From IMG/VR virus record IMGVR_UViG_3300044980_000094, positions 1 to 56,213 of that record: 56,213 nt of DNA; one strand, 5' to 3'. The DNA is from a virus. Lineage: Duplodnaviria; Caudoviricetes. Positions 1 through 56,213 of the stretch are shown here, piece after piece. A program made the translations under genes and the position numbers. How positions within the stretch are numbered: position 1 is the stretch's first letter; the number at the start of each line of letters is the position of its first letter. The notes beneath the pieces were generated by a model, which worked only from the letters and a program-made list of their open reading frames with translations, searched no databases and had not been told where the DNA came from.

Positions 1-22
1 TCCCCCCAACCCACTACAATGT

Positions 23-148
23 CCACCCATCCGGAGCCCACCCCATGGCAATCACCCAAGAGCAGATCATCCACGTCATCCAGGCCGGCCTCGACATCCG
101 CCTCCGCCACAACGCCGACATGGCGGCAATCCGCGCCCAATTAGTCGC
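23..148 (+). repeat. Terminal direct repeat, left copy (126 bp)
   Basis: Identical to 56088-56213; most likely assembly circularisation overlap. Confidence 0.95.
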
Positions 149-587
149 CTTCGCCACCGGCGGCCTCCAGGCCCAAGACCTAATCGATACCCTATGGGCC
201 ACGACCCTCGACCCCGAGGCGACCATCGGCAAAGCCTGCGGGACGCTAGACTACTACCAGCACCATTATGCCCTAAGGGCGCGAAAGAACCTCGCCGAAC
301 GCCAACGCAAACGGCGGAGGCGACAGGCCGACCCAACAAGCAATCCAAGTAGCCCCCAGACGCCCGACTCCCAACCCGACAGCCCATTCCCATACCCATT
401 CACTCCCACCATACCGCCGCCTCCCCTAGCCCTTGCGCCAAGCCAACTCTCGGCCCTAGCCAGCGCCGGTCTCGGCCGCCAGCCCAGCCCCGAGGATTTC
501 GTCAACCCAATCGACGACATCAGCGACGAAGCGGCGGCAAAGGCCCTAGAGATTGCCCTAGCGGCCAAGGGCAGGCAGCAGGGTTAG
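45..587 (+). CDS. Hypothetical early protein with basic helix and Pro-rich tail
   Basis: GGAG upstream; basic stretch KNLAERQRKRRRR; downstream of sigma70-like promoter at 56053-56081 on the circular map. Confidence 0.7.
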   Translation: MAITQEQIIHVIQAGLDIRLRHNADMAAIRAQLVAFATGGLQAQDLIDTLWATTLDPEATIGKACGTLDYYQHHYALRARKNLAERQRKRRRRQADPTSNPSSPQTPDSQPDSPFPYPFTPTIPPPPLALAPSQLSALASAGLGRQPSPEDFVNPIDDISDEAAAKALEIALAAKGRQQG

Positions 588-712
588 CGGCCAAGGCGCG
601 AGGGCCAAGGCGACATGATGCTGGTCACCTGCCCATGCCGAAAAGGCACGGGGCTATGACTAAATTGATGGTTGCAATCGGCGGCAACACCACAACTTAT
701 GCGATTAAGCCA

Positions 713-741
713 TTGACACGCCTTCGCGCCCATGCCATGGT
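713..741 (+). promoter_or_regulatory. Putative sigma70 promoter
   Basis: TTGACA-17 nt-CATGGT in intergenic gap ahead of the early operon; -10 box is weak. Confidence 0.45.
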
Positions 742-756
742 GCCATTCCGATCACA

Positions 757-1035
757 ATGTGGCCTAATCCAATGACCAACCACAAGCCTGCCAGTCCGAC
801 CAAAATTCTTTTTTGCGAGACTTACGAGCGGCATTTGCGCCGCTTATGGGCTTGGACTCGGGATGCCAACAAACTAGCCGAGTTCATGCGCAGCGTTGAG
901 CAGACTCTAGACGGCGGCAATACCTGGAGTCGCAGCGGTGAAGCTTATGACGCCACACTGGCCGAATTGGGCCTCCCCAAAAAGACAAGTCTCAAAGCCC
1001 TGCAATCGATGCCAGTTGGGGAGCCTGCTCAATGA
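757..1035 (+). CDS. Hypothetical protein (start may be 772)
   Basis: ORF, ATGA overlap with next gene. Confidence 0.7.
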   Translation: MWPNPMTNHKPASPTKILFCETYERHLRRLWAWTRDANKLAEFMRSVEQTLDGGNTWSRSGEAYDATLAELGLPKKTSLKALQSMPVGEPAQ

Positions 1036-1430
1036 CCAAATCCCTCAAACTCGCCCGCCCGCCCGGCCCCTTCCTGGTCCTAGTCCTCGACCCCGACGGC
1101 CGTCTGGCAATCCAAGGCGCCAACGGCAAGTCGATTCCGCTTCGCGACTTCAACCCGCGCCAGACCCTCGAGGCACGGCTTGCCAGCCAAGCCCAGACCG
1201 CCAAGACCATATCGGCCATAGCAGCCCAGGCTCCCCAGCCAAAGGCTCCAGCCCCCAAGCCAAAGCCCCTAGCCAAGACCGCGCCGCCACTGACCTCTTG
1301 GCGTAGCCTGGGCGGCGGGATACAGGTAAGGCAAATTCCCCCAGGGCTGTCCGGAAAGCAATTCGCGGCCCTGATGCCAGCGGCAATGCCGCTGCCCATG
1401 CCAGTTAACTCCTCCCAGATTGACTTCTAA
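1032..1430 (+). CDS. Hypothetical protein ending in QIDF
   Basis: Coupled start; Ala/Pro/Lys linker; C-terminal IDF. Confidence 0.7.
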   Translation: MTKSLKLARPPGPFLVLVLDPDGRLAIQGANGKSIPLRDFNPRQTLEARLASQAQTAKTISAIAAQAPQPKAPAPKPKPLAKTAPPLTSWRSLGGGIQVRQIPPGLSGKQFAALMPAAMPLPMPVNSSQIDF

Positions 1431-1450
1431 CCAACTCCCCCGGAGCCCCT

Positions 1451-1651
1451 GTGATGCCCAAGCCCCAATTCCCCCTCGCGCCCAAATTCCGCCTATCCCA
1501 GAACCTCGACGGGTCCGAGTCCTTCGAGTTCGAGGTCATCGACCCGAACGACGAGCCCATATGGGCGAGCCTAATCGGCCTAACAGGGCTCTGCCTTGGC
1601 GGGATATTCATCGGCTGCTTGGCGGCGTTTATGGTCATTTGGCTAGCCTAG
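1451..1651 (+). CDS. Small membrane protein
   Basis: GGAG RBS; C-terminal hydrophobic segment. Confidence 0.65.
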   Translation: MMPKPQFPLAPKFRLSQNLDGSESFEFEVIDPNDEPIWASLIGLTGLCLGGIFIGCLAAFMVIWLA

Positions 1652-1697
1652 CAGCCAGCCCATTCATGCTAGCCCATATGTCCTTCGGAGCCCAACA

Positions 1698-2012
1698 ATG
1701 CACATTTCCCAACTCCTAATCTCCATCGAGCAGGCCAACTGCGAACTAACGGTCATGAGATTCTCCGAGCCCTTCATGCGTCCGAACATATGGGATGTCG
1801 TGCTGCGCTACACGGACGGCAACGGCACCAAGATCGAAACGCACAAAAAAGGGGAGGTATTCGTGGAGGCCCTCGAGGCAGCCTGGGCTGCATTTTCGAT
1901 CTTGGCCAAAAATGGCCTCCCAGCTGGGGCACTATTGGCGCCAATCGAGCCATGCGGCCAATCCTGCCAGCCCAGCCTGCCGACCTTTGCCACCTGCTAT
2001 GACTCCCGGTGA
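1698..2012 (+). CDS. Hypothetical protein
   Basis: GGAG RBS 7 nt upstream of ATG. Confidence 0.7.
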   Translation: MHISQLLISIEQANCELTVMRFSEPFMRPNIWDVVLRYTDGNGTKIETHKKGEVFVEALEAAWAAFSILAKNGLPAGALLAPIEPCGQSCQPSLPTFATCYDSR

Positions 2013-2229
2013 ACAGCAGGCCAAGAGCCTGATCTACAGTCCCAAGGGCTGCTGGCTGATCGCGACCGACTACGGAACCTGGGGCGCGTTCGACTATGCC
2101 CGGAAATGGCTGGGGGAATTAGACAGCCCCGAGGCGATTGTGAAAATGCTGGCCCAAGCCAAAGCTGCCAGCCCAGCGGCCAGCCCAGCGGCCAAGGCTG
2201 CCATATCTGCCGGCGAAATCGACTTCTAG
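1999..2229 (+). CDS. Hypothetical protein ending in EIDF
   Basis: Start MTPGEQ overlapping previous gene; AASP repeat linker; C-terminal IDF. Confidence 0.7.
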   Translation: MTPGEQQAKSLIYSPKGCWLIATDYGTWGAFDYARKWLGELDSPEAIVKMLAQAKAASPAASPAAKAAISAGEIDF

Positions 2230-2381
2230 GACACTTCTAAACCAAAAGGATTACCCAATGCTTGTCGTTGCGACTGTAATCGGAGCTTTGCTGCTGCTGG
2301 CCCTGCTTGCCGGCCCGAGGGGCCACAGGGGCCACAGAGGCCACTAAGGGGCCATTTGCAACTCCAGGAGTCTAACCCACA

Positions 2382-2648
2382 ATGCCCAATCATAGCCGAA
2401 TCTGCGTCAGCGACACGAATTTGTGGCTCGCTGAAACCGAGCTCAACATCCAAGTCGAATACTCCATAACCCCAGTCGTGCCAGCCGGACACGACCAGCC
2501 CGCAAGCGGGGGTGAGATCGAGATCCTAGACGTCCGGCCATTCACAGAGAAGCCGGGCGGTAAGCGCCAATGGCTAGAATGTCCACAATGGCTGACCGAA
2601 ATTCTGCTAAAGGCCATCGACGAGGAGGATTTGGATGGACACGACTGA
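2382..2648 (+). CDS. Hypothetical protein
   Basis: AGGAG RBS; globular acidic composition. Confidence 0.7.
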   Translation: MPNHSRICVSDTNLWLAETELNIQVEYSITPVVPAGHDQPASGGEIEILDVRPFTEKPGGKRQWLECPQWLTEILLKAIDEEDLDGHD

Positions 2649-2922
2649 GCAAGTGGTCATGGACGATAGCCAAGCTGCGGTGGACCATGCCCATCCAGCC
2701 CATCCAGCCCATCCCGACATGGCGGCCCTGAATGCAGCCCTGACCCCGTCCCTGCCCCCATTCGCTTGGCCGCACATTGGCGCAGCGGTGGTCAATTGCG
2801 TTCTCCTAGCCATTAGGCAGAACGCCCGCCAAGAGTTCTCCGACCAGGACTTCGAGAGACTCATGCAGATGTTGGCCTTGGCCGAGGAGTCGGCCCGAGA
2901 AGCGCCATTGCTGTGGCCCTAG
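2635..2922 (+). CDS. Hypothetical protein
   Basis: GGAGG RBS; HPA repeats. Confidence 0.65.
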   Translation: MDTTEQVVMDDSQAAVDHAHPAHPAHPDMAALNAALTPSLPPFAWPHIGAAVVNCVLLAIRQNARQEFSDQDFERLMQMLALAEESAREAPLLWP

Positions 2923-2924
2923 GC

Positions 2925-3122
2925 ATGAATCTGCTAATCGGCCACGACCTCGGCCTCGCATGCCGCCAATGCGGCAAGGCCTTGGGTCGACTGCCAGCCC
3001 AAGCCCGGCATAAGCGATTCTGCAGTCGCGAATGCCGACTGCAATGGCACAATCTGCGAACACGCAAGGCCAGGACCATGCTAGCGCAGATGGAACAAGA
3101 GAGCAAGGAGCCCCAGTCGTGA
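2925..3122 (+). CDS. Small Cys-rich (zinc-finger-like) protein
   Basis: CRQC...RFCSREC motif. Confidence 0.65.
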   Translation: MNLLIGHDLGLACRQCGKALGRLPAQARHKRFCSRECRLQWHNLRTRKARTMLAQMEQESKEPQS

Positions 3123-3358
3123 TGCAATTCAAGACCAACATGAATAGAGTATTTCGTGCAAACACGGAGAATAGAAAACAAAGTTTCACGAAAATGCTCG
3201 CCGAGTTCGCCAGCACAATGGCCAGACAAGGCATAACTGTTTACGGCAGCGGTATCGGCGGGATTCATATGCAAATGGCCGGCCAGCATATGGTCTACAA
3301 GTCCATCCCCGAAGCAGCCGAGGCAGCAGAGAGATTCATTCTGGGAGAGGATCAATGA
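3122..3358 (+). CDS. Hypothetical protein
   Basis: AAGGAG RBS, TGATG coupling. Confidence 0.6.
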   Translation: MQFKTNMNRVFRANTENRKQSFTKMLAEFASTMARQGITVYGSGIGGIHMQMAGQHMVYKSIPEAAEAAERFILGEDQ

Positions 3359-3807
3359 CGGAGCAGCAAATGCCAGGCGCAGCAGCGCGTGCTGCACGCA
3401 GCCGAGATTGCCTATTTGCCCCACTCGTCGGAAGCCGTTTTGTGCCGCCGGCAATGATTATTCTCAATCTTCTCCCCCAGAACTGCAAAGTCGAACTAGT
3501 GCCAGAGCAGAGCAATCCCTACGACTCCGGCGCCATTGTGGTGCAGGTCCGAACGGAACAGATACCAGCGGATGAGCTCAGGGCAATGACCGAAGACCTA
3601 CTAGGCCAAGGGTTTTCGCCCGAGGACCTGGCAGCCAAGCCCTCCTGGCCACTTGGCCACCTTGCCGCCAGTGGCGGCAAGCCCTTGGCCAAAATGCGCA
3701 ATACTCGGCCAGACTTGATCGGCACAGCCGAGCTTGCAAGCTTGGTGCCCTGCGAGGCCGAGTTGCGATTCGAAGGAGAATTTGTGCTGGTAGTGGTGGC
3801 CCAGTGA
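3355..3807 (+). CDS. HIRAN-domain protein
   Basis: VGSRF...VELVPEQSNPYDSGAIVV matches the HIRAN L.REP.NPYD..AI.V pattern. Confidence 0.75.
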   Translation: MTEQQMPGAAARAARSRDCLFAPLVGSRFVPPAMIILNLLPQNCKVELVPEQSNPYDSGAIVVQVRTEQIPADELRAMTEDLLGQGFSPEDLAAKPSWPLGHLAASGGKPLAKMRNTRPDLIGTAELASLVPCEAELRFEGEFVLVVVAQ

Positions 3808-3947
3808 CGATCATCGCATGGGCTATCATCGCCGCCGTCGTCATCGGCGTGGTCGGTGTCATCTGGATTCTCAAAGCCGCAGAAACGCGCGACATGGCGT
3901 TCCAACGCCGGGCCGAGGATGACGCGAAATATTGGGGCGAGCCATGA
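3804..3947 (+). CDS. Small membrane protein (47 aa, not in ORF track)
   Basis: GTGA/ATGA overlaps both neighbours; N-terminal TM segment TIIAWAIIAAVVIGVVGVIWIL. Confidence 0.65.
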   Translation: MTIIAWAIIAAVVIGVVGVIWILKAAETRDMAFQRRAEDDAKYWGEP

Positions 3948-4183
3948 GCGAGCACGGCAGAACACAGGCAGAGCACGACGCCGCCGTGATGCAGATGCGC
4001 AGCGTTATCGAACGCGAGCAGCCTGAAACCGCCGCGCTGCGCTCCCAGCTCGCCAGCCGCGACGCCGAGATTGACGCGCTATGCCGGGTCATCAAGGCTT
4101 ACACGGGGGTCCTGATCAAGACCTGCGCGCTGGTGAACGCTCTCGAGGAGGAACTCGCCAGGTTAAGAAGTCCCGCATCGTGA
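3944..4183 (+). CDS. Hypothetical coiled-coil protein
   Basis: Coupled ORF, heptad-like pattern. Confidence 0.6.
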   Translation: MSEHGRTQAEHDAAVMQMRSVIEREQPETAALRSQLASRDAEIDALCRVIKAYTGVLIKTCALVNALEEELARLRSPAS

Positions 4184-4446
4184 GTCGCCCCGTCATCCTG
4201 ATCATCGGAGCCTTGCTCGGCATTGCGACGGCGGGCGCGGACGAATACCTGCAACGCAATAATGACCAGTCGTTACGGGATCGTCCGCTCCCGATTTGCG
4301 CTCTCTCTCTGTTCTCCGACGGAAAAACAGTGCTGATCGATTTCCGCAGTCCAGCGGTTACCTATAGCGGAGAGTTTCCAGTCGATGACGCAGCGCGGGT
4401 GCTTTTCGAAAGCGTTGAATTACTACGTGAGGAACAGTGCAAATGA
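4180..4446 (+). CDS. Small exported protein, paralog A
   Basis: GTG start overlapping upstream stop; signal peptide ending ATAGA-D; shares C.LSL..DGKT..I.F....VT..G..PVDDAA...FESV with next gene. Confidence 0.7.
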   Translation: MSRPVILIIGALLGIATAGADEYLQRNNDQSLRDRPLPICALSLFSDGKTVLIDFRSPAVTYSGEFPVDDAARVLFESVELLREEQCK

Positions 4447-4742
4447 TCTCCCGCATATTTATCCTTAGCCTCCTAGTCGTCGTCGCGCCGGCGGCACAGG
4501 CAGACGAACGCCTGCCATCTGGGCAGCCGTTCCAACTGTTGAACCCGCAGGATAACCAAGCAATCATAGGTATTTTGCAGCCAATGTGCACGCTCTCGCT
4601 AAACGCAGACGGAAAGACAGCATCGATCAATTTCTGCGGCACGAAAGTCACGTTCACCGGTGATTTGCCAGTCGATGACGCGGCGAAGATGTTTTTCGAA
4701 AGCGTGGGAGCCCTGCGCCAGCCGGGGTGCGGGAAGCCATGA
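4443..4742 (+). CDS. Small exported protein, paralog B
   Basis: Signal peptide ending AAQA-D; paralog of 4180-4446. Confidence 0.75.
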   Translation: MISRIFILSLLVVVAPAAQADERLPSGQPFQLLNPQDNQAIIGILQPMCTLSLNADGKTASINFCGTKVTFTGDLPVDDAAKMFFESVGALRQPGCGKP

Positions 4743-4987
4743 CCAACTCTATCCTGAGCCTTGGCCCACTGCTTGGCGTCGCGACAGGGGCGGGCGCTAT
4801 GGGAGCGCTTTGTATCGGCGGAATCTTGTGCTTCTTCATTGGTTTCAGGTTGATCAGCAACGGACTTGATTGTGTCAGCAGTTTTGGCATTGCTCAGGTG
4901 TTCTTTGCGCTTCCAATGTTTATCTTGGGCGGGCTGCTGATTTTATATGGTTCTAACATCGCCCCTTCTTTGTTTTGGTGGATTTGA
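4739..4987 (+). CDS. Membrane protein
   Basis: Two to three hydrophobic segments; coupled start. Confidence 0.65.
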   Translation: MTNSILSLGPLLGVATGAGAMGALCIGGILCFFIGFRLISNGLDCVSSFGIAQVFFALPMFILGGLLILYGSNIAPSLFWWI

Positions 4988-4988
4988 C

Positions 4989-5300
4989 ATGGGAACGTCC
5001 ATGACGCGCGCTGCCATCGTCGCCCTGCTCGCACTCAGCGCACCGGCTCAGGCATGCCATCGCTACACTGTCTGGCGGTATCACTTTGCACAGAATTGCG
5101 CGGCACAGGGGAAGCACGGATATGAACCAGTTCGGCATTTATTTAGGGCTGTTCGTCATGGGGTGCGGGACCGGCGCCTTAATAGTTCTGCTCGTATTTC
5201 GCAGGCGGATAGTCGGTCGATAGTCCAGCCCTTACCGCCAGATGCCCCAAGCCCCGAAGACATTGCGAAGTTGCGAGCAGCGCTGGAGGGAGTGAGATGA
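4989..5300 (+). CDS. Small exported protein
   Basis: Signal peptide ending APAQA followed by CHRYTVWRYHFAQNC. Confidence 0.6.
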   Translation: MGTSMTRAAIVALLALSAPAQACHRYTVWRYHFAQNCAAQGKHGYEPVRHLFRAVRHGVRDRRLNSSARISQADSRSIVQPLPPDAPSPEDIAKLRAALEGVR

Positions 5301-5350
5301 GCGACGGGTCAGCGCCGTGTTGAAGTCAATCGGTTTGGAGGGCTAGGCCA

Positions 5351-5890
5351 ATGGCAAGCGCAGTTGAACTGGCTTATGGAATTTTGTGGCGGATTGTGAC
5401 TAGCGACAAGCAGATACATCTGGCGAGGAAATTACTTCTCGACGGCCTCGGCAAGGACGGCCAGCGGCGAGGGATAGAGGCGGCGATTGAGCAACTCGGA
5501 CTGGTCGGCCACGACGACGGCGCCTCTGTGTCCGACCCCTACACCCGCGCCGCCCGCGACGTGATCGCCGAGCGCCTGCGCCAGATTAGCGAGGAGGGCT
5601 TTACCCCAGAGTATGATGATCTATACAAGAATGGCAGTCTTGCCTTAGCTGCGGCCTGCTATGCGATCGCCTCAGATTGCGACGACAAAGAAAGAAAATC
5701 CCTCGATCCCTCCTGTGTCTTCTGGAGCACAACCGATGCAGCGTTTGTTTGGCAAAAAATGTGGCCTTTTCCTATCGGCTGGTGGAAGCCCAAGGATCGT
5801 CGTCGCGATCTCGTCCGCGCCGGCGCGCTGATCCTCGCCGAGATCGAGCGCCTTGATCGCGCAAGCGCAGGGAGTAATGAACATGGTTGA
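5351..5890 (+). CDS. Conserved phage hypothetical protein
   Basis: AARDVIAERLRQ..EG..PE.DD...LALAAACYA...WP...WWKP...RRDLVRAGALILAEIERLDR, a widespread phage domain. Confidence 0.8.
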   Translation: MASAVELAYGILWRIVTSDKQIHLARKLLLDGLGKDGQRRGIEAAIEQLGLVGHDDGASVSDPYTRAARDVIAERLRQISEEGFTPEYDDLYKNGSLALAAACYAIASDCDDKERKSLDPSCVFWSTTDAAFVWQKMWPFPIGWWKPKDRRRDLVRAGALILAEIERLDRASAGSNEHG

Positions 5891-6158
5891 GCATGTCCTC
5901 AAAACAACCATAACGGTATGGGACGCGATCGAGAGCGGCCAGAAGCGTTTCGAGGTTCGCCGAAATGATCGGTTCTTTCAGCAGGGCGATATTGTCGTGC
6001 TGAGGAAATGGGACGCCGAATATCACTGGTATGCCCCAAATGAAGGGCGCAAGTTTACAACTTGCGATCTGAGATTCAGGATCGGCTGGATGCTCCAAGG
6101 CGGTCAATTCGGGGTTGAACCCGGATACGTCGTGTTTCAACTGGAGCCGGCGCCATGA
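5877..6158 (+). CDS. DUF3850 / ASCH-PUA-like protein
   Basis: H.LK....WDAI.SG.K.FEVR.NDR.FQ.GD...L...PGYVV. Confidence 0.85.
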   Translation: MNMVEHVLKTTITVWDAIESGQKRFEVRRNDRFFQQGDIVVLRKWDAEYHWYAPNEGRKFTTCDLRFRIGWMLQGGQFGVEPGYVVFQLEPAP

Positions 6159-6832
6159 CCCCCAACCCCACAAGCCCGACGACACTGGTGGATGAGTTCG
6201 AGCGTCTTTTGAAGCACTATGCTGATGGTTGCGTTCTCGCGATGTCGGAACACCGCCATATTATTTCAACCGACTTTGACGCGCGAAAGAAGGCTGTGAT
6301 TAATGCTTACCTCGCCGCGCTGCACCGCTCCCACGCCGCGAGCGGGGAATACGCGCGGGGGCTTCGTGATGCGGCCCAAGTGGCATTGGAGCCAAGAGGG
6401 CGCCCGACGCCGGGCGCCTGCTCTTGCGTCGAGCAGGAGGCAATCGCCGATGAATTGGACCGAGTCAGGGACGCGATCTTCGATGTGTTCTGCCCCAGCA
6501 TAAGATGGTCCCTAGAAGATGCGGAATTGTATTACTGGGCTGCAAAAGCTGCAATCGCTGTGATGAATCCCTTCCCCTCCCCCCGAATCGCCGCCCTCGA
6601 AGCGGAGAACGTGGAGTTGAGGACGCATCTTGTTCTCGACGCGCAAGCCCTAAAGCCATTCGCCGATGCGGTTTACAATGACAACGGTGACATGACCGTT
6701 GGGCCGGTGCTGGACAATTATGAAAGCTGCTGTCGGGCTTATAGCGCCGAGAAACGACTCCGCGCTTACTTCGCCAAACATCCGCTCGCCGAAGGGCAGT
6801 CGGCGACGGTGCGGGAGGATAGGGAATGCTGA
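6155..6832 (+). CDS. Hypothetical (mosaic) phage protein
   Basis: Coupled ORF in early cluster. Confidence 0.65.
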   Translation: MTPNPTSPTTLVDEFERLLKHYADGCVLAMSEHRHIISTDFDARKKAVINAYLAALHRSHAASGEYARGLRDAAQVALEPRGRPTPGACSCVEQEAIADELDRVRDAIFDVFCPSIRWSLEDAELYYWAAKAAIAVMNPFPSPRIAALEAENVELRTHLVLDAQALKPFADAVYNDNGDMTVGPVLDNYESCCRAYSAEKRLRAYFAKHPLAEGQSATVREDREC

Positions 6833-7269
6833 CCATCGCAGACTTTCAACGCGAGTCGAACCGCATCGAAGGCATTCCGCACGTTCGCAAGGGCGAGATT
6901 GAGGCGCTGGAAACCTTCCTACGATGTGATCCGGTGTGCGTCGCTGATCTCCAAGCCTACGTTAAGGTCGTCCAGCCGAACGCTGTCTTGCGGGCGACGC
7001 CGGACGTTCCGGGAGTTCGTGTCGGCCGTCACATTGCGCCGCCATCAGGGCCACAAATCGTCGCCGACCTGGAGCGGATTCTTGGCGCGGCAAACAGCGG
7101 GGCGCTGAGCGCCTACGCCGTGCATTGCCTCTACGAAACCCTGCACCCGTTCACCGACGGCAACGGGCGCTCTGGGCGGGCACTATGGCTCTGGATGCGC
7201 GGGGGCTACGCGCCGCTGGGCTTTCTGCATCAATGGTATTATGAGACGCTAGAGCGGCGTGCACAGTAG
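6826..7269 (+). CDS. fic: Fic-domain protein (putative AMP transferase)
   Basis: Canonical HPFTDGNGRSGR motif; N-terminal SNRIEG inhibitory-helix motif. Confidence 0.92.
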   Translation: MLTIADFQRESNRIEGIPHVRKGEIEALETFLRCDPVCVADLQAYVKVVQPNAVLRATPDVPGVRVGRHIAPPSGPQIVADLERILGAANSGALSAYAVHCLYETLHPFTDGNGRSGRALWLWMRGGYAPLGFLHQWYYETLERRAQ

Positions 7270-7278
7270 GAGGCAATT

Positions 7279-7557
7279 GTGACGACTTCGGAAGAACTGG
7301 CTGATATTATGGTCGAGGAAGAAATTGCGCTTGGCGCGAGTAGACTGCTAAATCAGCCGGAGCTTATACAGGATATAATCCCTGGCGCAGAGGCAATGGA
7401 TGCCGATGGCTTGCGAACGGTTTGTTTTAAGAAGCTGGTCGCTGCCAGACTCAACGTGACACGAACTATTGTGGTTTTGCAACTGTTTCGTGCAATACAT
7501 GCTCCGGAATTTGCAGACATGTGGCATGCTTGGCGCGAGGGCAAAGGGGGGAAGTGA
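7279..7557 (+). CDS. Hypothetical protein
   Basis: AGGAGG RBS with GTG start. Confidence 0.7.
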   Translation: MTTSEELADIMVEEEIALGASRLLNQPELIQDIIPGAEAMDADGLRTVCFKKLVAARLNVTRTIVVLQLFRAIHAPEFADMWHAWREGKGGK

Positions 7558-7560
7558 CTG

Positions 7561-7923
7561 ATGTCTGCTGCGGTCATAGTAATTCTTTGGTCGGCCTTTG
7601 TGGGACTTGTCATCCTTGTGTGCATAATGTGGGCTAAGATTCGCACTCTGCAAATGCGTGCCATTGAGATTGAGAACGCGGCCCTTGCCACATCCCAAAG
7701 CCAAGAGGACGATTCGGTAATCAAATTCTATTCAGACGGCGATATTTTCCCAAAAGCCAAGAAAGAGCATACGGGTTTTGTGCGCTTACATTTCTTCTAC
7801 AATGAAGAGCATAATAGGCTAATGAACGCAATCATGCAATACGGTCAGCAGTGTATCGACAGCGATGGCCGAGTTTTTTATACTCTCCGAAAGAAATACC
7901 TACCCACAAAGGACCAGCAATGA
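7561..7923 (+). CDS. Membrane-anchored hypothetical protein
   Basis: N-terminal TM segment. Confidence 0.65.
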   Translation: MSAAVIVILWSAFVGLVILVCIMWAKIRTLQMRAIEIENAALATSQSQEDDSVIKFYSDGDIFPKAKKEHTGFVRLHFFYNEEHNRLMNAIMQYGQQCIDSDGRVFYTLRKKYLPTKDQQ

Positions 7924-9482
7924 ATAGCCCATTTGTGCCAACCCCAGAGCAGCAGGCCATCGTAGATGCCGCGAGCAATCGCCATTCGTTAATGATCCAA
8001 GCCTATGCTGGTTGTGCCAAGACGACGACCCTAGCATTGGCAGGGGGGAAGATTAAAGTCCCAGGCCTGGCCCTAGCATTCAACAAATCCATCGCGCAGG
8101 AGTTGGAAAAAAGATTCGAGCCCAATTTCGCCGTGCGGACTATGAACGGGGCCGGATTTGCGGCTCTGCGAAGACAGTTCAGCAGGGTCACGAACTGGGA
8201 AATCGACAACAAGAAGAACGGCAAGATTGTGACAGCAATGGCGAAGGAGAGGAAGATAGCCCTGGCCAGCAGCGACTGGCAAGCAGTAGTGGCCTTGGTC
8301 GGCGCGGCGCAGAATGCTGGGTTAGTGCCTCGGAGACAGGGCCAGGGCCTAGTGGACGATGACTTCAGGGTCTGGGAAGACCTTGGGGATGGCCTAATGC
8401 TGCATCGGGACGACATGGGGCTATATGCTGAATTAGCCTCGACCGCCCTGGCGCGTAGTAATGAATTGACAACTCAGGGCAGGATTAGCTTTGACGACCA
8501 GATCTACTACCCGGTGGCCTTTGGGGCCGAGTTTACCCGCTATCCAGCAGTACTAGTCGATGAGGCCCAAGATCTCAATGGGCTCAATCACGAAATGATA
8601 AGGCGGAGCCTGAGACCAGATAGCAAGCTCGTGGTTTGCGGGGACCCTTTGCAGAGCATATATGCCTTTCGTGGCAGCGTTAACGAGTCGATGAAAAAAA
8701 TGCTGGGGCTGCGAAATGAATGGGAGCATCTGGCATTGAGGGTCACGTTCCGCTGCCCGAGGATAGTGGTGCGACGGCAGCAGACTCATGCGCCTGGGTT
8801 CACAGCAGCGGCGGGGTGCAGGGATGGCCTTTGGCAAAGACTAGGCAGGGCCGAGGACCAATTGAGCTGGAACCGGCAAGACATTCCCCAAATCGGCACC
8901 GTGGCTGTGCTTTGCCGCAATAATGCCCCATTGCTGGGGCTTGCGTTCAAACTCTTAGCCCAGAGAATCGGCGTCGTCATGCTGGGCCGAGACCTCGGTA
9001 AGGGCCTAGTGGGGCTCTGCAGAAAGATCGAACCAGTCGGAAGTACAAGTGCGGCCACATTCGCGGCAAAGCTCGATGCCTGGGCGGAGAAAGAGATCTC
9101 ATTAGCCGAGGCTAACGGGCTAGATGCTAATGTGGAATCCATATGGGACAGGGCGGGCTGTATCCGGACTGTGATTGGTAGCTGTGACCCAAGAACTGTC
9201 GATGACATATGTGCGCAACTGGAGGCCCTATTTGCTCGCGAGACTGGGCTAGTAACTCTGTCCTCGATCCACAAGGCTAAAGGCCGTGAGTGGGATTGTG
9301 TAATCCATCTCGACCCATGGCGACTGCCTAGCCGCCAAGCCAAGGATGCCGCCCTACTGGGCAATTTGCGGCCAATGCAGCAGGAGAGGAACTTACTGTA
9401 TGTCTGCGAGACTAGGACGAGGAATTGGCTCATTGAGGCAAATCTGGCAGACTTTGCAAGGGGCAAGGCCATGGTTGATTAG
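7920..9482 (+). CDS. UvrD/Rep-like SF1 helicase
   Basis: AYAGCAKTT (Walker A variant), VDEAQD, GDPLQSIYAFRG, TFRCP, SIHKAKGREW, ERNLLYVCETR. Confidence 0.92.
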   Translation: MNSPFVPTPEQQAIVDAASNRHSLMIQAYAGCAKTTTLALAGGKIKVPGLALAFNKSIAQELEKRFEPNFAVRTMNGAGFAALRRQFSRVTNWEIDNKKNGKIVTAMAKERKIALASSDWQAVVALVGAAQNAGLVPRRQGQGLVDDDFRVWEDLGDGLMLHRDDMGLYAELASTALARSNELTTQGRISFDDQIYYPVAFGAEFTRYPAVLVDEAQDLNGLNHEMIRRSLRPDSKLVVCGDPLQSIYAFRGSVNESMKKMLGLRNEWEHLALRVTFRCPRIVVRRQQTHAPGFTAAAGCRDGLWQRLGRAEDQLSWNRQDIPQIGTVAVLCRNNAPLLGLAFKLLAQRIGVVMLGRDLGKGLVGLCRKIEPVGSTSAATFAAKLDAWAEKEISLAEANGLDANVESIWDRAGCIRTVIGSCDPRTVDDICAQLEALFARETGLVTLSSIHKAKGREWDCVIHLDPWRLPSRQAKDAALLGNLRPMQQERNLLYVCETRTRNWLIEANLADFARGKAMVD

Positions 9483-9509
9483 ACCAAGCGTGGCCTAGGC
9501 CCATTGGCC

Positions 9510-9538
9510 TTGACCACAATCTCCCGCCCGCCCATAAT
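9510..9538 (+). promoter_or_regulatory. Putative sigma70 promoter
   Basis: TTGACC-17 nt-CATAAT in intergenic gap. Confidence 0.65.
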
Positions 9539-9562
9539 CCCCCTTCACCCCGAGCCTCCGCG

Positions 9563-10063
9563 ATGCCCCGCACAATGCCCCTTACGATCTCATTCTACGA
9601 GTTCTCAATCTCAAAACCCTACCACGAGGGCTTTGCGATCTCGCAGGCCGAGGCGCAGATATTGAACACCGCAAAGCGAGACGCCCTGGCGGCCCAAGGG
9701 GCCAAAGAACTGGCCAAAATGCGCCCTCAGGGCGAGCAGGGGCTGTTGAGCAGCCAACAGCTTGAGGCCCTGACACTTTTGATTGCGGACCTGGACATGC
9801 AATTCGCATTCAAATTGCGTCCAAATCCGCGCCCGCGCAGTGGGACACTGAATCAGGAAATCCAACTCGTGGCTATGGAACGCGTCGAGGCCGAGGCGAG
9901 GAAATTAGGGCTTAAGCTCAGCTCGCAGCAGTTCGAGGCCGCAGTGCAGGAATGGCGCGCCGATGGGGCGATCATTGGCGAGGCTAGGAGGAGATTCGAG
10001 GAAAGGCTCAAAATCAACACCATGCCTTTGAGTGAACTCTTTGGAGAGCAGCCCGGTGGCTGA
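9563..10063 (+). CDS. Hypothetical protein
   Basis: First ORF after promoter; helical composition. Confidence 0.7.
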   Translation: MPRTMPLTISFYEFSISKPYHEGFAISQAEAQILNTAKRDALAAQGAKELAKMRPQGEQGLLSSQQLEALTLLIADLDMQFAFKLRPNPRPRSGTLNQEIQLVAMERVEAEARKLGLKLSSQQFEAAVQEWRADGAIIGEARRRFEERLKINTMPLSELFGEQPGG

Positions 10064-10373
10064 GGCTAGCCAACAGGGCATGGGTATGGCCCTGGTGGCC
10101 CTGGCGGCCCCAGAGGCCAACTCCTGGCCTCTGCTCACCGACGATGACTTCATGGGGCTGCTTTGGCAGGCCCTCGGGAGCCCCTATGGGCTGCTAGTCC
10201 AAGCCAGCAACCCCGATGCATTCCGCCAGCGCTGCTACGTCCTGCGACGCAACAGCCTAGACGAAAGGCTCAAGGACTTGACATTTCGCGGCAGCCCATT
10301 TACTAGCGGTAATCTTTGCATTGTCAAACAATCTGCCATGATGCCAAAGAGCGAGACCAAAAAGCATGTCTAA
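10056..10373 (+). CDS. Hypothetical protein (start uncertain)
   Basis: GGAG then GTG; overlaps neighbours. Confidence 0.65.
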   Translation: MAEASQQGMGMALVALAAPEANSWPLLTDDDFMGLLWQALGSPYGLLVQASNPDAFRQRCYVLRRNSLDERLKDLTFRGSPFTSGNLCIVKQSAMMPKSETKKHV

Positions 10374-10635
10374 GCGAACCGAGAAGCCAACTGTCGCCAG
10401 GCATTTGAAACTCTATGAAGAGGACTGGCTGTTTCTGTGTGAGCATTATGGGCCAGATAGTCCGACCAAATACGGCCCAGGGGCTGTGGTAAGAGAATTG
10501 CTCCATGCGCGGATTAAGGCCATTAAGGCGACAATGACTCGGGCCGTTGAGCACTCACAGGTCGAGGACCAAGCCCAAGTGAGCGAGCAACTGATTGCCA
10601 AGATGGAAGCCCAGGCACGGGGGCAGCAGCCATGA
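10366..10635 (+). CDS. Hypothetical protein, possibly ribbon-helix-helix-like
   Basis: Basic beta-strand followed by two helices; assignment weak. Confidence 0.6.
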   Translation: MSKRTEKPTVARHLKLYEEDWLFLCEHYGPDSPTKYGPGAVVRELLHARIKAIKATMTRAVEHSQVEDQAQVSEQLIAKMEAQARGQQP

Positions 10636-10904
10636 GCGACCTAAAGGGCCAAATTCCCCAGTCGAATGCACTTAGCGAGGCCACTCCAGAGTCACTAAGT
10701 GAACTATTTGCGACTAACCCAGAGCAACTCGATCCAAGGACCGAGGCTGGAGCAGTGAGACTAAAACGCATGGTCGAGGCCCTGAGGAAAATGTATGGGG
10801 CCTGGGCGCTGAGCGAGCAACAGGCCAAGCTGCCCAAGGCCAAGGCCAAGCCACCAGCTGCGAAACTCAGCGCCCCCGTCAGCAGTGAAGGGCTGGACTT
10901 CTAA
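10632..10904 (+). CDS. Hypothetical protein ending in GLDF
   Basis: Coupled at both ends; Lys/Ala/Pro linker; C-terminal LDF. Confidence 0.72.
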   Translation: MSDLKGQIPQSNALSEATPESLSELFATNPEQLDPRTEAGAVRLKRMVEALRKMYGAWALSEQQAKLPKAKAKPPAAKLSAPVSSEGLDF

Positions 10905-11884
10905 TGCCCCAGCCAGCGAGCCAGCCCCAGGCTAACTGGGCCGATCCCCGATTCAGCCCAGTCCTGCTCAATTTACAGGTCAAAATCAATTCCTCCTCCC
11001 TCGGGCCGTTCAAAAAATGCCCCCGATATTATCAGTACACCATCATCGATCAGCTGCAAAGTCGCGCCAGCAGTGTCCACTTGACCTTCGGAACCCTAAT
11101 TCACGAGGCTATTGGAGCCTACGAGGCCAAGAGACTCGCTGGCGCCGATCACGAGTCGGCCCTGTTGCAGGTCGTCCACAGCGTGCTGTTGCGGACATGG
11201 AATGTCAAACTGGGTCGTGGCTGGCAGAGCGGCCACGCGGACAAAAACCGCGAGGGGCTGATTAGGACAATTGTGTGGTATCTGGACGCGCAGAGAGACT
11301 CGGCCTTACAGACCTTGCAGCTGCCTAGCGGCCCCGCGATCGAGTTGAGATTCGAGTTCGACTCTGGCTACACAGCCAGCACAGGAGAACGAATCACATT
11401 CTATGGGACCCTAGATCGGCTAGTCGAGATCAGCAACAGGCCCTATATCCTAGATACCAAAACGACTGGTTATAAAGTCGATACGGGATTTTTCAATCGG
11501 TTCAGCCCTGATAATCAGTTTAGCCTCTACATCCTCGCGGCCAAGGTCGCATTCGCGGTTCCGGCTGAGGGGCTAATCTGCGACGCCATCCAGGTCGGGG
11601 CGACCTTTTCGCGATTCCAGCGGGGTATAATCCCCCGAACGGATGAGCAGGTTAATGAATGGCTCCACGATGCCCACTGGTGGCTAGGGCAGATGGATTC
11701 CTGTGCCCAGAAAGGCCATTGGCCGATGAATGACAAGTCTTGTGGACTCTTTGGTGGCTGCGAGTTCAGGGAGATCTGCGGAACCGCGCCAAAGGCAAGG
11801 GGGCTCTGGCTGGGGCAGAGTTTCGAGACCAAAGAGGCCAGCGGGGCTGGCGGAGCTAACGAACCCAATGAATTTGTGATTTGA
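10904..11884 (+). CDS. PD-(D/E)XK exonuclease (RecB/AddB/Cas4-like)
   Basis: SSS...F.KCPR, FGT.IH, GTLDR...ILDTKTT, Q..LY, C-terminal C..xxC....C Fe-S-type cysteines. Confidence 0.88.
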   Translation: MPQPASQPQANWADPRFSPVLLNLQVKINSSSLGPFKKCPRYYQYTIIDQLQSRASSVHLTFGTLIHEAIGAYEAKRLAGADHESALLQVVHSVLLRTWNVKLGRGWQSGHADKNREGLIRTIVWYLDAQRDSALQTLQLPSGPAIELRFEFDSGYTASTGERITFYGTLDRLVEISNRPYILDTKTTGYKVDTGFFNRFSPDNQFSLYILAAKVAFAVPAEGLICDAIQVGATFSRFQRGIIPRTDEQVNEWLHDAHWWLGQMDSCAQKGHWPMNDKSCGLFGGCEFREICGTAPKARGLWLGQSFETKEASGAGGANEPNEFVI

Positions 11885-11909
11885 GCCTTTACTCGAGGAG
11901 CCCAGCCCA

Positions 11910-12791
11910 ATGCCAACCTTTGAGACCTATTCGGAATCTCCCAGCCCAATCAAGATGATCTATATGGGCCACAGCGGAGCTGGCAAGACTGGCTCCTTAG
12001 CCAGCCTGGCCGCTACAGGATATAATGTCAGGATTCTTAATCTGGAGAAAGGAATCGAGATCCTAGCCGGATATGCCCGCGATCCTCGGAGTCCGTATCT
12101 GAAGGCCAACCCTGGGCATTGGAGCGCAGAGCAAGCCAAGGGCTTGGCCGGACGGATTTCCTACGTGACCATCGATGAGCCTGTGCATGTTATTAAGAGC
12201 CCCAAAGGGGCGGAACTGATTCCCAAGGGCGAAATGTGGGGCAAAGTTAGCGAGCAATTGAATGACTGGAAAGACGGCGCCAGCAGTTTGGGCAACATCG
12301 ACACCTGGACCGGCAATGACGTGTTAGTCATTGATTCATTGACCCGGCTCTCGCAGGCAGCGTTTAATTTCCAGCTCAAACTTGGCGGCAGGCTTAACGG
12401 CAGGCCAGAGCAGGCCGACTACGGGCTGGCTCAAAGGAGCCTATTAAGGCTCTTGGAATTATTCTATTCCGACAGTGTGAAGTGCAACATTGTTATTATC
12501 TGTCATATCAAATATATCGAAACCGAGGCAGGACCAACGCGGGGCTTCCCGGAGACAATCGGGAATGCCATTAGCCCTAAGGTCGGGCAGTATTTCAACC
12601 ATGCCCTGCTGGCCAAGTCCTCCGGCAGCGGTGAGGCGACTAAGAGAGTCATTTTGACCAATACCTCTGGGATGATCGAGCTGAAATCCGCAGCGCCATT
12701 GCAGGTCAAGGCGGAATATGACCTGAGCACGGGATTAGCTGATTATTTTAGAGATGTAAAGGGGGGCTATCCGAATCGTGCGAGGGAATAG
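11910..12791 (+). CDS. AAA-family ATPase, Sak4-like recombinase
   Basis: GHSGAGKT Walker A, VLVIDSLT Walker B, IICH; located between exonuclease and SSB-like gene. Confidence 0.85.
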   Translation: MPTFETYSESPSPIKMIYMGHSGAGKTGSLASLAATGYNVRILNLEKGIEILAGYARDPRSPYLKANPGHWSAEQAKGLAGRISYVTIDEPVHVIKSPKGAELIPKGEMWGKVSEQLNDWKDGASSLGNIDTWTGNDVLVIDSLTRLSQAAFNFQLKLGGRLNGRPEQADYGLAQRSLLRLLELFYSDSVKCNIVIICHIKYIETEAGPTRGFPETIGNAISPKVGQYFNHALLAKSSGSGEATKRVILTNTSGMIELKSAAPLQVKAEYDLSTGLADYFRDVKGGYPNRARE

Positions 12792-12817
12792 ACTTTTAAC
12801 CTAAGAGGAGCACCAAC

Positions 12818-13012
12818 ATGACCAAGAACATACAGCAGCTCAAGGCGATTGATCTAGGAGCACTCCAGAACACCTTAGCAACAGCCAAGCGGACTTTGGC
12901 CTCTGATGCCAAGACCTTGGCTAAGGCCCAAGATGCGTTTGATCGATCTCGGACAGCGTTCGCCTCCGCCCATGAGGCTCTCAAGTCAGCATCGCGGACG
13001 ATCTTGGATTGA
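12818..13012 (+). CDS. Small coiled-coil protein
   Basis: GAGGAG RBS. Confidence 0.7.
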   Translation: MTKNIQQLKAIDLGALQNTLATAKRTLASDAKTLAKAQDAFDRSRTAFASAHEALKSASRTILD

Positions 13013-13024
13013 GGAGTCCAGAAC

Positions 13025-13225
13025 ATGAAACGCCAATCGAAGGCCGAGGAGGCCCTGAGCAAACAGGTCAAATCAATCACGATTCAGCTCACCGATCATG
13101 ATCGCCAGATTGCCATGTTAACGGCCCAAAAGGCGACCCTATTTCGACTCAAGGACGAGATCGAAATTGAAATCGAGCGCCTCAAGCAGGAGCGGCTGCA
13201 TGCCAGCGAGACGAGGAAGCCATGA
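13025..13225 (+). CDS. Small coiled-coil protein
   Basis: GAGGAG RBS. Confidence 0.7.
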   Translation: MKRQSKAEEALSKQVKSITIQLTDHDRQIAMLTAQKATLFRLKDEIEIEIERLKQERLHASETRKP

Positions 13226-13392
13226 TCGAGGCCCTGATGGTAGTCGGTCTGCTACTCACCAGTTCGGTCGCGTATTTCTATTGGCGAGCGTGGCGCCGAG
13301 CCGAGCAGCAGCTCGCAGCTTACGAACATGAGCAAATGGGGATATTCGCTCTATCCGATGCTGGCCGATTATCACGACCTCCAGCATTATAA
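13222..13392 (+). CDS. Small membrane-anchored protein (56 aa, not in ORF track)
   Basis: ATGA coupling; MIEALMVVGLLLTSSVAYFYW TM segment. Confidence 0.55.
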   Translation: MIEALMVVGLLLTSSVAYFYWRAWRRAEQQLAAYEHEQMGIFALSDAGRLSRPPAL

Positions 13393-13398
13393 TTGAGG

Positions 13399-13513
13399 AA
13401 TTGGGCACCCACAGGCCCAATTGCGTAGTTGTGAGCCCGTTCGCGGGAGCGGCAGCATAGGTCAAGATCGGCCCTTGATGCTAATCCGCAATCGAACTCT
13501 CACTTTCCGCAAC
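13399..13513 (+). ncRNA. Candidate structured RNA / 5' leader of SSB-like gene
   Basis: Nested stems TTGCG/CGCAA, GTGAG/CTCAC, CCCG-TTCG-CGGG, GCGG/CCGC, AGCA/TGCT, TCAAG/CTTGA; TATAAT at 13388-13393. Confidence 0.4.
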
Positions 13514-13538
13514 AGCCAAACCAGCACAGGAACGAAAA

Positions 13539-13976
13539 ATGGTCGATTTTTCAGCAATGCTACAGAAATCCCCCGAGGCCCTTCCGAAGCCGCCAGCCTT
13601 GCCTGTCGGCAACTATGGCGGGACGATTATTCGATACGAGTTCGGGGACAAGAACAAAAACAACACCCCATACTGTCGGGTGTTTGTCAAACTCCACACC
13701 TGGCCGGACGAAGTCCCCGAGGATGAGCGGGCCGGACGCGGCAGCCTCGGCCAATTGAGCCGAGACTACTATCTCCGTGATAAGGACGGCGGAGATGGGA
13801 TCCAGTGGATGCTGGCGGAATTGCTGCGCAGCTGTGGCCTCAGTGGCCGCCCGATGGAGGAACTGATCCCGGAACTCAACGGTAAAGAGGTCATTGCCGG
13901 GGTCAAGCAGTATATCAACGAGAAGACCTCTGAGATCGGCAACGACATCTCTAGGCTCACGGGTCAAGGAGGCTAG
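13539..13976 (+). CDS. Putative single-stranded DNA-binding protein (DUF669-like)
   Basis: P..LP.G.Y...I.....KN.NT pattern, size and position in the Sak4/exonuclease module. Confidence 0.65.
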   Translation: MVDFSAMLQKSPEALPKPPALPVGNYGGTIIRYEFGDKNKNNTPYCRVFVKLHTWPDEVPEDERAGRGSLGQLSRDYYLRDKDGGDGIQWMLAELLRSCGLSGRPMEELIPELNGKEVIAGVKQYINEKTSEIGNDISRLTGQGG

Positions 13977-13984
13977 CCAGTAGC

Positions 13985-14016
13985 GGGCTCGTGGCCCAGC
14001 TACTAGCCACGAGCCC
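13985..14016 (+). terminator. GC-rich hairpin after SSB-like gene
   Basis: GGGCTCGTGGC / GCCACGAGCCC 11-bp stem; no clear U-tract. Confidence 0.35.
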
Positions 14017-14037
14017 ATTCCAGTAGAGGGAGCACCA

Positions 14038-14253
14038 GTGACCGATACGATTCATATCCACAGACTGCGTGTTGTCGCTGAGCATGCAGCCAGCAACAAG
14101 GCAGTCCTTGCCGTTAATCTCTGCGATCTTGTCCATTTGCTTGGCCTCTATGACGCCATGCTCGACAGTTTGCAGGATTTGCAAAGGATTTGCTCCAGCA
14201 CTTCCGAATTGGAAATCATCGATGATATTCTGGCCAAAATTGGAGCTTTGTAA
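14038..14253 (+). CDS. Hypothetical protein
   Basis: GGGAG RBS with GTG start. Confidence 0.6.
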   Translation: MTDTIHIHRLRVVAEHAASNKAVLAVNLCDLVHLLGLYDAMLDSLQDLQRICSSTSELEIIDDILAKIGAL

Positions 14254-14255
14254 TA

Positions 14256-15767
14256 ATGCCAATCCAAAATACATATCAGCGCGTTCCTCTTGAACAAATC
14301 GCCATTGCGCGAGATGCGCGGCAGAGGCGAGACATTGCCCTGGACGCGAACTTTGTCGGTTCGATCAAGAGGCATGGTGTGCTGGTGCCGATAATTGTGG
14401 GGCCAAATAGCGAGGCAGCAATCAGCAGTAGCGCGGGCGTGGTCCTGCCGTGGCTGCTGATTGCTGGCGAGCGCAGGCTCGAGGCCTCGCGTCAATGTGG
14501 CTTTGCGGACATTCCTGTGCGATTCGCCTCGGAATTGACTCTAGTCGAGCGCCAGCTCTTCGAGCTCGAGGAAAACGTCAAGAGACGCGAACTGCGCTGG
14601 CAGGATGTTTGCCTCTCTGTGGCTAGGATCCATTCCCTACAGCGAGGGCTGGACCCCGACTGGCAGCGAGCCCAGACCGCCGAGTTTTGCGCCATTGATC
14701 CCAGCGCAGTCACGCATTATCTGACAATCTTCGAGGCTTGGGACGACCCGTCCGTCCAAGCCGCTGGGACATATCGGGAGGCATACAATCTGCTGCTGCG
14801 CCGAACCCAACGAGCACAAGGAGTGGCGTTGCAAGAATTGCTGGACTGGACCGAGCCCCAGCAACAGCCAGCCAGCAACAGCCAGCCAGTAGCGATGCCA
14901 GCAGCAATGGCCAGCAGCGAAGCCGCTTCGACAGAAGCACCAGTCGAGAGTGGATTACCAAGAACTGCGACCGGCCCTAGTCCCAGCCCTACTGCCACTG
15001 CTCCCAGCTCCCCGATTCTCTGCCTCGACGCCGTTGAGTGGATGAAGACATACAGTGGCCCCAAATTCAATCTTCTCCACTGCGACTTCCCTTATGGAAT
15101 CGGCCTGTTCAATTCCAACGGAATCCGCTCTGGTCCACAAAGGAGCCAAATGGGCCGAGATTCTTCCTCCAGCGAAGGTTACGAGGACGAGCCAGAGTAT
15201 TTCCAACTCCTTGTCGAAACCCTGGCAGCGAATCTTAATCGATTCTTTTCAATTCAGGGCCATATCATGTTCTGGTTCTCGAACAAATGGGAGATCGAGG
15301 CACGGGTGCGTGCCAAGTTTGCCGAGTTGGCCCCGAGCATTTCGTGGAGTCGATTTCCACTGATCTGGCTCAAATCTGATAACGCTGGAATAGCCGCGAG
15401 TCCGCAATATGAGCCGAGACATATTTACGAGACCTGCCTGCTGGGCTCGCAAGGCAAAAGGCCGATTGTGCGGATCGTCAGCGATGCATACAGCGCGCCA
15501 ACGGACAAGTCCATCCATGTGAGCGCCAAACCGGAGCCGATGCTAAGGCATTTCATGACGATGCTAGTTGACGAGTCCACCTCGCTGCTCGATCCAACCT
15601 GCGGCAGCGGAACGGCCCTTCGAGCAGCGGAATCCTTGGGCGCTTCTCGCATCTTGGGCTTGGAGAAAGACCCCCAGATGGCCGAACAGGCACGACGGGC
15701 ACTCGAACTTGAGCGCGCAAAGCGCCGGGCTGCGAAGACCCTCCGATCGGCCCCGCTGGATTTCTAG
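14256..15767 (+). CDS. ParB-N domain / N6-N4 DNA methyltransferase fusion, ends in PLDF
   Basis: SIK.HG...PI.V...LIAGERRL.A, ELEEN.KR; HCDFPY (DPPY-like), H..AKP, LLDPTCGSGT. Confidence 0.85.
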   Translation: MPIQNTYQRVPLEQIAIARDARQRRDIALDANFVGSIKRHGVLVPIIVGPNSEAAISSSAGVVLPWLLIAGERRLEASRQCGFADIPVRFASELTLVERQLFELEENVKRRELRWQDVCLSVARIHSLQRGLDPDWQRAQTAEFCAIDPSAVTHYLTIFEAWDDPSVQAAGTYREAYNLLLRRTQRAQGVALQELLDWTEPQQQPASNSQPVAMPAAMASSEAASTEAPVESGLPRTATGPSPSPTATAPSSPILCLDAVEWMKTYSGPKFNLLHCDFPYGIGLFNSNGIRSGPQRSQMGRDSSSSEGYEDEPEYFQLLVETLAANLNRFFSIQGHIMFWFSNKWEIEARVRAKFAELAPSISWSRFPLIWLKSDNAGIAASPQYEPRHIYETCLLGSQGKRPIVRIVSDAYSAPTDKSIHVSAKPEPMLRHFMTMLVDESTSLLDPTCGSGTALRAAESLGASRILGLEKDPQMAEQARRALELERAKRRAAKTLRSAPLDF

Positions 15768-15769
15768 CC

Positions 15770-16495
15770 ATGCCAGCAGGCTCCATCGTAGCCCTATTCG
15801 ACATGACTGGATATTCGGTCCGCGATTGGGCACTCGTAGGCGAGACCTGTTATTGTCTCGATATGTATAACGACGGCAGACAGGAGCAATTCCCATCCGG
15901 TGGCTCAATTACATACCTATATTGGGAGGCCTTGGACCCAACGGCCCTAGGCCAGATCGCAGCCCTCAAACCCAAGTTCCTGTTCGCATTCCCGCCTTGC
16001 ACGGACTTGGCCGTGAGCGGTGCTGCACATTTTGAGTCCAAACGAGCAGAGAATCCGAGCTTCCAAGACGAGGCCCTCTATTTGGCTTTAATTGCGCCGA
16101 GCCTCGGCAAGCGTCTGGGGATTCCGTGGTTTGTGGAGAACCCAGTCGGGACGCTCTCCACCCTATGGGGCAAACCGGATCATATTTTTGAGCCTTGGGA
16201 GTTCGGAGGCTACCTGCCAGCCAGCGACACGCATCCAAAATGGCCAGAATACATCGAGGCCCGCGATGCGTATCCCAAGACGACCTGCATTTGGAGCGGA
16301 AATGGTCTCAAATGGCCCGAGCGCAGACCAGTAGAGCAGACCTGCATAGTGAGCAAGAATGGAAAGAAATGGAGTAAACAACAGGCCAATCTCGGGGGCA
16401 AGAGTTTGAGGACGAAACAGATCCGCTCAGCGACTCCGAGGGGATTCGCAAGGGCGATTTTCGAGGCCAACTATGCCAGCCAGCAGCCAAGATGA
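15770..16495 (+). CDS. Phage C5-cytosine DNA methyltransferase-like protein
   Basis: LFD.TG, FAFPPCTDLAVSGA, VENPV, Y.K.TC.W, RS.TP.GFA. Confidence 0.82.
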   Translation: MPAGSIVALFDMTGYSVRDWALVGETCYCLDMYNDGRQEQFPSGGSITYLYWEALDPTALGQIAALKPKFLFAFPPCTDLAVSGAAHFESKRAENPSFQDEALYLALIAPSLGKRLGIPWFVENPVGTLSTLWGKPDHIFEPWEFGGYLPASDTHPKWPEYIEARDAYPKTTCIWSGNGLKWPERRPVEQTCIVSKNGKKWSKQQANLGGKSLRTKQIRSATPRGFARAIFEANYASQQPR

Positions 16496-16551
16496 CCGTG
16501 ACAGCCAGCAACCCAACCTTCGCCCTGCGCGGCCAAGCGATGGACTTCTGA
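16492..16551 (+). CDS. 19-aa micro-ORF MTVTASNPTFALRGQAMDF
   Basis: ATGA overlap with methylase stop, TGATG overlap with UDG start; ends in MDF. Confidence 0.45.
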   Translation: MTVTASNPTFALRGQAMDF

Positions 16552-17735
16552 TGACCCAGCCAACAAGTCAGCCAGCAGGCCAGCTGGCCGTCCATAGAGC
16601 CTTATCCCCATTTACCGCCCTGAGTGGCCCCTATGACGCCAAGATATTACTCGTCGGCGAAGCCTGGGGCGAAACTGAGGCCGAGTTCGGCCGTCCATTC
16701 GCCGGGGCTAGTGGGCGAGAACTATTCTCGATGTTGAGCGAAGCCACAGGGCATGAGCCAGCCTTGGCTTCTCATTGCCTTGCCGCGCATGGATATGAGT
16801 GGCTGAGGCGAAGAGAGCAGTGGCTGGCCGAGGCCAGCATCGCCATGACCAACGTGCTTGCCCTGAGGCCACAAGGCAACAATTTGGCCTCGCTCTGCAG
16901 GACTAAACCAGAACTCAAATCCCGGGGCCTTGTCCCCGACCGGCCCGAGATCATCCCAGGCAAATATCTGCACCCCAGATACCAGCCCGAACTGGATAGA
17001 CTCCAAGCCGAAATTGCTGCCATTAAGCCCAACATTGTGGTTGCACTGGGTAATACTGCCTGCTGGGCTTTAGCCAATCGAACCAATATCGGCAGCATTC
17101 GTGGAGCTATCAGCCCAAGCCTGTATGGCCCTAAACTTTTGCCGACCTATCATCCTGCGGCCATGATGCGCGTCTGGTCTTGGCGGCCGATCATAATCGC
17201 CGATCTAATCAAAGCCTGGCGTGAGTCAAAGTGGCCGGAAATCCGCCGCCCCGAGCGGGAGATACTAACTAGCCCCACGATTGAAGAGGTAGAGGCTTGG
17301 ACTGCTAGGACATTGGCGAAGCCGCCAAGGTTGCTGGCCAATGACATCGAAACCGCCCGAGGCTTTATCACAATGATGAGCTTCGCCGCAAGCCCCCAGG
17401 ACGGAATCGTCATTCCATTTGCAAGCCTGCAGGCCCCAAATGGCTGCTATTGGCCGACACAAGCCCAAGAGGAGCGGGCCTGGGCTTGCATATGCGCCCT
17501 GCTCAGTAGCCCAATTCCCAAACTCTACCAGAATGGCATGTATGATTTGCAATACGAGGCTTGGCGCATGCGTCTGCCGGTTCGCAATGTGGCTGAGGAC
17601 TCTATGCTGCTGCATCATAGTATCATGCCGGAAATGCTTAAGGGCTTAGGTTTTTTGGGCAGCATTTATAGCCAAGAACCGGCCTGGAAACTAATGCGGC
17701 TACACAAGGCCGACACGGATAAACGAGACGAGTAA
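16551..17735 (+). CDS. Uracil-DNA glycosylase-like domain fused to N-terminal part of 3'-5' exonuclease (split DNA polymerase, part 1)
   Basis: LVGEAWG, F.GASG, TNV, PTYHPA; ExoI DIET and ExoII QNGMYD; no ExoIII. Confidence 0.85.
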   Translation: MTQPTSQPAGQLAVHRALSPFTALSGPYDAKILLVGEAWGETEAEFGRPFAGASGRELFSMLSEATGHEPALASHCLAAHGYEWLRRREQWLAEASIAMTNVLALRPQGNNLASLCRTKPELKSRGLVPDRPEIIPGKYLHPRYQPELDRLQAEIAAIKPNIVVALGNTACWALANRTNIGSIRGAISPSLYGPKLLPTYHPAAMMRVWSWRPIIIADLIKAWRESKWPEIRRPEREILTSPTIEEVEAWTARTLAKPPRLLANDIETARGFITMMSFAASPQDGIVIPFASLQAPNGCYWPTQAQEERAWACICALLSSPIPKLYQNGMYDLQYEAWRMRLPVRNVAEDSMLLHHSIMPEMLKGLGFLGSIYSQEPAWKLMRLHKADTDKRDE

Positions 17736-17761
17736 CTGCGAACGCACTATGGAGCTCCAAT

Positions 17762-18124
17762 ATGTTCTCATATCTTGCTAGTCCGTATTCACACGAGGCT
17801 AAATCTGTCCGCGAGGATCGATTCAGGGCTGTCGAATGTGCTTGGGTCTGGCTAATGCGCCAGCAAAAATGGACCTATTCTCCGATCGTCCATGCGCATG
17901 CAGCCGCAAAGCAATACGAGATGCCGACAGATTTTGCCTTTTGGCGCGCATACAACGAGGCCATGCTAGCCAGCAGCCATGGCCTGATTGTGCTGACCTT
18001 GCCCGGCTGGCAAGACTCCAAGGGTGTCACGGCAGAGATTGAATTTGCGCTCGCACGCAAATTGCCCATCGACTACCTTGCCGCGCAGGGCTGGGGCAAA
18101 TTCTCTTGGACCGGACAATTCTAA
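17762..18124 (+). CDS. DUF1937 / nucleoside 2-deoxyribosyltransferase-like protein
   Basis: YLASPYS, SPI.H.H, W..S.GV..EI..A. Confidence 0.82.
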   Translation: MFSYLASPYSHEAKSVREDRFRAVECAWVWLMRQQKWTYSPIVHAHAAAKQYEMPTDFAFWRAYNEAMLASSHGLIVLTLPGWQDSKGVTAEIEFALARKLPIDYLAAQGWGKFSWTGQF

Positions 18125-19668
18125 TGCCCATTGTCAAAACTCATGAGCTAACAACCCATACCCCGCTGGCCCAATTCGACTCCGACCAAATCTACTGCGG
18201 ACTCGACTCTTGTCTTACATTAGAAATCTTCGAGTCCATCCAGACAATCTATGGCGCTAGCGGAGTCCCTCAGGACTGGCGGGGCATTTATTCCTTCGAG
18301 CGTGCCTTGCAGGCGCCATACTATGACCTCATGACTCGGGGCTTTCGCGTCGATGGCTGGGCGAGGCAGGAAGCCATCCAGTCCCTGCGAGAACGTATCT
18401 GCACTATCCAACAGGTGCTGGACCAGCTATCCACAGCGACGCAGGGCAGCCCGGTTAATCCACGTAGCCAGAAGCAGTTGCAGTATCTGTTCTACACCGT
18501 ATTGGCGCTGCCGGAATTGTGGATCAGCATCAAGGGCGAACGCAAGCTCTCAATGGGCCGGGAAGTGCTGGAAAAACTCCACGAGCGATATTTATATTCC
18601 AGGCCATTTGTGAACTGCATCCTGACCATTCGCGATCTCGCGAAGCAATTGGAGGTATTCGAGTCCAAAATTGACTCAGATGGCCGATTCAGAGCGAGCT
18701 ATAACATCGCCGGGACTGAAACTGGTCGGCCATCGTCGAGCGAAAATGCATTCGGCACTGGCCGCAATGCCCAGAATATCGCACCCAATTTGCGTCACGT
18801 CTTTGTGGCGGACCCGGAGCATGTTCTAGTTGTTGTTGACCTCGAGCAGGTGGAGGCCCGTGATGTCGGATTCTTTTGTGGGTGCCTTTTCGGTGAGTGG
18901 GGATTTCTTGACGCCTGCGAATCTGGCGACCTTCACACGAATAATGCTAAGAGAATTTGGCCCGAGCTTGGCTGGACCGGAGATCGAAAGGCTGATAAAA
19001 AAATTGCAGAACAGAACTTCTACAGGGATTTCAGCTACCGAGACATGGCAAAACGAGGAAGCCATTTGTCGAATTACATGGGGACGGCCTGGACCGCTGC
19101 TAGGTCGCTCAAGTTGCCACTTGCGATTATGGAGGATTTCCAGGCTCGCTACTGTCGAGGCGACCCCAAGCGTGGGATCGAGCCCGCGTATCCGTGCATT
19201 CCCCGCTGGTGGCGCTGGGTCGCAGAGCAACTCCAGACTACTCGCCAGCTCGTGACCCCGTTTGGCCGCCGCAGACACTTTTTCGGACGCCCCGGTGACG
19301 ATACCACACTGCGAGAGGCCATTGCGTTTCTGCCCCAGAGCACGACGGCGGATCGGATGAATCTTGGCCTATGGCGGGTCTGGCGTCACGAGCCCCGAGC
19401 CCAATTACTGGCTCAAACCTATGACTCGATTACTTTTCAGGTCAGCCAAGATGACAATATCGAGGACTGTATTGGGAATGTATTGCACCTGCTCGGGGTG
19501 GAACTGTTTGGGCCAGCGCCGGATTATCGCCACTACGTCGTGCCTGGGGAGGCCAAATGGGGCTGGAACTGGGGGCCACAGAGCGAGCACAATCCCGATG
19601 GGCTGAGGAAATGGTCTCCGAGCCAACTCCTGCCGGCTCGAGCTAACGGCATGCAGAGAATGGTCTAG
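18124..19668 (+). CDS. polA: Family A DNA polymerase (split, part 2)
   Basis: YCGLD (ExoIII), NP.S..Q, TETGR.SS, N.QNI, DLEQVEAR (A), RDMAKRGSHLSNY (B), TPFGRRR, QTYDS (C). Confidence 0.92.
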   Translation: MPIVKTHELTTHTPLAQFDSDQIYCGLDSCLTLEIFESIQTIYGASGVPQDWRGIYSFERALQAPYYDLMTRGFRVDGWARQEAIQSLRERICTIQQVLDQLSTATQGSPVNPRSQKQLQYLFYTVLALPELWISIKGERKLSMGREVLEKLHERYLYSRPFVNCILTIRDLAKQLEVFESKIDSDGRFRASYNIAGTETGRPSSSENAFGTGRNAQNIAPNLRHVFVADPEHVLVVVDLEQVEARDVGFFCGCLFGEWGFLDACESGDLHTNNAKRIWPELGWTGDRKADKKIAEQNFYRDFSYRDMAKRGSHLSNYMGTAWTAARSLKLPLAIMEDFQARYCRGDPKRGIEPAYPCIPRWWRWVAEQLQTTRQLVTPFGRRRHFFGRPGDDTTLREAIAFLPQSTTADRMNLGLWRVWRHEPRAQLLAQTYDSITFQVSQDDNIEDCIGNVLHLLGVELFGPAPDYRHYVVPGEAKWGWNWGPQSEHNPDGLRKWSPSQLLPARANGMQRMV

Positions 19669-19697
19669 GCCATTGGCCTAAGCCCTGTCCTATCCTC

Positions 19698-20972
19698 ATG
19701 TATTCCTCCGAAATCTTAGTTGGAGCCAATGTGGAGCCCCCACAGCCAGTCCGTTCCTCAACCCCGCTGCCAGAAGATTTCATATCTGATTTCTTCTCCT
19801 ACACAGCAGACGTGCGTTCGCCCGAGCTGTTCCGCACCTGGACGGCCATTACGATCGTCGGGGCAGCCCTCGAGCGCAGGGTCTGGGTCCGCACAGGCCC
19901 ATACGCGACGTTTCCGAATATGTTTACTCTGCTCGTGGCCCCACCCGGCACAGGCAAGAAAGTTATCGAAAAAGCCTCGGAGCTACTGGGCGAAACCCTT
20001 CGGCCGGACACGAAAATCAAGGCTTTCCATGTGGCCCCGCAGTCTATCACCAAAGCTGCCCTCATTGACACTCTCAAGGACTCCAAGCAGACCACCCTTA
20101 CTCGGCAGGGCAAGACTTTCGTCTACCATGCCCTGTTTATTGGCGCCGAGGAGTTCTCGGTCCTATTGCCCAGCCACGACCCGGAGTATGAAGGAGTCCT
20201 AAACTCGCTCTGGAACAACAGCGCACTGTTTCATGAACGTCGCCGACATGGAGATCGAAAGGAAACCCTAATCGAGTTCCCGATTCTCAACATGCTCGCA
20301 GGAGTCCAGCCGAGTTTCTTGAGCCAATTGCCGCCGGAGACTTGGGCCTCGGGGCTAAGCCGCAGATTCATTATGATCTACAGCGCCGAGCAGCGCATTC
20401 GCGATCCATTCCTAGTCACAGTGGATGAGGAAGAATTGAAAGAAAAAATGCTAGCCAAGTTACGCAAGATGTCTGACCTGCAGGGTCAGATCACCTGGAG
20501 CCCAGAGGCACAAAGCACATTCACGGCCTGGGTCATGGGCGGCAGTCCGCCGAGGCCGATACATTCCAAACTCACAGCCTATGTATCGAATCGGGAAATG
20601 AATGTGATGAAACTGGCCGGAATCAGTGCAGTCAGCCGAGGCCAGATGCAAATCGCGGCCGTTGACCTGGCTCGGGCCATGGAATGGCTACTCAACGCCG
20701 AAACCATAATGCCGGACATATTCCGGGCCATGATCTCCAAGAGCGACCAAGACATCATCGATGAACTGTATTTGGCCGTTAGCTCGCTATGGAAAATCTC
20801 CAACGGCAAGCCTGTCGACGGGGCCTTTGTCTGGCATTTTGTCTCCAGCCGAACCACAAGCGACAAGGTGGAGAAGATTATCAATCTGGCGGACAAAATG
20901 CAAGCTGTGGTGAGAATCGCGGGGACGGAGAATTTCAAACCCATGCCCAGGTGGCAGATTAAGATGGAGTAA
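19698..20972 (+). CDS. DUF3987/YfjI-like P-loop ATPase (putative replicative helicase)
   Basis: SPE.F..W, PN....VAPPGTGK, EEFS, G...RF. Confidence 0.75.
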   Translation: MYSSEILVGANVEPPQPVRSSTPLPEDFISDFFSYTADVRSPELFRTWTAITIVGAALERRVWVRTGPYATFPNMFTLLVAPPGTGKKVIEKASELLGETLRPDTKIKAFHVAPQSITKAALIDTLKDSKQTTLTRQGKTFVYHALFIGAEEFSVLLPSHDPEYEGVLNSLWNNSALFHERRRHGDRKETLIEFPILNMLAGVQPSFLSQLPPETWASGLSRRFIMIYSAEQRIRDPFLVTVDEEELKEKMLAKLRKMSDLQGQITWSPEAQSTFTAWVMGGSPPRPIHSKLTAYVSNREMNVMKLAGISAVSRGQMQIAAVDLARAMEWLLNAETIMPDIFRAMISKSDQDIIDELYLAVSSLWKISNGKPVDGAFVWHFVSSRTTSDKVEKIINLADKMQAVVRIAGTENFKPMPRWQIKME

Positions 20973-20977
20973 ATCTG

Positions 20978-21364
20978 ATGCTAATTGAAGTCAGAAAAAG
21001 CCCCACAGGCGGCAATGCTGACGATATATCCTGCCATGATTCCACCGGGCACAAACTACGCAACGATGCAACGATTGCCGAAGAAGGGCGACCAAATAAG
21101 AATGGAGTAAGCAAATGCAAATGCAGTGGTATCCAACGAAAAGCAATTGGTATAAGATCAGCTGTTCGCGGCAATATAGTACGCAGGCCGTGGTCGTTTA
21201 TACGTTGTCGATCTTTGGCCTGCAGCTTAGGTGGTATGGGGGAAGGCGTTGATGGCGAAGCCGTGCAATGTCTTCGAATGTATGGGGTGTTATGTCCCAT
21301 GACGGACCTAATCGGTCCTTTCCTTGCCACTAAGAACGTGGCCCCGCCACGCTACCACACTTGA
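20978..21364 (+). CDS. Hypothetical protein (uncertain; shorter alternative ORFs overlap)
   Basis: GGAG RBS; lower-GC segment. Confidence 0.35.
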   Translation: MLIEVRKSPTGGNADDISCHDSTGHKLRNDATIAEEGRPNKNGVSKCKCSGIQRKAIGIRSAVRGNIVRRPWSFIRCRSLACSLGGMGEGVDGEAVQCLRMYGVLCPMTDLIGPFLATKNVAPPRYHT

Positions 21365-21392
21365 TTTTGCCAATCGTGTCCAAGGAGCTCCC

Positions 21393-21653
21393 ATGCAGCA
21401 CAAAGCCGATCCCTCTGCACTATCCAGCATCTTCTCCATCCCCAGCCTTTACGTCGATGGCTGCTTAGTCATCGGCAACGGAACGCCAATTTTGCGCCTT
21501 GTCTTCTGGGAGCAATTTGTTAATCCCAACGGGACCGAGATGCGGCCCAGAGTCGCCATCTCGATGCTAGATACCAACGCACGAGCCCTGATAAATGCCC
21601 TAGAGACATTCCTCAACGACACAGCAAGCAGTCAGCCCATTAGGAGACAATGA
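21393..21653 (+). CDS. Hypothetical protein
   Basis: AAGGAG RBS. Confidence 0.7.
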   Translation: MQHKADPSALSSIFSIPSLYVDGCLVIGNGTPILRLVFWEQFVNPNGTEMRPRVAISMLDTNARALINALETFLNDTASSQPIRRQ

Positions 21654-21835
21654 TGATTAACAGCACAGAGCAGATTTTCAACTCCAACCCGGACTATGAT
21701 CCACTGGCCAAGCTCCAGGCCCAGCAGCATATAACCGAGGACCAAGCCATGGTCACGGCCCTATTAATGCTGGGGCTGCTTGTAGGCCTGGGCCTGCTGT
21801 TGGCGGCTAGTCTACTTAGATGGATTTTCCGCTAA
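21650..21835 (+). CDS. Small membrane protein, candidate superinfection exclusion
   Basis: AGGAG RBS; C-terminal TM; convergent on ejection-gene remnant. Confidence 0.65.
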   Translation: MMINSTEQIFNSNPDYDPLAKLQAQQHITEDQAMVTALLMLGLLVGLGLLLAASLLRWIFR

Positions 21836-21925
21836 AGGATTGGTCCCAGAGGCAATCCCACCAATGAGAGCATTGCGCCAATTGTCGGGGTTTGCGACTG
21901 TTCGGCCAATCGATCGCAGCAATGG
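21812..21925 (-). pseudogene. Orphan alternative C-terminus of the ejection protein gene
   Basis: Reads PLLRSIGRTVANPDNWRNALIGGIASGTNPLAENPSK-stop, resembling PLLWHGGVAAAKNPQMLKYPLGAAIAGQTSNPLLGGQ of 22089-23822. Confidence 0.5.
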
Positions 21926-21969
21926 CCGAGGGCCAGCGGGCCGGCCCGAGCAACTAAGGGATTAGCAAA

Positions 21970-22095
21970 ATGGAAACTCAATTTGTAATCGCAAGTCAGA
22001 ACGAGCGGACCTTGGCAATCTTCGGGCTCGTGCTTGTAATAATTGCCGGATGTCTGCTATTTGGAGCAATCATAAATAAAATCTGCGGTCACTGA
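21970..22095 (+). CDS. Small membrane protein (41 aa, not in ORF track)
   Basis: METQFVIASQNERTLAIFGLVLVIIAGCLLFGAIINKICGH; stop overlaps ejection gene stop. Confidence 0.55.
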   Translation: METQFVIASQNERTLAIFGLVLVIIAGCLLFGAIINKICGH

Positions 22096-23822
22096 CCACC
22101 CAACAGCGGATTGCTAGTTTGTCCCGCAATGGCGGCACCGAGCGGATATTTGAGCATCTGTGGATTTTTTGCGGCCGCGACGCCTCCATGCCATAACAAT
22201 GGTGCCCCCATTCCAGCAAGGCTAACTAGATCAGGCGGCACAGTGCCGAGTATAGTATTGGCTAGATTGCCCAAATGCTCACCAGCCCACCCACCGGCTA
22301 ATGCTTGAATGCCATGAGAGCCCAGTGTTTTGCCCACGGGTTTAACCGCAGCAGCATCAAGAGCAGCTCGATCAGCAGCATCAGGAACCAGCGCAGCCTT
22401 GGACTCATCGCTGAGCTTAGGCCATTTCTCCGGATGAGCAGACAGGAACCCCGCTGCGAGTTCGTTGGCAGCATCTGGGGTCTCGGCCCGCAGCCGACTA
22501 ATATGCGTCGAGTCCTTGGTCATGCCGTTCCAGAGCGAGCTAGCAGCATTCCCCGGCAATATAGTCTCGTTGGCCGGATTAACATCGCTGGCGATTTTGC
22601 CCATTGTCTGCTCGCCGATTTGGTAGAGCTTATTGGCTCCGGAGTTAAAATTAGCCCATTCGTCTCCCGCGCCAGCAGCATTGGCGGAGGAGCCTAGATC
22701 TTCAGTAAGAGACTTGTATAGTCCCTTAATCATGGTCGGGTCTGCGCCCTGAATCAGCTTAGGATTGGCGACGAGGTCGCCCAGCTGGCCTCGGAGGGCT
22801 CGGGCATCCTGCCAGTCGAGGGCAACTCCGGTCCCTGTCGGCGCCATTTTGGCCAGCGTGGACTGAAGTTGCTCTGGTAGCTTGGACGACAGCAGGGCGG
22901 ATAGCGGCTGTGCCTGGCCACTCTTGGTGGCCATGTCTTTTACGGTCTGGCCAAAGTTGGCCAGATTAACCGGGGTCTGCGGGCCGACTTTGGCATCGAG
23001 CGGAGCGGCAAGAGCACTTAGCTTGGTTGGCAGCTCGGTCGAGCGCCAATTGCGAACTGCATCCTGCGCAGCTTCGCCCGCCTGTTCGGCGTTCTCAGAA
23101 CTCCCCAGCTTGGCAGCCACATAGCTAAACGGATTGCCGCCGAAGGCATGGATGAGCCCAGCCACTCCGAGGCCTCCAACAGCTCCAGCGATGGCAGGAG
23201 CTATTTGATTCCCCGGCAGGGCCTCGTGGGTAAGTTCCCCCACCTCGCCGCCAGCGAGCCCAGTCGCAGCGGCTTTGGCTAGCCCGGCAGGGCCAGCACC
23301 GAGCCCAAACGGCAGCATCGAGCCAACTCCACGGGCACCAGCCGCGAGCAGGTTTTCGTCCTGCCCAGTCGGGACTAGATCGGGCCTATTCGTCAGCCCA
23401 GCCTTGTTGGTAACAGCCAAAATATCATTGCTACGAGGCGCATTGGGGATGTCTGACACCAATGGGGCATTGGGATTTGCGCCGCCGGGGAGTGCACTCC
23501 GCATCCAGTCGCCAGATAGTCCGTAATTAACCGCCGAGGCGCCATGAGTCAGCCAATCTGGCAGATATTTGGCCCCGAGCGCATTCCCGACTGAGGCTAG
23601 ATCGCCAATGGCGCCAGCGCCCTGCGCAACGCCTTTAAGGCCCTCGCTGGCAGTCAGGTTGACTTCACGCTGCAAGCCAGCAGGCTGTGTGACAGGAGCC
23701 GTAGCAGCAACTGGCTCCGCAGCTGGGCTGCCACCAAGACTTTTGAGCGCCTTCGAGACATCTGAATCCGACATCGAGTCGGGGAACTGAATGACTCTCC
23801 CGTTTGGCATCTGGACGATCAT
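22089..23822 (-). CDS. DNA ejection / internal virion protein (P22 gp16 position)
   Basis: M.VQMP.G....FPD.MS N-terminus; Ala/Gly-rich; last gene of late operon. Confidence 0.75.
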   Translation of the reverse strand: MIVQMPNGRVIQFPDSMSDSDVSKALKSLGGSPAAEPVAATAPVTQPAGLQREVNLTASEGLKGVAQGAGAIGDLASVGNALGAKYLPDWLTHGASAVNYGLSGDWMRSALPGGANPNAPLVSDIPNAPRSNDILAVTNKAGLTNRPDLVPTGQDENLLAAGARGVGSMLPFGLGAGPAGLAKAAATGLAGGEVGELTHEALPGNQIAPAIAGAVGGLGVAGLIHAFGGNPFSYVAAKLGSSENAEQAGEAAQDAVRNWRSTELPTKLSALAAPLDAKVGPQTPVNLANFGQTVKDMATKSGQAQPLSALLSSKLPEQLQSTLAKMAPTGTGVALDWQDARALRGQLGDLVANPKLIQGADPTMIKGLYKSLTEDLGSSANAAGAGDEWANFNSGANKLYQIGEQTMGKIASDVNPANETILPGNAASSLWNGMTKDSTHISRLRAETPDAANELAAGFLSAHPEKWPKLSDESKAALVPDAADRAALDAAAVKPVGKTLGSHGIQALAGGWAGEHLGNLANTILGTVPPDLVSLAGMGAPLLWHGGVAAAKNPQMLKYPLGAAIAGQTSNPLLGGQ

Positions 23823-23852
23823 GCGCGCAGTCCTAGCAGTTAGAGATCAACA

Positions 23853-25235
23853 TTATTGCCCAACTGGCACAAGGCCCTTTTCAGGATCCCAGCGATGAGT
23901 AACTCCCGGTGCAGTCCCAGCCTGCGGAACCCCCTTGACTCCTTCGCCAGAAATCTCCGTTGTGGGACTCCAGTTCTTCATGAAATCCGAATGGCTCCAT
24001 TGACTCGGCCATCGAGTCATGTCGCCACCCTTAGCCTTATATTGGTCGATGGCGTCTTGCTCATGCAGGTCTTTATCGTAAAAGTTATTCCACAAATTGA
24101 AGACCTTAACCATGGCCCTCGGATCGGTGGTCAGATTGGGATTCTTCTGCAAATAGGCCACAAACTCCTGCGCATTCATACGGCTGCCGCCGACGCCAGT
24201 GAGCTGTTGCTTGAGCTGGGACATAGAGGTCCCGAGGGAAATCTTGTCGATCTCTTGGCTAGCAGCCTGAGAACCATTAGCCCATTTATCCACCGTGTCG
24301 TTGTTGACGCCCACAGCCTGAAGCAGCGAGCCCAATCGGCTATATGTATCGGCGCCGCCGCCCATCTGAGCACTATGCGCCGCGTCGATGATCGCTCGCA
24401 TATTTTTGCTCAAATCCTGGCCGCTCAAAACCCGATCATCGAGGTTCTTTTCGTAGTCGGCCACATCAGCAATACGGTGCTCAGCGTAGCCTTTTTGGCC
24501 GACGCTGAGACCCTGTGGGCCAGAGGCAGTTGTCGAGTCAGCAGGACCACCTTGAATGCCGCCCAGCGTAACCGGAGCAGGAGCACCACCGGGTCCGACC
24601 GGCTGATATTCTGTAGTGGGTTTCATCACCCCAGCGGCACCATACATAGTCTCAGCCGGGATGCCAGAACCTGCCCCCAGCGCAATGATGTTCTTTTGCA
24701 ATTGGGCACTCGCAGCAGCCTTGGCCTCCGGGGGAGCGTCCGGGTCAGTTGGGACCCCAGCAGTCAATGCGGGCAAGATATACTGCAGGGCCTGGCCCGC
24801 ACGAGCTTGGGCTTGCGGACTGAGCAGTTTCAGTCTCCCTTGAATATTCGGCAGCAACTGGCTCACGTCTCCAGCACTTGAGGCCGCGCTGCCGCCCAAC
24901 ACCGCATCGAGGCCATCTTTGGCACCATGCTGGGCCTCGTTCTCGTATTGCTGTCTTGCCAGCATGGCTTGGCGCCAATTGGCTACAGCCTCACCTCCCC
25001 AAGCGGCCGCAGTCGGGTCTTTGCTCACAGCATCAAGGCCAGATTCCAAATCAGGACTACTGGCAATGATCTGGCCAGCCCGTTGGGTGCCTGCAAACTT
25101 CTGCTGCATCATTGAGGTCTGGGTTTGCAGCATACGCATTTGCATGATTTGGCTCATGGCGCCGAGCGGATTGCCACCAAAGAGGCCAGAATTATTGGGC
25201 TGGGCAACGTTGAGATCAAGATCAGGTCCGGGCAT
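23853..25235 (-). CDS. DNA ejection protein (P22 gp20 position)
   Basis: Gln/Ala/Gly-rich helical protein; synteny. Confidence 0.7.
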   Translation of the reverse strand: MPGPDLDLNVAQPNNSGLFGGNPLGAMSQIMQMRMLQTQTSMMQQKFAGTQRAGQIIASSPDLESGLDAVSKDPTAAAWGGEAVANWRQAMLARQQYENEAQHGAKDGLDAVLGGSAASSAGDVSQLLPNIQGRLKLLSPQAQARAGQALQYILPALTAGVPTDPDAPPEAKAAASAQLQKNIIALGAGSGIPAETMYGAAGVMKPTTEYQPVGPGGAPAPVTLGGIQGGPADSTTASGPQGLSVGQKGYAEHRIADVADYEKNLDDRVLSGQDLSKNMRAIIDAAHSAQMGGGADTYSRLGSLLQAVGVNNDTVDKWANGSQAASQEIDKISLGTSMSQLKQQLTGVGGSRMNAQEFVAYLQKNPNLTTDPRAMVKVFNLWNNFYDKDLHEQDAIDQYKAKGGDMTRWPSQWSHSDFMKNWSPTTEISGEGVKGVPQAGTAPGVTHRWDPEKGLVPVGQ

Positions 25236-25888
25236 CAGTTGATACTCCTAGATGGACTAGAGGCAGACATGAGCGGATTGGGAGAGGCAGTTGGACTGGC
25301 GCCAACTGGGCCACCAGCTAGACCGCTCCCCTGCCCCTTTGCCCTCATGTCGTCAATCCGATCAGCCAGCAGCATGTGCATCCCAGCCACTCCCATATGA
25401 TGAGCCGCAAGGGCCTGCATTGGGATCAACTGCTGTTCCTGTTGCTTGAGCATTTGATCTTTTTCCATAAGCCACGAGGCCAAAGCTTGGCCCCCTTGGG
25501 GCATAGCGGATTGGCCGCCTTGGGGATTCCCCGCGATCAGGGCCATAATCTGCTTCGGGTCTCCGCCCTCGGCAATGATTTTTCCCGCGCCTTTGAGCAC
25601 GTCTTCAATCGTGGCCGAGTCGCCAAGCTTGGTGAGCGCATCGAGTTCGCTTCGGGCAATTCCAAGCATCTCGGCGGCGTTGGACACCTGATCAAAATGA
25701 GCCTTAGCAGCATCAGCGTGCTGTTGGGTCGGACTGGCAGGAGCGGGGGGATTAGCCCCAGCTGGACTTGCGGGTTTGGGGGCTTGTTCCAAATCCCCCG
25801 CGTCCGGCCCGTTGCCCATCTGGGCGTCGTCGGAATCGCCAGCGCCAATGCCAGGCGGCCGCGGATTAGGTCCAAGCAGCGGGTTCAT
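25235..25888 (-). CDS. Putative internal virion protein
   Basis: Between gp7-like and gp20-like genes; TGATG coupling. Confidence 0.65.
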   Translation of the reverse strand: MNPLLGPNPRPPGIGAGDSDDAQMGNGPDAGDLEQAPKPASPAGANPPAPASPTQQHADAAKAHFDQVSNAAEMLGIARSELDALTKLGDSATIEDVLKGAGKIIAEGGDPKQIMALIAGNPQGGQSAMPQGGQALASWLMEKDQMLKQQEQQLIPMQALAAHHMGVAGMHMLLADRIDDMRAKGQGSGLAGGPVGASPTASPNPLMSASSPSRSIN

Positions 25889-25903
25889 GCGGGAAGTCCT
25901 TTG

Positions 25904-26689
25904 TTAGCCAGCAATGTTAATGTCACCACTGCCAGGAATGCTCGGCCCAAAAAATCCAGAGCTATTGAGTGCCAGCATGAGCGCAGTATTAGTCCCGGCA
26001 CTACTAACTCCGCCGATGGCCCCAGTGAGCGAGTTAGCGGCCCCAATTGTCCCGGCCGCGCCAGCGGCAGCGCCCCCGATCAGAGCATTGCCTTGGTTGG
26101 CCGCCGAGGTCAGCCCCTGCTGCCCTGTCGTGGCCGCGGCATTCTCGCCTAGTTGGTTCTGACTCATAAGCATATTGTATGCCTGCAAATTGCCTTGATA
26201 GTAGTTCTGGGCCTGCTGAGCCCATGTCTGACTAGCAAGGCCCTGAGCATATTGGGCCTCGCCTTTGATCCCAGGGCCACTGCCTGCGGGGCGATTGCCA
26301 ATCTGGCCGGTGCCATAGCCACTCGGCGCGATCGAGTTCTGGATCCCAAACTCACCCTGTTGTAGGGCGAATTGATACCCAGGAGTCTTCACGAGTTGAT
26401 TCATCGTGGGCTTGAATGGTGCAGCGAGCGGAGATGTGAGGACATTCCCACTCGACGCACCCGTGAGCCTCTGCAAGGTCAGGTTCGCATCTTGGCCGCT
26501 GAAATTATACGGGGCCAGACTGGCCTCAGTTTGGGCAAATTCTGCGGCCTGGAGCTGCTGGGCACTAGTTGCGGCCTGCTCCTGCTCACTAGCGGCCTGT
26601 TCGCTCGCACCAGCGCCTATGGCCCCCGAGGCCACAGACCCGACGGCGCCTAATGCGCCAGCGCCTAAAACCGCTGCACCAATTCCCAT
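25904..26689 (-). CDS. DNA transfer protein, P22 gp7-like
   Basis: Gly/Ala-rich N-terminus, L.PY...G, TPGYQF.LQQG. Confidence 0.78.
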   Translation of the reverse strand: MGIGAAVLGAGALGAVGSVASGAIGAGASEQAASEQEQAATSAQQLQAAEFAQTEASLAPYNFSGQDANLTLQRLTGASSGNVLTSPLAAPFKPTMNQLVKTPGYQFALQQGEFGIQNSIAPSGYGTGQIGNRPAGSGPGIKGEAQYAQGLASQTWAQQAQNYYQGNLQAYNMLMSQNQLGENAAATTGQQGLTSAANQGNALIGGAAAGAAGTIGAANSLTGAIGGVSSAGTNTALMLALNSSGFFGPSIPGSGDINIAG

Positions 26690-26690
26690 G

Positions 26691-27758
26691 TTAGGTCTCC
26701 TGGAGATTTAGTTTGAGCAACTCCCCATCAGGCATTGCCCCAAGCCTACGAGCCAGGACTCCAAGTCGTGGTCCGTCAGCCCGAATGCCGGCTCGGAAGA
26801 ACAATTCGTGGACTCCACGAGAACGCAGCAGTTCAGCCGCTGCCCGTTGCAAGCGGAGGCCCAGTCCAGGCCAATCCGGAGAAGCATAAAAAGCCGTATG
26901 GATGGCAGTGGATATACGCTCAGATTCCAGCGACGGTGCGATTATGGTGAGCAGATAGCCAAACATCCGACCATTAGACCTAGCAGTCAAGACCTGTAAG
27001 GCACCAGTGGCCTCCAAGGCACGGTGCAGTGGGATGTTTTTCTCCAAATAGGAATCTGGGAGTTCGCCGATCCGAGCCGAGTGTGCAGCAAATAATCTAG
27101 TTCCGTCAAGGAGGAATTGGTCAAGAGATTCGGTTTCGATGGTGAGATCGCAAGCTTGTCGCTGCGCTCGTGCCATTAGCATTCCTAAGGAGACCTGCTT
27201 AGCATTGAGACATAGCAATTCCAGCTGCTTACGAAATGCCTCCATATATCGCATAAGGGCCGAAACTGAGCATTGGAGATTCTGCAGGGCCAATAGCCGA
27301 TACCAATCAGGATCGTGCTGGTATGGCAAACAGTGAGTAAATAGCCGAGCGCATCCAGCCTCGGAGGCTAGGTCGGCATAGTTGATCAGCAGTGCATTCG
27401 GAACCCGCCTAGCAATTTGCACTAACTTGGAGTCCAGCCGCAGTAATTGGCCGCGCAGAGTTGGGCTGGGCATTACTCCAACTCGTTCCAAACTGTCCAT
27501 GACCTCTTCAACTGGCCTACGCACAATCGCAACTCGAACATCGGGTCGATATTGGACCAGCAATCGCCACCACGCCGCTGTCCCGGTTTCGCAGCTTCCA
27601 GTATAGTCCTGCTTCAGCCAGCATTTTGCATCATTTAGGCTCCGAAAATGTCTCGAGACGTCATGGGAACAATTCCAGTCCCCATAGGATAGGAAATTCG
27701 AGAGCCAATACGAGCGACTTCGGGGCAACGAAAATACAACGAACGGGCTTTGGGTCAT
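26691..27758 (-). CDS. Sulfotransferase-like P-loop domain fused to GNAT acetyltransferase-like domain
   Basis: VVFSLPRSRSYWLSNFL, VRRP..EV..S, INY.DL; C-terminal GY....FY.SP...GLG..L...A....RGV. Confidence 0.7.
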   Translation of the reverse strand: MTQSPFVVFSLPRSRSYWLSNFLSYGDWNCSHDVSRHFRSLNDAKCWLKQDYTGSCETGTAAWWRLLVQYRPDVRVAIVRRPVEEVMDSLERVGVMPSPTLRGQLLRLDSKLVQIARRVPNALLINYADLASEAGCARLFTHCLPYQHDPDWYRLLALQNLQCSVSALMRYMEAFRKQLELLCLNAKQVSLGMLMARAQRQACDLTIETESLDQFLLDGTRLFAAHSARIGELPDSYLEKNIPLHRALEATGALQVLTARSNGRMFGYLLTIIAPSLESERISTAIHTAFYASPDWPGLGLRLQRAAAELLRSRGVHELFFRAGIRADGPRLGVLARRLGAMPDGELLKLNLQET

Positions 27759-28234
27759 GCGCTTGGCAGCCAAACTACACTCGCGGGTGGGCTATTGAAC
27801 ACCAACTGGACCTCGTCCCCGGCCATCAGCGGCACACAGCCGCCGGTGGCGCCTACGGCGAAGGACTGGCCGTTGCGGGTGATGCTCATAGTGCCAGAAT
27901 TGGCGACAAAAGTCCCAGCACTGCCAGCGGTGAAAGTGAACGGGCTAACAGTTGGGGTCAGTAGGGCCGGACTTTGGCCCTGGCTGCTGGCTGTCAGAAC
28001 AGTCCCGAGCAAAACCTGCCCCGAGCCTTGGACCAAAAACGCCACCAGCGAGTCCAAAGTGCCTTGGACAAAAATAACCGCACTGGAAATGGGAATCGAC
28101 GCGCCCCCGGTGCGGTTCCATAGGTTGACCAAAAATCTAAACCAAGGCAGTGTAATATGGCCGCTAAGGCCATCGACCAGCGGCGCTGTCGGCAGCGGCA
28201 TAATGGGCTGGTTGTTGTTCGGCTGCGCTGGCAT
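27755..28234 (-). CDS. Putative tail protein (gp26 position)
   Basis: P...PLVD...G.IT.PW.RF N-terminus directly after gp10-like gene. Confidence 0.6.
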   Translation of the reverse strand: MPAQPNNNQPIMPLPTAPLVDGLSGHITLPWFRFLVNLWNRTGGASIPISSAVIFVQGTLDSLVAFLVQGSGQVLLGTVLTASSQGQSPALLTPTVSPFTFTAGSAGTFVANSGTMSITRNGQSFAVGATGGCVPLMAGDEVQLVFNSPPASVVWLPSA

Positions 28235-28235
28235 G

Positions 28236-29750
28236 TTAGTTATTTCCAACCTCGGCGTCGATCCAGCCACCATTCAACGCCGCCTGCCCGGCAAAGGAAT
28301 AATTGAGTTCCAGCACTGGGAACCGGCCCAGATTCATAGGCGCAAACTTTGGCTGAGTAGAATACTCGCCGATTTCGCCCGTTGACTGCATTTGGTAATT
28401 GCCGAATGTTTTGCCGTGATCGAGTGAGACCCGGAGCCCAACCTGTGGCGGCAGACCGTTAGTGTCTACCGGCCCGTTTCCGCACTCGATGTCAGCGACG
28501 AACTTAGTCAGGCGCAGATTGCGGCCGTCGCTGAGCACCGGCTGGCCCTGGGACATGCCGGATTGGATCTTGGGAAATGTCCTCGTGTAGTTGATCGGCC
28601 CTGAAACGCCATTGATAACATCATCGGTGAAATGGTCGGGATCGAGCGCATACAGCTGGCCATTCTGCCAGTCACCGACCAGAATTTCCCCATTGACATA
28701 CATCCTACACTGGGCACGTTCTCGGTGCAGAGCCCCACTAGGATCTGTCCATCCCCTTTGATGCCAGCCATTCATGGGGTCATTGATACTCAAATCATAG
28801 ACCCAAGTCTGGTCTCCGGACTGAAACGTGATAACATAAAAAGCATGGCCCTCTTGGGTATATGTGTATGCTATCGCGTCGGACAAATCCGCCCCTTTGC
28901 GCTTCATCTGGTTAATGGCATAACTTAGCGCATAATTGCTGATAATATCAGTCACATAGCCCCGTTGGCGGACGATAAAGTTCTGACCCTGAAGGGTCTG
29001 ACTCAGCCAGACCACGTTGGTGTCAAATGCTGCGACGGAGTTTATCGCCAGACATCCATGCTCGATATACGCCCCTGGCAACAGCGCAAATGGAAAGTTC
29101 TGGTTCCCGGCGTCATACCAAAGTTCGGACTTATATTTGCCAATCAGCAGAATATTGCGCATATTGACCCAAAGGGTCTGCAGGTTGTCTGGATACCCGA
29201 CCTTGGCGGCAAAGAACAGGTTGTTGAATTGCAGATTGCCCGAAATGCTCGACCCGAACAGGTTAGAGTTCAGAAACGGCCAGAGCACAAATGTGTCCAG
29301 GATGTCTACTCGCTTGGCGCCAGTAAATGTCCCAGTTGGGTCGATGAGTATAGTAAAGGCCCCGGAGGCTAGGGAAACCCTATAGCTCGTTGGAGTTCCA
29401 TCGACAAGCCACAGGTCAATGCCGTTGTCGATCATGCTCACTGCGCCTGTGGAAGTGCCCAACTGGCCGATGGCAGTCCATGTCGCATTGCTGCTTTGGC
29501 TGCCCTGATAGAGCATATTCCCTGCGACGTAAAAACCAACGCCATTGGAGGCACAATAGGCGCCACGGGCAGGAACTGCACTCGCAGGGGTCCATTTGAG
29601 TCGCAGCCCTGGCCGCTGATAATGCGTCATGACTTTGGGCAGCGGCCCGTCGGATCGGTTGCTTTCAGGGAATAGATTCACGCACTTCTGCGCATTCGCG
29701 ATCGGACTCCGAGCACTATAGGCACCACCAACGAGTTCCATCCGGCTCAT
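28236..29750 (-). CDS. Packaged-DNA stabilisation / tail nozzle protein, P22 gp10-like
   Basis: CVNLFPE, RPGL, IEHGC, YTQEGH.FYV.TF...TWVYD...WH. Confidence 0.88.
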   Translation of the reverse strand: MSRMELVGGAYSARSPIANAQKCVNLFPESNRSDGPLPKVMTHYQRPGLRLKWTPASAVPARGAYCASNGVGFYVAGNMLYQGSQSSNATWTAIGQLGTSTGAVSMIDNGIDLWLVDGTPTSYRVSLASGAFTILIDPTGTFTGAKRVDILDTFVLWPFLNSNLFGSSISGNLQFNNLFFAAKVGYPDNLQTLWVNMRNILLIGKYKSELWYDAGNQNFPFALLPGAYIEHGCLAINSVAAFDTNVVWLSQTLQGQNFIVRQRGYVTDIISNYALSYAINQMKRKGADLSDAIAYTYTQEGHAFYVITFQSGDQTWVYDLSINDPMNGWHQRGWTDPSGALHRERAQCRMYVNGEILVGDWQNGQLYALDPDHFTDDVINGVSGPINYTRTFPKIQSGMSQGQPVLSDGRNLRLTKFVADIECGNGPVDTNGLPPQVGLRVSLDHGKTFGNYQMQSTGEIGEYSTQPKFAPMNLGRFPVLELNYSFAGQAALNGGWIDAEVGNN

Positions 29751-29764
29751 AGCATTTGCCCAAT

Positions 29765-30217
29765 TCAGCCTGGAGCAGTCTGCTTCCAAATCCCATTCGT
29801 GTAGCAAAGAAAAAAGCAAGTATTCTGCGTCGCTAGAGCGACAGAGCCACTGGCCGCAGTCCCTGGCGTGACGGAATTGAAGGGCACAATCTGGTCGCCA
29901 GCACTAGCGACATTGTTGGGATTGGTTTGGGCTGGGAATATATTAGCCGAGTTCGTGCCGAGGTTAGTCACATCGACCTCGAGGCCCGCGATGGCCTGCG
30001 GAAGCACACAGGAGTCCCCAGTCGTGGCGACGGTCTTGATGGCATTGAGGCCAGGGGCCAGCGCAGTCGCCCCGGGTCCGCCGCCACCGGCAAGGGCCAC
30101 GAGGCCACTCTGCGAGCCAAGAGTGAGCTTGGCCAATTGCAGTAGCTCACCACCATCGATGAGCCTCGGACCAGGGAGGAACGACGCAAAGAGCGAGAAT
30201 AGAGATTGGATTGCCAT
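29765..30217 (-). CDS. Putative minor structural protein
   Basis: AGGAG RBS; beta-rich, VATTGDSCVLP. Confidence 0.65.
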   Translation of the reverse strand: MAIQSLFSLFASFLPGPRLIDGGELLQLAKLTLGSQSGLVALAGGGGPGATALAPGLNAIKTVATTGDSCVLPQAIAGLEVDVTNLGTNSANIFPAQTNPNNVASAGDQIVPFNSVTPGTAASGSVALATQNTCFFLCYTNGIWKQTAPG

Positions 30218-30426
30218 TCAAAGTCTCCTAGTGTTGGAATTTTTGTATTTGACAGCTTGGTTGAGAGGAGTAATAATTGCCGGCAAGTTGCGCTCTATAT
30301 CCTCCACAAGCCAGCTATCAATACAGAAGTGAATCTCATGAACCGGCTCCCCGCGTCTTTCAATGTCCCCCACGGCCCGCGACGAATTTCGTCCAGATTG
30401 GTAAGTCAGTCACCAGTTCGGCCATT

Positions 30427-31239
30427 TTAGTAGTTCTCGTCCGAGTAGATATTATACAGCCCCCCACGCGACAGACCCGGCGGCAATTCCATCAGTGGAA
30501 TATTGGTATTGCCCTTGCGAAGAGTCAGCAGTGTCGATTTGGCCATCTGCGGCAGCATGTCGCCCGGAAATGTGCCAAGGCCGTATTTGGGCCTGAGCCG
30601 CAGGCCCAAATTTGCCACAATAGCAGCGTAATACTCGAATGGCAGATTAATCACACTGGCCAGAGAGGCAAAAGAACTCGGCAGTTGCTCTCGAACCGTA
30701 ATGCCTACGCTGTAAATGGCCTGACTCGGCACCGGCCACGGATACAGCAGCCCCAGCGGCCATGCCGGGTCATAAAACGCCAAGAGCGAGAACGACTGTA
30801 GAGTCTTATATGCAATGCGGTTATAATCCGCAAGTGTCGGCAGAATACGCAGAGGGTAATCAATCGGCCCGACATTTGGTCCCCCGCCAAGTATTTGCTG
30901 TCGAAAGAATGCCGACTCGATCCGATTAGGCCGACTCGTGAGTCCCACTTGGCCGATACTAATGTCCGGGGCCAGTATTGGCCCATTCGGAGGAATTTTC
31001 CCCGTCGGGCCAATGCTGTAGCTGACCTGTCCCGTCGCAGGGCCACTGAGATAAGTGACCAGATGATAGATCAAATAACTCTCGCGTTCCCACTCCTGCA
31101 GCATCCACTGGCCACGAATTGACGCATCACTGATGTCCTCAGCCCCAGGACTCTGGCCAGTACCAATGGCGCCAGAGTCCTTAAGAGCCTGTTTGCACAG
31201 GTCTCCCCAGGTGGTTTGCAGGGGCTGTAGAGCAGACAT
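30427..31239 (-). CDS. Head-to-tail adaptor, P22 gp4-like
   Basis: T..DL...AL...G..G.GQ, ML..W, WPVP, LP.EY..A...NL...L.P.YG. Confidence 0.8.
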   Translation of the reverse strand: MSALQPLQTTWGDLCKQALKDSGAIGTGQSPGAEDISDASIRGQWMLQEWERESYLIYHLVTYLSGPATGQVSYSIGPTGKIPPNGPILAPDISIGQVGLTSRPNRIESAFFRQQILGGGPNVGPIDYPLRILPTLADYNRIAYKTLQSFSLLAFYDPAWPLGLLYPWPVPSQAIYSVGITVREQLPSSFASLASVINLPFEYYAAIVANLGLRLRPKYGLGTFPGDMLPQMAKSTLLTLRKGNTNIPLMELPPGLSRGGLYNIYSDENY

Positions 31240-31242
31240 GGG

Positions 31243-31779
31243 CTATAGCCCAGCTCGACGAGTCTGGAGCCCAAGCCCTTTAACGACCTCCTGGGCCTTT
31301 TCGATCGCCTCCGCACTAGCGCCAGTGGCTTGGATCGCAGCCATTTCAGCATTCTGTCTCTGTGATTCTGCCAACTGCTGCTGCAGGACGGCCATCTTGT
31401 CTTCGAGGATTTCAACCTGAGTCGAACTTGCCATGGGAGGCGGAGTTTTGCCGGCAGCCGCAATGGCCTTGGCAGGATGATCGTGCCAGCCAGCAGTTCT
31501 TAGGCGTTTCTCATCTGCGGGGTTATCGGCCTGCTCCCAGATCAATTCCTTCTGCTCTCCGCTCTTGACGGGGCCAAAAGAGGTCATCTCCATTTGCGCC
31601 GCAACGATGACCCGTTCGGCTCCTTGGGGATGATACAAGAGCTTGGGATATTCTGCCTTAACATAGATCGAATTGCGGGTCTGCATATCGATCGAGTCAA
31701 CATTGGCCGGGTTGGCTAGGAAGACTCCCTTATCCTCCATGACATCATAGATCGTATGGCGGCGCTTGACTTGAGGCAT
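31243..31779 (-). CDS. Hypothetical protein with YPK..YH...GW.D.P domain
   Basis: EYPKLLYH...AGWHDHP. Confidence 0.72.
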   Translation of the reverse strand: MPQVKRRHTIYDVMEDKGVFLANPANVDSIDMQTRNSIYVKAEYPKLLYHPQGAERVIVAAQMEMTSFGPVKSGEQKELIWEQADNPADEKRLRTAGWHDHPAKAIAAAGKTPPPMASSTQVEILEDKMAVLQQQLAESQRQNAEMAAIQATGASAEAIEKAQEVVKGLGLQTRRAGL

Positions 31780-31791
31780 TGAGGAGGCTCC

Positions 31792-32319
31792 TTACTGGCT
31801 ACTGCTGGACTGGACTAGATCGCCCTCAGGGCTGCGAGTCAGACGATTAGCGTCAAACTCGACAATGGGTGGGGCAGCCTGATCTGTTACCAGAGTAACC
31901 CATTCTGGCCGGGGCAGCCGATCCGGCACCATTGGCGTATCCCGCCAGCCAGGGCCGAGCTTACTCGCCTCCTCGGACGAGTCCACGACCGTAGCCCCGA
32001 GCCCGTCGTGATACATCATCTTGGGCCACTCGCTGATAGCTGCCATAACCGCTAGCGTCGGCATGAAATTGTGCCCAAGCCGACTCAATGCGGCAAATGC
32101 TACCTCGAGTCCATCCAAGGCCGCATGTGCCTCGTGCCAGCGCTGTGTGTATGGCTGATGCTGTGAGAGAACAATTTCGCGCAGGGCAGCCATGGGCTGA
32201 GCTTTTGCAGCAGTGGCAGTGGCCAGGGCCTGAGCCTTATTAGCCTCAGCCCTAGCCTCTGCTGTCTCACGAGTCTGCGCCAACTGCTCGTCCAGTGTCA
32301 AATTCTCATCCGAGTCCAT
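31792..32319 (-). CDS. Hypothetical protein with WPK..YH...GW.D.P domain
   Basis: EWPKMMYH...PGWRDTP; AAGG RBS. Confidence 0.68.
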   Translation of the reverse strand: MDSDENLTLDEQLAQTRETAEARAEANKAQALATATAAKAQPMAALREIVLSQHQPYTQRWHEAHAALDGLEVAFAALSRLGHNFMPTLAVMAAISEWPKMMYHDGLGATVVDSSEEASKLGPGWRDTPMVPDRLPRPEWVTLVTDQAAPPIVEFDANRLTRSPEGDLVQSSSSQ

Positions 32320-32345
32320 TTGGTTTCCTTTCACAATGCAATGCC

Positions 32346-33569
32346 TCACAGCTGGTCCGCTACCACGCAAGCCCATTCTGGCCTAACCCAGAGATAGCCA
32401 TATAGAATATCCAGTCGAGTTGCCATCTGGTCCGTCGCAATAATGTATTGCGTAACCATGCGCATTGAGCAGCCATCGAATTCCTCCCTCGCCCCCTCGT
32501 GGATACCCATCGGGATTTCCATATCTGCGATAGCCATCGTGACTGCCTCAGGCGCATAGGCGAAGTTCTTCCTATACACACTGCCCGCCGCGAGCCCGTT
32601 GGTCGGATTAACCGCAGCGCCATTGGCGGGACTTGCTGTCACGGTCTGGTACTGCACCGGCTGTCCGCCCTGCGGCGGCACAATGGCGGGGTAAATCGGA
32701 ATACTCGTCGCATTCGCGGCCACATTGGCTGTGACTGCGAACTGTTCCAGCTCTCCCGTCGATTGCTTGGTGATTCGGTTGACCTTGAACACCCCAGCGA
32801 TGGTGATAATATCGCCTTGAATAAGGCTTCCTGCAAGGGCATTGACGGCCAGATTGAGCCCAGTCTGGTTCGCCCCAGCGACAGTTGCGCTGCCCTGGGC
32901 CAAAGTGCCATTCGTGTGGACAATAGCAGTCTGGTCGGACATCCAGAGAAACTGCAAAGCGTCATACATCTTTCCAGTTACGAATTGGCGCGAGATCTCA
33001 GCATTCGGGTTGAGCAGACCACTTAGGCTCGCAACAACTCGAGCCTGTGTCCTTGGCCCATTGACAATCTTGCGATTGGCAATCGGAGCCGAGTTGAGAT
33101 CCAAACTCGCCCCAGCATTGAGATACGTCCCTGCAACAGGACTGAGTATGTTGCCATTCGCGTCCTGATTGGCTACGAAGTTGCAGATACCGCCCTCGGC
33201 CCCAGACATGATATTGATAGCCACGGCTCCGGCCAGGCTATTGACCATCGGCGCCAGCACGCGGCGAGAGTAATCATCGAGGCTCATAGTCCGATCGACA
33301 GTCGTGAATGACACATCGACATGCTGCTGAGTAGCCAGTGTGAGCGTTGTGGACTGTTCGATAGTGTCTTGGACACTCAGCGCTGGCCCAGTCACGACCG
33401 TATAGTCGTTGGGCAGACGGATTCTGATCGCCGTGCCAGCCTTGGCCCCGCCGACTGCAAATGAATCATCATACTGCATATCGACATTCTGCATGAATGC
33501 GTTCGAGTTCTTCCACAATCTGACAGCTTCCCGCGTGATCAGATTGAGGGTAAGGATAGAATTAGCCAT
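32346..33569 (-). CDS. Major capsid protein, P22 gp5 family
   Basis: MAN..LT...IT.EA.....NS, K.G...RIR.P, GD..TIAGV..VN, RLD.LYG....RPEWA. Confidence 0.95.
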   Translation of the reverse strand: MANSILTLNLITREAVRLWKNSNAFMQNVDMQYDDSFAVGGAKAGTAIRIRLPNDYTVVTGPALSVQDTIEQSTTLTLATQQHVDVSFTTVDRTMSLDDYSRRVLAPMVNSLAGAVAINIMSGAEGGICNFVANQDANGNILSPVAGTYLNAGASLDLNSAPIANRKIVNGPRTQARVVASLSGLLNPNAEISRQFVTGKMYDALQFLWMSDQTAIVHTNGTLAQGSATVAGANQTGLNLAVNALAGSLIQGDIITIAGVFKVNRITKQSTGELEQFAVTANVAANATSIPIYPAIVPPQGGQPVQYQTVTASPANGAAVNPTNGLAAGSVYRKNFAYAPEAVTMAIADMEIPMGIHEGAREEFDGCSMRMVTQYIIATDQMATRLDILYGYLWVRPEWACVVADQL

Positions 33570-33713
33570 TTGAATCTCCATTTGCGGGCCAGCTGCCCAG
33601 CGATGCCGAAATAATTCAAGCTGGACTAGGCTTGGAGATTACGTCCGACCAGGGCTTAGCCGCCCAGAGAAACAGAGCATTTGCGACCCGCTCAGAAGGT
33701 CCACTAATGGATC

Positions 33714-34529
33714 TCAGCCCCGCCTACGAGGTCGTTCCTTTTCCCAAGCCTCATCGACCTGCTGCTGGCGCCGCTCCATCCAGGTCCTAGTGGCCAATTT
33801 GCTGGCCCGATCTGGGTCTCTCGGATCGATAGCCTCGTGCTGGACGCCTCTAAGTGCCGGAATGGGCTTGGGGGCAGAACTCAAGGGCTTGGCCTCGTTG
33901 AGCCTCGAGGCGAGTTTGGCCAGTTCAATGCCTTGGCGGACTGGGCTAAGATCCATCAGCCTCGCGGCTTCGCTTGGATCTTGCGCCAGTTCGTAGAGGA
34001 TTTTCTCGCTCGCCCCAGTTTCCAGCGTAGCGGCGACGAGGGCCGAGTATTTGACTGGTTCCTCTTTTCCGCAGTCTTCCCAGAGCTGGGTGATCTTGGG
34101 CTGGAAGTCCTCGTAGAGGGCTTTGCCGCGCTGAACTGCTGCAAGGCAGTCAGCATCGAACTGGAGCTTTGCACTGCGTGCTGCAGCGGCCTCATCGACG
34201 GCTCGGCGAAACTCTGGTGTTTCGGTAGCCTGGGGAGTTGGGCCAGTCTTAGCGGCCAAAGTCTCCTCGAGTTGCTTGCGTTGTCCGGTCAGTTTGCCAA
34301 TGCGTGACTTCAAATGCGCATTCTCGCGCTCGATGCGCTCTGCGCTTGCGAGTCTGGCGGCAATTTCTTCTGGGCTCAGGGCCTTAGCAGCAGGCGCAGC
34401 CTCGGGGCCTGGTGCTGGCCCAGGCCCCGACTCACTCCCCGCGGGCTTTACATCGGCTTCGCCGGGGTTGAGCGCCTTTGGGCTCGGGGCTTCCTCACCA
34501 ACGCCACGTGTATCGACTGTGTCAGGCAT
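33714..34529 (-). CDS. Scaffolding protein
   Basis: Coiled coil, RI..LT, Y.LA..P.EA.R, S.AP.P; upstream of coat gene. Confidence 0.85.
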   Translation of the reverse strand: MPDTVDTRGVGEEAPSPKALNPGEADVKPAGSESGPGPAPGPEAAPAAKALSPEEIAARLASAERIERENAHLKSRIGKLTGQRKQLEETLAAKTGPTPQATETPEFRRAVDEAAAARSAKLQFDADCLAAVQRGKALYEDFQPKITQLWEDCGKEEPVKYSALVAATLETGASEKILYELAQDPSEAARLMDLSPVRQGIELAKLASRLNEAKPLSSAPKPIPALRGVQHEAIDPRDPDRASKLATRTWMERRQQQVDEAWEKERPRRRG

Positions 34530-34875
34530 TTAACTCTCTCCCTCGGCCAAGTTTTAGCGATCCGTCCAATATCAATGCCTCATGAATGCGCTGCTTAAAA
34601 GCGTCATCGTAGGGCAGCGAAAGCATCCCCGCAAGCGTGGCCCGCGCGCTTTGGACCATCGAGCCATAGTATTTGGCCACAAACGCATCTTCGAGCTGCT
34701 TCGCATTCGCCCCCGGATGCCTGCGCCGCCATTCACTGTAAGCCTCCGGGAACTTAGTCATCGTGATGTCATAGAGGTCGTGAGCCAGCTCTTGCGCTAG
34801 TTCTCTCACCATTGGATGGACATGCGCCTTGCGGCGGACAGTGCGGGGGCTAATCAAGTGTGGCTCCTGGCGCAC
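34522..34875 (-). CDS. Hypothetical protein
   Basis: Overlapping ORF in head operon. Confidence 0.68.
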   Translation of the reverse strand: MRQEPHLISPRTVRRKAHVHPMVRELAQELAHDLYDITMTKFPEAYSEWRRRHPGANAKQLEDAFVAKYYGSMVQSARATLAGMLSLPYDDAFKQRIHEALILDGSLKLGRGRELNA

Positions 34876-35752
34876 GCATTCTAGGCTCAGTCGCGTAGGG
34901 GTTATAGTCGATCGGAGTAAATTTGTGCTGCGGAAACATACTCAGCAGCATTGCTAGTTTGAACGCATTCGGATTGGCAGCAGTGCCAGGCATGGCAGCA
35001 ATCGACGCAGGAGCCGAGCTCCCATCTGGGCCATAGGCCATGCTTGGCACAGCACTGGCTGGCCCTATATTAGCCGCAACCGGATGTTGGGCCACAAACG
35101 GCTGCGCGACACTGCCAGGTGTCGATTGGCCGCTCTCGCTCGTCTCAGTCCCCTGATGCATGGGTTGGCCCGAGTTTGGGCTCCAATCTGCGTCCTGGAA
35201 ATGTGGCGGATCGCCAAAGTTAGCCCCAGGATACAAGCCATACTTTGGCGCATTTGCAATTAGCCATTGCTGGCCCTGTGGTGTGTTTGCGGCAAGATCG
35301 ATAGCTCGACCGTAATTGTGATAACTCTGTCCGGGCTTTGCCGCGATGCCGCCAGAGCCATCTTGTGGATATGGTATTGGTTGTCCAGCCTGTTTGGCTT
35401 GATAGTTCGCATATAGCCTGGACTGCAGATCCACGTCCCTATAGCCGCTCAGTAGGGTCGTGTCTACTCCAGCAGCCTTCGCCGCCTGTTGAAAAGCCTG
35501 CGCTTTGGAGGAGAACTGCGGATCAAGATTGGCAGTATTGGCATTTTTGGCAACATTGCTGAAGCCGTCGCGATTGGTTCCAATACCAGCAGGCGGCGTC
35601 GGGTTCCGTGCGTAACTCAACAGTCCCCGGTCAACGATGGGATTGCTCTGCGAACTGGCAGCAACGGGCGCCCCAGTGGCTCCGAGAGCATTAGGACTCG
35701 GAGGCATTGCGGCCCCACTACCAGCTGGGACTGTTGGCAATAGCAGATTCAT
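34850..35752 (-). CDS. M15-family zinc peptidase (peptidoglycan hydrolase) with disordered flanks
   Basis: SGYR...Q..LY, A.PG.S.HNYG.AIDL, DPPHFQ. Confidence 0.85.
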   Translation of the reverse strand: MNLLLPTVPAGSGAAMPPSPNALGATGAPVAASSQSNPIVDRGLLSYARNPTPPAGIGTNRDGFSNVAKNANTANLDPQFSSKAQAFQQAAKAAGVDTTLLSGYRDVDLQSRLYANYQAKQAGQPIPYPQDGSGGIAAKPGQSYHNYGRAIDLAANTPQGQQWLIANAPKYGLYPGANFGDPPHFQDADWSPNSGQPMHQGTETSESGQSTPGSVAQPFVAQHPVAANIGPASAVPSMAYGPDGSSAPASIAAMPGTAANPNAFKLAMLLSMFPQHKFTPIDYNPYATEPRMRAPGATLD

Positions 35753-35784
35753 CTAATGGCCCATTCCTGACATGTTTGGCTCCA

Positions 35785-38064
35785 TTATCCCAGCCCATTA
35801 CCGATAATGCTGCTGCGCTGATGCTCTTGCGCCAGTGGCGCAATGTGCAGATATTTGCCCTTCCTAGTCGGATCGGCAATATACCATTCATCATCTGGGG
35901 CCTTTTGTGCCCCAGGCACTGGCGAAGGCTCTGCTGGCGGATTTCCGGTAGCAGCGAGATAACTACTGCTCTGATCCGCAGCGACTTCATCGATGCTGGA
36001 CTTGAGGGTTTCTTTTACCAGTTGCTCGATCATTGCCCGCAGCCCCTCCGGGTCCGCTGGCAGCAACTTGGCCTCGGCCGCAATTCGCTTTGTAACTGCA
36101 TCGTAGGATTCAATGTCTCGCAACTGCTCTTTGCCGACCAATTTGAGCCTGTCCTTGGCCTTTTCGTCCAACAGCTTGACCATTGCACTCTGCATGGCCG
36201 TTAGTTGCTGCTGCAGGGCCTGCTCGCCCTGAGTTGGGCCAGTCCCCAGTGCCTGCGGTGGAACCATTCGGCGAAGCCTGAGGGCGGCCTCACTTGCTGA
36301 CTCAAAGTCCATGTCTTTCATCAGCAGGTCACCAATGAGCCCAGTCAACCCCGGAGCCTGGGTTAGAATCAGCGTAAGCGCATCTCGGGCTTGGTCTCGG
36401 CGAGAGCCATATGCGGGACCAACAGTACTGGCAATGTCATACTGCCCCAGCAGAGGATTGAAGACCCGCTTCACGACCTCATTCTGGTGGCCTATTTCCT
36501 GCAAATATGCCTGCTTGAGAGTAGGATCGATCTCCAGCGCATAGTCAGTGCCATCGTTAGCCAGAATCTGCATCACTCGCTTTGTGTCATAAATCTTGGG
36601 CACGAGATCGATGATCTGCATTCCAGTGAAGATCAGGGCCTCTTCGTAGTGGTCCTGAAAATGGAAAGTCGCAGTGTCGCCCTGGTTCTGCCTAGCACTA
36701 ATGGCAGCGCCGGTGCGCTCGTTGCCCTGCTGGCCCATCGAGTTCTCATGCTGGCCGGAGACAGACTCCAACTGGGCCTTGGCTGTTTCCATGCCAGTTT
36801 GATAGGCCGGGGAGAAGTTCGGCGGATCAATCCTCTGCGGAGGCGGAATCGGCACATCAGGATTGTCGGGATCCTGGTGGTTATACACCAGCAATGCTGG
36901 GTTCTTGACATTCGCAGTTTTCCAGCTCTCGATATACTCCTCAATTGCCTTAACTGGCGCCATCCATGGAACCTTCGTCTGCAAGGCAACGAACTCGACC
37001 TGACCCGAGGCGTTGAAATTGAACATCCTCTGTGCGTCTTTCATCCATCGAGTATGTCCTTTACAATCATAGCGCCCATCGAGGGTCATTTCCTCGCCGA
37101 CACAGCGGATAAGGGGAATATATTTCCCCGGCCAGATGGTCTCATCCACCACTTGGCTTCCCACAATGAGTCGCCATTCTACGACCTCATCGACCACGTC
37201 CCGAATGCGTGTCTGCGGATGATCGACGATCTTTTTGCGAGAGTCCTTGTCCAGGACCAGTTTATGAAACTGACTCCTGCGCAGATTGTATCTCTCACCC
37301 ATTCGAGTAAACGATATTGCTTTGTCGGGTTTCTTGATCTTGCGAAAATACTCGCATACCCGCACGAGTCCCTTACTGACCCAGTCGCTGTTAACAGTCC
37401 CCAGCCCCAGTGGCATTCCAACCATCTGATCTCGATACTCGGGATATGCTTCGTAGAGATCATCCTCCGGCACATCATCGAACACAAAGGCCCATTTGGA
37501 ATCGGAGCCATTCCTCTGCTGAATGTTCGGGTCCATGAACACACTCAGCGGGTCATTGACTGGGTGGATGAAAATCTCCTGGTCCCAACTATCGGGGCCA
37601 ACATAATCTGTGGCCAGTCTCCACCAGCCCTTACCTGGGCCGACCATAAAGCCCCGAGCAATATCGTAAGCGATCTGGGCCTGACTCTGATGTTCAATAT
37701 GGCGCATGATATCCTGATAGACATCAGCAGACTCTTTCGTCGCCCCATTGCCCAAGGCGACGAACTTGACCGACTGTTTGTTTTTCTTCATTGTATTGGA
37801 GATGATCTTATTATGCTGCTGCACAATATTCATCGTCAGGCACGGGCGGCGCTGACCATCTCGGGCATTTTTGATCTCATTCGGCCACTGATAGTTGTTC
37901 TCCGAATCTCCCTGCTCGAATAGCAAATCTGCAATATATCTCTGGCGCGCAATAGATTCATATTCATTGACTCGATCGAATCGCTTGCGGGCCTCGGAGA
38001 TGATATCGTCATCGCCCAGCGCAGCAGCGACGGTATCGATTCCTGAATCGAAAATGTCGCTCAT
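35785..38064 (-). CDS. Portal protein, P22-like
   Basis: QWP, RPCLT.N, MKDAQR..N...S, E.TG.AI.ARQ.QGD, IP/VP.IYDT.R, GP.Y.SRR. Confidence 0.95.
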   Translation of the reverse strand: MSDIFDSGIDTVAAALGDDDIISEARKRFDRVNEYESIARQRYIADLLFEQGDSENNYQWPNEIKNARDGQRRPCLTMNIVQQHNKIISNTMKKNKQSVKFVALGNGATKESADVYQDIMRHIEHQSQAQIAYDIARGFMVGPGKGWWRLATDYVGPDSWDQEIFIHPVNDPLSVFMDPNIQQRNGSDSKWAFVFDDVPEDDLYEAYPEYRDQMVGMPLGLGTVNSDWVSKGLVRVCEYFRKIKKPDKAISFTRMGERYNLRRSQFHKLVLDKDSRKKIVDHPQTRIRDVVDEVVEWRLIVGSQVVDETIWPGKYIPLIRCVGEEMTLDGRYDCKGHTRWMKDAQRMFNFNASGQVEFVALQTKVPWMAPVKAIEEYIESWKTANVKNPALLVYNHQDPDNPDVPIPPPQRIDPPNFSPAYQTGMETAKAQLESVSGQHENSMGQQGNERTGAAISARQNQGDTATFHFQDHYEEALIFTGMQIIDLVPKIYDTKRVMQILANDGTDYALEIDPTLKQAYLQEIGHQNEVVKRVFNPLLGQYDIASTVGPAYGSRRDQARDALTLILTQAPGLTGLIGDLLMKDMDFESASEAALRLRRMVPPQALGTGPTQGEQALQQQLTAMQSAMVKLLDEKAKDRLKLVGKEQLRDIESYDAVTKRIAAEAKLLPADPEGLRAMIEQLVKETLKSSIDEVAADQSSSYLAATGNPPAEPSPVPGAQKAPDDEWYIADPTRKGKYLHIAPLAQEHQRSSIIGNGLG

Positions 38065-38086
38065 CTATGCGGCCAGTCCAGTTGGG

Positions 38087-39373
38087 TCATGCCATCCATC
38101 CCAGCCCCGGCCGTTCACCCATTCCCAGCGACAGCCTGAGCTTCGCAATCATATCACTCTTGGGCCTTGTTGGGTCTTTGGCGCTGACTGCAAAATATCT
38201 CCAAGCATCTGCGCCATCTGAAGCCCAGTCATGCAGTGGCTCGTTGCTGAGATGCCCATCGATGACCCTGTATCGATAATGCCGCAGGGCATTGAGTCCA
38301 TCCTCGCAGCCGTCAGCGTCCCAGTAGCAGTTCGACATCACAATCCGCGCGGCATTAATGCCATCGGTAATGCGCTGATTAGCCACAATACTCGTGCGGT
38401 AGCCAGTCTGGCGCAAAATTTCCTCAATCGTCAATTTCATCCCCAGCCTCTTGGCCTTCGCATCATGCGGCAAGTGCATGACGCCGTAGACATAGGCGCG
38501 TTTCTGGCATTCCTTAAGGAAATGAGTCAAATCCTGGCCTGTGGCTTCATAGTAGGCCAGAATCCGCCATTGCATCGAGACCCGCTGGACGAACCAGATA
38601 GCAGTATTATCCGCTCGCCCCAAGTCCCAATACGTATCCACCGGCAGGCTGCGATCATACGGGACTGTGCAGATACGGCCCTCCAGCGTCGCCCTTCGCA
38701 GTTCCTTTGCATACACGGCCCCCTCGAGTTGCTGGACTGTGTGGCCTTCCCAGATATTAAGATAATGATCGAAGTCCCGCTCTTTGTCCGATTCCATTTC
38801 CTTCCGCAAAACGCCCGGGAACCACGGATTGTCCCGCCAGGTCATTTTGACAATCGCCGACTCGTTCCTATCAGCCTCTTTGACAAATCGGACATATGTG
38901 TAATCGGTCTCCAGCTCCGGATTGAAGGTAATCCAAATCTCGCTCTGCTCTTTACGAATTGTCGGAATGAGCACACTCCACGAGTTCCGTGTGACCTTAT
39001 TGGCCTCTTCGACCCAGCAGTAATCAATACCCTCGTAGGACTTGATCTTGTTGACGTTATTGCGAATGCCATCGAACGAGAACGTAGTGCCGTTGGAGCC
39101 ATAAATCTTGGCCTTTTCGATAGTATAGAATCCGCTGAGGCCCAAATCGGCAATCTGGTCACTCAGCACCTTGTGAACCGATTCCTCGATAGAGTTCTGT
39201 AGCTCCCGAACGCAAAGAACCCTAACGGGCTTGACTTGCCCCAGCAGCAGCAGGGCTCTAGCGCAGCCCCAAGAGCGCCCTGCGCCACGGCCCCCGTACA
39301 GGACCTTATAGCGTTTAGGCTGGAATAGACATTCCAGCGGCTTGGGGAATTGGGCTTTTACAGGCTCGAGCAT
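38087..39373 (-). CDS. terL: Terminase large subunit (PBSX-like)
   Basis: YGGRGAGRSW, RELQNSI.ESV, IKSYEG.D..WVEEA, PTIRK..SEIW.TFNP, WDLG..D, HDWASDGADA.RY. Confidence 0.96.
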   Translation of the reverse strand: MLEPVKAQFPKPLECLFQPKRYKVLYGGRGAGRSWGCARALLLLGQVKPVRVLCVRELQNSIEESVHKVLSDQIADLGLSGFYTIEKAKIYGSNGTTFSFDGIRNNVNKIKSYEGIDYCWVEEANKVTRNSWSVLIPTIRKEQSEIWITFNPELETDYTYVRFVKEADRNESAIVKMTWRDNPWFPGVLRKEMESDKERDFDHYLNIWEGHTVQQLEGAVYAKELRRATLEGRICTVPYDRSLPVDTYWDLGRADNTAIWFVQRVSMQWRILAYYEATGQDLTHFLKECQKRAYVYGVMHLPHDAKAKRLGMKLTIEEILRQTGYRTSIVANQRITDGINAARIVMSNCYWDADGCEDGLNALRHYRYRVIDGHLSNEPLHDWASDGADAWRYFAVSAKDPTRPKSDMIAKLRLSLGMGERPGLGWMA

Positions 39374-39390
39374 GGGGCACGGGCAAATTT

Positions 39391-39425
39391 TGGGGCCACA
39401 CTTGATCGTGCCAAGTGTGGCCCCA
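39391..39425. promoter_or_regulatory. 14-bp perfect inverted repeat TGGGGCCACACTTG-N7-CAAGTGTGGCCCCA upstream of terL
   Basis: Same core as 55517-55551 and 55684-55714. Confidence 0.6.
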
Positions 39426-39431
39426 TTCCAT

Positions 39432-40775
39432 TCACAGCTCTGCCGACCAAATCAGCTGCCCCGACCCATTCGCACTAGTCAGCACACAGGTCTGGCCCGC
39501 CGTCAGTCCTGAGGCTACAGTGGCCGTCATACTGGCACCGTTGATCGTGTTGGCCCCCAGCACTGCAAGAAAGCCCGTCGCCAGTGCTGTTGCAGTAGCC
39601 ACATGCGTTATCGTGAACGTGGCGGTGGTCAGCGGATTTGGCGACGAGCTATACGTCGGCGCAATACGCATTGTGACTGGGAATGGGAAATACAGCTGAC
39701 AAGTCGTGGTCGTTGCACCATTGCCGGCAGCACTCTGCTGGGTTCCACTCGTCGCAGACTCATTGATGGTATAATAATATCGCTGCTGATAGAGGGTTTC
39801 CTCGTTGATGGTCCTGCGATTGAAGGCACTGAGCGGAGCTTGGCTGGAATTGTAGCCCAGAGTCGCATTCACATACGAAGCCGCGGCGTTACTGCGCTTG
39901 AGTTGAATCCCCTCAAAGGCAATGTAGTCATTAGCCCCGGCTGTGCCGACTGGCGTATAGCATAGCACGGCGGCGACTTCGGTCGCAGTGGCCGGAATGG
40001 AGGCAAATGCCCCATAGCGCCCTGCAGTAGAGACTCCGCCCAGATTGACCACCGCCGCAGTAGCGTTAGTCTGGCCAGTCCATCCACTGCTACCGCCGCC
40101 TCCGGCGTTGAGGCCAAAAGCCAGCTTCTGTATGCCCTCATCGGCCCCAGTGCCATACACGATATAGGCCGTCATGTTGGCCCCGGCGGCGCTGAAATTA
40201 GCCCCCGTATAGGCATTGAAGTCCAGCTCAGCCGTCTGGCCAGCAAACGCATACGAGTTGAGACTCTCAACCTCTTGCGCCATGCACATCTGGACAACGC
40301 CAGTCTGCGCCGCCGTTCGCTGCATGACGAAGGCGTATTTGTAGCCAAGACTGAGATCAGTCGTCGCCGAGTCCCGACTCACGGTCATTGCCGTGCCAGT
40401 GCCAGACCAGTAAGCCCAGCGATCCGGCCCATAGGCAAAAGTCGTAGTGACACTAGGGCCAGTGGTGCCTCGCTGGAACAGATTCGTCGTCGCATCGCCA
40501 CCGATGAGGAAATTGCCCCCACTCGGCAGCCCAGCGCCAAACACCGCCAACTGGCTAGTCGTGATGGCCTCTGAGGCCGGATTCTGGCCCCCAGTCAGAT
40601 TCGTATCAGCCGGGATGGTCTCATTGCCAGTTAGCGGAATCGTCGAGGGATACTGTGTCCCCCCAGCCGGCGGAACCCCATTCGTGAACACACCTGCGGC
40701 GAAGACAGCAGCGCTGCCGCCCAGCACAATCGCCGCAGCCAGTGCCGGGCGAGCAACTTTAAGCCAAAATGCCAT
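39432..40775 (-). CDS. Signal-peptide-bearing tail-fibre-like / carbohydrate-binding beta protein
   Basis: MAFWLKVARPALAAAIVLGGSAAVFA-; N.LI.GD....QRGT...DRW, E....QRYY, FPVTMR..PT fibre-type motifs. Confidence 0.75.
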   Translation of the reverse strand: MAFWLKVARPALAAAIVLGGSAAVFAAGVFTNGVPPAGGTQYPSTIPLTGNETIPADTNLTGGQNPASEAITTSQLAVFGAGLPSGGNFLIGGDATTNLFQRGTTGPSVTTTFAYGPDRWAYWSGTGTAMTVSRDSATTDLSLGYKYAFVMQRTAAQTGVVQMCMAQEVESLNSYAFAGQTAELDFNAYTGANFSAAGANMTAYIVYGTGADEGIQKLAFGLNAGGGGSSGWTGQTNATAAVVNLGGVSTAGRYGAFASIPATATEVAAVLCYTPVGTAGANDYIAFEGIQLKRSNAAASYVNATLGYNSSQAPLSAFNRRTINEETLYQQRYYYTINESATSGTQQSAAGNGATTTTCQLYFPFPVTMRIAPTYSSSPNPLTTATFTITHVATATALATGFLAVLGANTINGASMTATVASGLTAGQTCVLTSANGSGQLIWSAEL

Positions 40776-41022
40776 TTCCATTCTCCATTGCCTCAGCGCC
40801 GGCACTTGCCAGTCTGTCCATTGTTGAGTTTCATCACAGCACTGCGGAGACACTCAATCCCCGCGTTGGGATTCCGCATCGGCGGCAAGTAGCCCTCGCT
40901 ACGAGTACAAGCCGCGCCTGCGTTTGGGTTAGCCCCAGCGACAGCGGACAGGCCATTACATGCATCATGTCCTGTCCCCATGGCTACAAGTGCCTCGGTG
41001 TCGTTGAGCCTAGCCATTTGCC

Positions 41023-41343
41023 TTACCTCCCATATCCGCCAGATTTCATCCCATGCAGCGGCTCATGTCGAACATGATGATCCGTCCCATGGTGTGGACC
41101 ATGATCGCTGTAGTGGATCGGATGCTGGTCATGCAGTTCCTTGACCGCATGGCTCAATTTGGTATTCCCTGGGCCAATGGGCGAGTTCGCCGCCTCGGCC
41201 TTGGAGCCGCCCTTCATTACACTCATGTCTGCCTTGGTCTCATTCCCGACCTCACTGCCACCCTTGGCGCCAGCGGGCTTGGAGCTCACAATGCGCTTTG
41301 GCTCCATGCCTGCAGCCTTGTTCATCATAGATTCCTTTGACAT
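41023..41343 (-). CDS. Small basic His-rich hypothetical protein
   Basis: GGAG RBS. Confidence 0.68.
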   Translation of the reverse strand: MSKESMMNKAAGMEPKRIVSSKPAGAKGGSEVGNETKADMSVMKGGSKAEAANSPIGPGNTKLSHAVKELHDQHPIHYSDHGPHHGTDHHVRHEPLHGMKSGGYGR

Positions 41344-41372
41344 TTCAGTTCTCCATTCTGGGCCACTGCCCG

Positions 41373-41579
41373 TTAGCGTCCGTAGCCTAGTCGATTATTA
41401 GCCTTGGCGTCGATTTTCGACTCCTGGCTCTTGCTCATACGGCCAGCGTTGACTGCCTGGCTTGCCCGAGCCTTGGCATTCGCGGCATGACTGCGGTCCG
41501 GGATTGGATAACTCCGATCCGGGCCGGCAAACTCGCTCTGGGGAAGAGTATTTCGGTCATGGGGGCTTAGTCTGGTCAT
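41373..41579 (-). CDS. Small conserved phage hypothetical protein
   Basis: AGGAGG RBS; R..LP.S.FA.P.R.YPIPD..HA.NA.AR pattern. Confidence 0.75.
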   Translation of the reverse strand: MTRLSPHDRNTLPQSEFAGPDRSYPIPDRSHAANAKARASQAVNAGRMSKSQESKIDAKANNRLGYGR

Positions 41580-41595
41580 TGAATGCCTCCTTAGG

Positions 41596-42105
41596 CTAAA
41601 AGCCCATGTGCGCCGGCGCAAGCCCAACATTGGGGCGGCCTTCGGTCCTTGGCAATCGGGGCCTTATCCCAAGGCAATGCCACGTCGGCCGCCAAGCCGC
41701 ATTCTGCGCCTCCCCCAGGCTCCCGCAGACCCTATCCGCAAGCGGGGTAAGGACTTTGCAGACCTGAATCCCCCACACTGGCTGCCCCAATGCCCTCTGC
41801 ACTACAGGCAGATACAAGAGCTCGAGCTCCTCAAACGCCTGCACTGTCCACGTGTATTTGATCTCCAGCACCCCCAGCCGTTGCCCTGGCACGAGTCCAT
41901 CAACCTGGCAGCAGCCCCAGCCGTTGGCGTCCTCGAACTCGAACCAGATGCCCATCCGACTGCCAGATGGCAGCTCAGCGGCCACTGCTCGCTCGTAGCG
42001 AATACCTTGGGCCTTCTGGCCTCTAGGTCGCCCAAGCGGAATATGCTTTGGCCTAGCGGCCAGCTCTCGTGCCCATTTGATGCCGACAATCTGTCTCTTG
42101 GCCAT
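41596..42105 (-). CDS. PD-(D/E)XK nuclease-fold protein (possible resolvase)
   Basis: G..YE, QVDGL......VLEIK. Confidence 0.6.
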   Translation of the reverse strand: MAKRQIVGIKWARELAARPKHIPLGRPRGQKAQGIRYERAVAAELPSGSRMGIWFEFEDANGWGCCQVDGLVPGQRLGVLEIKYTWTVQAFEELELLYLPVVQRALGQPVWGIQVCKVLTPLADRVCGSLGEAQNAAWRPTWHCLGIRPRLPRTEGRPNVGLAPAHMGF

Positions 42106-42106
42106 G

Positions 42107-42895
42107 TTAATTGCCCTTAGGAGCAAGAGGAACCAGCGGGGCTGCTGGAGCAATGGCTGATTGGGCCTGGCGCATTTCTCTAATCTGCTCCTGGATTTCC
42201 TTAATCACATCCGAGCCGGGAAAAATCGACTCCAGCGTCTTCGTGAGATCATTGAGCCGGCTACTAATGGCGCTTACACGCTCCTCGCCGTTGGCGAATA
42301 GCGAGGCAATCTCAGGACGCTTGATCAGATTCCCATCAACAGAGTTGACGTGTCCCTCGATCCGGTCGAGGTCTCGCCGAGCATATTCATCTCGTAGTTT
42401 GTCTCGCTCATCGATCCTCTGGCGGTATTGCTCCTCCGCATCCTTCGTCCACATCGCGGCTGAAATGGTCGCGATGTCCTTTTCGTCCCGATCGAACCGC
42501 GTTAAGTCGTTGGCGTGCTGCGCGACAGCCGCAAGAATCGGCTGCATAAGCGTGTTGATGTCTTTAATCTCGGATTTTCGGTCGCGCGCCTCGCTCTCTA
42601 CGGCCTTCTCGATTCGCGACATGTTGGAGTCGAGGTCGGTCTTGACATAGGTGGCAATTCCCAGGAGCACCACGATCGCGCCGGTCGCGACGCCGCCAAA
42701 TTTCAACCAATCCGTCGGCTTGGCCGCCTGGCGATCGATCTTAGCGCCCAGCTCCCTGATCTGCTGGCCGATGTTTTCGGCGAGGGTGCCTAGGGCGCGA
42801 TCCAGATTAGTAACGCGCTGATCCAGCGCGCCGAGGTCGATATGAGCACGCTCCCAGCCACGCGCAGAGGGGCTTTTGGTTTCCCCGTCCACCAT
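42107..42895 (-). CDS. Single-TM coiled-coil protein (lysis region)
   Basis: TM FGGVATGAIVVLLGIATYV flanked by coiled coils. Confidence 0.7.
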   Translation of the reverse strand: MVDGETKSPSARGWERAHIDLGALDQRVTNLDRALGTLAENIGQQIRELGAKIDRQAAKPTDWLKFGGVATGAIVVLLGIATYVKTDLDSNMSRIEKAVESEARDRKSEIKDINTLMQPILAAVAQHANDLTRFDRDEKDIATISAAMWTKDAEEQYRQRIDERDKLRDEYARRDLDRIEGHVNSVDGNLIKRPEIASLFANGEERVSAISSRLNDLTKTLESIFPGSDVIKEIQEQIREMRQAQSAIAPAAPLVPLAPKGN

Positions 42896-42898
42896 GGC

Positions 42899-43705
42899 TT
42901 AGGCAATCGCCTGCAAGTCGGCACTGAGCTGCGTCAGGTCGAACCCGTTGGGGGCCTTACCGCTCGCCTTGGAAAGCGCATCCGGCCCCAGTACAGTGTA
43001 GAGTTCGCCCTGTGGCCCCGGCCGGCAGTACTTATCGATGGCCGCCCAAGTGATCGTGCCGATCATTCCCCAGGAATCGATCTGAACGCCCTGGGCATTA
43101 TATCCCACCCCGACGAAGCAATGGCCGTAGTCCGGGTTGGCCTCCCCCGCTATATCCCAGACGAATCCACTCTGCCCAGGCATCGGATTGACCCAAGCAT
43201 CCGGGAGTTCGACGCCGAAATACAGATTCTCGAACAGCCACATGGCTTGCATCTGCTCGATCTTATTCCCAGGATCGACCGCCATGTAGCCAGCGATTTT
43301 GTGCTGGCCCGGAGTGAGGCCGTTATCCTTCCAGTAGTTCAGCACCGTGACTTCGTCGCCGCCCTGATCAGTCGCGGGGTCACCCGGCACATAGCCGGTC
43401 GTCGCCGAGTAGAACGCAATGACCTGCTCTTCCGTAAACGGCACAGGACTAGCGCCGGCATTCGCTAGCAGCAGCCCCCCGGTATGAAAGGCTCCGGCTG
43501 CCGTGCAGTCGCCGAGGGTGTCGTTGCCGAGAATCCGCGCGAGCCAATCTGCGGCCGCCGCAGCGTATGTCACCTCAGACGGGGGCTTCGGCAGGCTCGC
43601 CAGCAGATAGTTGCCCAGCGACAATCTGGGGCCTCTTGCGCGGGGGCGTAGACGTCCGAGCTTGAACGTGCGGGGGATCGGCAGGCTTGAGGGTGCATCG
43701 GTCAT
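42899..43705 (-). CDS. Papain-like (C1-type) cysteine peptidase-like protein
   Basis: GND..GDCT.A, GHCF..VGY, IDSWG. Confidence 0.75.
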   Translation of the reverse strand: MTDAPSSLPIPRTFKLGRLRPRARGPRLSLGNYLLASLPKPPSEVTYAAAAADWLARILGNDTLGDCTAAGAFHTGGLLLANAGASPVPFTEEQVIAFYSATTGYVPGDPATDQGGDEVTVLNYWKDNGLTPGQHKIAGYMAVDPGNKIEQMQAMWLFENLYFGVELPDAWVNPMPGQSGFVWDIAGEANPDYGHCFVGVGYNAQGVQIDSWGMIGTITWAAIDKYCRPGPQGELYTVLGPDALSKASGKAPNGFDLTQLSADLQAIA

Positions 43706-43716
43706 CAGGTGGTCTC

Positions 43717-44076
43717 CTACGTATCGGCGGGGGCAGTGATCGGTGGCAGTCCACACGCGTTGATAAACGCCTGCGCGGCGTTGAAATCAGCCTGGCTGAT
43801 ATGATGGACCGTGGTCTCGTTGGCGATTATCGTGGCCGTCCAACTGCTGGCGGCTGGCGTCAAATATATTTCGACCTTGACGGAAAACAGCAGCCAGTCA
43901 TCTTCCGCCACAAGTGCGAGCCTGTTGGCGCTTGCCGTGCAATTTTCGAGAGTGACACTACGAATCGCTCCGTCCTCATTGATCTCGCATGCGATCGTCG
44001 TAGCGTCGGTCTGGGTGAGAGTGATCAGCGCGCCGTCGTCTGGGGCGCTGATCTGGACTGAGGGCCAGCTAGCCAT
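43717..44076 (-). CDS. Hypothetical protein
   Basis: Overlapping ORF in operon. Confidence 0.55.
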   Translation of the reverse strand: MASWPSVQISAPDDGALITLTQTDATTIACEINEDGAIRSVTLENCTASANRLALVAEDDWLLFSVKVEIYLTPAASSWTATIIANETTVHHISQADFNAAQAFINACGLPPITAPADT

Positions 44077-44242
44077 TGCTCGGCACCGTGGCTGTGGGGC
44101 CGTTTTTAGCCGCCAATTTCTGCGCGCCGATAATAGCCAGCGATATGAGTGTGCTGTAGTCAGCGTCAGATATTGTGGCTTTGTCCTGAGTCCATATGCG
44201 CTGCATGAACTCACAGATGGTCTCCGAGGTTACGTCAGTCAT
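44069..44242 (-). CDS. Hypothetical protein
   Basis: MTDVTSETICEF..., overlaps both neighbours by 8 nt. Confidence 0.5.
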   Translation of the reverse strand: MTDVTSETICEFMQRIWTQDKATISDADYSTLISLAIIGAQKLAAKNGPTATVPSNG

Positions 44243-44579
44243 GTTTTGTCCAGCCGTTTTGTCTCGACACAAGTATCCAGTGGATTGTATTTTCAATCGC
44301 CTTGTGAATGGCGTATTCAATACCCACAGCTTCACTTTTTTGGATACCGGCAAGACTAAGCGACGCCGGCAATTCAACTCGCACTTCCAAGACGTTTTGT
44401 GATATTCTAGTCGTAAACATAGCACCCTTGGTTTTGCATTCCTGCGCTCCGTAACGAGCCTGCTCGCCGAAAGTCAGCGAATAGAAATCCTCATCGTTCA
44501 TTGGGCGGCCCGCGAGTGCCTCATTCCAGTCGGCTTTCGCCGCCTCGAATCCTATTGGATGTCCTTGAGCGCTGGCCAT
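44235..44579 (-). CDS. Hypothetical protein
   Basis: ORF in operon. Confidence 0.55.
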   Translation of the reverse strand: MASAQGHPIGFEAAKADWNEALAGRPMNDEDFYSLTFGEQARYGAQECKTKGAMFTTRISQNVLEVRVELPASLSLAGIQKSEAVGIEYAIHKAIENTIHWILVSRQNGWTKHD

Positions 44580-44625
44580 GACTACACCGTCCGCAAGTTA
44601 CGCCTAGCCATCTTTGCTGGCCGCC

Positions 44626-45000
44626 TCAGAGAAAACTCACCACCACCGTCTTGCCATTCGGCAACGTCACTTTCGTCGCCGGCGGCGTCCAGACCTTGAA
44701 GGCCCGGCCGTTCGGGGCCTTCGTGAAGCGGAACTTCGCGCTCGCTGGCGCCGGCCCGATCGCGTTACAGATGGCCTGCGACAGCGCCGCAAGATCCGCG
44801 AGGCCCGCGCTGGCCGTCGGCAGGTCGGCGGCGGTGATCATCGCCCCGACGCTGAGCGTGCTCGGCACAACCTGACAGAGTTCCTCGCAATCCTGCTGGA
44901 TCGTGGCGATGTCAGCGGTGACCTGCGCGGGGGTGAGCGCGCAGGAGGAGAGCGCAAGCCCAGCGGCTGCAGTGATGGCGAGAGCGGCATTTTTCAGCAT
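44626..45000 (-). CDS. Lipoprotein (possible spanin component)
   Basis: Signal peptide with lipobox LSS-C; RBS AAGGAA. Confidence 0.72.
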   Translation of the reverse strand: MLKNAALAITAAAGLALSSCALTPAQVTADIATIQQDCEELCQVVPSTLSVGAMITAADLPTASAGLADLAALSQAICNAIGPAPASAKFRFTKAPNGRAFKVWTPPATKVTLPNGKTVVVSFL

Positions 45001-45017
45001 GATGAAGGTTCCTTTCC

Positions 45018-45113
45018 TTAGTGCTTCGTTTCAAGATACAGACAGATAAGCCCAACGACCCCATAAGCAGCGATCAACAATCCGATCGCGACAATGATCA
45101 GGTCATTGAACAC
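45018..45113 (-). CDS. 31-aa membrane peptide
   Basis: GAGG RBS, GTG start, MFNDLIIVAIGLLIAAYGVVGLICLYLETKH. Confidence 0.45.
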   Translation of the reverse strand: MFNDLIIVAIGLLIAAYGVVGLICLYLETKH

Positions 45114-45121
45114 GTGCTGCC

Positions 45122-45871
45122 TCACGGGACATGATCGGCGACCGCCGCCGAGGCGACCGACTTGGTCGCCGTGATAAGCGCCTGCGGCGCATTGGGGGGC
45201 AGGTCGGCAACCTTCTGGGCGGCAACGACAACCGGGGGCCTGGGCGGCGCGAGTGGCCCAGGCGCGGAACTGCTATCCGCATGCAATATGATATTCAGCA
45301 CCCCGGCCAGTAGCCCGGCAATGGCGACCATCTGTGTCGCCTGCTCCCCGCTCACGACGCCGCTCAACGAGAGCGCGCCGGTGCCGATCGCCGCGAGGAT
45401 CAGATAGGCGATGTTGAGCCACATCGAGACTTTTGGGGCAATGGACATTTTGAACCTCGCTTTTGGCGCCAGACCATTTTCCTGCAACATGATGCCTTCA
45501 GTGACCAGGTCCAGAGTCGTCGGGCTGGCCAGGTTGATGGCCGTATACGGCCCAATGCCGACCTGCTTTGCAATCGTCTCGGCATAGACGATCGGGTTAT
45601 TCCCCGGCTGGCCGGCCGGAGCCCATGTCGAGGCGATCTTGAACGGGGTATTGAGCCCCTGTTCGTCATATGATTTCAGGTTCAACTGGAGCGCATCAAT
45701 TCCATCCGCCGGCGTCGCGAAGATCGCAAAGCCCTTCGCATTCGCACCGCGATACCCCGGCAGGCTCTGCGTCCACTTGTCCGAGACCAGGTTGCCAGGA
45801 TTATTGCTGATAACGCCGAGAGACGCCCTATTGAGCTTGGCGAAGAAATTCAGAACTGCTTGACTGGCCAT
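45122..45871 (-). CDS. Lysozyme-like (NNPGN family) domain fused to two-TM holin-like domain
   Basis: SNNPGNL, F.TP.DG, WAP....N....Y, I..QENG; then two TM helices with possible internal start at 45448. Confidence 0.72.
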   Translation of the reverse strand: MASQAVLNFFAKLNRASLGVISNNPGNLVSDKWTQSLPGYRGANAKGFAIFATPADGIDALQLNLKSYDEQGLNTPFKIASTWAPAGQPGNNPIVYAETIAKQVGIGPYTAINLASPTTLDLVTEGIMLQENGLAPKARFKMSIAPKVSMWLNIAYLILAAIGTGALSLSGVVSGEQATQMVAIAGLLAGVLNIILHADSSSAPGPLAPPRPPVVVAAQKVADLPPNAPQALITATKSVASAAVADHVP

Positions 45872-45877
45872 GTCGGA

Positions 45878-45994
45878 TCACTCCATGACTAAGTATGTAG
45901 TCCGGCCGGCTTCGGCCTCCCCCGCCCTAGCACTGTTCATCGCCGCCAACAGCCCTATCCAGATCACTCCGACAGCCCACAGGACATTTCTCAC
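45878..45994 (-). CDS. 38-aa signal-peptide-like ORF, in frame with lysozyme gene
   Basis: GGAG RBS, GTGA coupling; MRNVLWAVGVIWIGLLAAMNSARA-GEAEAGRTTYLVME. Confidence 0.5.
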   Translation of the reverse strand: MRNVLWAVGVIWIGLLAAMNSARAGEAEAGRTTYLVME

Positions 45995-46248
45995 TTCGAC
46001 TCCTTGGCTACCTTTGCCTCAGCCGCCGCCAGATCGGCCTTCAACTTGGCGTCAGCGGCTTTCAGGGCCTCCATTTCCTTGTTGGCCGCCTGGAGTTGCG
46101 CGCTGAATACCGCCGCCTGATCGAGCGCGTTGTTGCGCTGCGCCTGGAGCGCCGAGATGATGTTGGCTTGAACGTCTGGGCCAGGGGCGCCCTGCTGGGC
46201 AAAAGCAGCGGTCGAGATCAAGGCGGAAAGAATGATAATCGTCTTCAT
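45991..46248 (-). CDS. Exported small coiled-coil protein (possible fibre chaperone)
   Basis: MKTIIILSALISTAAFA-QQ; L..QRN.ALD coiled coil; follows fibre gene. Confidence 0.75.
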   Translation of the reverse strand: MKTIIILSALISTAAFAQQGAPGPDVQANIISALQAQRNNALDQAAVFSAQLQAANKEMEALKAADAKLKADLAAAEAKVAKESK

Positions 46249-46255
46249 TTGGTCC

Positions 46256-47491
46256 TCAGTTCTGGCTGGTCTGCGCCGTCGCGGCGACGTCGAGTGTAAC
46301 ACATGTCCCTGACGAGACCGCAAACGCCACATAGTCGCCGGCTGTGATCGCGGGATTGCTAACTGTCCCATCGACCACCGTCGCCGCCGCGGTCACGGTC
46401 ACGGTCCCGATCGTCGTCGGGGTCGCGCAGGTCGTGCTGGTGCCGCATTCGAACATCGTGATCGTGGGATTGCCGGTGCATGAGAATTGCTGCGCCGAGC
46501 CCTCGATATTATTGACCGTCGAGGCCTTGGAGAACTTGTGAAACCCGGCCTTGGCGTTGATGACGGACGTCATCAGGCCGGGCTGGAAACTGACGTGGTC
46601 GGTGGCGTTGCTGGTCAGCGCGCCGCTGGTGACCATCAGGCCGGTGCTGACCGACGTGATGCCCCCGCCAACCGTGCAGGTGCTGCCCAAGGTGCAGGTC
46701 TGCCCGTTGACCGTCGTCGCGGGATTGGCGAGGTCGGCGTTGGTGACAAGGCCCGTTGCGGTGAACGAACCGGTCGCAGTCGGGCTCGCAATCGTCGGCG
46801 AGGTCGCGAGCACATAGCCGCCACCCGTCCCGGTCGGCGCGGTCCCGTTGTTGTAAACCCCCTGCGCGGCGACGTTGATCGTGCCTTGGCCCTTCGTCGC
46901 GAGCGTGCCAAGCCCGACACCGTTCTGGAATGTGGCCTCGTTCTCCGACGTGATCGAAGCTGGGGGCGTGGCGAATATCTTGACCTCCGTCTCGAGGTCG
47001 GAACCGTCAACCCACGTTCCGGTCACGACGCCGCGAATGTCGGCCACGTCGTGCTTGACCACGGTTCCGTCGTAGCCACCCCAGCCAAAATACCCAATCT
47101 CGTTGCCTGATACGAGAGTGGTTGGCGAAGCATAAGTCCCGTCGGTGCGGAAATCCTCAAAGGAGTTCGTCGCACTGCTGGACACGCCATAAGTTGACCC
47201 GACCGAACCATCGGCCGCCTGCACTGTCCAGTTCGTGGACGCGAACAGAGCCGCTGTGCTGAGGTTGATGCTCTGCGACAGCGTCCACGAATTATTGTGC
47301 GCGTGATTGATCGACGCCACGACAGCGCCAGTCGTCGGGGAGATCGTGAGGGTTCCGTCGCTGTTCGCGACCGAATTGACATTCGCAGACACATCAATAG
47401 GTGGAGCATTTCCGACAGTCTGCGCCTTCACTGCCCCCACAGCCAGCAGCCCCAGCCAAGCTCCAATCAGCAGTCTATTCCTGAGCCGCAT
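46256..47491 (-). CDS. Signal-peptide-bearing tail-fibre-like protein
   Basis: MRLRNRLLIGAWLGLLAVGAVKA-Q; Thr/Gly/Ser-rich, TGTG..VLATSPT, G.VTNADLAN. Confidence 0.78.
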   Translation of the reverse strand: MRLRNRLLIGAWLGLLAVGAVKAQTVGNAPPIDVSANVNSVANSDGTLTISPTTGAVVASINHAHNNSWTLSQSINLSTAALFASTNWTVQAADGSVGSTYGVSSSATNSFEDFRTDGTYASPTTLVSGNEIGYFGWGGYDGTVVKHDVADIRGVVTGTWVDGSDLETEVKIFATPPASITSENEATFQNGVGLGTLATKGQGTINVAAQGVYNNGTAPTGTGGGYVLATSPTIASPTATGSFTATGLVTNADLANPATTVNGQTCTLGSTCTVGGGITSVSTGLMVTSGALTSNATDHVSFQPGLMTSVINAKAGFHKFSKASTVNNIEGSAQQFSCTGNPTITMFECGTSTTCATPTTIGTVTVTAAATVVDGTVSNPAITAGDYVAFAVSSGTCVTLDVAATAQTSQN

Positions 47492-47891
47492 AGAACGCAT
47501 CCCCTGCTGTTCCGTAGATATTGATCTGGCCCTGCAAGGCCACTCCGCTCGTGGCACAGTAGTACTGCTGACCCGCAGCCAACTGCACTGCGTTGGCGAT
47601 ATTAGCCAATGCCAGACTCGTGCCCTCGCTCACATACATAGTATGGGTGCCGTAGTTGATAATCGTGCAGCCGACCCGACTGGGTCCCCCCTGCGGACTC
47701 GGCCCAGTCGCAGCCCATATCTGCTGCCAGACATTACTCGAGGCAATAGTTGACGAACTTGGGGCGCCAGAGGTCGTCCTCGGCGCCGGCAGCGTGACAA
47801 CGGGCTGCTGGGCAAAAGCGGCCACAGGCGGCAACAGTCCAGCCAATAGCCCCAGCCCGATCCCCAGCCCCAATCGGATAGATTTTCTCAT
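47475..47891 (-). CDS. Signal-peptide-bearing small beta-sandwich protein
   Basis: MRKSIRLGLGIGLGLLAGLLPPVAAFA-QQ; R.G..I.N.....MYV pattern. Confidence 0.75.
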   Translation of the reverse strand: MRKSIRLGLGIGLGLLAGLLPPVAAFAQQPVVTLPAPRTTSGAPSSSTIASSNVWQQIWAATGPSPQGGPSRVGCTIINYGTHTMYVSEGTSLALANIANAVQLAAGQQYYCATSGVALQGQINIYGTAGDAFYAAQE

Positions 47892-47937
47892 ATTCCCAAT
47901 CTCCAATCCTAGCCCCCCTAGCCCGTGGCCCCTAACC

Positions 47938-50079
47938 TCAGGGCAGTGGCTGCACTGCCAATGTCACATTGCCCGTCGCAGCTGAGCCTTCTCCCGCTGT
48001 GACACGGAAATATAAATTCGCAAAGCCCGCTGCGGTAAAAGTCTGCGAGTTTACACCCACTGCCAATGCCATCAACTCCGCATTACCCGCAGTTCCGTCC
48101 GCAGCCGTGCTTACTGTCACACTAGCCGGAGTGACGACTGTCGTCCCCGTTGCCCCTGGGCCGGTAAAGACCCCCGCCGATGCGCTGGTCAATGACCCAC
48201 TGGCGCCAGAAATCCTCACCGTATCGACTAGGAATCGCGTAAAGCCAGTCGGCAGCACAATCGGAAATACCGTATCGCCGACGCTGTTGAAATTTACTCC
48301 TCCAGAGACATACGAAATCGTCGGCAGCCCCAGCATTGCCTGCACGTTTGGCACAGTCAGCGCCGCCGGCACGGCCCCAGAGCCACTATTGTTCCCTACG
48401 ATAGTCTTGAAGCTGATCGAGGCGAGGTTGCCGACGCCGAGCGCCGAGCCGGCGACCTGGTAGCCCGTCGCGGCGTCGACCACGCCCGCTGCGGGCGTGC
48501 TCTCGCCGACGCCGAGCGCCGAGAGGCCGCCAATGCCGGAACTCGACCATGTCGAGGAATCTGCAAACGTCAGCGTTTCCGCGAAGCTGCATCCCGTGAC
48601 GACGTAGCCGGTGCGGGAGCACGACATCCAAGTGTTAGATGCGTTGTAGGCGTCGTTTACCGCTCTGAAAAAAATACTGCCAACACTATCTTCCGTGACG
48701 TCCCAATTGTGGGCGTTAGAGCCTTGCGACCCATTAGCGCGCCATTGCAGCGACGGGAGAGCGCCAACAATTTGCACGATCGGATTGAGAAGAATCGCCT
48801 GATTATTAAACGTCGCGTTTGTATAGGACAGAGGAACCACGTCGGCGCTGAAATTGCCCTGTGTGTTCGTGCCAAACACGACCCCGCTGAGGAGGACATT
48901 GTTGTCGCTTACAGTGCCGTTAATGCCGTAACCGCCATTCACAAAGACCGCATCACCAAATGTCGTCCCGGAAATGCTCGCGACAAGCGACGTGCTGTCG
49001 TTCCGGATGCCGTCTCCGGTAGAGGCGCTTCCGAGCCCGCAATTGAGAAACGAGCCGCCAGTCATCACCATATGCCAGGCGACGCCGCTCTGGAAATAAA
49101 GGCATTGCTTGGCTGCGCTGGCGAACCACGTCCCTTGAAAATACAGCCGAGAATTTGTCGATCCCGCGTCGGTTACATTAAAGCCTATGCCAGAGCCGCC
49201 CGTTGTTTCGTCTACGTCGGTCGTCGAACCAAAGAAAAGCTGCACGTTTGCAACAGCGGTGACGCTCTGGTCTACCTGAACATTTATCCCATTCTCCAGA
49301 ATATCCGTCGAATCAACATTCAAGCCGCCGACATTGCCCGCGATGTCCAGCCCGATCGTGGCGCCAAGAATCGACCCTTGCGCCTGAAAATCATCTGTGA
49401 ATTGCTGCCCGGCGTCGCCATTGATGATTTCGGCTTTGTTTGAGGCAAGAAAACTGTAGCCTCGCAGATGAAGCGTGTTGCCTCCGTTAAAGTGAATGCC
49501 ATTATAGAAATTCGTATTGCCGCCCGAGCCGCCGATTGCGCCACCAACTGAGATGTTTGAAATATCCGTCTGGCAGGTGTCCGCGAGTTGCAGGCCGTCG
49601 CCGCCCGTCATCACGGTGCTCGATCGGATGTTCAGGCCGCGAATTGTCCAGCCATAAACTGAGCAGTAGCTATCCGCGCTATCGTTCGCGACGCCGATGA
49701 TCAGCAGGTTGCCGGTCGTGGTTGATCCGGCATAGGTCAGCCGGCTATCCTGCCCATTGCCGATCAGCGAAACATAATTGACCTTCGGAAAGGTGATTGG
49801 GCTCTTGAAGATGCAATTCCCTGACGGAACATATACCGCCGATCCCGCCGTCAGCGACGCCGCCCAGTTCGTCAGCGCGGTCGTATCATCCGTCGTGCCG
49901 TCGCATTTGGCACCGAACTGCTGCGGAATCACTGGCACACTAGGAAGGAACTCCAGCGACCCACCCGAACTGGGCGAGTAAACATACCCAGTGCCCTGCT
50001 GAGCAAGCCCCGCCGACGCCAGCCCGAGTGCCAGCCCAATCCCCGCCAATATCGCCCGGACCCCTTGCCTCTTGCTCAT
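47938..50079 (-). CDS. Signal-peptide-bearing tailspike (pectate-lyase-like beta-helix)
   Basis: MSKRQGVRAILAGIGLALGLASAGLA-QQ; QFGAKCDGTTDDT.A...VYVP.G start of beta-helix. Confidence 0.85.
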   Translation of the reverse strand: MSKRQGVRAILAGIGLALGLASAGLAQQGTGYVYSPSSGGSLEFLPSVPVIPQQFGAKCDGTTDDTTALTNWAASLTAGSAVYVPSGNCIFKSPITFPKVNYVSLIGNGQDSRLTYAGSTTTGNLLIIGVANDSADSYCSVYGWTIRGLNIRSSTVMTGGDGLQLADTCQTDISNISVGGAIGGSGGNTNFYNGIHFNGGNTLHLRGYSFLASNKAEIINGDAGQQFTDDFQAQGSILGATIGLDIAGNVGGLNVDSTDILENGINVQVDQSVTAVANVQLFFGSTTDVDETTGGSGIGFNVTDAGSTNSRLYFQGTWFASAAKQCLYFQSGVAWHMVMTGGSFLNCGLGSASTGDGIRNDSTSLVASISGTTFGDAVFVNGGYGINGTVSDNNVLLSGVVFGTNTQGNFSADVVPLSYTNATFNNQAILLNPIVQIVGALPSLQWRANGSQGSNAHNWDVTEDSVGSIFFRAVNDAYNASNTWMSCSRTGYVVTGCSFAETLTFADSSTWSSSGIGGLSALGVGESTPAAGVVDAATGYQVAGSALGVGNLASISFKTIVGNNSGSGAVPAALTVPNVQAMLGLPTISYVSGGVNFNSVGDTVFPIVLPTGFTRFLVDTVRISGASGSLTSASAGVFTGPGATGTTVVTPASVTVSTAADGTAGNAELMALAVGVNSQTFTAAGFANLYFRVTAGEGSAATGNVTLAVQPLP

Positions 50080-50882
50080 GCCACCACCACGAAGCCGTTA
50101 TTATTCCACAGCTGCCCGCTGCCGGCGCCCGGATTCACCTTCGGCAGCAGATTCCCATTCAATACCGCCGACCCAGACTGTATCTGCACCGCCACAATGG
50201 CGCCAAAGCACGAGTCGTTGCCGCTCGTGCAAATTGCCCAGGTGGACAAAAAGACCTGAGTCATCTGTGTCAGTTCCAGCACAATCATGCCCGTCGCGAA
50301 CAGAAACGGCGCTGGCCCCGTCACGACGCCGTTGTTCGGGTCCTGGCCTGTGTCCACGAACCCCAGCGGATTCCCGAACGGAATCGTCGCACTCGTGGTG
50401 CTGATCCAGCCCCGGACCCTCTGCGGCCCAATCGACGCCGCGTTGCCGACGTTGCCGCTCACAGCCCATGTCCCCGGCGGCAATTCGATCGAGGTGATGT
50501 CAGTCGGAGTTGCAGTCGGCAGCGGAACGGGACTTGACTCTGGCACGACAGAGGAGACAATGGCAGGGCTGCTGGCCGCAGCCGTCTGGCCATCACCGAC
50601 CTGAGTAATCTGGTCCCAGATTACATCCCCGAACTGGTCCTGGACAATCTGCCTATACTGGCCGTCGAGAGCCCAAATGGAGCATTGGCCGCTGGCGTTG
50701 AGCCCGATCGGATTGGCGTTCGGCACTAGCTGTTGGGCGTCTTGCCAGGTCACTGCCGGAGTGGTCGTGTTGGGTACATAGATATATACTAGGCCCCCCG
50801 CAAGCGGCACCCCATTGGCGTCAACGAATGTCTGCATGCCCGGAGGCATTTTGCCATATCCGGCAGGGGCTGTCACAGCCAC
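50076..50882 (-). CDS. Tail anchor protein with head-binding-like N-terminal domain (no signal peptide)
   Basis: F.DANG.PLAGG.VY.Y...TTTP..TWQD......N.NPI.L.A.G. Confidence 0.78.
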   Translation of the reverse strand: MAVTAPAGYGKMPPGMQTFVDANGVPLAGGLVYIYVPNTTTPAVTWQDAQQLVPNANPIGLNASGQCSIWALDGQYRQIVQDQFGDVIWDQITQVGDGQTAAASSPAIVSSVVPESSPVPLPTATPTDITSIELPPGTWAVSGNVGNAASIGPQRVRGWISTTSATIPFGNPLGFVDTGQDPNNGVVTGPAPFLFATGMIVLELTQMTQVFLSTWAICTSGNDSCFGAIVAVQIQSGSAVLNGNLLPKVNPGAGSGQLWNNNGFVVVA

Positions 50883-50913
50883 GGCCCCCAGCCCATGCCC
50901 ATGCCTGCCTCTG

Positions 50914-52446
50914 CTAGTCCGCCCGTGTGCAAATTACATCTCCGGCCGTTGCATTTCCGCCAGTATTGACATTCTCGGTCCCCAGGAATAGATTCGTACT
51001 ACTGGCGACTGAGAATCTCTTCGTCCCCGTAAACATCTTCTGGATACTGCCTGCCGTGAAGGCTGCGGACAGGAACTGATCCCCGCTCGTGACATTACCT
51101 GGCTCGGTATTGGACTGCAGCCCGACCCAAGCCTCGAGGAAACTAAACGAAACCCCTGCATTCGGGAATGTCGTCACGATGCCCCAGCAGAGCCAATCCC
51201 CTGCCCCAATAGTCGCATAGGCCACATCCTGGGGGCTTGCCGTGGACATATTGGCCCCCGAGTGGCCGGTCTGCGTCCCGCTGCCGTTACTCGCGGCCGA
51301 TATTGGACTACTGCCCGCAGTCGCGGACACAGTAATAGTCGCGCCACTTTGCCCGACCACGTAGTAATTCGCCCCCGCAGTGAAACCACTCGGCAGCCCC
51401 CCAGTAGTGGTGAAATACACAACCGTGCCGACTGGCGGTGTGTTGGTTCCCCACTGGATATTGGCCGAGCCATTCGCAAAGGTCACTATGCCACCTGCGC
51501 CAGCATAGGTAGTCTGGCAGATTTCGCCAATCTGACCGGCCCCACAGCCCGGCGGAGTGCCACTGATATTGGGGGCCACCTGGCTGCTGGAGTAGTCCCC
51601 GCTGCTAGCCACTACTGTGCCTGTGCGCCCGGAGAAAGAGTTTACAAATGCGCCGCCGTCCTTGAGGACTGTCCCGGACGTATTCGCAAAAACCGCCACG
51701 TCATTGGCGGTTGAACTCCCTGGCCCACTGACATTGCCGCCTCCGCTGGGCGTTGCCCAGACTCCGTCTCCACGCCAGTATGTCGAGCTGCTTGCTGACG
51801 TGCCGCTGGCCAAATTAGCCACCGGCAGATTGCCCGTGACGCCCCCGGTGCCAGCAGCGGCGAGATTGACTGCGGCCTGGCCTGGGCAGCCTGCGGCAGC
51901 AGTTGTGCTCAGTAGCCCGGCGCTAGAGCCACAGAGTGCCCCCTGGGTTGCTAGCCCCGAGAACGTAACGGTCCCGCTAGCCCCGAGGGTCGTAAATGCG
52001 CCCGAGCTGCGCGAACTGGCCCCGATAGGGCTAGAGTTGATATTCGAACTGCTGATGCTTGCGCCGCTGATTACGCTCGTCTGGGTCGTGGCAGGGTTGA
52101 GCAGGATCCATGAGGTCCCAGTCGAGGTCAGCATGGCCACGTAGCCGGGCTGGGCGATGTCGTTTGGCGCCAGCGCGAGCGAGCCGGATTTGACCACCGG
52201 CAGGGCCTGCGAGCCCAATGCCTGCAAGGTCACATTTGGGCTAGTATTAGCGCTGAGGGCCGTCAGCAGCAGCAGATTGGTCGTATTGCCGCAAGGCAGG
52301 GCCGGGACTGTGATCGCGTTGGGCGTGCCGCCAGCGGCTGCGTTTGCGATACACTGGACGTTTGGTTGGCTGCGGGCAGGCCCTGAGAGGCCCCAGGCCA
52401 GAGCAGTCGCGGCTAGCAGCCCAATGAGGCGGGGCTTCGAGATCAT
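50914..52446 (-). CDS. Signal-peptide-bearing tail-fibre-like protein
   Basis: [27 protein letters not shown]; fibre motifs [46 protein letters not shown]. Confidence 0.82.
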
Positions 52447-53108
52447 ACTTTGGGGCCTGGGGCGAATGGGCTGGCACTCACTGGGCTGCTCGCTGCTAGC
52501 TCGCCCTCGATGACATTGCCCGCCTCTGGCGTCGAGGCCTTGACGAACGAAATCTGAACATTGACCGGCGCAGTCCCACTGGGGCCGCCTGGGCCACTGC
52601 TTGTTGGCTCCACCAATAGCAGCTTAATCGCCTCCATTAATTCTCGGTGGGAGAATTTTTGGCTGCCGGGATTTGCCCCCTCCTCGTGGAGGCGCCTTTG
52701 CAGCAGCAGTAGAGTGTCCAGGCCCAGATCCCTCATGCGGGTCCGGACATCGACCATGATCTCGTCCTTGACGCCACTGTAATGCTCGACTAGGGCCGCA
52801 AAGGTCGGATCGGACTGGATCGAGGAGATATATCCCGGCGAGTAGCCGGTGATGAGGCTAATCCTCACTGGGGCCTCGCCGATGGCGATAAGCCGGGCCA
52901 GTTGGTGATGGCTAAAGCGCAGGTCTTTGAGGGTCGGTTTGGGGCTCAGGGCTGGCGCCTGGGGCATGGCCAGGCGGACGATGTCGCCCTCGTCGAGGTC
53001 TCGGACATACGTGGCGCTGAGGACTAGGGGGCTCGGGCCGGAGCTCTGGCCCGGCCCTGGGCTCGGCACTGGCTCCTCGAGAGGCTGCTCTGCGGCGAAA
53101 GAGTCCAT
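52443..53108 (-). CDS. HTH protein, candidate terminase small subunit or late regulator
   Basis: H..LARL.A.G.....IS..TGYS..YIS....DP.F; first gene of late arm. Confidence 0.6.
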
Positions 53109-53550
53109 TTGGGGCCTTGGCTGGCGGGATGGCGGCGACACTGAGAACGGGCTGGGAGGAGTCTGGTCGCCGCTCGGGTGTCGCCGCCGGGCGCAGCACG
53201 GAGCCACACACTACGCCGCCGATAGGATGGCGCAGAATGGGCGGCAGGGCAAGAAGAATGGGCATGGGCGAAGGGGAATGGCGGCAAGCATGGGCGGCGG
53301 ACACGGCGTGGGCGGAGCTGAGCTTGATAGGAAGGGCCGCGTGGAATGGCCGACTGTCTCTGGCCACCTAGCAAGGCCACGGTGTTTTTGCATCTCATAT
53401 CGATATGTCTTTAGGCCCTTCCCTGTGGGCTCTCCGCTCGGCCAGTCCCCCGGCCATGTCCACGCCGGGCCAGGAGCATTGTGGCCAATGCGGACTGGCC
53501 TAAGACCCGCACGAGGCGGGCCTGATGGGGAACGTGATGTTTGGCGCGCG

Positions 53551-53706
53551 CTAGCTCGTGGTCGACGCAATCAACGCAAAGCACCAAGCTAGACTAGCGT
53601 TGCACCCTAGTTCACGCCAAGTGGCATCGAACACAACCCATACCCCGTGCGGGTCCTGGCGGACGATTCCGAGCGCGTTGCCATTCAATGTTATTCGGTA
53701 TTCCAT
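53551..53706 (-). CDS. 51-aa early protein (not in ORF track)
   Basis: AAAGAGGAG RBS and own promoter; MEYRITLNGNALGIVRQDPHGVWVVFDATW... Confidence 0.7.
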   Translation of the reverse strand: MEYRITLNGNALGIVRQDPHGVWVVFDATWRELGCNASLAWCFALIASTTS

Positions 53707-53729
53707 TTTGGGCTCCTCTTTGATCGATG

Positions 53730-53774
53730 ATCCGACCCTAGCTCACGCTTCGGCCCGTGTCAACATAAATCGAC
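53730..53774 (-). promoter_or_regulatory. Repeated sigma70 promoter, copy 1
   Basis: TTGACA-17-TAGGGT; 45 bp identical to 54257-54301. Confidence 0.82.
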
Positions 53775-54019
53775 ATGACTTGGCATGCCAAATGAGCATG
53801 ACGCCGATCTAATCCTCGCATGACATTAGATGGCCAGCGCGGGCCAAGGGCGGACATGAAGCCATTGGGCTATGCCTGGCCCGCCGATCTAATGTTGGCA
53901 TTTTGTTCTAATTCACGAGCTGCAGAGGGTTGCATCGCGCAACTCAAGCGTGCATGGCTGGCCAACGAAAAGGGGCGCATTGCTGCGCCCCGATCCGATC
54001 CGTTGCTAGCTTGGGCGCG

Positions 54020-54232
54020 CTAGTCAATCATAATCGAGTCGATCAATTCAATCAACTCGCTAAATGCTTGCGCGCGTCCGGTTTGTATCTTGCCCTGTTG
54101 CACCGTGGCTGCGCGTAGTTGCAACGATATAGACTCGTCGCGCTTGCCCCATGCCCATTTGCGAATGTCGTCTTTAAATTGTTCAGCGGCTTGCAATGGG
54201 GTTAAATTGCCGAGTCGGAATGTGATCTGCAT
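54020..54232 (-). CDS. Small early protein
   Basis: AAAGAGGAG RBS and own promoter. Confidence 0.78.
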   Translation of the reverse strand: MQITFRLGNLTPLQAAEQFKDDIRKWAWGKRDESISLQLRAATVQQGKIQTGRAQAFSELIELIDSIMID

Positions 54233-54256
54233 GACCTGGGCTCCTCTTTGTTGACA

Positions 54257-54301
54257 ATCCGACCCTAGCTCACGCTTCGGCCCGTGTCAACATAAATCGA
54301 C
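54257..54301 (-). promoter_or_regulatory. Repeated sigma70 promoter, copy 2
   Basis: TTGACA-17-TAGGGT; identical to copy 1. Confidence 0.82.
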
Positions 54302-54307
54302 CCAGCA

Positions 54308-54565
54308 TCACGAATAGTCTGGTTGCGAGCTTTCGGGCGCGAGGATCAGGTCTGATGGCGGACAATTGCATTCGGCAATCCGCTGATATTGGCCATCAAT
54401 CATAACCGTGTCACGATACGGCCAATTACTGCCGTCATTTGCCAATTCGCCATTGAAGAATATGTTGCGCGCACCGTTATACCCGCGCCCCTCCGTGTAA
54501 GCGATGCTCTTACAGTTCCAACGGAGATTTGAATGATGCTTACACGTAAGATGAATGTGATTCAT
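54308..54565 (-). CDS. Small Cys/His-containing early protein
   Basis: AAAGAGGAG RBS; C..H...W.CK...R.IFF...EC.C. Confidence 0.78.
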   Translation of the reverse strand: MNHIHLTCKHHSNLRWNCKSIAYTEGRGYNGARNIFFNGELANDGSNWPYRDTVMIDGQYQRIAECNCPPSDLILAPESSQPDYS

Positions 54566-54590
54566 GACCTGAGCTCCTCTTTAATTGCCA

Positions 54591-54635
54591 ATCCAATACT
54601 ATCTCAAGCCTCGGGCCATGTCAACACAAATCGAC
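54591..54635 (-). promoter_or_regulatory. Repeated sigma70 promoter, diverged copy 3
   Basis: GTCGATTTGTG-TTGACA-17-TAGTAT. Confidence 0.8.
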
Positions 54636-54671
54636 ATGGCCCGAAGGAATTATTTGGAGTCGACGTTGGGA

Positions 54672-55337
54672 TCAGAAATCCACCCCACCCGCCTTGGCAG
54701 CCTGCTCGGCCAACTTCTGGCTTTCTCGCGCCTTACGGTCAAGGGTGGCCTGGGCCGACTTGCGGAGCTCGGCGTCGAACTTGGTCATATAGCCCTCGAT
54801 GAACGAACTCCACGTGCGGGTCGTGCCATTGTCGAGGGTGAAGACATAGTCCGGCTTCGGAAAAGCCGTGCCGTTCTTGCCCCAGGCACCGGTAACGCCA
54901 CTCGCGACCAGCCGCGCCTTGACCTTGTTCCGAGCCTCGAGGGCCATTTCGGCCTCGAGCGGGCTAAGCCTCGGCCCACGCTCGCCGCCATCGCCCAACG
55001 TGCCGGCGAAGATTTCGGCCAAAAACTCGGCCCGGACGGCTTCGCACTTGGCGGCGAACTCAGGGCTCTTCGAGAACTTGTTCTCCCGAAGCCGGGTTCG
55101 GATCGCGTCCTCGGCGGCCTTGCGGGCCTCTTTGACCGGCACTGGGTCCATGGCGTTGATGGCCTCCCGGACGACGTCGCTCGTGACGGCGCTCGAGGTC
55201 TCACTGCCGTGGATATGGGTAGCGCCACGATTGATGAGGGCCACGATCGAGGCCAAGGGGGTGTCGGCGATCTTGAACGCGTTGCCGCCCCAATTCCACG
55301 TGGCCGAGGCGATATTGGTATTGTCGGTATCGGACAT
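54672..55337 (-). CDS. Early protein ending in GVDF
   Basis: GGAG RBS; own promoter; C-terminal VDF. Confidence 0.8.
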   Translation of the reverse strand: MSDTDNTNIASATWNWGGNAFKIADTPLASIVALINRGATHIHGSETSSAVTSDVVREAINAMDPVPVKEARKAAEDAIRTRLRENKFSKSPEFAAKCEAVRAEFLAEIFAGTLGDGGERGPRLSPLEAEMALEARNKVKARLVASGVTGAWGKNGTAFPKPDYVFTLDNGTTRTWSSFIEGYMTKFDAELRKSAQATLDRKARESQKLAEQAAKAGGVDF

Positions 55338-55381
55338 GATGTTTACTCCGTTTGCCCCCGGCCCATTGCCGGGATGGAGAG

Positions 55382-55410
55382 ACCCTAACCGACCTCGGCG
55401 GCAAAGTCAA
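55382..55410 (-). promoter_or_regulatory. Putative sigma70 promoter
   Basis: TTGACT-17-TAGGGT, same -10 as copies 1 and 2. Confidence 0.7.
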
Positions 55411-55516
55411 CGGGAAAATGCAAAGAGATGGGATTATTTTGTCATGGGCGACCAATGGACGACTCGCCATCCACTGGTCGCCGACAATGGTCGATTGGCT
55501 GCACGGGATGCGCCAA

Positions 55517-55551
55517 CAAGGCCACACTTGGGCGGATCAAGTGTGGCCTTG
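55517..55551. repeat. 14-bp perfect inverted repeat CAAGGCCACACTTG-N7-CAAGTGTGGCCTTG
   Basis: Seen directly. Confidence 0.85.
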
Positions 55552-55683
55552 GGCCGCCGACCATGGCCCTCGGCTCTTGCGCCCCGCTTCGGGCGGCGCA
55601 TTCCCCATCCCATTCCCCGTCCCATAACGGACCCGCTTTTCCACCCACCCTTGTCCTCCCCCAATTCCCTGACCACGCTCCCT

Positions 55684-55714
55684 AGGCCACGCTTGGCAGG
55701 ATCAAGCATGGCCT
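55684..55714. repeat. Degenerate copy of same inverted repeat
   Basis: AGGCCACGCTTG-GCAGGAT-CAAGCATGGCCT. Confidence 0.75.
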
Positions 55715-55717
55715 CGT

Positions 55718-55825
55718 GTGGTCTCTATCAATTTCCTTGCAATCGTGGTCTCTATCAAGCCGAGCCCCGCCAAATTCACCCCCCTCTTCCTATTCTACAT
55801 ATATATATTGTATAGAATAGGAAGA
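55718..55825. other. Candidate replication origin
   Basis: Two GTGGTCTCTATCAA direct repeats (55718, 55745) followed by AT-rich 13-bp inverted repeat (55785-55825). Confidence 0.45.
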
Positions 55826-56052
55826 AAGCCCCAGCGCCAAGCGGCCAGCCCAGCGGCCAAGGAACTAGCTGGGCGGCCATGCGCAAATCGTGACCACACG
55901 GGGTGTGGCTCGGGTATTGGGAGAGGACAGGTATGGGTGGAAAAGCGGCCCCCTTATGGGCCGGGCCATGCGGTAGGGAATGCGCCGCCCCAAGCCCCAT
56001 CCCATTCCCCATCCCAATCGGCCACCCTTGCGCCATTCCCGCCAACCCACCC

Positions 56053-56081
56053 TTGCACCATTCCCCATTCCCCGCCATAAT
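56053..56081 (+). promoter_or_regulatory. Putative sigma70 promoter for first rightward gene
   Basis: TTGCAC-17-CATAAT. Confidence 0.6.
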
Positions 56082-56087
56082 GCCCAC

Positions 56088-56213
56088 CCACCCATCCGGA
56101 GCCCACCCCATGGCAATCACCCAAGAGCAGATCATCCACGTCATCCAGGCCGGCCTCGACATCCGCCTCCGCCACAACGCCGACATGGCGGCAATCCGCG
56201 CCCAATTAGTCGC
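56088..56213 (+). repeat. Terminal direct repeat, right copy (126 bp)
   Basis: Identical to 23-148. Confidence 0.95.

Follow-up and report, generated by a model that had tools for sequence, protein, structure and literature searches.

The acidic C-terminal tails of T7 gp2.5 and gp4 bind T7 DNA polymerase; in T4, the gp32 C-terminal region brings in Dda, gp59 and further proteins of replication and recombination. Beta-clamp-binding motifs, which comprise pentapeptide and hexapeptide classes, function at C termini and also internally or N-terminally. For gp32, a peptide spanning residues 248–270, which includes the stretch VADDLDAF, is described in PMC11551737 as binding a cavity on the Dda helicase via V258, L262 and F265. 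The Sak4 protein of HK620 likewise depends on the six C-terminal residues of the SSB with which it works (PMC5928155).

We analysed an entire 56-kb phage record (56,213 nucleotides; hereafter the window, labelled G000 in comparisons), in which five unrelated early proteins end in [ILV]-D-F, together with its relatives. Genes in the window and in the relatives were all called with one simple codon-usage caller written for this analysis, which returned 75 genes for the window. We consider the five endings, with a probability of roughly 0.6, to be the form taken in this phage by a portable C-terminal docking peptide that is read by one receptor per phage.

Five genes ending in [ILV]-D-F

The ending is carried by the following genes.

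1032–1430, + strand: tagged gene 1, 132 aa, no family; ends PVNSSQIDF; tag codons 1419–1427; stop TAA
1912–2229, + strand: tagged gene 2, no family; ends AKAAISAGEIDF (AGEIDF); tag codons 2218–2226; stop TAG
10632–10904, + strand: tagged gene 3 (family A), 90 aa; ends SEGLDF; tag codons 10893–10901; stop TAA
14256–15767, + strand: tagged gene 4, ParB_N plus N6/N4 DNA methyltransferase, 503 aa; PF02195, PF01555; PHROG 3264/498/67; ends RRAAKTLRSAPLDF (SAPLDF); tag codons 15756–15764; stop TAG
54672–55337, − strand: tagged gene 5 (family C), first gene in the minus-strand block, 221 aa, no family; ends AAKAGGVDF; tag codons 54675–54683; stop TGA

All five open reading frames translate as a first-pass annotation had claimed (SSQIDF, AGEIDF, SEGLDF, SAPLDF and AGGVDF). 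For the AGEIDF gene, its end at 2229 stands, whereas the start is called here at 1912 (105 aa) rather than at the ATG at 1999 (76 aa). C-terminal [ILV]DF is found on 5/75 genes, against 0.02–0.04 expected, in agreement with its estimate that well under one case would arise by chance. The composition-based expectation of 0.0225 per 75 genes yields P = 4e-11, and P = 5e-10 is obtained when the observed tripeptide frequency is used as the basis. DF is the top C-terminal dipeptide (5/75 genes), and five of the eight [ILV]DF tripeptides in the predicted proteome are C-terminal. Among the 831 six-frame stop-to-stop segments of at least 40 codons, those ending in [ILV]DF are exactly the five tagged ORFs. 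The [ILV]DF ending is absent from the minus-strand structural genes at 22089–53108 (terminase, portal, major head protein and others), which bears out the claim that no structural gene is tagged.

The first tag position is encoded by ATT, ATC, CTG, CTG and GTG, Asp by GAC three times and GAT twice, and Phe by TTC throughout; the stop codons are TAA (two), TAG (two) and TGA (one). The flanks (21 nt upstream, 30 nt downstream) show no above-chance likeness, with 5–12 identical positions per pair. Because codons, stops and flanking DNA all differ, selection acts on the peptide, as had been proposed. Residue −6 is small in every tag (S, A, S, S, A), again as reported earlier; a V, I or L at −8 in four of the five proteins had been missed. 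The Ala/Pro/Lys-rich linker that had been attributed to most of the tails is clear in 1912–2229 and 10632–10904, where A, P, S, G and K make up 0.72–0.76 of the last 25 residues, but less so in the other three (0.40–0.48). An acid at −4 is missing from 3/5 tags.

The family A protein consists of a small helical N-domain and an unstructured 26-residue Lys/Ala/Pro tether, followed by SEGLDF. Its AF2 model (98 sequences) places helices at 12–64 and leaves residues 65–90 without secondary structure, with pLDDT of 59–72 in blocks spanning 61–90. The exonuclease gene follows directly, its start codon (ATG) overlapping the family A stop (TAA).

Tag versions in related phages

The 176 fetched stretches encode 3,026 distinct proteins, of which 117 have the ending [DE][LIMVF][GDNM][LFI], against 3.57 expected; grouped by BLASTP with their tails removed beforehand, they form 29 families. 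In a smaller non-redundant set, the same kind of ending occurs 44 times, against 1.11 expected. The enrichment over controls that had been anticipated therefore holds in the relatives as in the window. Orthologues keep a C-terminal tag, the version of which ([DE][LI]DF, DLGL, ELML/ELDL, [DE]FGI or NLDLL) is specific to the phage and is present on several unrelated proteins per genome. Conservation of the tails in homologues is thus upheld for position and for the shape acid-hydrophobic-x-hydrophobic-COOH, but not for literal [ILV]DF, which is not kept.

Family A is the best conserved carrier, with 1,302 cluster representatives that mostly end EDLGL after a disordered tether. Its ends read GLDF in G000, DLDF in G003, DLGL in G001 and G009, ELML in G004, and NLDLL/NMDLLG in G007 and G008. 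Among the best 150 of the 1,302 representatives, 113 end hydrophobic-x-hydrophobic, and the motif is wholly missing in 21. The 113 tails carry D/E at −4 in 101 cases, L at −3 in 87, G or D at −2 in 75 and 33, and L, F or I at −1 in 77, 24 and 11, which gives the logo A/P, E/D/G, D/E, L, G/D, L/F. The tail is far better conserved than the tether preceding it.

The ParB-methyltransferase is tagged in G000, G009 (AVELGL) and L120 (SNLVF) and untagged in G001, G003, G004 and G005; in G003, the orthologue, 52% identical, terminates in RRARGER. Family E carries a tag in G001 and G004 and none in G000. The tag is therefore gained and lost within families, and is portable between proteins. The G002 orthologue of family C (37–39% identity) ends SADIDF, and proteins ending TELDL in G004 and TELGL in G006, which the searches did not confirm as members, may belong to the same family. 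Tagged gene 1 is remotely homologous to a G003 protein ending ELNF (pairwise BLASTP E 3e-5, 26% identity). The fetched relatives yielded no homologue of tagged gene 2, whose alignment with a G002 protein ending ELDF is limited to the tail.

A single receptor predicts one tag version per genome, and versions are observed to agree within genomes. All five tags of the window end xDF, and G002/G003 have five F-ending tags. LGL or LDL are the sole tag endings in G001, G009, L116, L123, L178 and L183, whereas L129 has three [DE]FGI and one LQLGI, L207 three LDLDL and L198 three xDL. The 20 distinct tag sets comprise 6 that are all F, 9 without F and 5 that mix F and non-F ends (permutation P = 5e-5), the mixing being caused mostly by a separate xPF class. 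A separate class with a canonical DD[DE]IPF-like tip occurs alongside LGL/LDL tags in relatives on 14 distinct, mostly small proteins (for example, G004 23080–23430 and G005 26402–26689). G and D both occur at −2 in G001, L045, L146, L163, L191 and L202. Because the tags within a genome share one version, each phage is taken to have one common receptor pocket. The earlier proposal of one address read by one hub thus gains the observed enrichment, conserved position, portability between families and agreement of version within genomes, although no hub was identified.

Candidate receptors and alternative readings

The proposed docking peptide has the shape (acid)-hydrophobic-x-hydrophobic-COOH and lies at the tip of an unstructured tether. 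Such tags, in one version per genome, are found on several unrelated early-region proteins in each member of a very large group of uncultivated phages that share the replication/recombination module; a single receptor pocket per phage would bind the free C-terminal tip. Assorted clients (the ParB-methyltransferase, the exonuclease's small partner and small uncharacterised proteins from the early region) would be tethered to one place, and the tag would concentrate them on replicating phage DNA. The T7 and T4 precedents make a phage protein of replication or recombination the probable receptor; the candidates are the split PolA and either helicase (DUF3987 or UvrD-like), with Sak4 and the OB-fold protein X less likely.

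7920–9482, + strand: UvrD-like helicase, 520 aa; PF00580, phrog_1967; candidate receptor
9575–10063, + strand: possible further carrier, 162 aa; related motif near the C terminus; ends PLSELFGEQPGG in the window
10904–11884, + strand: PD-(D/E)XK exonuclease, 326 aa; PF12705; translationally coupled to family A
11910–12791, + strand: Sak4-like RecA-core annealase, 293 aa; PF13479, phrog_124; candidate receptor
13539–13976, + strand: OB-fold SSB-like protein X, 145 aa; adjoins Sak4; AF2 model (44 sequences), pLDDT 88.9
16473–19668, + strand: split family-A DNA polymerase; PF03167, PF00476, phrog_17; candidate receptor by analogy with T7
16473–17735, + strand: its UDG plus exonuclease part
17855–18124, + strand: its small DUF1937 gene
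18124–19668, + strand: its polymerase part
19812–20972, + strand: DUF3987 primase/helicase-type protein, 386 aa; PF13148, phrog_14296; candidate receptor

Protein X, a candidate receptor or further client, has an N terminus conserved as M-V-[DN]-F-x-x-L-L, with F4, L7 and L8 nearly invariant. Its top Foldseek match in the PDB is PrgE of pCF10 (8s4s_B, E 5.9e-5); OB folds of SSB, PriB and RPA come next. The exonuclease has 394 relatives in IMG/VR. BLASTP relatives of the 9575–10063 protein end AIEDML (G003) and LEDLAA (G005), and in other loci the proteins of comparable length found at that position have the ends LSDLFDEAA or LDDLLDEAA; this motif class is kept apart from the five tags because it does not vary with the tag version of the phage. 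The C-terminal ANL[EK]DF of the UvrD-like helicase is conserved and tag-like, and is constant across tag versions. Phage proteins were screened for alignment columns that separate the four independent F-type lineages (G000, G003, L044 and L120) from 19–24 L-type relatives. With all four F-type lineages, no such column was found in X or in Sak4 and one was found in the exonuclease; the UDG-exonuclease part gave one column with three lineages, and the screen on PolA and both helicases covered one F-type lineage.

Alternatively, the receptor could be a conserved host hub and not encoded by the phage: as a degenerate beta-clamp-binding motif, the tag would recruit phage proteins to the host sliding clamp. 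L-G-L-COOH, the commonest ending, is also how the clamp-binding tail of E. coli Pol IV terminates, NLDLL (G007 and G008) resembles the clamp pentapeptide consensus, and tethering a methyltransferase to the clamp would be sensible. Substitutions that follow tag type were, moreover, seen in no phage protein screened, and MuC of phage Mu is reported as a host clamp user (PMC12867686). However, the defining Gln is missing, with Q in 1/5 tags of the window (at −4) and 4/113 family A tails (at −5 or −6), and the acid follows a small or acidic residue, not Leu. The tags are also exactly C-terminal in most relatives, unlike clamp motifs, and the differing versions of close phages would need matching changes in a very conserved host pocket. 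We consider the clamp an unlikely receptor.

Hydrophobic C termini exposed on disordered tails could also signal degradation: a host AAA+ protease would remove the early proteins in a timed manner, or the tags would dock on ClpP-type hydrophobic pockets. The carriers are early-region proteins, and tags are sporadically gained and lost among orthologues. Clp ATPases dock on ClpP through a loop tripeptide of hydrophobic-Gly-hydrophobic form, which the commonest tags resemble. Nevertheless, acidic residues next to the end, as at −4 in 101/113 family A tails, are not typical of ssrA-like signals, tagged enzymes such as the methyltransferase are likely to be needed throughout replication, and conservation of the tail over 1,302 family A representatives fits binding more easily. 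We consider a degradation signal unlikely.

Mimicry of the bacterial SSB tip, by which the tags would dock on host SSB partners in competition with SSB or by borrowing them, is suggested by the acid, I/L, x, F or L, free carboxylate and flexible tether that the tags share with DDDIPF (PMC5928155). Consistent with this reading, protein X itself lacks an acidic C-terminal tail. By contrast, Pro is found at −2 in 0/5 tags of the window and 1/113 family A tails, and the IPF-like class coexists with LGL/LDL tags in one genome, which indicates two codes that are kept apart; we regard mimicry as quite improbable. The likelihood is negligible that the endings are coincidental, or that a DNA element or a recently duplicated 3′ gene segment produced them as a by-product: all five Phe codons are TTC, though TTC is commoner genome-wide (303 vs 212), whereas P is about 1e-10, codons and stops vary, the flanks are unrelated, and endings of this kind are met again in 29 protein families of the fetched relatives.

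Comparison with known docking systems

PrgE of plasmid pCF10, a DNA-binding OB-fold protein, binds the adjacent monomer through its N-terminal tail, an arm that supports filament formation (PMC11137577). It is the top structural match of X, which also has a conserved N-terminal arm; however, identity between the two is 11–12%, and binding of a neighbour by the arm of X, or docking of the tags at the same site, would be hypothetical. Beta-clamp motifs resemble the tags in that many unrelated clients use one short motif for one hub pocket, and the L-G-L and L-D-L-L ends recall the hydrophobic half of the motif. They differ in their conserved Gln, in the strictly C-terminal placement of the tags and in the variation of tag version by phage. 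The SSB tip shares the disordered tether, the acid, the hydrophobic-x-aromatic pattern and the free carboxylate, and the Sak4 family, a member of which is encoded in the same module here, depends on such a tip (PMC5928155). Here, by contrast, there is no Pro at −2, the carriers are not OB-fold proteins and a separate IPF class coexists in relatives.

For T7 and T4, the ends of gp2.5 (EDGDF), gp4 (NDTDF) and gp32 (LDDLLNDL) were checked, confirming the DF ends of the T7 analogy drawn in the first-pass annotation. As in T7, the ending is an extreme C-terminal x-D-F (GDF and TDF there, [ILV]DF here), more than one replication protein per phage shares the tail, and a T7-type family-A polymerase is present. 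However, the T7 carriers are two in number, an SSB and a helicase, whereas here five or more proteins are tagged, a methyltransferase and small family-less proteins among them, and the OB-fold protein is tailless. The T7 tails have net charges of −13 and −8 over 24 residues, and the T7 and T4 tails overall range from −6 to −13, whereas the tails in the window are neutral to basic (0 to +5 over the last 25 residues), so that the analogy is loose. In the T4 gp32 tail, too, an acid-plus-Leu/Phe motif comes after an Ala/Lys-rich stretch, and the gp32 end is close to tails of relatives such as NLDNILNDL, LDDLLGDF and ADLLGDD. The tip in the window, 3–8 residues preceded by Gly, Pro and Ser, is probably extended rather than helical. 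Finally, in T4 the tail of one protein serves many receptors, whereas here the tail is found on many proteins, which implies one receptor.

Five unrelated window proteins with one ending

The virus record spans 56,213 bp, is 97% complete by its collection's estimate and represents a complete or nearly complete virus. A custom codon-usage caller gave a set of 75 genes. The early and replication genes occupy the plus strand from 1 to ~21.8 kb, and the minus strand between 22 and 53 kb encodes the large terminase subunit, portal, major head protein, head closure, tail fibre and related genes. The genes named most often below are as follows.

Window genes referred to in the text
7920-9482, plus strand, UvrD-like helicase
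10904-11884, plus strand, PD-(D/E)XK exonuclease
11910-12791, plus strand, Sak4-like annealase
14256-15767, plus strand, ParB-methyltransferase fusion
15770-16495, plus strand, second methyltransferase
16473-17735, plus strand, UDG-plus-exonuclease part of a split family-A DNA polymerase
18124-19668, plus strand, polymerase part of the same split polymerase
19812-20972, plus strand, DUF3987 primase/helicase-type protein

The first-pass annotation had reported that five proteins, encoded at 1032-1430, 1999-2229 (1912-2229 with the start called here), 10632-10904, 14256-15767 and 54672-55337, end in [ILV]-D-F, and translation of the window reproduced every one of these endings. Composition predicts 0.0225 such ends among the 75 genes, compared with the five observed (P = 4e-11), and P rises to 5e-10 when the tripeptide's observed frequency is used. 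The predicted proteome contains [ILV]DF eight times, five of them at a C-terminus, and among 831 six-frame stop-to-stop segments of at least 40 codons exactly these five end in it. The shared ending is real and lies far beyond chance. As the annotation also held, the tag codons and the stop codons differ among the five genes, and no structural gene of the window has the ending; the DNA flanking the five stops is unrelated on either side. Because codons and stops vary and the flanks are unrelated, selection acts on the peptide rather than on a DNA element. The ParB-methyltransferase is the one carrier with a Pfam or PHROG family; the other four match none.

Several other small genes of the plus strand were observed. 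The split polymerase has a DUF1937, nucleoside 2-deoxyribosyltransferase-like gene (17855-18124) between its exonuclease part and its polymerase part. Adjoining genes at 4180-4446 and 4437-4742 encode clearly similar products, each with a hydrophobic N-terminal segment and a common core, and have the appearance of a tandemly duplicated gene for a probable membrane or exported protein. The 150-residue product of 3355-3807, kept in four relatives and without a match in Pfam or PHROGs, contains N-P-Y-D-S-G-A-I-V-V, which we take to recall a HIRAN domain. A small conserved protein encoded between two tag-bearing families (10366-10635) matched no family and looks, by eye, like a ribbon-helix-helix DNA-binding protein.

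Portability of the tag and one version per phage

Ten related virus records (G001-G010) were found by methyltransferase, polymerase and exonuclease searches. An exonuclease alignment search of IMG/VR returned 394 relatives, from which 80 loci were fetched, and further loci comprised 78 centred on the methyltransferase and nine from metagenome-assembled genomes (MAGs). Loci fetched in addition to the ten records carry L-numbers. The nearest cultured phage is Caulobacter phage Kuura, whose polymerase (PolA) is 38.6% identical and whose tails read NIDDLFSE and SIDDLLSTL; 8 kb of window sequence had no megablast match in the phage collection. The group is large: metagenomes contain hundreds of members, and hardly any is in culture. 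Labels of the nine MAG loci (Patescibacteria, Saccharibacteria, Holophagaceae, Acidobacteria, Bdellovibrio, Gammaproteobacteria, Actinomycetota and others) fall in six phyla or groups and are not a reliable guide to the host. A relative of the module, L129, lies inside a 4.7 Mb MAG contig labelled Actinomycetota, ~21 kb from the contig end; this locus may reflect integration or a join made in assembly and, if genuine, might give a host.

The carrier families show how the ending changes between phages. Family A, the small protein encoded at 10632-10904, immediately upstream of the exonuclease gene, ends in GLDF in the window, DLDF in G003, DLGL in G001 and G009, ELML in G004, and NLDLL or NMDLLG in G007 and G008. 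When 1.84 billion cluster representatives were searched with a profile, 1302 members were found at E <= 1e-3; family A has no match in the cultured-phage collection. Among the best 150 of these 1302, 113 have a hydrophobic-x-hydrophobic end, 16 more have the motif in their final nine residues, and 21 lack it. Of the 113 tails, 101 have D or E at -4 and 87 have L at -3; position -2 holds G in 75 and D in 33, and the last residue (-1) is L in 77, F in 24 and I in 11. No residue reaches a majority in the alignment consensus of the tether that precedes the tip. An AF2 model of family A predicts helices at residues 12-64, followed by residues 65-90 without secondary structure (block pLDDT 59-72). 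Family C ends in GVDF in the window (54672-55337) and in DIDF in G002; proteins of G004 (ELDL) and G006 (ELGL) were placed in it only by eye, sequence searches having given no match, and the window member had no usable ESM Atlas match. The 1032-1430 protein is a remote homologue of a G003 protein ending in ELNF, and the 1912-2229 protein has no detectable homologue among the fetched relatives. Ten tagged proteins of relatives gave nothing above Pfam's own cut-offs, and cluster look-up of the carriers returned no informative names. Homologues retain a tag, and every phage has a version of its own. Some carriers were seen to hold tandem copies of the tag (IDLDLLDS then VNLDLLEL; LDLEDLGL), as in G008 (4630-4884, minus strand) and G009 (5396-5677, minus strand); two copies would suit a receptor with two or more sites.

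The tag also comes and goes between orthologues. The ParB-methyltransferase is tagged in the window (PLDF), in G009 (ELGL) and in L120 (NLVF); the G003 orthologue, 52% identical, terminates just short of the tag, and those of G001, G004 and G005 have different endings. Family E, another small family, is tagged in G001 (DLDL) and G004 (DLFE) and untagged in the window (10041-10373). Among 3026 distinct proteins from 176 fetched stretches, some of which derive from the same contig, 117 end in [DE][LIMVF][GDNM][LFI] compared with 3.57 expected, and a smaller non-redundant set contains 44 such ends compared with 1.11. With their tails removed, the 117 proteins fall into 29 BLASTP families, 16 of them singletons. 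The tag is portable between protein families.

Within a genome, non-homologous proteins carry one version: five xDF ends in the window, five F-ending tags in G002/G003, solely LGL or LDL in G001, G009, L116, L123, L178 and L183, three [DE]FGI and one LQLGI in L129, three LDLDL in L207 and three xDL in L198. Twenty distinct tag sets with at least two tags comprise six that are all F, nine without F and five that are mixed (permutation P = 5e-5), the mixed sets being mostly due to a separate class with a canonical SSB-like xIPF tip. Lineages whose tags end in F (F-type) arise at least four times on the exonuclease tree. Unrelated proteins cannot inherit a common tail by descent. The simplest reading of these sequences is that all tags of one phage are matched to one receptor. 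The short tip behaves as a portable address: at least 29 protein families with no relation to each other carry it, orthologues gain and lose it, and its version changes in step on all the carriers that a genome encodes.

Two other C-terminal motifs were observed in the module. The UvrD-like helicase has A-N-L-[EK]-D-F a few residues from its end in nearly all relatives, with nine extra residues after it in the window; this tail resembles the tag but is invariant across tag versions and was not counted. The exonuclease of most relatives ends in W-[DN]-P-L-x-V-R-G-D-[IV], a second conserved C-terminal motif, and the window copy ends in NEPNEFVI.

Candidate receptors

The first-pass annotation had proposed a phage-wide docking address that recruits diverse proteins to one hub. 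Evolutionary evidence backs the docking address; for the hub itself, our preferred candidate is a protein of phage replication or recombination. T7 and T4 offer the analogy, and the carriers point the same way, since one is a DNA methyltransferase and another, family A, is translationally coupled to the exonuclease. Co-folding of PolA (514 residues, 24-row alignment), Sak4 (293 residues), residues 21-145 of X, an OB-fold SSB-like protein, and family A residues 50-90 as partner gave an ipSAE of 0.00 in both runs, in a four-chain format without controls that departs from the tool's calibration in its chain number, the removal of the X arm and its custom alignments; the value is evidence in neither direction for any receptor. 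A search for alignment columns that separate F-type lineages from those with tags ending in L (L-type) found none in X or Sak4, one in the exonuclease and one in the UDG-exonuclease part; PolA, the UvrD-like helicase and DUF3987 occur in one F-type lineage only, which leaves the test without power for them. A search for longer relatives of the L120 and L044 lineages added 78 L-type or untagged loci and no new F-type lineage that includes a polymerase.

Two other readings of the tag are possible. The receptor may be a host hub such as the sliding clamp. The consensus beta-clamp-binding motif, which binds a hydrophobic cleft of DnaN, has Gln at its first position, a residue found in one of the five window tags (SSQIDF, position -4) and in 4 of the 113 family A tails (-5 or -6). 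The tag may instead be a degradation signal. An ssrA-like degron ends in non-polar residues such as L-A-A and has no acidic neighbours, unlike the window tags, all five of which have Asp at -2, and unlike the family A tails, 101 of 113 of which have D or E at -4. The pattern of a class II PDZ-type ligand, hydrophobic-x-hydrophobic-COOH, fits all five window tags and 113 of the best 150 of 1302 family A representatives; a Pfam scan of 20 of the window's 75 proteins found no PDZ domain.

A further idea concerns X itself (13539-13976, plus strand), which adjoins Sak4 in the window and directly follows it in almost every relative. X has a confidently predicted OB fold (pLDDT 88.9) and PrgE of plasmid pCF10 as its top structural match; an acidic tail is missing from its C-terminus, and its N-terminal arm reads M-V-[DN]-F-x-x-L-L with almost no variation. 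In an excerpt of PMC11137577, PrgE's N-terminal tail is described as binding the neighbouring monomer on DNA. It is conceivable, though we consider it improbable, that X forms an inverted SSB hub, in which X has, in this phage group, lost the usual C-terminal recruiting tail and tagged clients dock on X-coated DNA. By analogy with PrgE, the tags might then use the site that receives the arm of the neighbouring X, an arm that uses the same residues as the tags. If so, the tag would be a ticket to the phage's own single-stranded DNA filament, and the version peculiar to each phage would exclude proteins of the host and of rival phages from that filament. The arm, however, stays VDF or VNF under every tag version, which weakens arm mimicry; X as receptor by that route was kept only within the inverted arrangement.

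Returning to the tag as a portable address, confirmation would open a way into the roles of many proteins of unknown function, since all carriers would work at the same place. It would also provide a natural case of one receptor whose specificity shifts together with that of its many ligands, and a simple rule for finding replisome- or hub-associated proteins in uncultivated phages.

Likeness to known C-terminal tips

The closest parallels are the tails of replication proteins in T7 and T4. T7 gp2.5 ends in EDGDF and gp4 in NDTDF (GDF and TDF), and all five window tags likewise end in D-F; in T4, gp32 ends in LDDLLNDL and gp33 in TLDFLL. The window tags share the shape of T7, T4 and SSB tails. 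However, the T7 tails, which bind the phage DNA polymerase, are strongly acidic over about 15-25 residues (net -13 and -8), whereas the last 25 residues of the window proteins carry net charges of 0, 0, +3, +5 and +1, so that the tails are neutral to basic. Such tips have known partners: an excerpt of PMC11551737 describes a gp32 peptide with VADDLDAF bound in a cavity on Dda helicase, and an excerpt of PMC5928155 reports that HK620 Sak4 requires the final six residues of its SSB, NDYPPF.

The SSB C-terminal tip (SSB-Ct) differs in its carrier and its residues. It is borne by an OB-fold single-stranded DNA-binding protein, whereas four window carriers match no family and the fifth is the ParB-methyltransferase, and family A is predicted to fold as helices. 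SSB-Ct ends in acidic residues and [IL]-P-F, whereas Pro occurs at -2 in none of the five window tags and in 1 of the 113 family A tails. Both tips sit on a disordered linker, which in family A is the modelled residues 65-90.

Relatives of the phage also encode 14 distinct xIPF proteins, mostly of 79-139 residues, with ends such as DDEIPF, DDEMPF, DDDIPF and NDEIPF (for example G004 23080-23430, G005 26402-26689, G007 2677-3096, L124 6655-6954 and L159 2107-3345). The class is absent from the window, and the three members scanned matched no Pfam family. These proteins look like mimics of the host SSB tail that coexist with the main tag. Since xIPF ends and LGL or LDL tags occur side by side in single genomes, the tag is unlikely to be a mere copy of the host SSB tip.

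In the one library searched, under phage clamp-binding motifs and short linear docking motifs, we found no description of a C-terminal tag common to many phage proteins. The tag belongs with the C-terminal docking tips of replication proteins, a known type of system. The SSB, T7 and T4 tips have one or two carriers, whereas here tags stand on many non-SSB proteins. The system stands out for how many unrelated clients it has, for the version that each phage has to itself and for an SSB-like protein that lacks the tail.

Follow-up and report, generated by a model that had tools for sequence, protein, structure and literature searches.

A hidden docking motif in the −1 frame of a phage Sak4-like ATPase gene, probably genuine and possibly a young cryptic remnant

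The gene for a Sak4-like ATPase in an environmental phage holds, out of frame behind a slippery heptamer, what is probably a genuine copy of a short C-terminal docking motif, judging by its sequence. The same motif, [LIV]DF, forms the in-frame C-terminal end of 5 of the 76 predicted proteins of this 56-kb phage. The explanation that we put first, tentatively and with less than even confidence, is that the hidden tail is a lineage-specific, young remnant: a tagged Sak4 would have gone out of frame in a run of seven G (G7), and slippage would now yield the tail at a low level at best. The DNA analysed (the window) comprises an entire virus record, 56,213 bases long and with an estimated completeness of 97%.

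Results

The Sak4-like gene and its 3′ end

Early and replication genes occupy the + strand from 1 to 21.6 kb, among them a UvrD-like helicase, a PD-(D/E)XK exonuclease, the Sak4-like AAA_24 ATPase, a ParB-N/methyltransferase fusion, a second methyltransferase, a UDG-like protein, a family A polymerase and a primase; structural genes lie on the − strand. The early region also encodes a Fic/DOC-family protein (Pfam E 6.5e-8) and a DUF3850/ASCH-like protein, at 6826-7269 and 5853-6158. The product of gene 11910-12791 matched Pfam AAA_24 (31.5 bits, cut-off 27) and PHROG 124 ('Sak4-like ssDNA annealing protein', E 9.8e-14) and carries a Walker A motif (GHSGAGKTG) and a Walker B motif (VLVIDS), with G25, K26, T27 and D142 invariant in alignment A2. 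By these signatures it is a Sak4-like/AAA_24 RecA-core ATPase with a predicted annealing function; a PDB profile search found no solved relative.

In frame 0 the gene closes with GTA AAG GGG GGC TAT CCG AAT CGT GCG AGG GAA TAG, giving the protein end VKGGYPNRARE; this C-terminus (..NRARE) is without the docking motif, which occurs in the −1 frame only. The heptamer A_AAG_GGG overlaps a G6 run (Table 1), and behind it the −1 frame reads GGLSESCEGIDF-stop. That frame is closed upstream by a TAG (12749-12751), open over 12752-12796 and ended by the TAA at 12797-12799; ATG, GTG and TTG are all absent from the open stretch, so that it could be entered only from the Sak4 frame. The trans-frame part comprises 12 residues ending EGIDF, matching the tails of the five in-frame tagged proteins. 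An earlier note on this DNA had described the codons, the heptamer, the G6 run and the −1 tail, and our re-reading agreed with it letter for letter. The resemblance it saw to SEGLDF and AGEIDF was borne out by the tails of five real proteins, and the −1 frame does stop just ahead of the next ribosome-binding site, the TAA being followed by AAGAGGAG at 12804-12811.

Table 1. Positions of the hidden tails, the tagged proteins and neighbouring features in the window
Feature	Position	Strand	Basis or remark
Sak4-like AAA_24 (RecA-core) ATPase gene, 293 aa, frame 0, ending ..FRDVKGGYPNRARE	11910..12791	+	Pfam, PHROG, ORF listing
Slippery heptamer A_AAG_GGG, in frame (Val GTA, Lys AAG, Gly GGG)	12758..12764	+	Sequence reading
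G6 homopolymer	12761..12766	+	Sequence reading; one extra G would bring the tail in frame
Frame-0 stop TAG	12789..12791	+	Sequence reading, ORF listing
−1 frame open stretch, 15 codons + TAA, reading RCKGGLSESCEGIDF	12752..12799	+	Tail proper 12767-12796
Shine-Dalgarno AAGAGGAG and next gene (ATG 12818, 64 aa)	12804..13012	+	Sequence reading, ORF listing
p90, tagged, ending SEGLDF	10632..10904	+	90 aa, just upstream of the exonuclease; conserved tail carrier in the phage group
ParB-N/DNA methyltransferase fusion, tagged ..RSAPLDF	14256..15767	+	Pfam, PHROG, C-terminal reading
Tagged protein ..SSQIDF, no family assigned	1032..1430	+	C-terminal reading
Tagged protein ..AGEIDF, 76 aa	1999..2229	+	C-terminal reading
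Tagged protein ..AGGVDF, no family assigned	54672..55337	−	C-terminal reading
Second hidden tail, 19-codon ATG frame ending ..RGQAMDF	16492..16551	+	−1 frame of methylase gene 15770-16495; segment 16378-16551

Pfam searches with E up to 5 gave no significant match for the four tagged proteins other than the ParB-methylase or for four neighbouring proteins, and p90 had no match in the protein atlas. The ORF listed at 1795-2229 is probably the 76-aa gene 1999-2229 with a spurious 5′ extension. The N-terminal half of this listed ORF (144 aa) is implausibly rich in Arg, Ser and Cys and overlaps the well-formed ORF 1698-2012. An in-frame A_AAA_AAG_GGG at 1845-1854 was set aside as a further shift site: its frame is only that of the spurious extension, the real genes here being probably 1698-2012 and 1999-2229.

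A docking-tail network across the phage group

We compared 160 related loci among the matches listed, the best metagenome match reaching 60%, and counted distinct ORFs of at least 50 aa that end in the group tail motif, [DEST][LIMV][GD][LF]. The motif closed 84 of 8750 distinct ORFs of the relatives (among the matches listed), mostly as ..EDLGL. Among these same matches, 29 tagged ORFs were homologues of p90, 7 were homologues of 10032-10373 and 3, all ending ..[SE]LGL, were homologues of the ParB-methylase; 41 had no match to window proteins. The p90 homologues showed 23 distinct ends, again mostly ..EDLGL (among the matches listed), and in their alignment the GLDF of the window stands opposite DLGL. 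On the evidence of these alignments, [LIV]DF is the local form in the window of the group-wide ..EDLGL tail.

Each genome has one tail type: DLGL, DLDL, LGF or DLDF in the relatives and [LIV]DF in the window. Up to four tagged ORFs, mostly small replication-module proteins, occur per ~20-kb related locus, and five occur across the 56-kb genome of the window. As the tail type is uniform within genomes and differs between them, the pattern suggests one co-evolving reader; as only three ParB-methylase homologues among the matches listed carry the tail, its gain and loss appear to be frequent. We regard the tails as real short motifs that form a docking-tail network across the phage group and would dock onto a shared partner. 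A literature search found no description of an ..EDLGL docking-tail network of phages.

How often such tails arise by chance

Of the 37,634 tripeptides in alternative frames of the window, 9 are [LIVM]DF. The stops of the 76 gene calls are crossed by 152 alternative-frame segments, in which 0.036 hidden [LIVM]DF ends were expected and two were seen, with probabilities of 0.036 for at least one and 0.0006 for at least two. The test flagged four rows: two real overlapping tagged genes and two hidden ends, one behind Sak4 and one in segment 16378-16551. A six-frame count found seven stop-to-stop frames ending [LIVM]DF, against a mean of 0.6 and a maximum of 4 in 200 block shuffles. In-frame X_XXY_YYZ heptamers of any kind stand at 32 of 17,297 codon positions of the window, giving an expectation of ~0.02 for the 13 codons where slipping would lead into the Sak4 tail.

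The second hidden tail lies behind the PHROG 757 DNA methyltransferase gene. The ATG of its micro-ORF (16492-16551) overlaps the methylase stop (ATGA), and its own stop shares bases with an ATG at 16551 (TGATG), a candidate for the real start codon of the UDG-like gene; alignments of the UDG-like protein with its homologues start at query residues 2-52, and at residue 32 or later in 52 of 58. Reading by eye found no in-frame heptamer for segment 16378-16551, and 0 of 58 related ParB-methylase/UDG gaps (among the matches listed) holds a counterpart. The frame may encode a tail micropeptide that is made on its own, or it may be a remnant or have arisen by chance. The methyltransferase gene itself (15770-16495) has a homologue in no related locus among the matches listed. 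In these relatives the UDG-like gene comes after the ParB-methylase, across gaps of 12-1025 nt and without the PHROG 757 methyltransferase. From this comparison, the gene appears to have been inserted in this lineage alone, at a place where the phages vary.

The G6 run in two assemblies

An independent contig of 28,313 nt (depth 10.8) was identical to the window over 11900-13400, with 0 other letters and 0 gaps. This contig comes from one public DNA run, probably the source sample, kept as contigs that show the consensus only; no RNA runs holding the stretch were listed. The earlier note had allowed for a one-base assembly error, and since the independent contig has the same G6 an assembler artefact is unlikely, although both assemblies share a probable source run. 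A related possibility is that the true or a co-existing sequence is G7, through consensus error or a G6/G7 mixture produced by phase variation or polymerase slippage, in which case Sak4 would simply be a sixth protein tagged in frame, in all genomes or a part of them. Homopolymers are the usual places of indels and miscalls, the depth is only about 11 and rare variants are dropped from contigs, all of which would favour such heterogeneity. Against it, G6 stands in both the window and the 28,313-nt contig (probably from one and the same run), frame 0 runs unchanged through GGYP in two relatives of 92% identity on two further contigs, and a run of six G would be short for a contingency locus. 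The available part of the literature describes bacterial transcriptional slippage for runs of about 9 A or T (PMC5009743), so transcriptional slippage at G6, another suggestion of the earlier note, is unlikely by the known rules. Altogether we consider a G7 or mixed sequence quite improbable.

The shift site and the tail are confined to the window

The tail motif stood in frame at the C-terminus in 0 of 123 Sak4 homologues and in 0 of 148 further Sak4 cluster representatives (0/271 together); past a conserved ..YFRDV[KR]G, the C-termini vary freely. At the nucleotide level, 160 loci (among the matches listed), 15 of them unparsed by the motif rule, were reduced to 98 distinct Sak4 3′ ends by collapsing duplicates, and none of the 98 had an alternative-frame [LIVMF][DE]F end behind Sak4. 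More widely, 14 of 4203 alternative-frame 3′ segments of the relatives' ORFs of at least 120 aa (among the matches listed) ended in the group motif. All 14 proved to be independent genes lying downstream, each with a start codon to itself and a length of at least 81 aa, leaving 0 of 4203 as short hidden tails.

The heptamer A_AAG_GGG was likewise unique to the window, no relative among the matches listed having it at this site. Five relatives with Val-Lys-Gly use GTG or GTC for Val, so that the heptamer is not formed, and the in-frame heptamers of any kind found in 3 of 92 distinct Sak4 3′ parts (among the matches listed) were all other than A_AAG_GGG. At the protein level, the nearest relatives (P0001 and P0122, 92%, on two contigs) end ..DVRGGYPK, sharing frame 0 through GGYP and having Arg at the position of the needed P-site Lys, and those at 78% (P0002 and P0123) stop directly after ..DVKG(V). 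Judged by eye, the GGYPK-stop ending of P0001 could derive from the sequence of the window through a single in-frame deletion of 12 bases, and such a deletion would preserve an ..IDF end in the −1 frame. Single-protein scans of viral and genome contigs found no DNA of close relatives. The comparison of homologous C-termini proposed in the earlier note was thus made and found no tagged protein and no locus with a hidden tail; by these alignments the shift is not conserved among Sak4 homologues.

Two sets of candidate tails in relatives were rejected. Frames reading 'GPS[LR]GLF-stop' just downstream of Sak4 in clade L025-L077 differ in frame relative to Sak4 and fall on two conserved hairpins that carry compensatory changes, indicating intergenic structure rather than tails; alternative-frame '..GLF' ends inside the Sak4 gene are produced by conserved DYFK codons. 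The hairpins, two adjacent short ones within the ~60 nt that follow the Sak4 stop, occur in L025, L037, L039, L048, L069, L070, L074, L077 and L042. They show compensatory base changes and precede the ribosome-binding site of the next gene (MAVNFKDLL..). The pair is probably a regulatory or terminator-like element.

Slippage potential of the heptamer

A_AAG_GGG at 12758-12764 conforms to X_XXY_YYZ in frame 0, with both tRNAs able to re-pair, and from the heptamer onwards the −1 frame stays open up to a C-terminus that is distinct and meaningful. In the available part of one study, A_AA.G_GG.G is among the most efficient −1 motifs in E. coli, giving 'high level frameshifting', and shift-prone motifs as a class, without stimulators, reach 2.1-10 times a background of about 0.055% (PMC4066793). 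The downstream fold (12758-12850) was weaker than that of shuffles (MFE −11.7 versus a mean of −16.7, z +1.6) in a search with pseudoknots outside its scope; Rfam had no match at the shift site, and reading by eye found no SD-like word 6-17 nt upstream of the heptamer. GTA, the codon that completes the heptamer, makes up 8% of the 979 Val codons in the window. The tail itself uses rare codons (ATA 10%, CTA 12%, GGA 15%), and mean log-odds of codon usage were +0.12 for frame 0 (8 codons) versus −0.18 for the −1 frame (10 codons), favouring neither frame clearly. Another in-frame A_AAG_GGG lies inside gene 25235-25888.

Weighing the explanations

Could selection keep the heptamer so that a set fraction of Sak4 receives the tail, giving two isoforms by programmed −1 ribosomal frameshifting, as the earlier note proposed? 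A perfect heptamer of a kind named among the most efficient in E. coli (PMC4066793, as far as its available text goes) sits within the only 13 codons able to reach the tail; the −1 frame closes shortly ahead of the next ribosome-binding site; and frame 0 is retained through GGYP in the 92% relatives. That the heptamer is completed by a rare GTA where five Val-Lys-Gly relatives use GTG or GTC is the one point favouring selection for slipperiness. However, heptamer and hidden tail are unique to the window (0/98 loci and 0/4203 segments among the matches listed), the 92% relatives have Arg for the P-site Lys, no downstream structure, Rfam match or, by eye, SD-like sequence accompanies the site, the tail is written in rare codons, and a further in-frame A_AAG_GGG is tolerated in gene 25235-25888. 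The shift-prone nature of the heptamer stands as well documented, and a selected shift does not follow from the comparison, which yielded no tagged or tail-hiding homologue; nor was a stimulator found. The case for a programmed frameshift is weak, nothing showing the shift to be conserved or programmed, and we consider it possible but unlikely. Slightly more doubtful still is a speculative form of use in which the unstimulated heptamer would dose the docking motif, plugging a set minority of Sak4 into a hub that would also bind p90, the ParB-methylase and the three other tagged proteins. Pure coincidence, in which a 3′ end under no constraint would by accident spell [LIV]DF-stop in its −1 frame beside a chance heptamer, is possible and not favoured. 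The tail is short, with just three fixed residues; at least one hit in the genome has a probability of 0.036, which is not extreme; the hidden Sak4 tail is shared with no relative among the matches listed and no Sak4 homologue is a tail client; and the frame-0 C-terminus past RDV[KR]G is freely variable among homologues. Against coincidence stand a joint estimate of ~1e-4 to 1e-3 for the tail, the in-frame heptamer and the E-G before IDF (compare EGLDF of p90), the presence of two hidden tails in one genome (P 0.0006) and the 0 of 4203 short hidden tails in relatives (among the matches listed). On balance, coincidence too is unlikely.

We infer instead that an ancestral tagged Sak4 suffered a one-base deletion in a G7 run, a mutational hot spot, and so lost its tail. 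With the genome truly G6, the main Sak4 product would be untagged, at 293 aa, and the tail could now be made only by a ribosome slipping back one base on A_AAG_GGG, with Lys-tRNA re-pairing from AAG to AAA and Gly-tRNA from GGG to GGG. As no stimulator assists the slip, the tagged isoform (296 aa) would be a trace or minor product next to the main one of 293 aa, a case of 'compensatory' low-level frameshifting rather than a conserved programmed shift. Since neither conservation nor a stimulator was found, a remnant fits better than a programmed site; the frame break falls exactly within the homopolymer, and the tail's match to real tails and its rarity by chance lend further support. Against a remnant, no tagged Sak4 is known (0/123 and 0/148 homologues), so that the ancestral tagged state is assumed. 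Because P0001 and P0122 share the frame-0 GGYP, the deletion would predate their split, yet the 36-nt tail is intact, and the rare Val codon GTA (8%) is left unexplained. By rough estimate, chance, a remnant and a programmed shift have likelihoods of similar order, the remnant being the most likely overall.

Discussion

In E. coli dnaX (tau/gamma), T7 gene 10A/10B and lambda G/GT, −1 frameshifts yield two products. These systems resemble the Sak4 site in that the ribosome slips by −1 on a heptamer containing a Lys codon, towards the 3′ part of a gene, and in that only a C-terminal interaction region differs between the products. Their sites, however, are conserved in relatives, most with an SD-like or hairpin/pseudoknot stimulator, neither of which was found for Sak4, where the added piece would be just a 10-residue docking motif. 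Closer to a remnant is herpesvirus thymidine kinase, for which the accessible part of one source describes a 'savior' indel in a G7 run rescued by low-level frameshifting (PMC5009743). There, as would apply to Sak4, a one-base change in a G run puts the C-terminal part out of frame and rare slips give a little full product; in that account, however, the virus is eukaryotic, under drug selection and with a whole enzyme at stake, whereas Sak4 has a short tail and no known selection.

The network itself has counterparts in hub-and-client systems. The acidic tails of T7 gp2.5 and gp4 end in Phe and bind polymerase, and the β-clamp and T4 gp45 bind C-terminal peptides such as the ..LGL end of Pol IV. 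In these systems as in the phage group, several replication proteins carry a short hydrophobic C-terminal peptide behind a flexible linker, and such sharing indicates one common receptor. The consensus differs, the phage group having ..[DE][LI]G[LF] or [LIV]DF, and no clamp gene was recognised in the window. For HK620, the available text reports that Sak4 requires the C-terminal hexapeptide (NDYPPF) of its cognate SSB and gives biochemistry of ATP-dependent ssDNA annealing stimulated by the SSB tail for this Sak4 only (PMC5928155). The likeness lies in a core-only RecA-like Sak4-type ATPase and a short C-terminal tip whose last residue is Phe (NDYPPF; E. coli SSB has DDDIPF). In the same account the tip sits on SSB with Sak4 as its reader, whereas in the window the tip would sit on Sak4 and the tails are on several non-SSB proteins. 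'Healer', a DUF669 SSB plus AAA ATPase recombination module, is similar as a phage middle-gene module pairing an AAA/Sak4-like recombinase with a small partner that binds ssDNA and is flexible at its C-terminus; the available part of its description includes no frameshift (PMC13687109). No window protein tested matched DUF669.

The larger feature is a set of ~55-60-kb environmental phages whose replication-module proteins share one C-terminal peptide that co-varies between genomes. If the shift is used, recoding would add a ten-residue docking peptide, rather than a domain, to part of the recombinase pool, a cheap way of tuning how a protein is wired into a hub and of coupling recombination to it; if true, recoding would meter a short linear motif inside the ..EDLGL docking-tail network. 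If the tail is a remnant, as we tentatively prefer, tail turnover would have been caught in the act, in a network that clients may easily join or leave.

Follow-up and report, generated by a model that had tools for sequence, protein, structure and literature searches.

The window analysed here, a stretch of 56,213 nucleotides, is the complete 56-kb genome of a lytic P22-like podovirus and encodes a P22-like portal, hub and ejection-protein set. A preliminary description had singled out six late genes that begin with secretory leaders, and had proposed that the phage exports its fibre and tailspike parts to the periplasm. All six ORFs were recovered on the minus strand with unchanged coordinates, and their starts are well supported. 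ATG 52446 (g510) and ATG 50079 (g713) each share an ATGA with the stop codon of the gene before them, the start of g411 at 47491/47500 falls within the end of its upstream neighbour, and GGAG or GAGG sits 5-12 nt before ATG 47891, 46248 and 40775. A true start lying downstream of the leader would have undone the proposal, and no start equipped with a Shine-Dalgarno motif was found just after any leader. The three parts of a leader that had been described, a basic n-region, a hydrophobic run and a small-x-small site, are present in 6/6 genes by a home-made rule (n-region of net positive charge; 10 or more consecutive uncharged residues that include a hydrophobic core; a small residue at both -3 and -1). 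In each of the six the small-x-small site ends the h-region and is followed by Q or A, and inspection by eye found neither a lipobox (L-x-x-C) nor a twin-arginine motif (S/T-R-R-x-F-L-K) in these leaders. The h-regions of g713 and g138 are long (18-21 uncharged residues), and several h-regions are rich in Gly and Ala.

Four of the mature parts had been described as fibre- or spike-like, and this character holds on the strength of a PHROG match, a beta-helix profile and a C-terminus shared with Burkholderia phage KL4. The last belongs to g510 (510 aa, 50914..52446, minus strand; leader approximately residues 1-24/26, 52369-52446), the C-terminus of which matches the tail fiber gp48 of KL4 (E 3e-4). 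Its mature part, with 8 Cys, comprises a conserved N-terminal module (approximately residues 29-120, Cys32 and Cys52 invariant), a fibre motif YWRGDGVW (approximately residues 202-240) and a C-terminal tip domain (residues 382-509). The N-module is common to nine proteins with unrelated distal parts, eight of which carry a leader by the rule; with its constant N-terminus and swapped distal parts it would thus behave like an attachment module.

The beta-helix protein is g713 (713 aa, 47938..50079, minus strand; leader approximately residues 1-23/26, 50002-50079), whose ATG lies across the stop of g268. A putative right-handed beta-helix of the pectate-lyase/tailspike type begins at FGAKCDG (residue 55), and the C-terminal part is variable. 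The family profile matches GH55 glucanases (1e-11), pectin lyase (2e-8) and the phiAB6 tailspike (1e-6), mainly over the N-terminal cap; PF12708 is matched by 6/20 family members, and g713 of the window itself matches no Pfam family at E <= 0.01. Three pairs among its 8 Cys are conserved in leader-bearing homologues and absent from the two leaderless ones. The source's own gene call (P0001, 664 aa) starts at 49932 and omits the leader, a start against which the homologues argue.

The PHROG match is that of g447 (447 aa, or 449 aa from ATG 40781; 39432..40775, minus strand; leader residues 1-26, 40698-40775), which has the large terminase gene directly downstream. Residues 65-437 match positions 770-1086 of the 1096 in phrog_4492 'tail fiber protein' (E 1.2e-14), that is, the C-terminal part of the model only. 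Cys164 and Cys272 are invariant in the family, homologues of which also occur on two MAG contigs labelled Bradyrhizobium and Salinisphaerales. The fourth protein, g411 (411 aa, or 414 aa from ATG 47500; 46256..47491, minus strand; leader approximately residues 1-20/23, 47423-47491), has a fibre-like body rich in Gly, Ser and Thr and a conserved C-terminal module (approximately residues 220-411) with 6 Cys; the source's gene call (P0176) keeps its leader, and some homologues contain SGNH hydrolase or S74 chaperone domains. Between g713 and g411 lies g138 (138 aa, 47475..47891, minus strand; leader residues 1-27, 47811-47891; GGAG upstream), a small mature domain with 2 Cys and no family match in Pfam or PHROGs. 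Homologues at two related loci (48-51% identity) precede large leader-bearing fibre genes, the copy in L002 bearing a leader and that in L006 being placed at the start of the locus. Like g510, g713, g411 and g447, g138 is probably a module of the tail-fibre/tailspike type.

The sixth gene does not belong to this group. The 85-aa product g85 (45991..46248, minus strand; leader residues 1-17, 46198-46248; GAGGA upstream) had been counted among the fibre parts, a view that has to be given up: beyond the leader it consists of a 68-aa coiled coil without Cys or fibre motif, its family matches are weak and of the coiled-coil type only, and it adjoins a muramidase-like gene and a lipobox gene. It is probably a periplasmic or membrane-tethered coiled-coil protein, perhaps spanin-like. 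The first neighbour, g249 (249 aa, 45122..45871, minus strand), matches phrog_873 (3e-20) as well as phrog_2276 and phrog_7182, and combines a muramidase/transglycosylase-like N-terminal domain with two C-terminal transmembrane segments in a transmembrane scan; it presumably belongs to the lysis functions. The second, g124 (124 aa, 44626..45000, minus strand), has a lipoprotein-type leader with the lipobox LSSC, is flagged by the rule and has no family match; it is possibly a seventh exported late protein, an outer-membrane spanin.

The leaderless protein of the set is g268 (268 aa, 50076..50882, minus strand; GTG 50882, with alternative starts at ATG 50849 and ATG 50837). The head-binding-like domain noted in this product is a true tailspike head-binding domain (approximately residues 12-95), as the profile of its family matches PDB 7eeq 'Tailspike head-binding domain' (E 1.1e-10) and the tail spike 9vyg/9vyh (approximately 1e-10). 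The role of docking anchor that had been assigned to it is not borne out: the head-binding domain leads through a linker to a C-terminal tip domain of roughly 150 aa, which shows weak similarity to the C-terminal parts of g713 and g510, and the protein looks like a short complete fibre rather than a platform for others. The head-binding domain is absent from all six leader-bearing proteins of the window, and the five thought to be exported fibre modules contain no recognised virion-binding domain; in this genome, therefore, leader and head-binding domain never meet in the same protein.

How much weight can be placed on the leaders? Applied at the best start, the rule flags seven of the 22 late proteins, the six and the lipobox protein, and it flags none of 77 representative proteins with the head-binding domain at the N-terminus. 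The rule alone is nevertheless weak evidence, because in looser use, with every ORF of 50 aa or more tried from each of its first six starts, it flags both strands about equally, with 25/190 ORFs on the coding strand vs 24/206 on the opposite strand. The case is better seen as resting on the conservation of the leaders in homologues and on cysteine parity. The leader trait is kept across the homologues of four families although the leader sequences diverge: 20/23 for g447, 16/19 for g713 (by rule and by eye, with one further member flagged but doubtful), 102/119 for g411 and 8/9 for the g510 N-module. The three remaining g447-related loci comprise one with a leader-like start, one that is truncated and one leaderless locus (27% identity) with a classic fibre N-terminus. 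In distant family members (L023, P0019, P0020) the protein begins instead with a classic fibre N-terminus that has no leader, or with the head-binding domain.

Exported proteins with disulfide bonds are reportedly biased towards an even number of cysteines in the mature part, a trend ascribed to Dutton et al. in 2008. The mature parts in the window hold 8, 8, 2, 6 and 4 Cys. The number is even in 21/21 members of the g447 family (range 4 to 10) and in 18/18 rule-flagged members of the g713 family (range 4 to 16), and among the 102 leader-bearing homologues of g411 it is even in 95, odd in six and zero in one. The g510 N-module family shows no such uniformity: of its eight full-length proteins, five have an even count and three an odd one. 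A comparison is offered by proteins with the head-binding domain, in which those with a leader are even in 47 cases and odd in nine, and those without are even in 26 and odd in 43 (Fisher p = 1.9e-7, at equal Cys content). These homologue and parity counts come from phylogenetically related families and therefore do not represent independent events. The even-Cys signature supports export and disulfide bonding independently of the leader motif. We infer that the leaders are genuine Sec-type signal peptides and substrates of signal peptidase I, with actual cleavage likewise deduced from sequence, and that the proteins are very probably exported. The earlier export proposal is thus backed by two lines of evidence, leader conservation and even cysteine counts, that do not depend on the motif from which it started, although the interpretation as a whole is only partly upheld.

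The statement that the head-binding protein has no leader is correct for this genome and fails in its relatives. In four of them (L001, L003, L018 and L019) a leader directly precedes the head-binding domain, and the same arrangement is seen in 64 of the best 150 among 26,420 database clusters. The predicted cut, after ...AxA and before QTASLLPNG, gives an N-terminus that is the same as that of the leaderless head-binding forms. In the L003 tailspike a strong GAGGAGAGG stands before the leader start and none before the internal ATG; internal start codons near the domain boundary occur in L003 and L019, in both without Shine-Dalgarno motifs. The tree of the head-binding domain requires 20 or more switches of leader state, compared with approximately 49 when the labels are shuffled. 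The complete relative G002 (59 kb, with terminal repeats) has a single head-binding-domain gene, which bears a leader. All four late proteins of G002 that look like fibres carry leaders, and the genome offers no fibre candidate without one. Since the head-binding domain is itself leader-bearing and highly conserved in relatives, export and virion attachment appear to be compatible. These proteins would belong, with g510, g713, g411, g447 and g138, to a very large class, known so far almost exclusively from uncultured phages, whose head-binding tailspikes too appear to be secretory precursors.

Known P22-type tailspikes (7eeq; 9vyg/9vyh; PBR31, X14, P26218, P4282) have the head-binding domain found in g268 and its relatives, and typically a beta-helix body as in g713. 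They begin directly with the head-binding domain, which in the cultured PBR31, P26218 and P4282 lies at the extreme N-terminus, and they fold and attach in the cytoplasm, whereas most fibre and spike proteins described here begin with a Sec-type leader and carry a disulfide signature. Among cultured phages none was found whose head-binding tailspike bears a leader, and a literature search found no published account of phage tail fibres or tailspikes with leaders. The only cultured record with a signal-peptide-like start that was found is gp48 of the podophage vB_BmuP_KL4, which starts with MKKILLIGVLAITNAFS followed, past the cut, by A and is flagged by the rule; it is shorter than g510 (310 aa), the C-terminal domains of the two being homologous, and nothing on its leader was found in the printed text accessible.

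Branched systems with several receptor-binding proteins (KP32/K11, G7C, CBA120) likewise encode one anchored protein and several receptor-binding proteins side by side. In these systems the secondary proteins dock through a short conserved stretch at the N-terminus, according to the accessible portion of PMC13352976. In contrast to these systems, a T4 gp10-like branching or docking domain was not found on g268 by sequence search in Pfam or PHROGs, and the candidate secondary proteins are predicted to be exported. T5 Llp is a phage late protein that uses the host Sec pathway. SAR endolysins and Rz1 are further lytic-cycle phage proteins with signal peptides or anchors, as set out in the accessible parts of PMC10820202 and PMC9144972. 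SAR endolysins, spanins and Llp, however, serve in lysis or exclusion and are neither fibre nor spike modules, and none has a head-binding domain. In architecture the window proteins recall the MAT fibres of Bdellovibrio bacteriovorus, which combine a signal peptide, a conserved beta-rich N-domain of approximately 130 aa, a long phage-like trimeric fibre and variable tips (PMC10769870, accessible part); as far as that account goes the resemblance is architectural only, MAT fibres being cellular proteins on the predator surface that are not phage-encoded. WceF of Pantoea stewartii, a chromosomal bacterial glycanase without virion context, has a tailspike-like fold; the term 'signal peptide' occurs three times in the accessible text of PMC7949094.

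The reading we prefer, with a probability of roughly 0.6, is that five of the six are receptor-binding or glycan-degrading modules that are exported by Sec, fold with disulfide bonds in the periplasm and attach to particles at lysis. DNA-filled particles of this phage would assemble in the cytoplasm carrying only the leaderless short fibre g268, while g510, g713, g411, g447 and probably g138 would pass through the host Sec machinery into the periplasm, acquire their fold and disulfide bonds there and wait, perhaps already acting on envelope glycans. Particles would meet the fibres once the inner membrane has been breached by the holin, or else at lysis, so that attachment, presumably after the membrane breach, would be the last assembly step, as is possible for P22 tailspikes, which can be added to heads in vitro. 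The leader-bearing head-binding tailspikes found in relatives are likely to be incorporated into virions; for the five exported fibre proteins of the window the same destination is suggested more tentatively, the odds being slightly short of even. That the host-recognition parts of this phage and of many uncultured relatives fold outside the cytoplasm is probable. The broader proposition, that in many tailed phages receptor-binding proteins are secreted by Sec, folded oxidatively in the periplasm and attached after the holin breach, with the leader state switched often, is a conjecture to which we give a little less than an even chance.

It is also conceivable, although rather unlikely, that the five are exported and never join the virion. 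They would then be depolymerases and lectins, descended from receptor-binding modules, that stay free in the periplasm or are released, with g268 as the sole virion fibre. Such proteins would destroy or mask receptors and glycans, thus excluding superinfecting phages and keeping progeny off debris, in the way that Llp, a lipoprotein of T5, acts on FhuA. The window itself accommodates a non-virion role equally well: leader and head-binding domain are mutually exclusive in it, the beta-helix family of g713 resembles glycanases, and the virion does not obviously require the other proteins, since g268 already ends in a distal domain of its own, similar to the C-terminal parts of g510 and g713, and no branching or docking domain was found on it in Pfam or PHROGs. 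The relatives speak against such a role, as their highly conserved head-binding domain is leader-bearing and G002 is without any leaderless fibre; so do the attachment-like N-module of g510 with its swapped distal parts and the approximately 2,200 codons involved, a large cost for exclusion alone.

Two further readings concern the leaders themselves. If they were uncleaved signal-anchors, the fibres would remain attached to the periplasmic side of the inner membrane until it is depolarised or destroyed, in the style of SAR endolysins, which would time fibre activity or assembly to lysis. Such timing would suit late assembly, and long Gly/Ala-rich h-regions such as those of g713 and g138 are typical of SAR domains. 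This is improbable, however, given canonical small-x-small sites followed by Q or A in 6/6 and the absence of an endolysin domain from the six in Pfam and PHROGs; moreover, the match between the predicted cut and the leaderless N-terminus in the head-binding family argues for cleavage. Finally, the leaders might not be export signals at all, the true starts lying downstream or the hydrophobic N-terminus serving in the cytoplasm or virion, as could be suggested by the gene caller that began g713 at 49932 and by the internal starts of L003 and L019. This appears most improbable, as the leader starts have Shine-Dalgarno motifs that the internal starts lack, and chance upstream extensions would neither stay leader-like across hundreds of divergent homologues nor correlate with even Cys counts.

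In textbook accounts the assembly of tailed phages is entirely cytoplasmic. If export of receptor-binding proteins were routine, the final step of assembly would hinge on Sec and Dsb of the host and on how lysis proceeds mechanically. Disulfide bonds would be open to the fibres, which might work on envelope glycans ahead of release; folding in the periplasm would affect both host range and the quality of the burst, and heterologous production of such depolymerases and fibres in the cytoplasm would probably fail. Annotation pipelines in which a signal peptide speaks against virion status, or in which leaders are cut off as in the gene call for g713, would mislabel thousands of proteins: the head-binding family alone comprises 26,420 database clusters, with leaders in 64 of the best 150.

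All six late ORFs that the preliminary description had proposed as exported tail-fibre or tailspike proteins are present on the minus strand, and we refer to their products by length in amino acids: g510 (50914-52446), g713 (47938-50079), g138 (47475-47891), g411 (46256-47491), g85 (45991-46248) and g447 (39432-40775). For each of them the start that includes the Sec-type signal peptide candidate, here called the leader, is also the best supported one, as judged from stop-codon overlaps and Shine-Dalgarno-type motifs. The starts at 52446 and 50079 form an ATGA overlap with the preceding stop codon, those at 47891, 46248 and 40775 are preceded by GGAG or GAGG at proper spacing, and the start at 47491/47500 falls inside the 3' end of the gene before it. 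The database copy of g713 (P0001, 664 aa) begins at a GTG at 49932, the source gene caller having omitted the 49 codons that hold the leader (49932-50079), and gene calls of this kind would hide the leader-bearing class of proteins. GC3-based gene calling gave no discrimination in this genome.

Leaders were scored with a home-made rule that demands a positively charged n-region, then a hydrophobic stretch in which 10 or more residues in succession are uncharged, and small residues at both -1 and -3. Applied to the best-supported starts, the rule flagged 7 of the 22 late proteins, namely the six and a lipobox protein (44626-45000), and it flagged none of 77 database proteins with an N-terminal head-binding domain. 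When applied over any of six starts in ORFs of at least 50 aa it flagged 25/190 on one strand and 24/206 on the other, and because so loose a rule picks up about 12% of the ORFs on either strand, the leader motif alone is unconvincing. Export through the Tat pathway was rejected as a general route, most leaders carrying K and not RR. Large neighbouring proteins in two related loci (L019 4189-6414 and L018 4577-5458) do open with RRD-LLAG-type motifs resembling twin-arginine signals, and some members of these gene clusters may therefore be exported already folded.

The leaders are kept, as a property, among homologues of g447, g713, g411 and the g510 N-terminal module. Viral contigs yielded 23 loci related to g447, 20 of which are leader-bearing by the rule; in L018 a leader-like stretch fails the rule, one further locus is cut by a contig end, and the most distant relative (27% identity) has a classic leaderless fibre N-terminus. 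Mature parts in this family are 36-60% identical, and the leaders have almost no sequence in common. A clear leader was found in 16 of 19 g713 homologues and a doubtful one in another, the two remaining proteins opening with a head-binding domain and with a different fibre-type N-terminus, respectively. Of 184 g411 homologues 119 were examined, and 102 of these carry a leader. The g510 N-terminal module (about 95 aa) is common to nine proteins whose distal parts are unrelated. The rule flags eight of them; in the remaining one a leader-like stretch follows a long extension present in the gene call. The large neighbours of the g447 homologues are likewise leader-bearing, both in the phage lineage of the window and in a second, unrelated lineage. 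This second phage type (L007-L017, L022, L027) has different capsid and tail genes, and there too the g447 homologues have large leader-bearing neighbours, as many as six consecutive ones in L015.

As to what follows the leaders, the mature parts of g447, g713, g510 and g411 are, by homology, fibre or spike modules. For g447, a match to a tail-fibre PHROG (E 1e-14) covers the C-terminal third of that family. The profile of the g713 family hits the cap region of beta-helices of the pectate-lyase type, the phiAB6 tailspike among them; PF12708 is matched by 6 of 20 family members and not by g713 itself. Homologues of g411 include SGNH hydrolase and S74-chaperone architectures. For the C-terminus of g510 the match is to an annotated tail fibre, gp48, from a cultured phage, KL4 of Burkholderia. 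A Pfam scan returned no family for any of the six proteins, the PHROGs scan nothing for g510, g713, g138 and g411, the tblastn search against cultured or deposited phages nothing for g713, g447 and g411, and the viral-contig scan nothing for g713, g411 and g138 and, for g510, a short fibre motif only; the g447 family profile gave no meaningful match in the PDB. The product g85, a leader and a coiled coil only, is not counted as a fibre; its neighbours are a lipoprotein and a muramidase-like protein that has two membrane segments. The annotated start of gp48 in KL4 (vB_BmuP_KL4; L038 1955-2887) reads MKKILLIGVLAITNAFS/A (slash, predicted cut), a signal-peptide-like leader. Its C-terminal domain is homologous with the one in g510, and this protein of a cultured podophage might serve as a starting point for experiments.

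The 268-aa product of 50076-50882 (minus strand), g268, lacks a leader, as had been stated, and its N-terminus proved to be a true tailspike head-binding domain (profile match to PDB 7eeq, 'Tailspike head-binding domain', E 1.1e-10; E about 1e-10 for the tail spike chains in 9vyg/9vyh). In cultured podophages this domain lies at the extreme N-terminus of tailspikes. In the relatives L001, L003, L018 and L019 a leader is followed directly by the head-binding domain, with Shine-Dalgarno motifs at the leader start and none at internal starts. When 1.84 billion representative proteins were searched with the domain profile, 26,420 clusters were returned; among the best 150, 77 have a leaderless N-terminal domain, 64 have a leader just before it, and 9 are unclear, several being leader-like by eye. 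The predicted cut in leader-bearing forms (...AxA/QTASLLPNG) would leave an N-terminus identical to that of leaderless forms. A quickly built domain tree needs 20 or more changes of leader state, versus about 49 with shuffled labels, a rough count from about 95 columns. The head-binding tailspike of L018 (3170-3400) carries tandem leader-like segments (...SVSEA/QTPTF... and ...CEAHS/QTPTAV...), apparently a leader duplication, and the database protein P0021 resembles this arrangement.

A sign of export that is independent of the leader motif is provided by cysteine parity. Exported proteins of disulfide-forming bacteria tend to have even numbers of cysteines. The mature leader-bearing proteins of the window have 8, 8, 2, 6 and 4; mature counts are even in 21/21 members of the g447 family (range 4-10) and in 18/18 rule-flagged members of the g713 family (range 4-16), and among g411 homologues 95 are even, 6 odd and 1 zero, although the relatedness of the homologues inflates all such counts. 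The varying totals imply that cysteines are gained and lost in pairs, and three pairs of g713 are kept in its leader-bearing homologues and absent from the two leaderless ones. The g510 N-module family, with 5 even and 3 odd, is the exception. Among head-binding proteins the count is even in 47 and odd in 9 leader-bearing forms versus 26 and 43 leaderless forms (Fisher p = 1.9e-7). Cysteine content as such was rejected as a discriminator (0.92% in leader-bearing versus 0.97% in leaderless head-binding proteins, p = 0.9); parity alone differs.

In silico, the starts are real, the Sec-type leaders conserved, the mature parts homologous to fibres and spikes, the disulfide signature linked to the leader, and leader and head-binding domain compatible within one protein. 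The mechanism we propose is that the precursors would be translocated by Sec, that their leaders would be cleaved off, and that the fibres and spikes would fold and oxidise in the periplasm, to meet the particles at lysis or once a holin has breached the inner membrane. The proposal draws in part on two points of background: finished P22 heads accept tailspikes in vitro, and the lesions made by canonical holins are large. A serious rival is that the five window proteins without a head-binding domain act purely in the envelope, as enzymes or by masking receptors. Bearing on this choice is G002, a relative syntenic with the window, which has 59,027 bp, terminal repeats and a completeness rating of 100%. 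Its sole gene with a head-binding domain encodes a 927-aa leader-bearing protein, and three further fibre-like late proteins, of 174, 1032 and 480 aa, carry leaders as well. No leaderless fibre candidate is present in this complete genome, and if exported tailspikes did not join the particle, the phage would be left with nothing to bind its receptor. Within the window, the g510 N-module looks like an attachment module, a reading prompted by its conserved N-terminus with swapped distal parts.

Tailspikes, branched multi-fibre sets, Sec-dependent phage lysis proteins and signal-peptide-bearing phage-like fibres of bacteria are each already known, the last from the MAT fibres of Bdellovibrio (PMC10769870). 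A search of full-text literature found no description of a Sec leader or signal peptide on tailed-phage tail fibres or tailspikes.

The window is the whole record, a single contig of 56,213 bp whose ends overlap by 126 bases (56088-56213 is identical to 23-148), and the genome is therefore closed and complete, being circular or circularly permuted. The late block occupies the minus strand between about 53.2 and 22.1 kb. Transcription would pass first through the gene of a 254-aa protein, then the fibre-like genes, lysis-type genes, g447, the large terminase (38087-39373), the P22-like genes for portal, scaffold and major capsid protein, a hub resembling P22 gp10 (28236-29819) and ejection proteins. 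Helicase, nuclease, methylase, UDG-like protein, DNA polymerase A and primase-like protein are encoded on the plus strand at 1-21 kb; no tRNA genes were found in the window. The phage is a lytic-looking, P22-like podovirus, and a temperate lifestyle with moron genes was rejected, the ten early-region proteins scanned including these six and no integrase. The 254-aa protein (52443-53207, minus strand) is without a family match. Homologues with 31-39% identity precede the fibre genes of L003, L018, L019 and L021, and a role as small terminase or as late regulator is conceivable.

Three small early proteins (4180-4446, 4437-4742 and 4989-5300, plus strand) have leader-like N-termini and may be exported, for example for exclusion; the first two are paralogues sharing C.LSL..DGKT...PVDDAA..FESV..LR...C, with one cysteine pair each. 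The lysis-type set, all on the minus strand, is unusual in composition, comprising a 124-aa lipoprotein with the lipobox LSSC (44626-45000), a muramidase-like domain followed by two membrane segments (45122-45871) and, at 42107-42895, a coiled-coil protein of 262 aa that has a single membrane segment near its middle; no classic small holin was recognised in it. Between the portal and scaffold genes, a 300-aa protein (34850-35752, minus strand) has matches to endolysin/tape-measure-type lytic domains and is possibly a virion-borne wall hydrolase.
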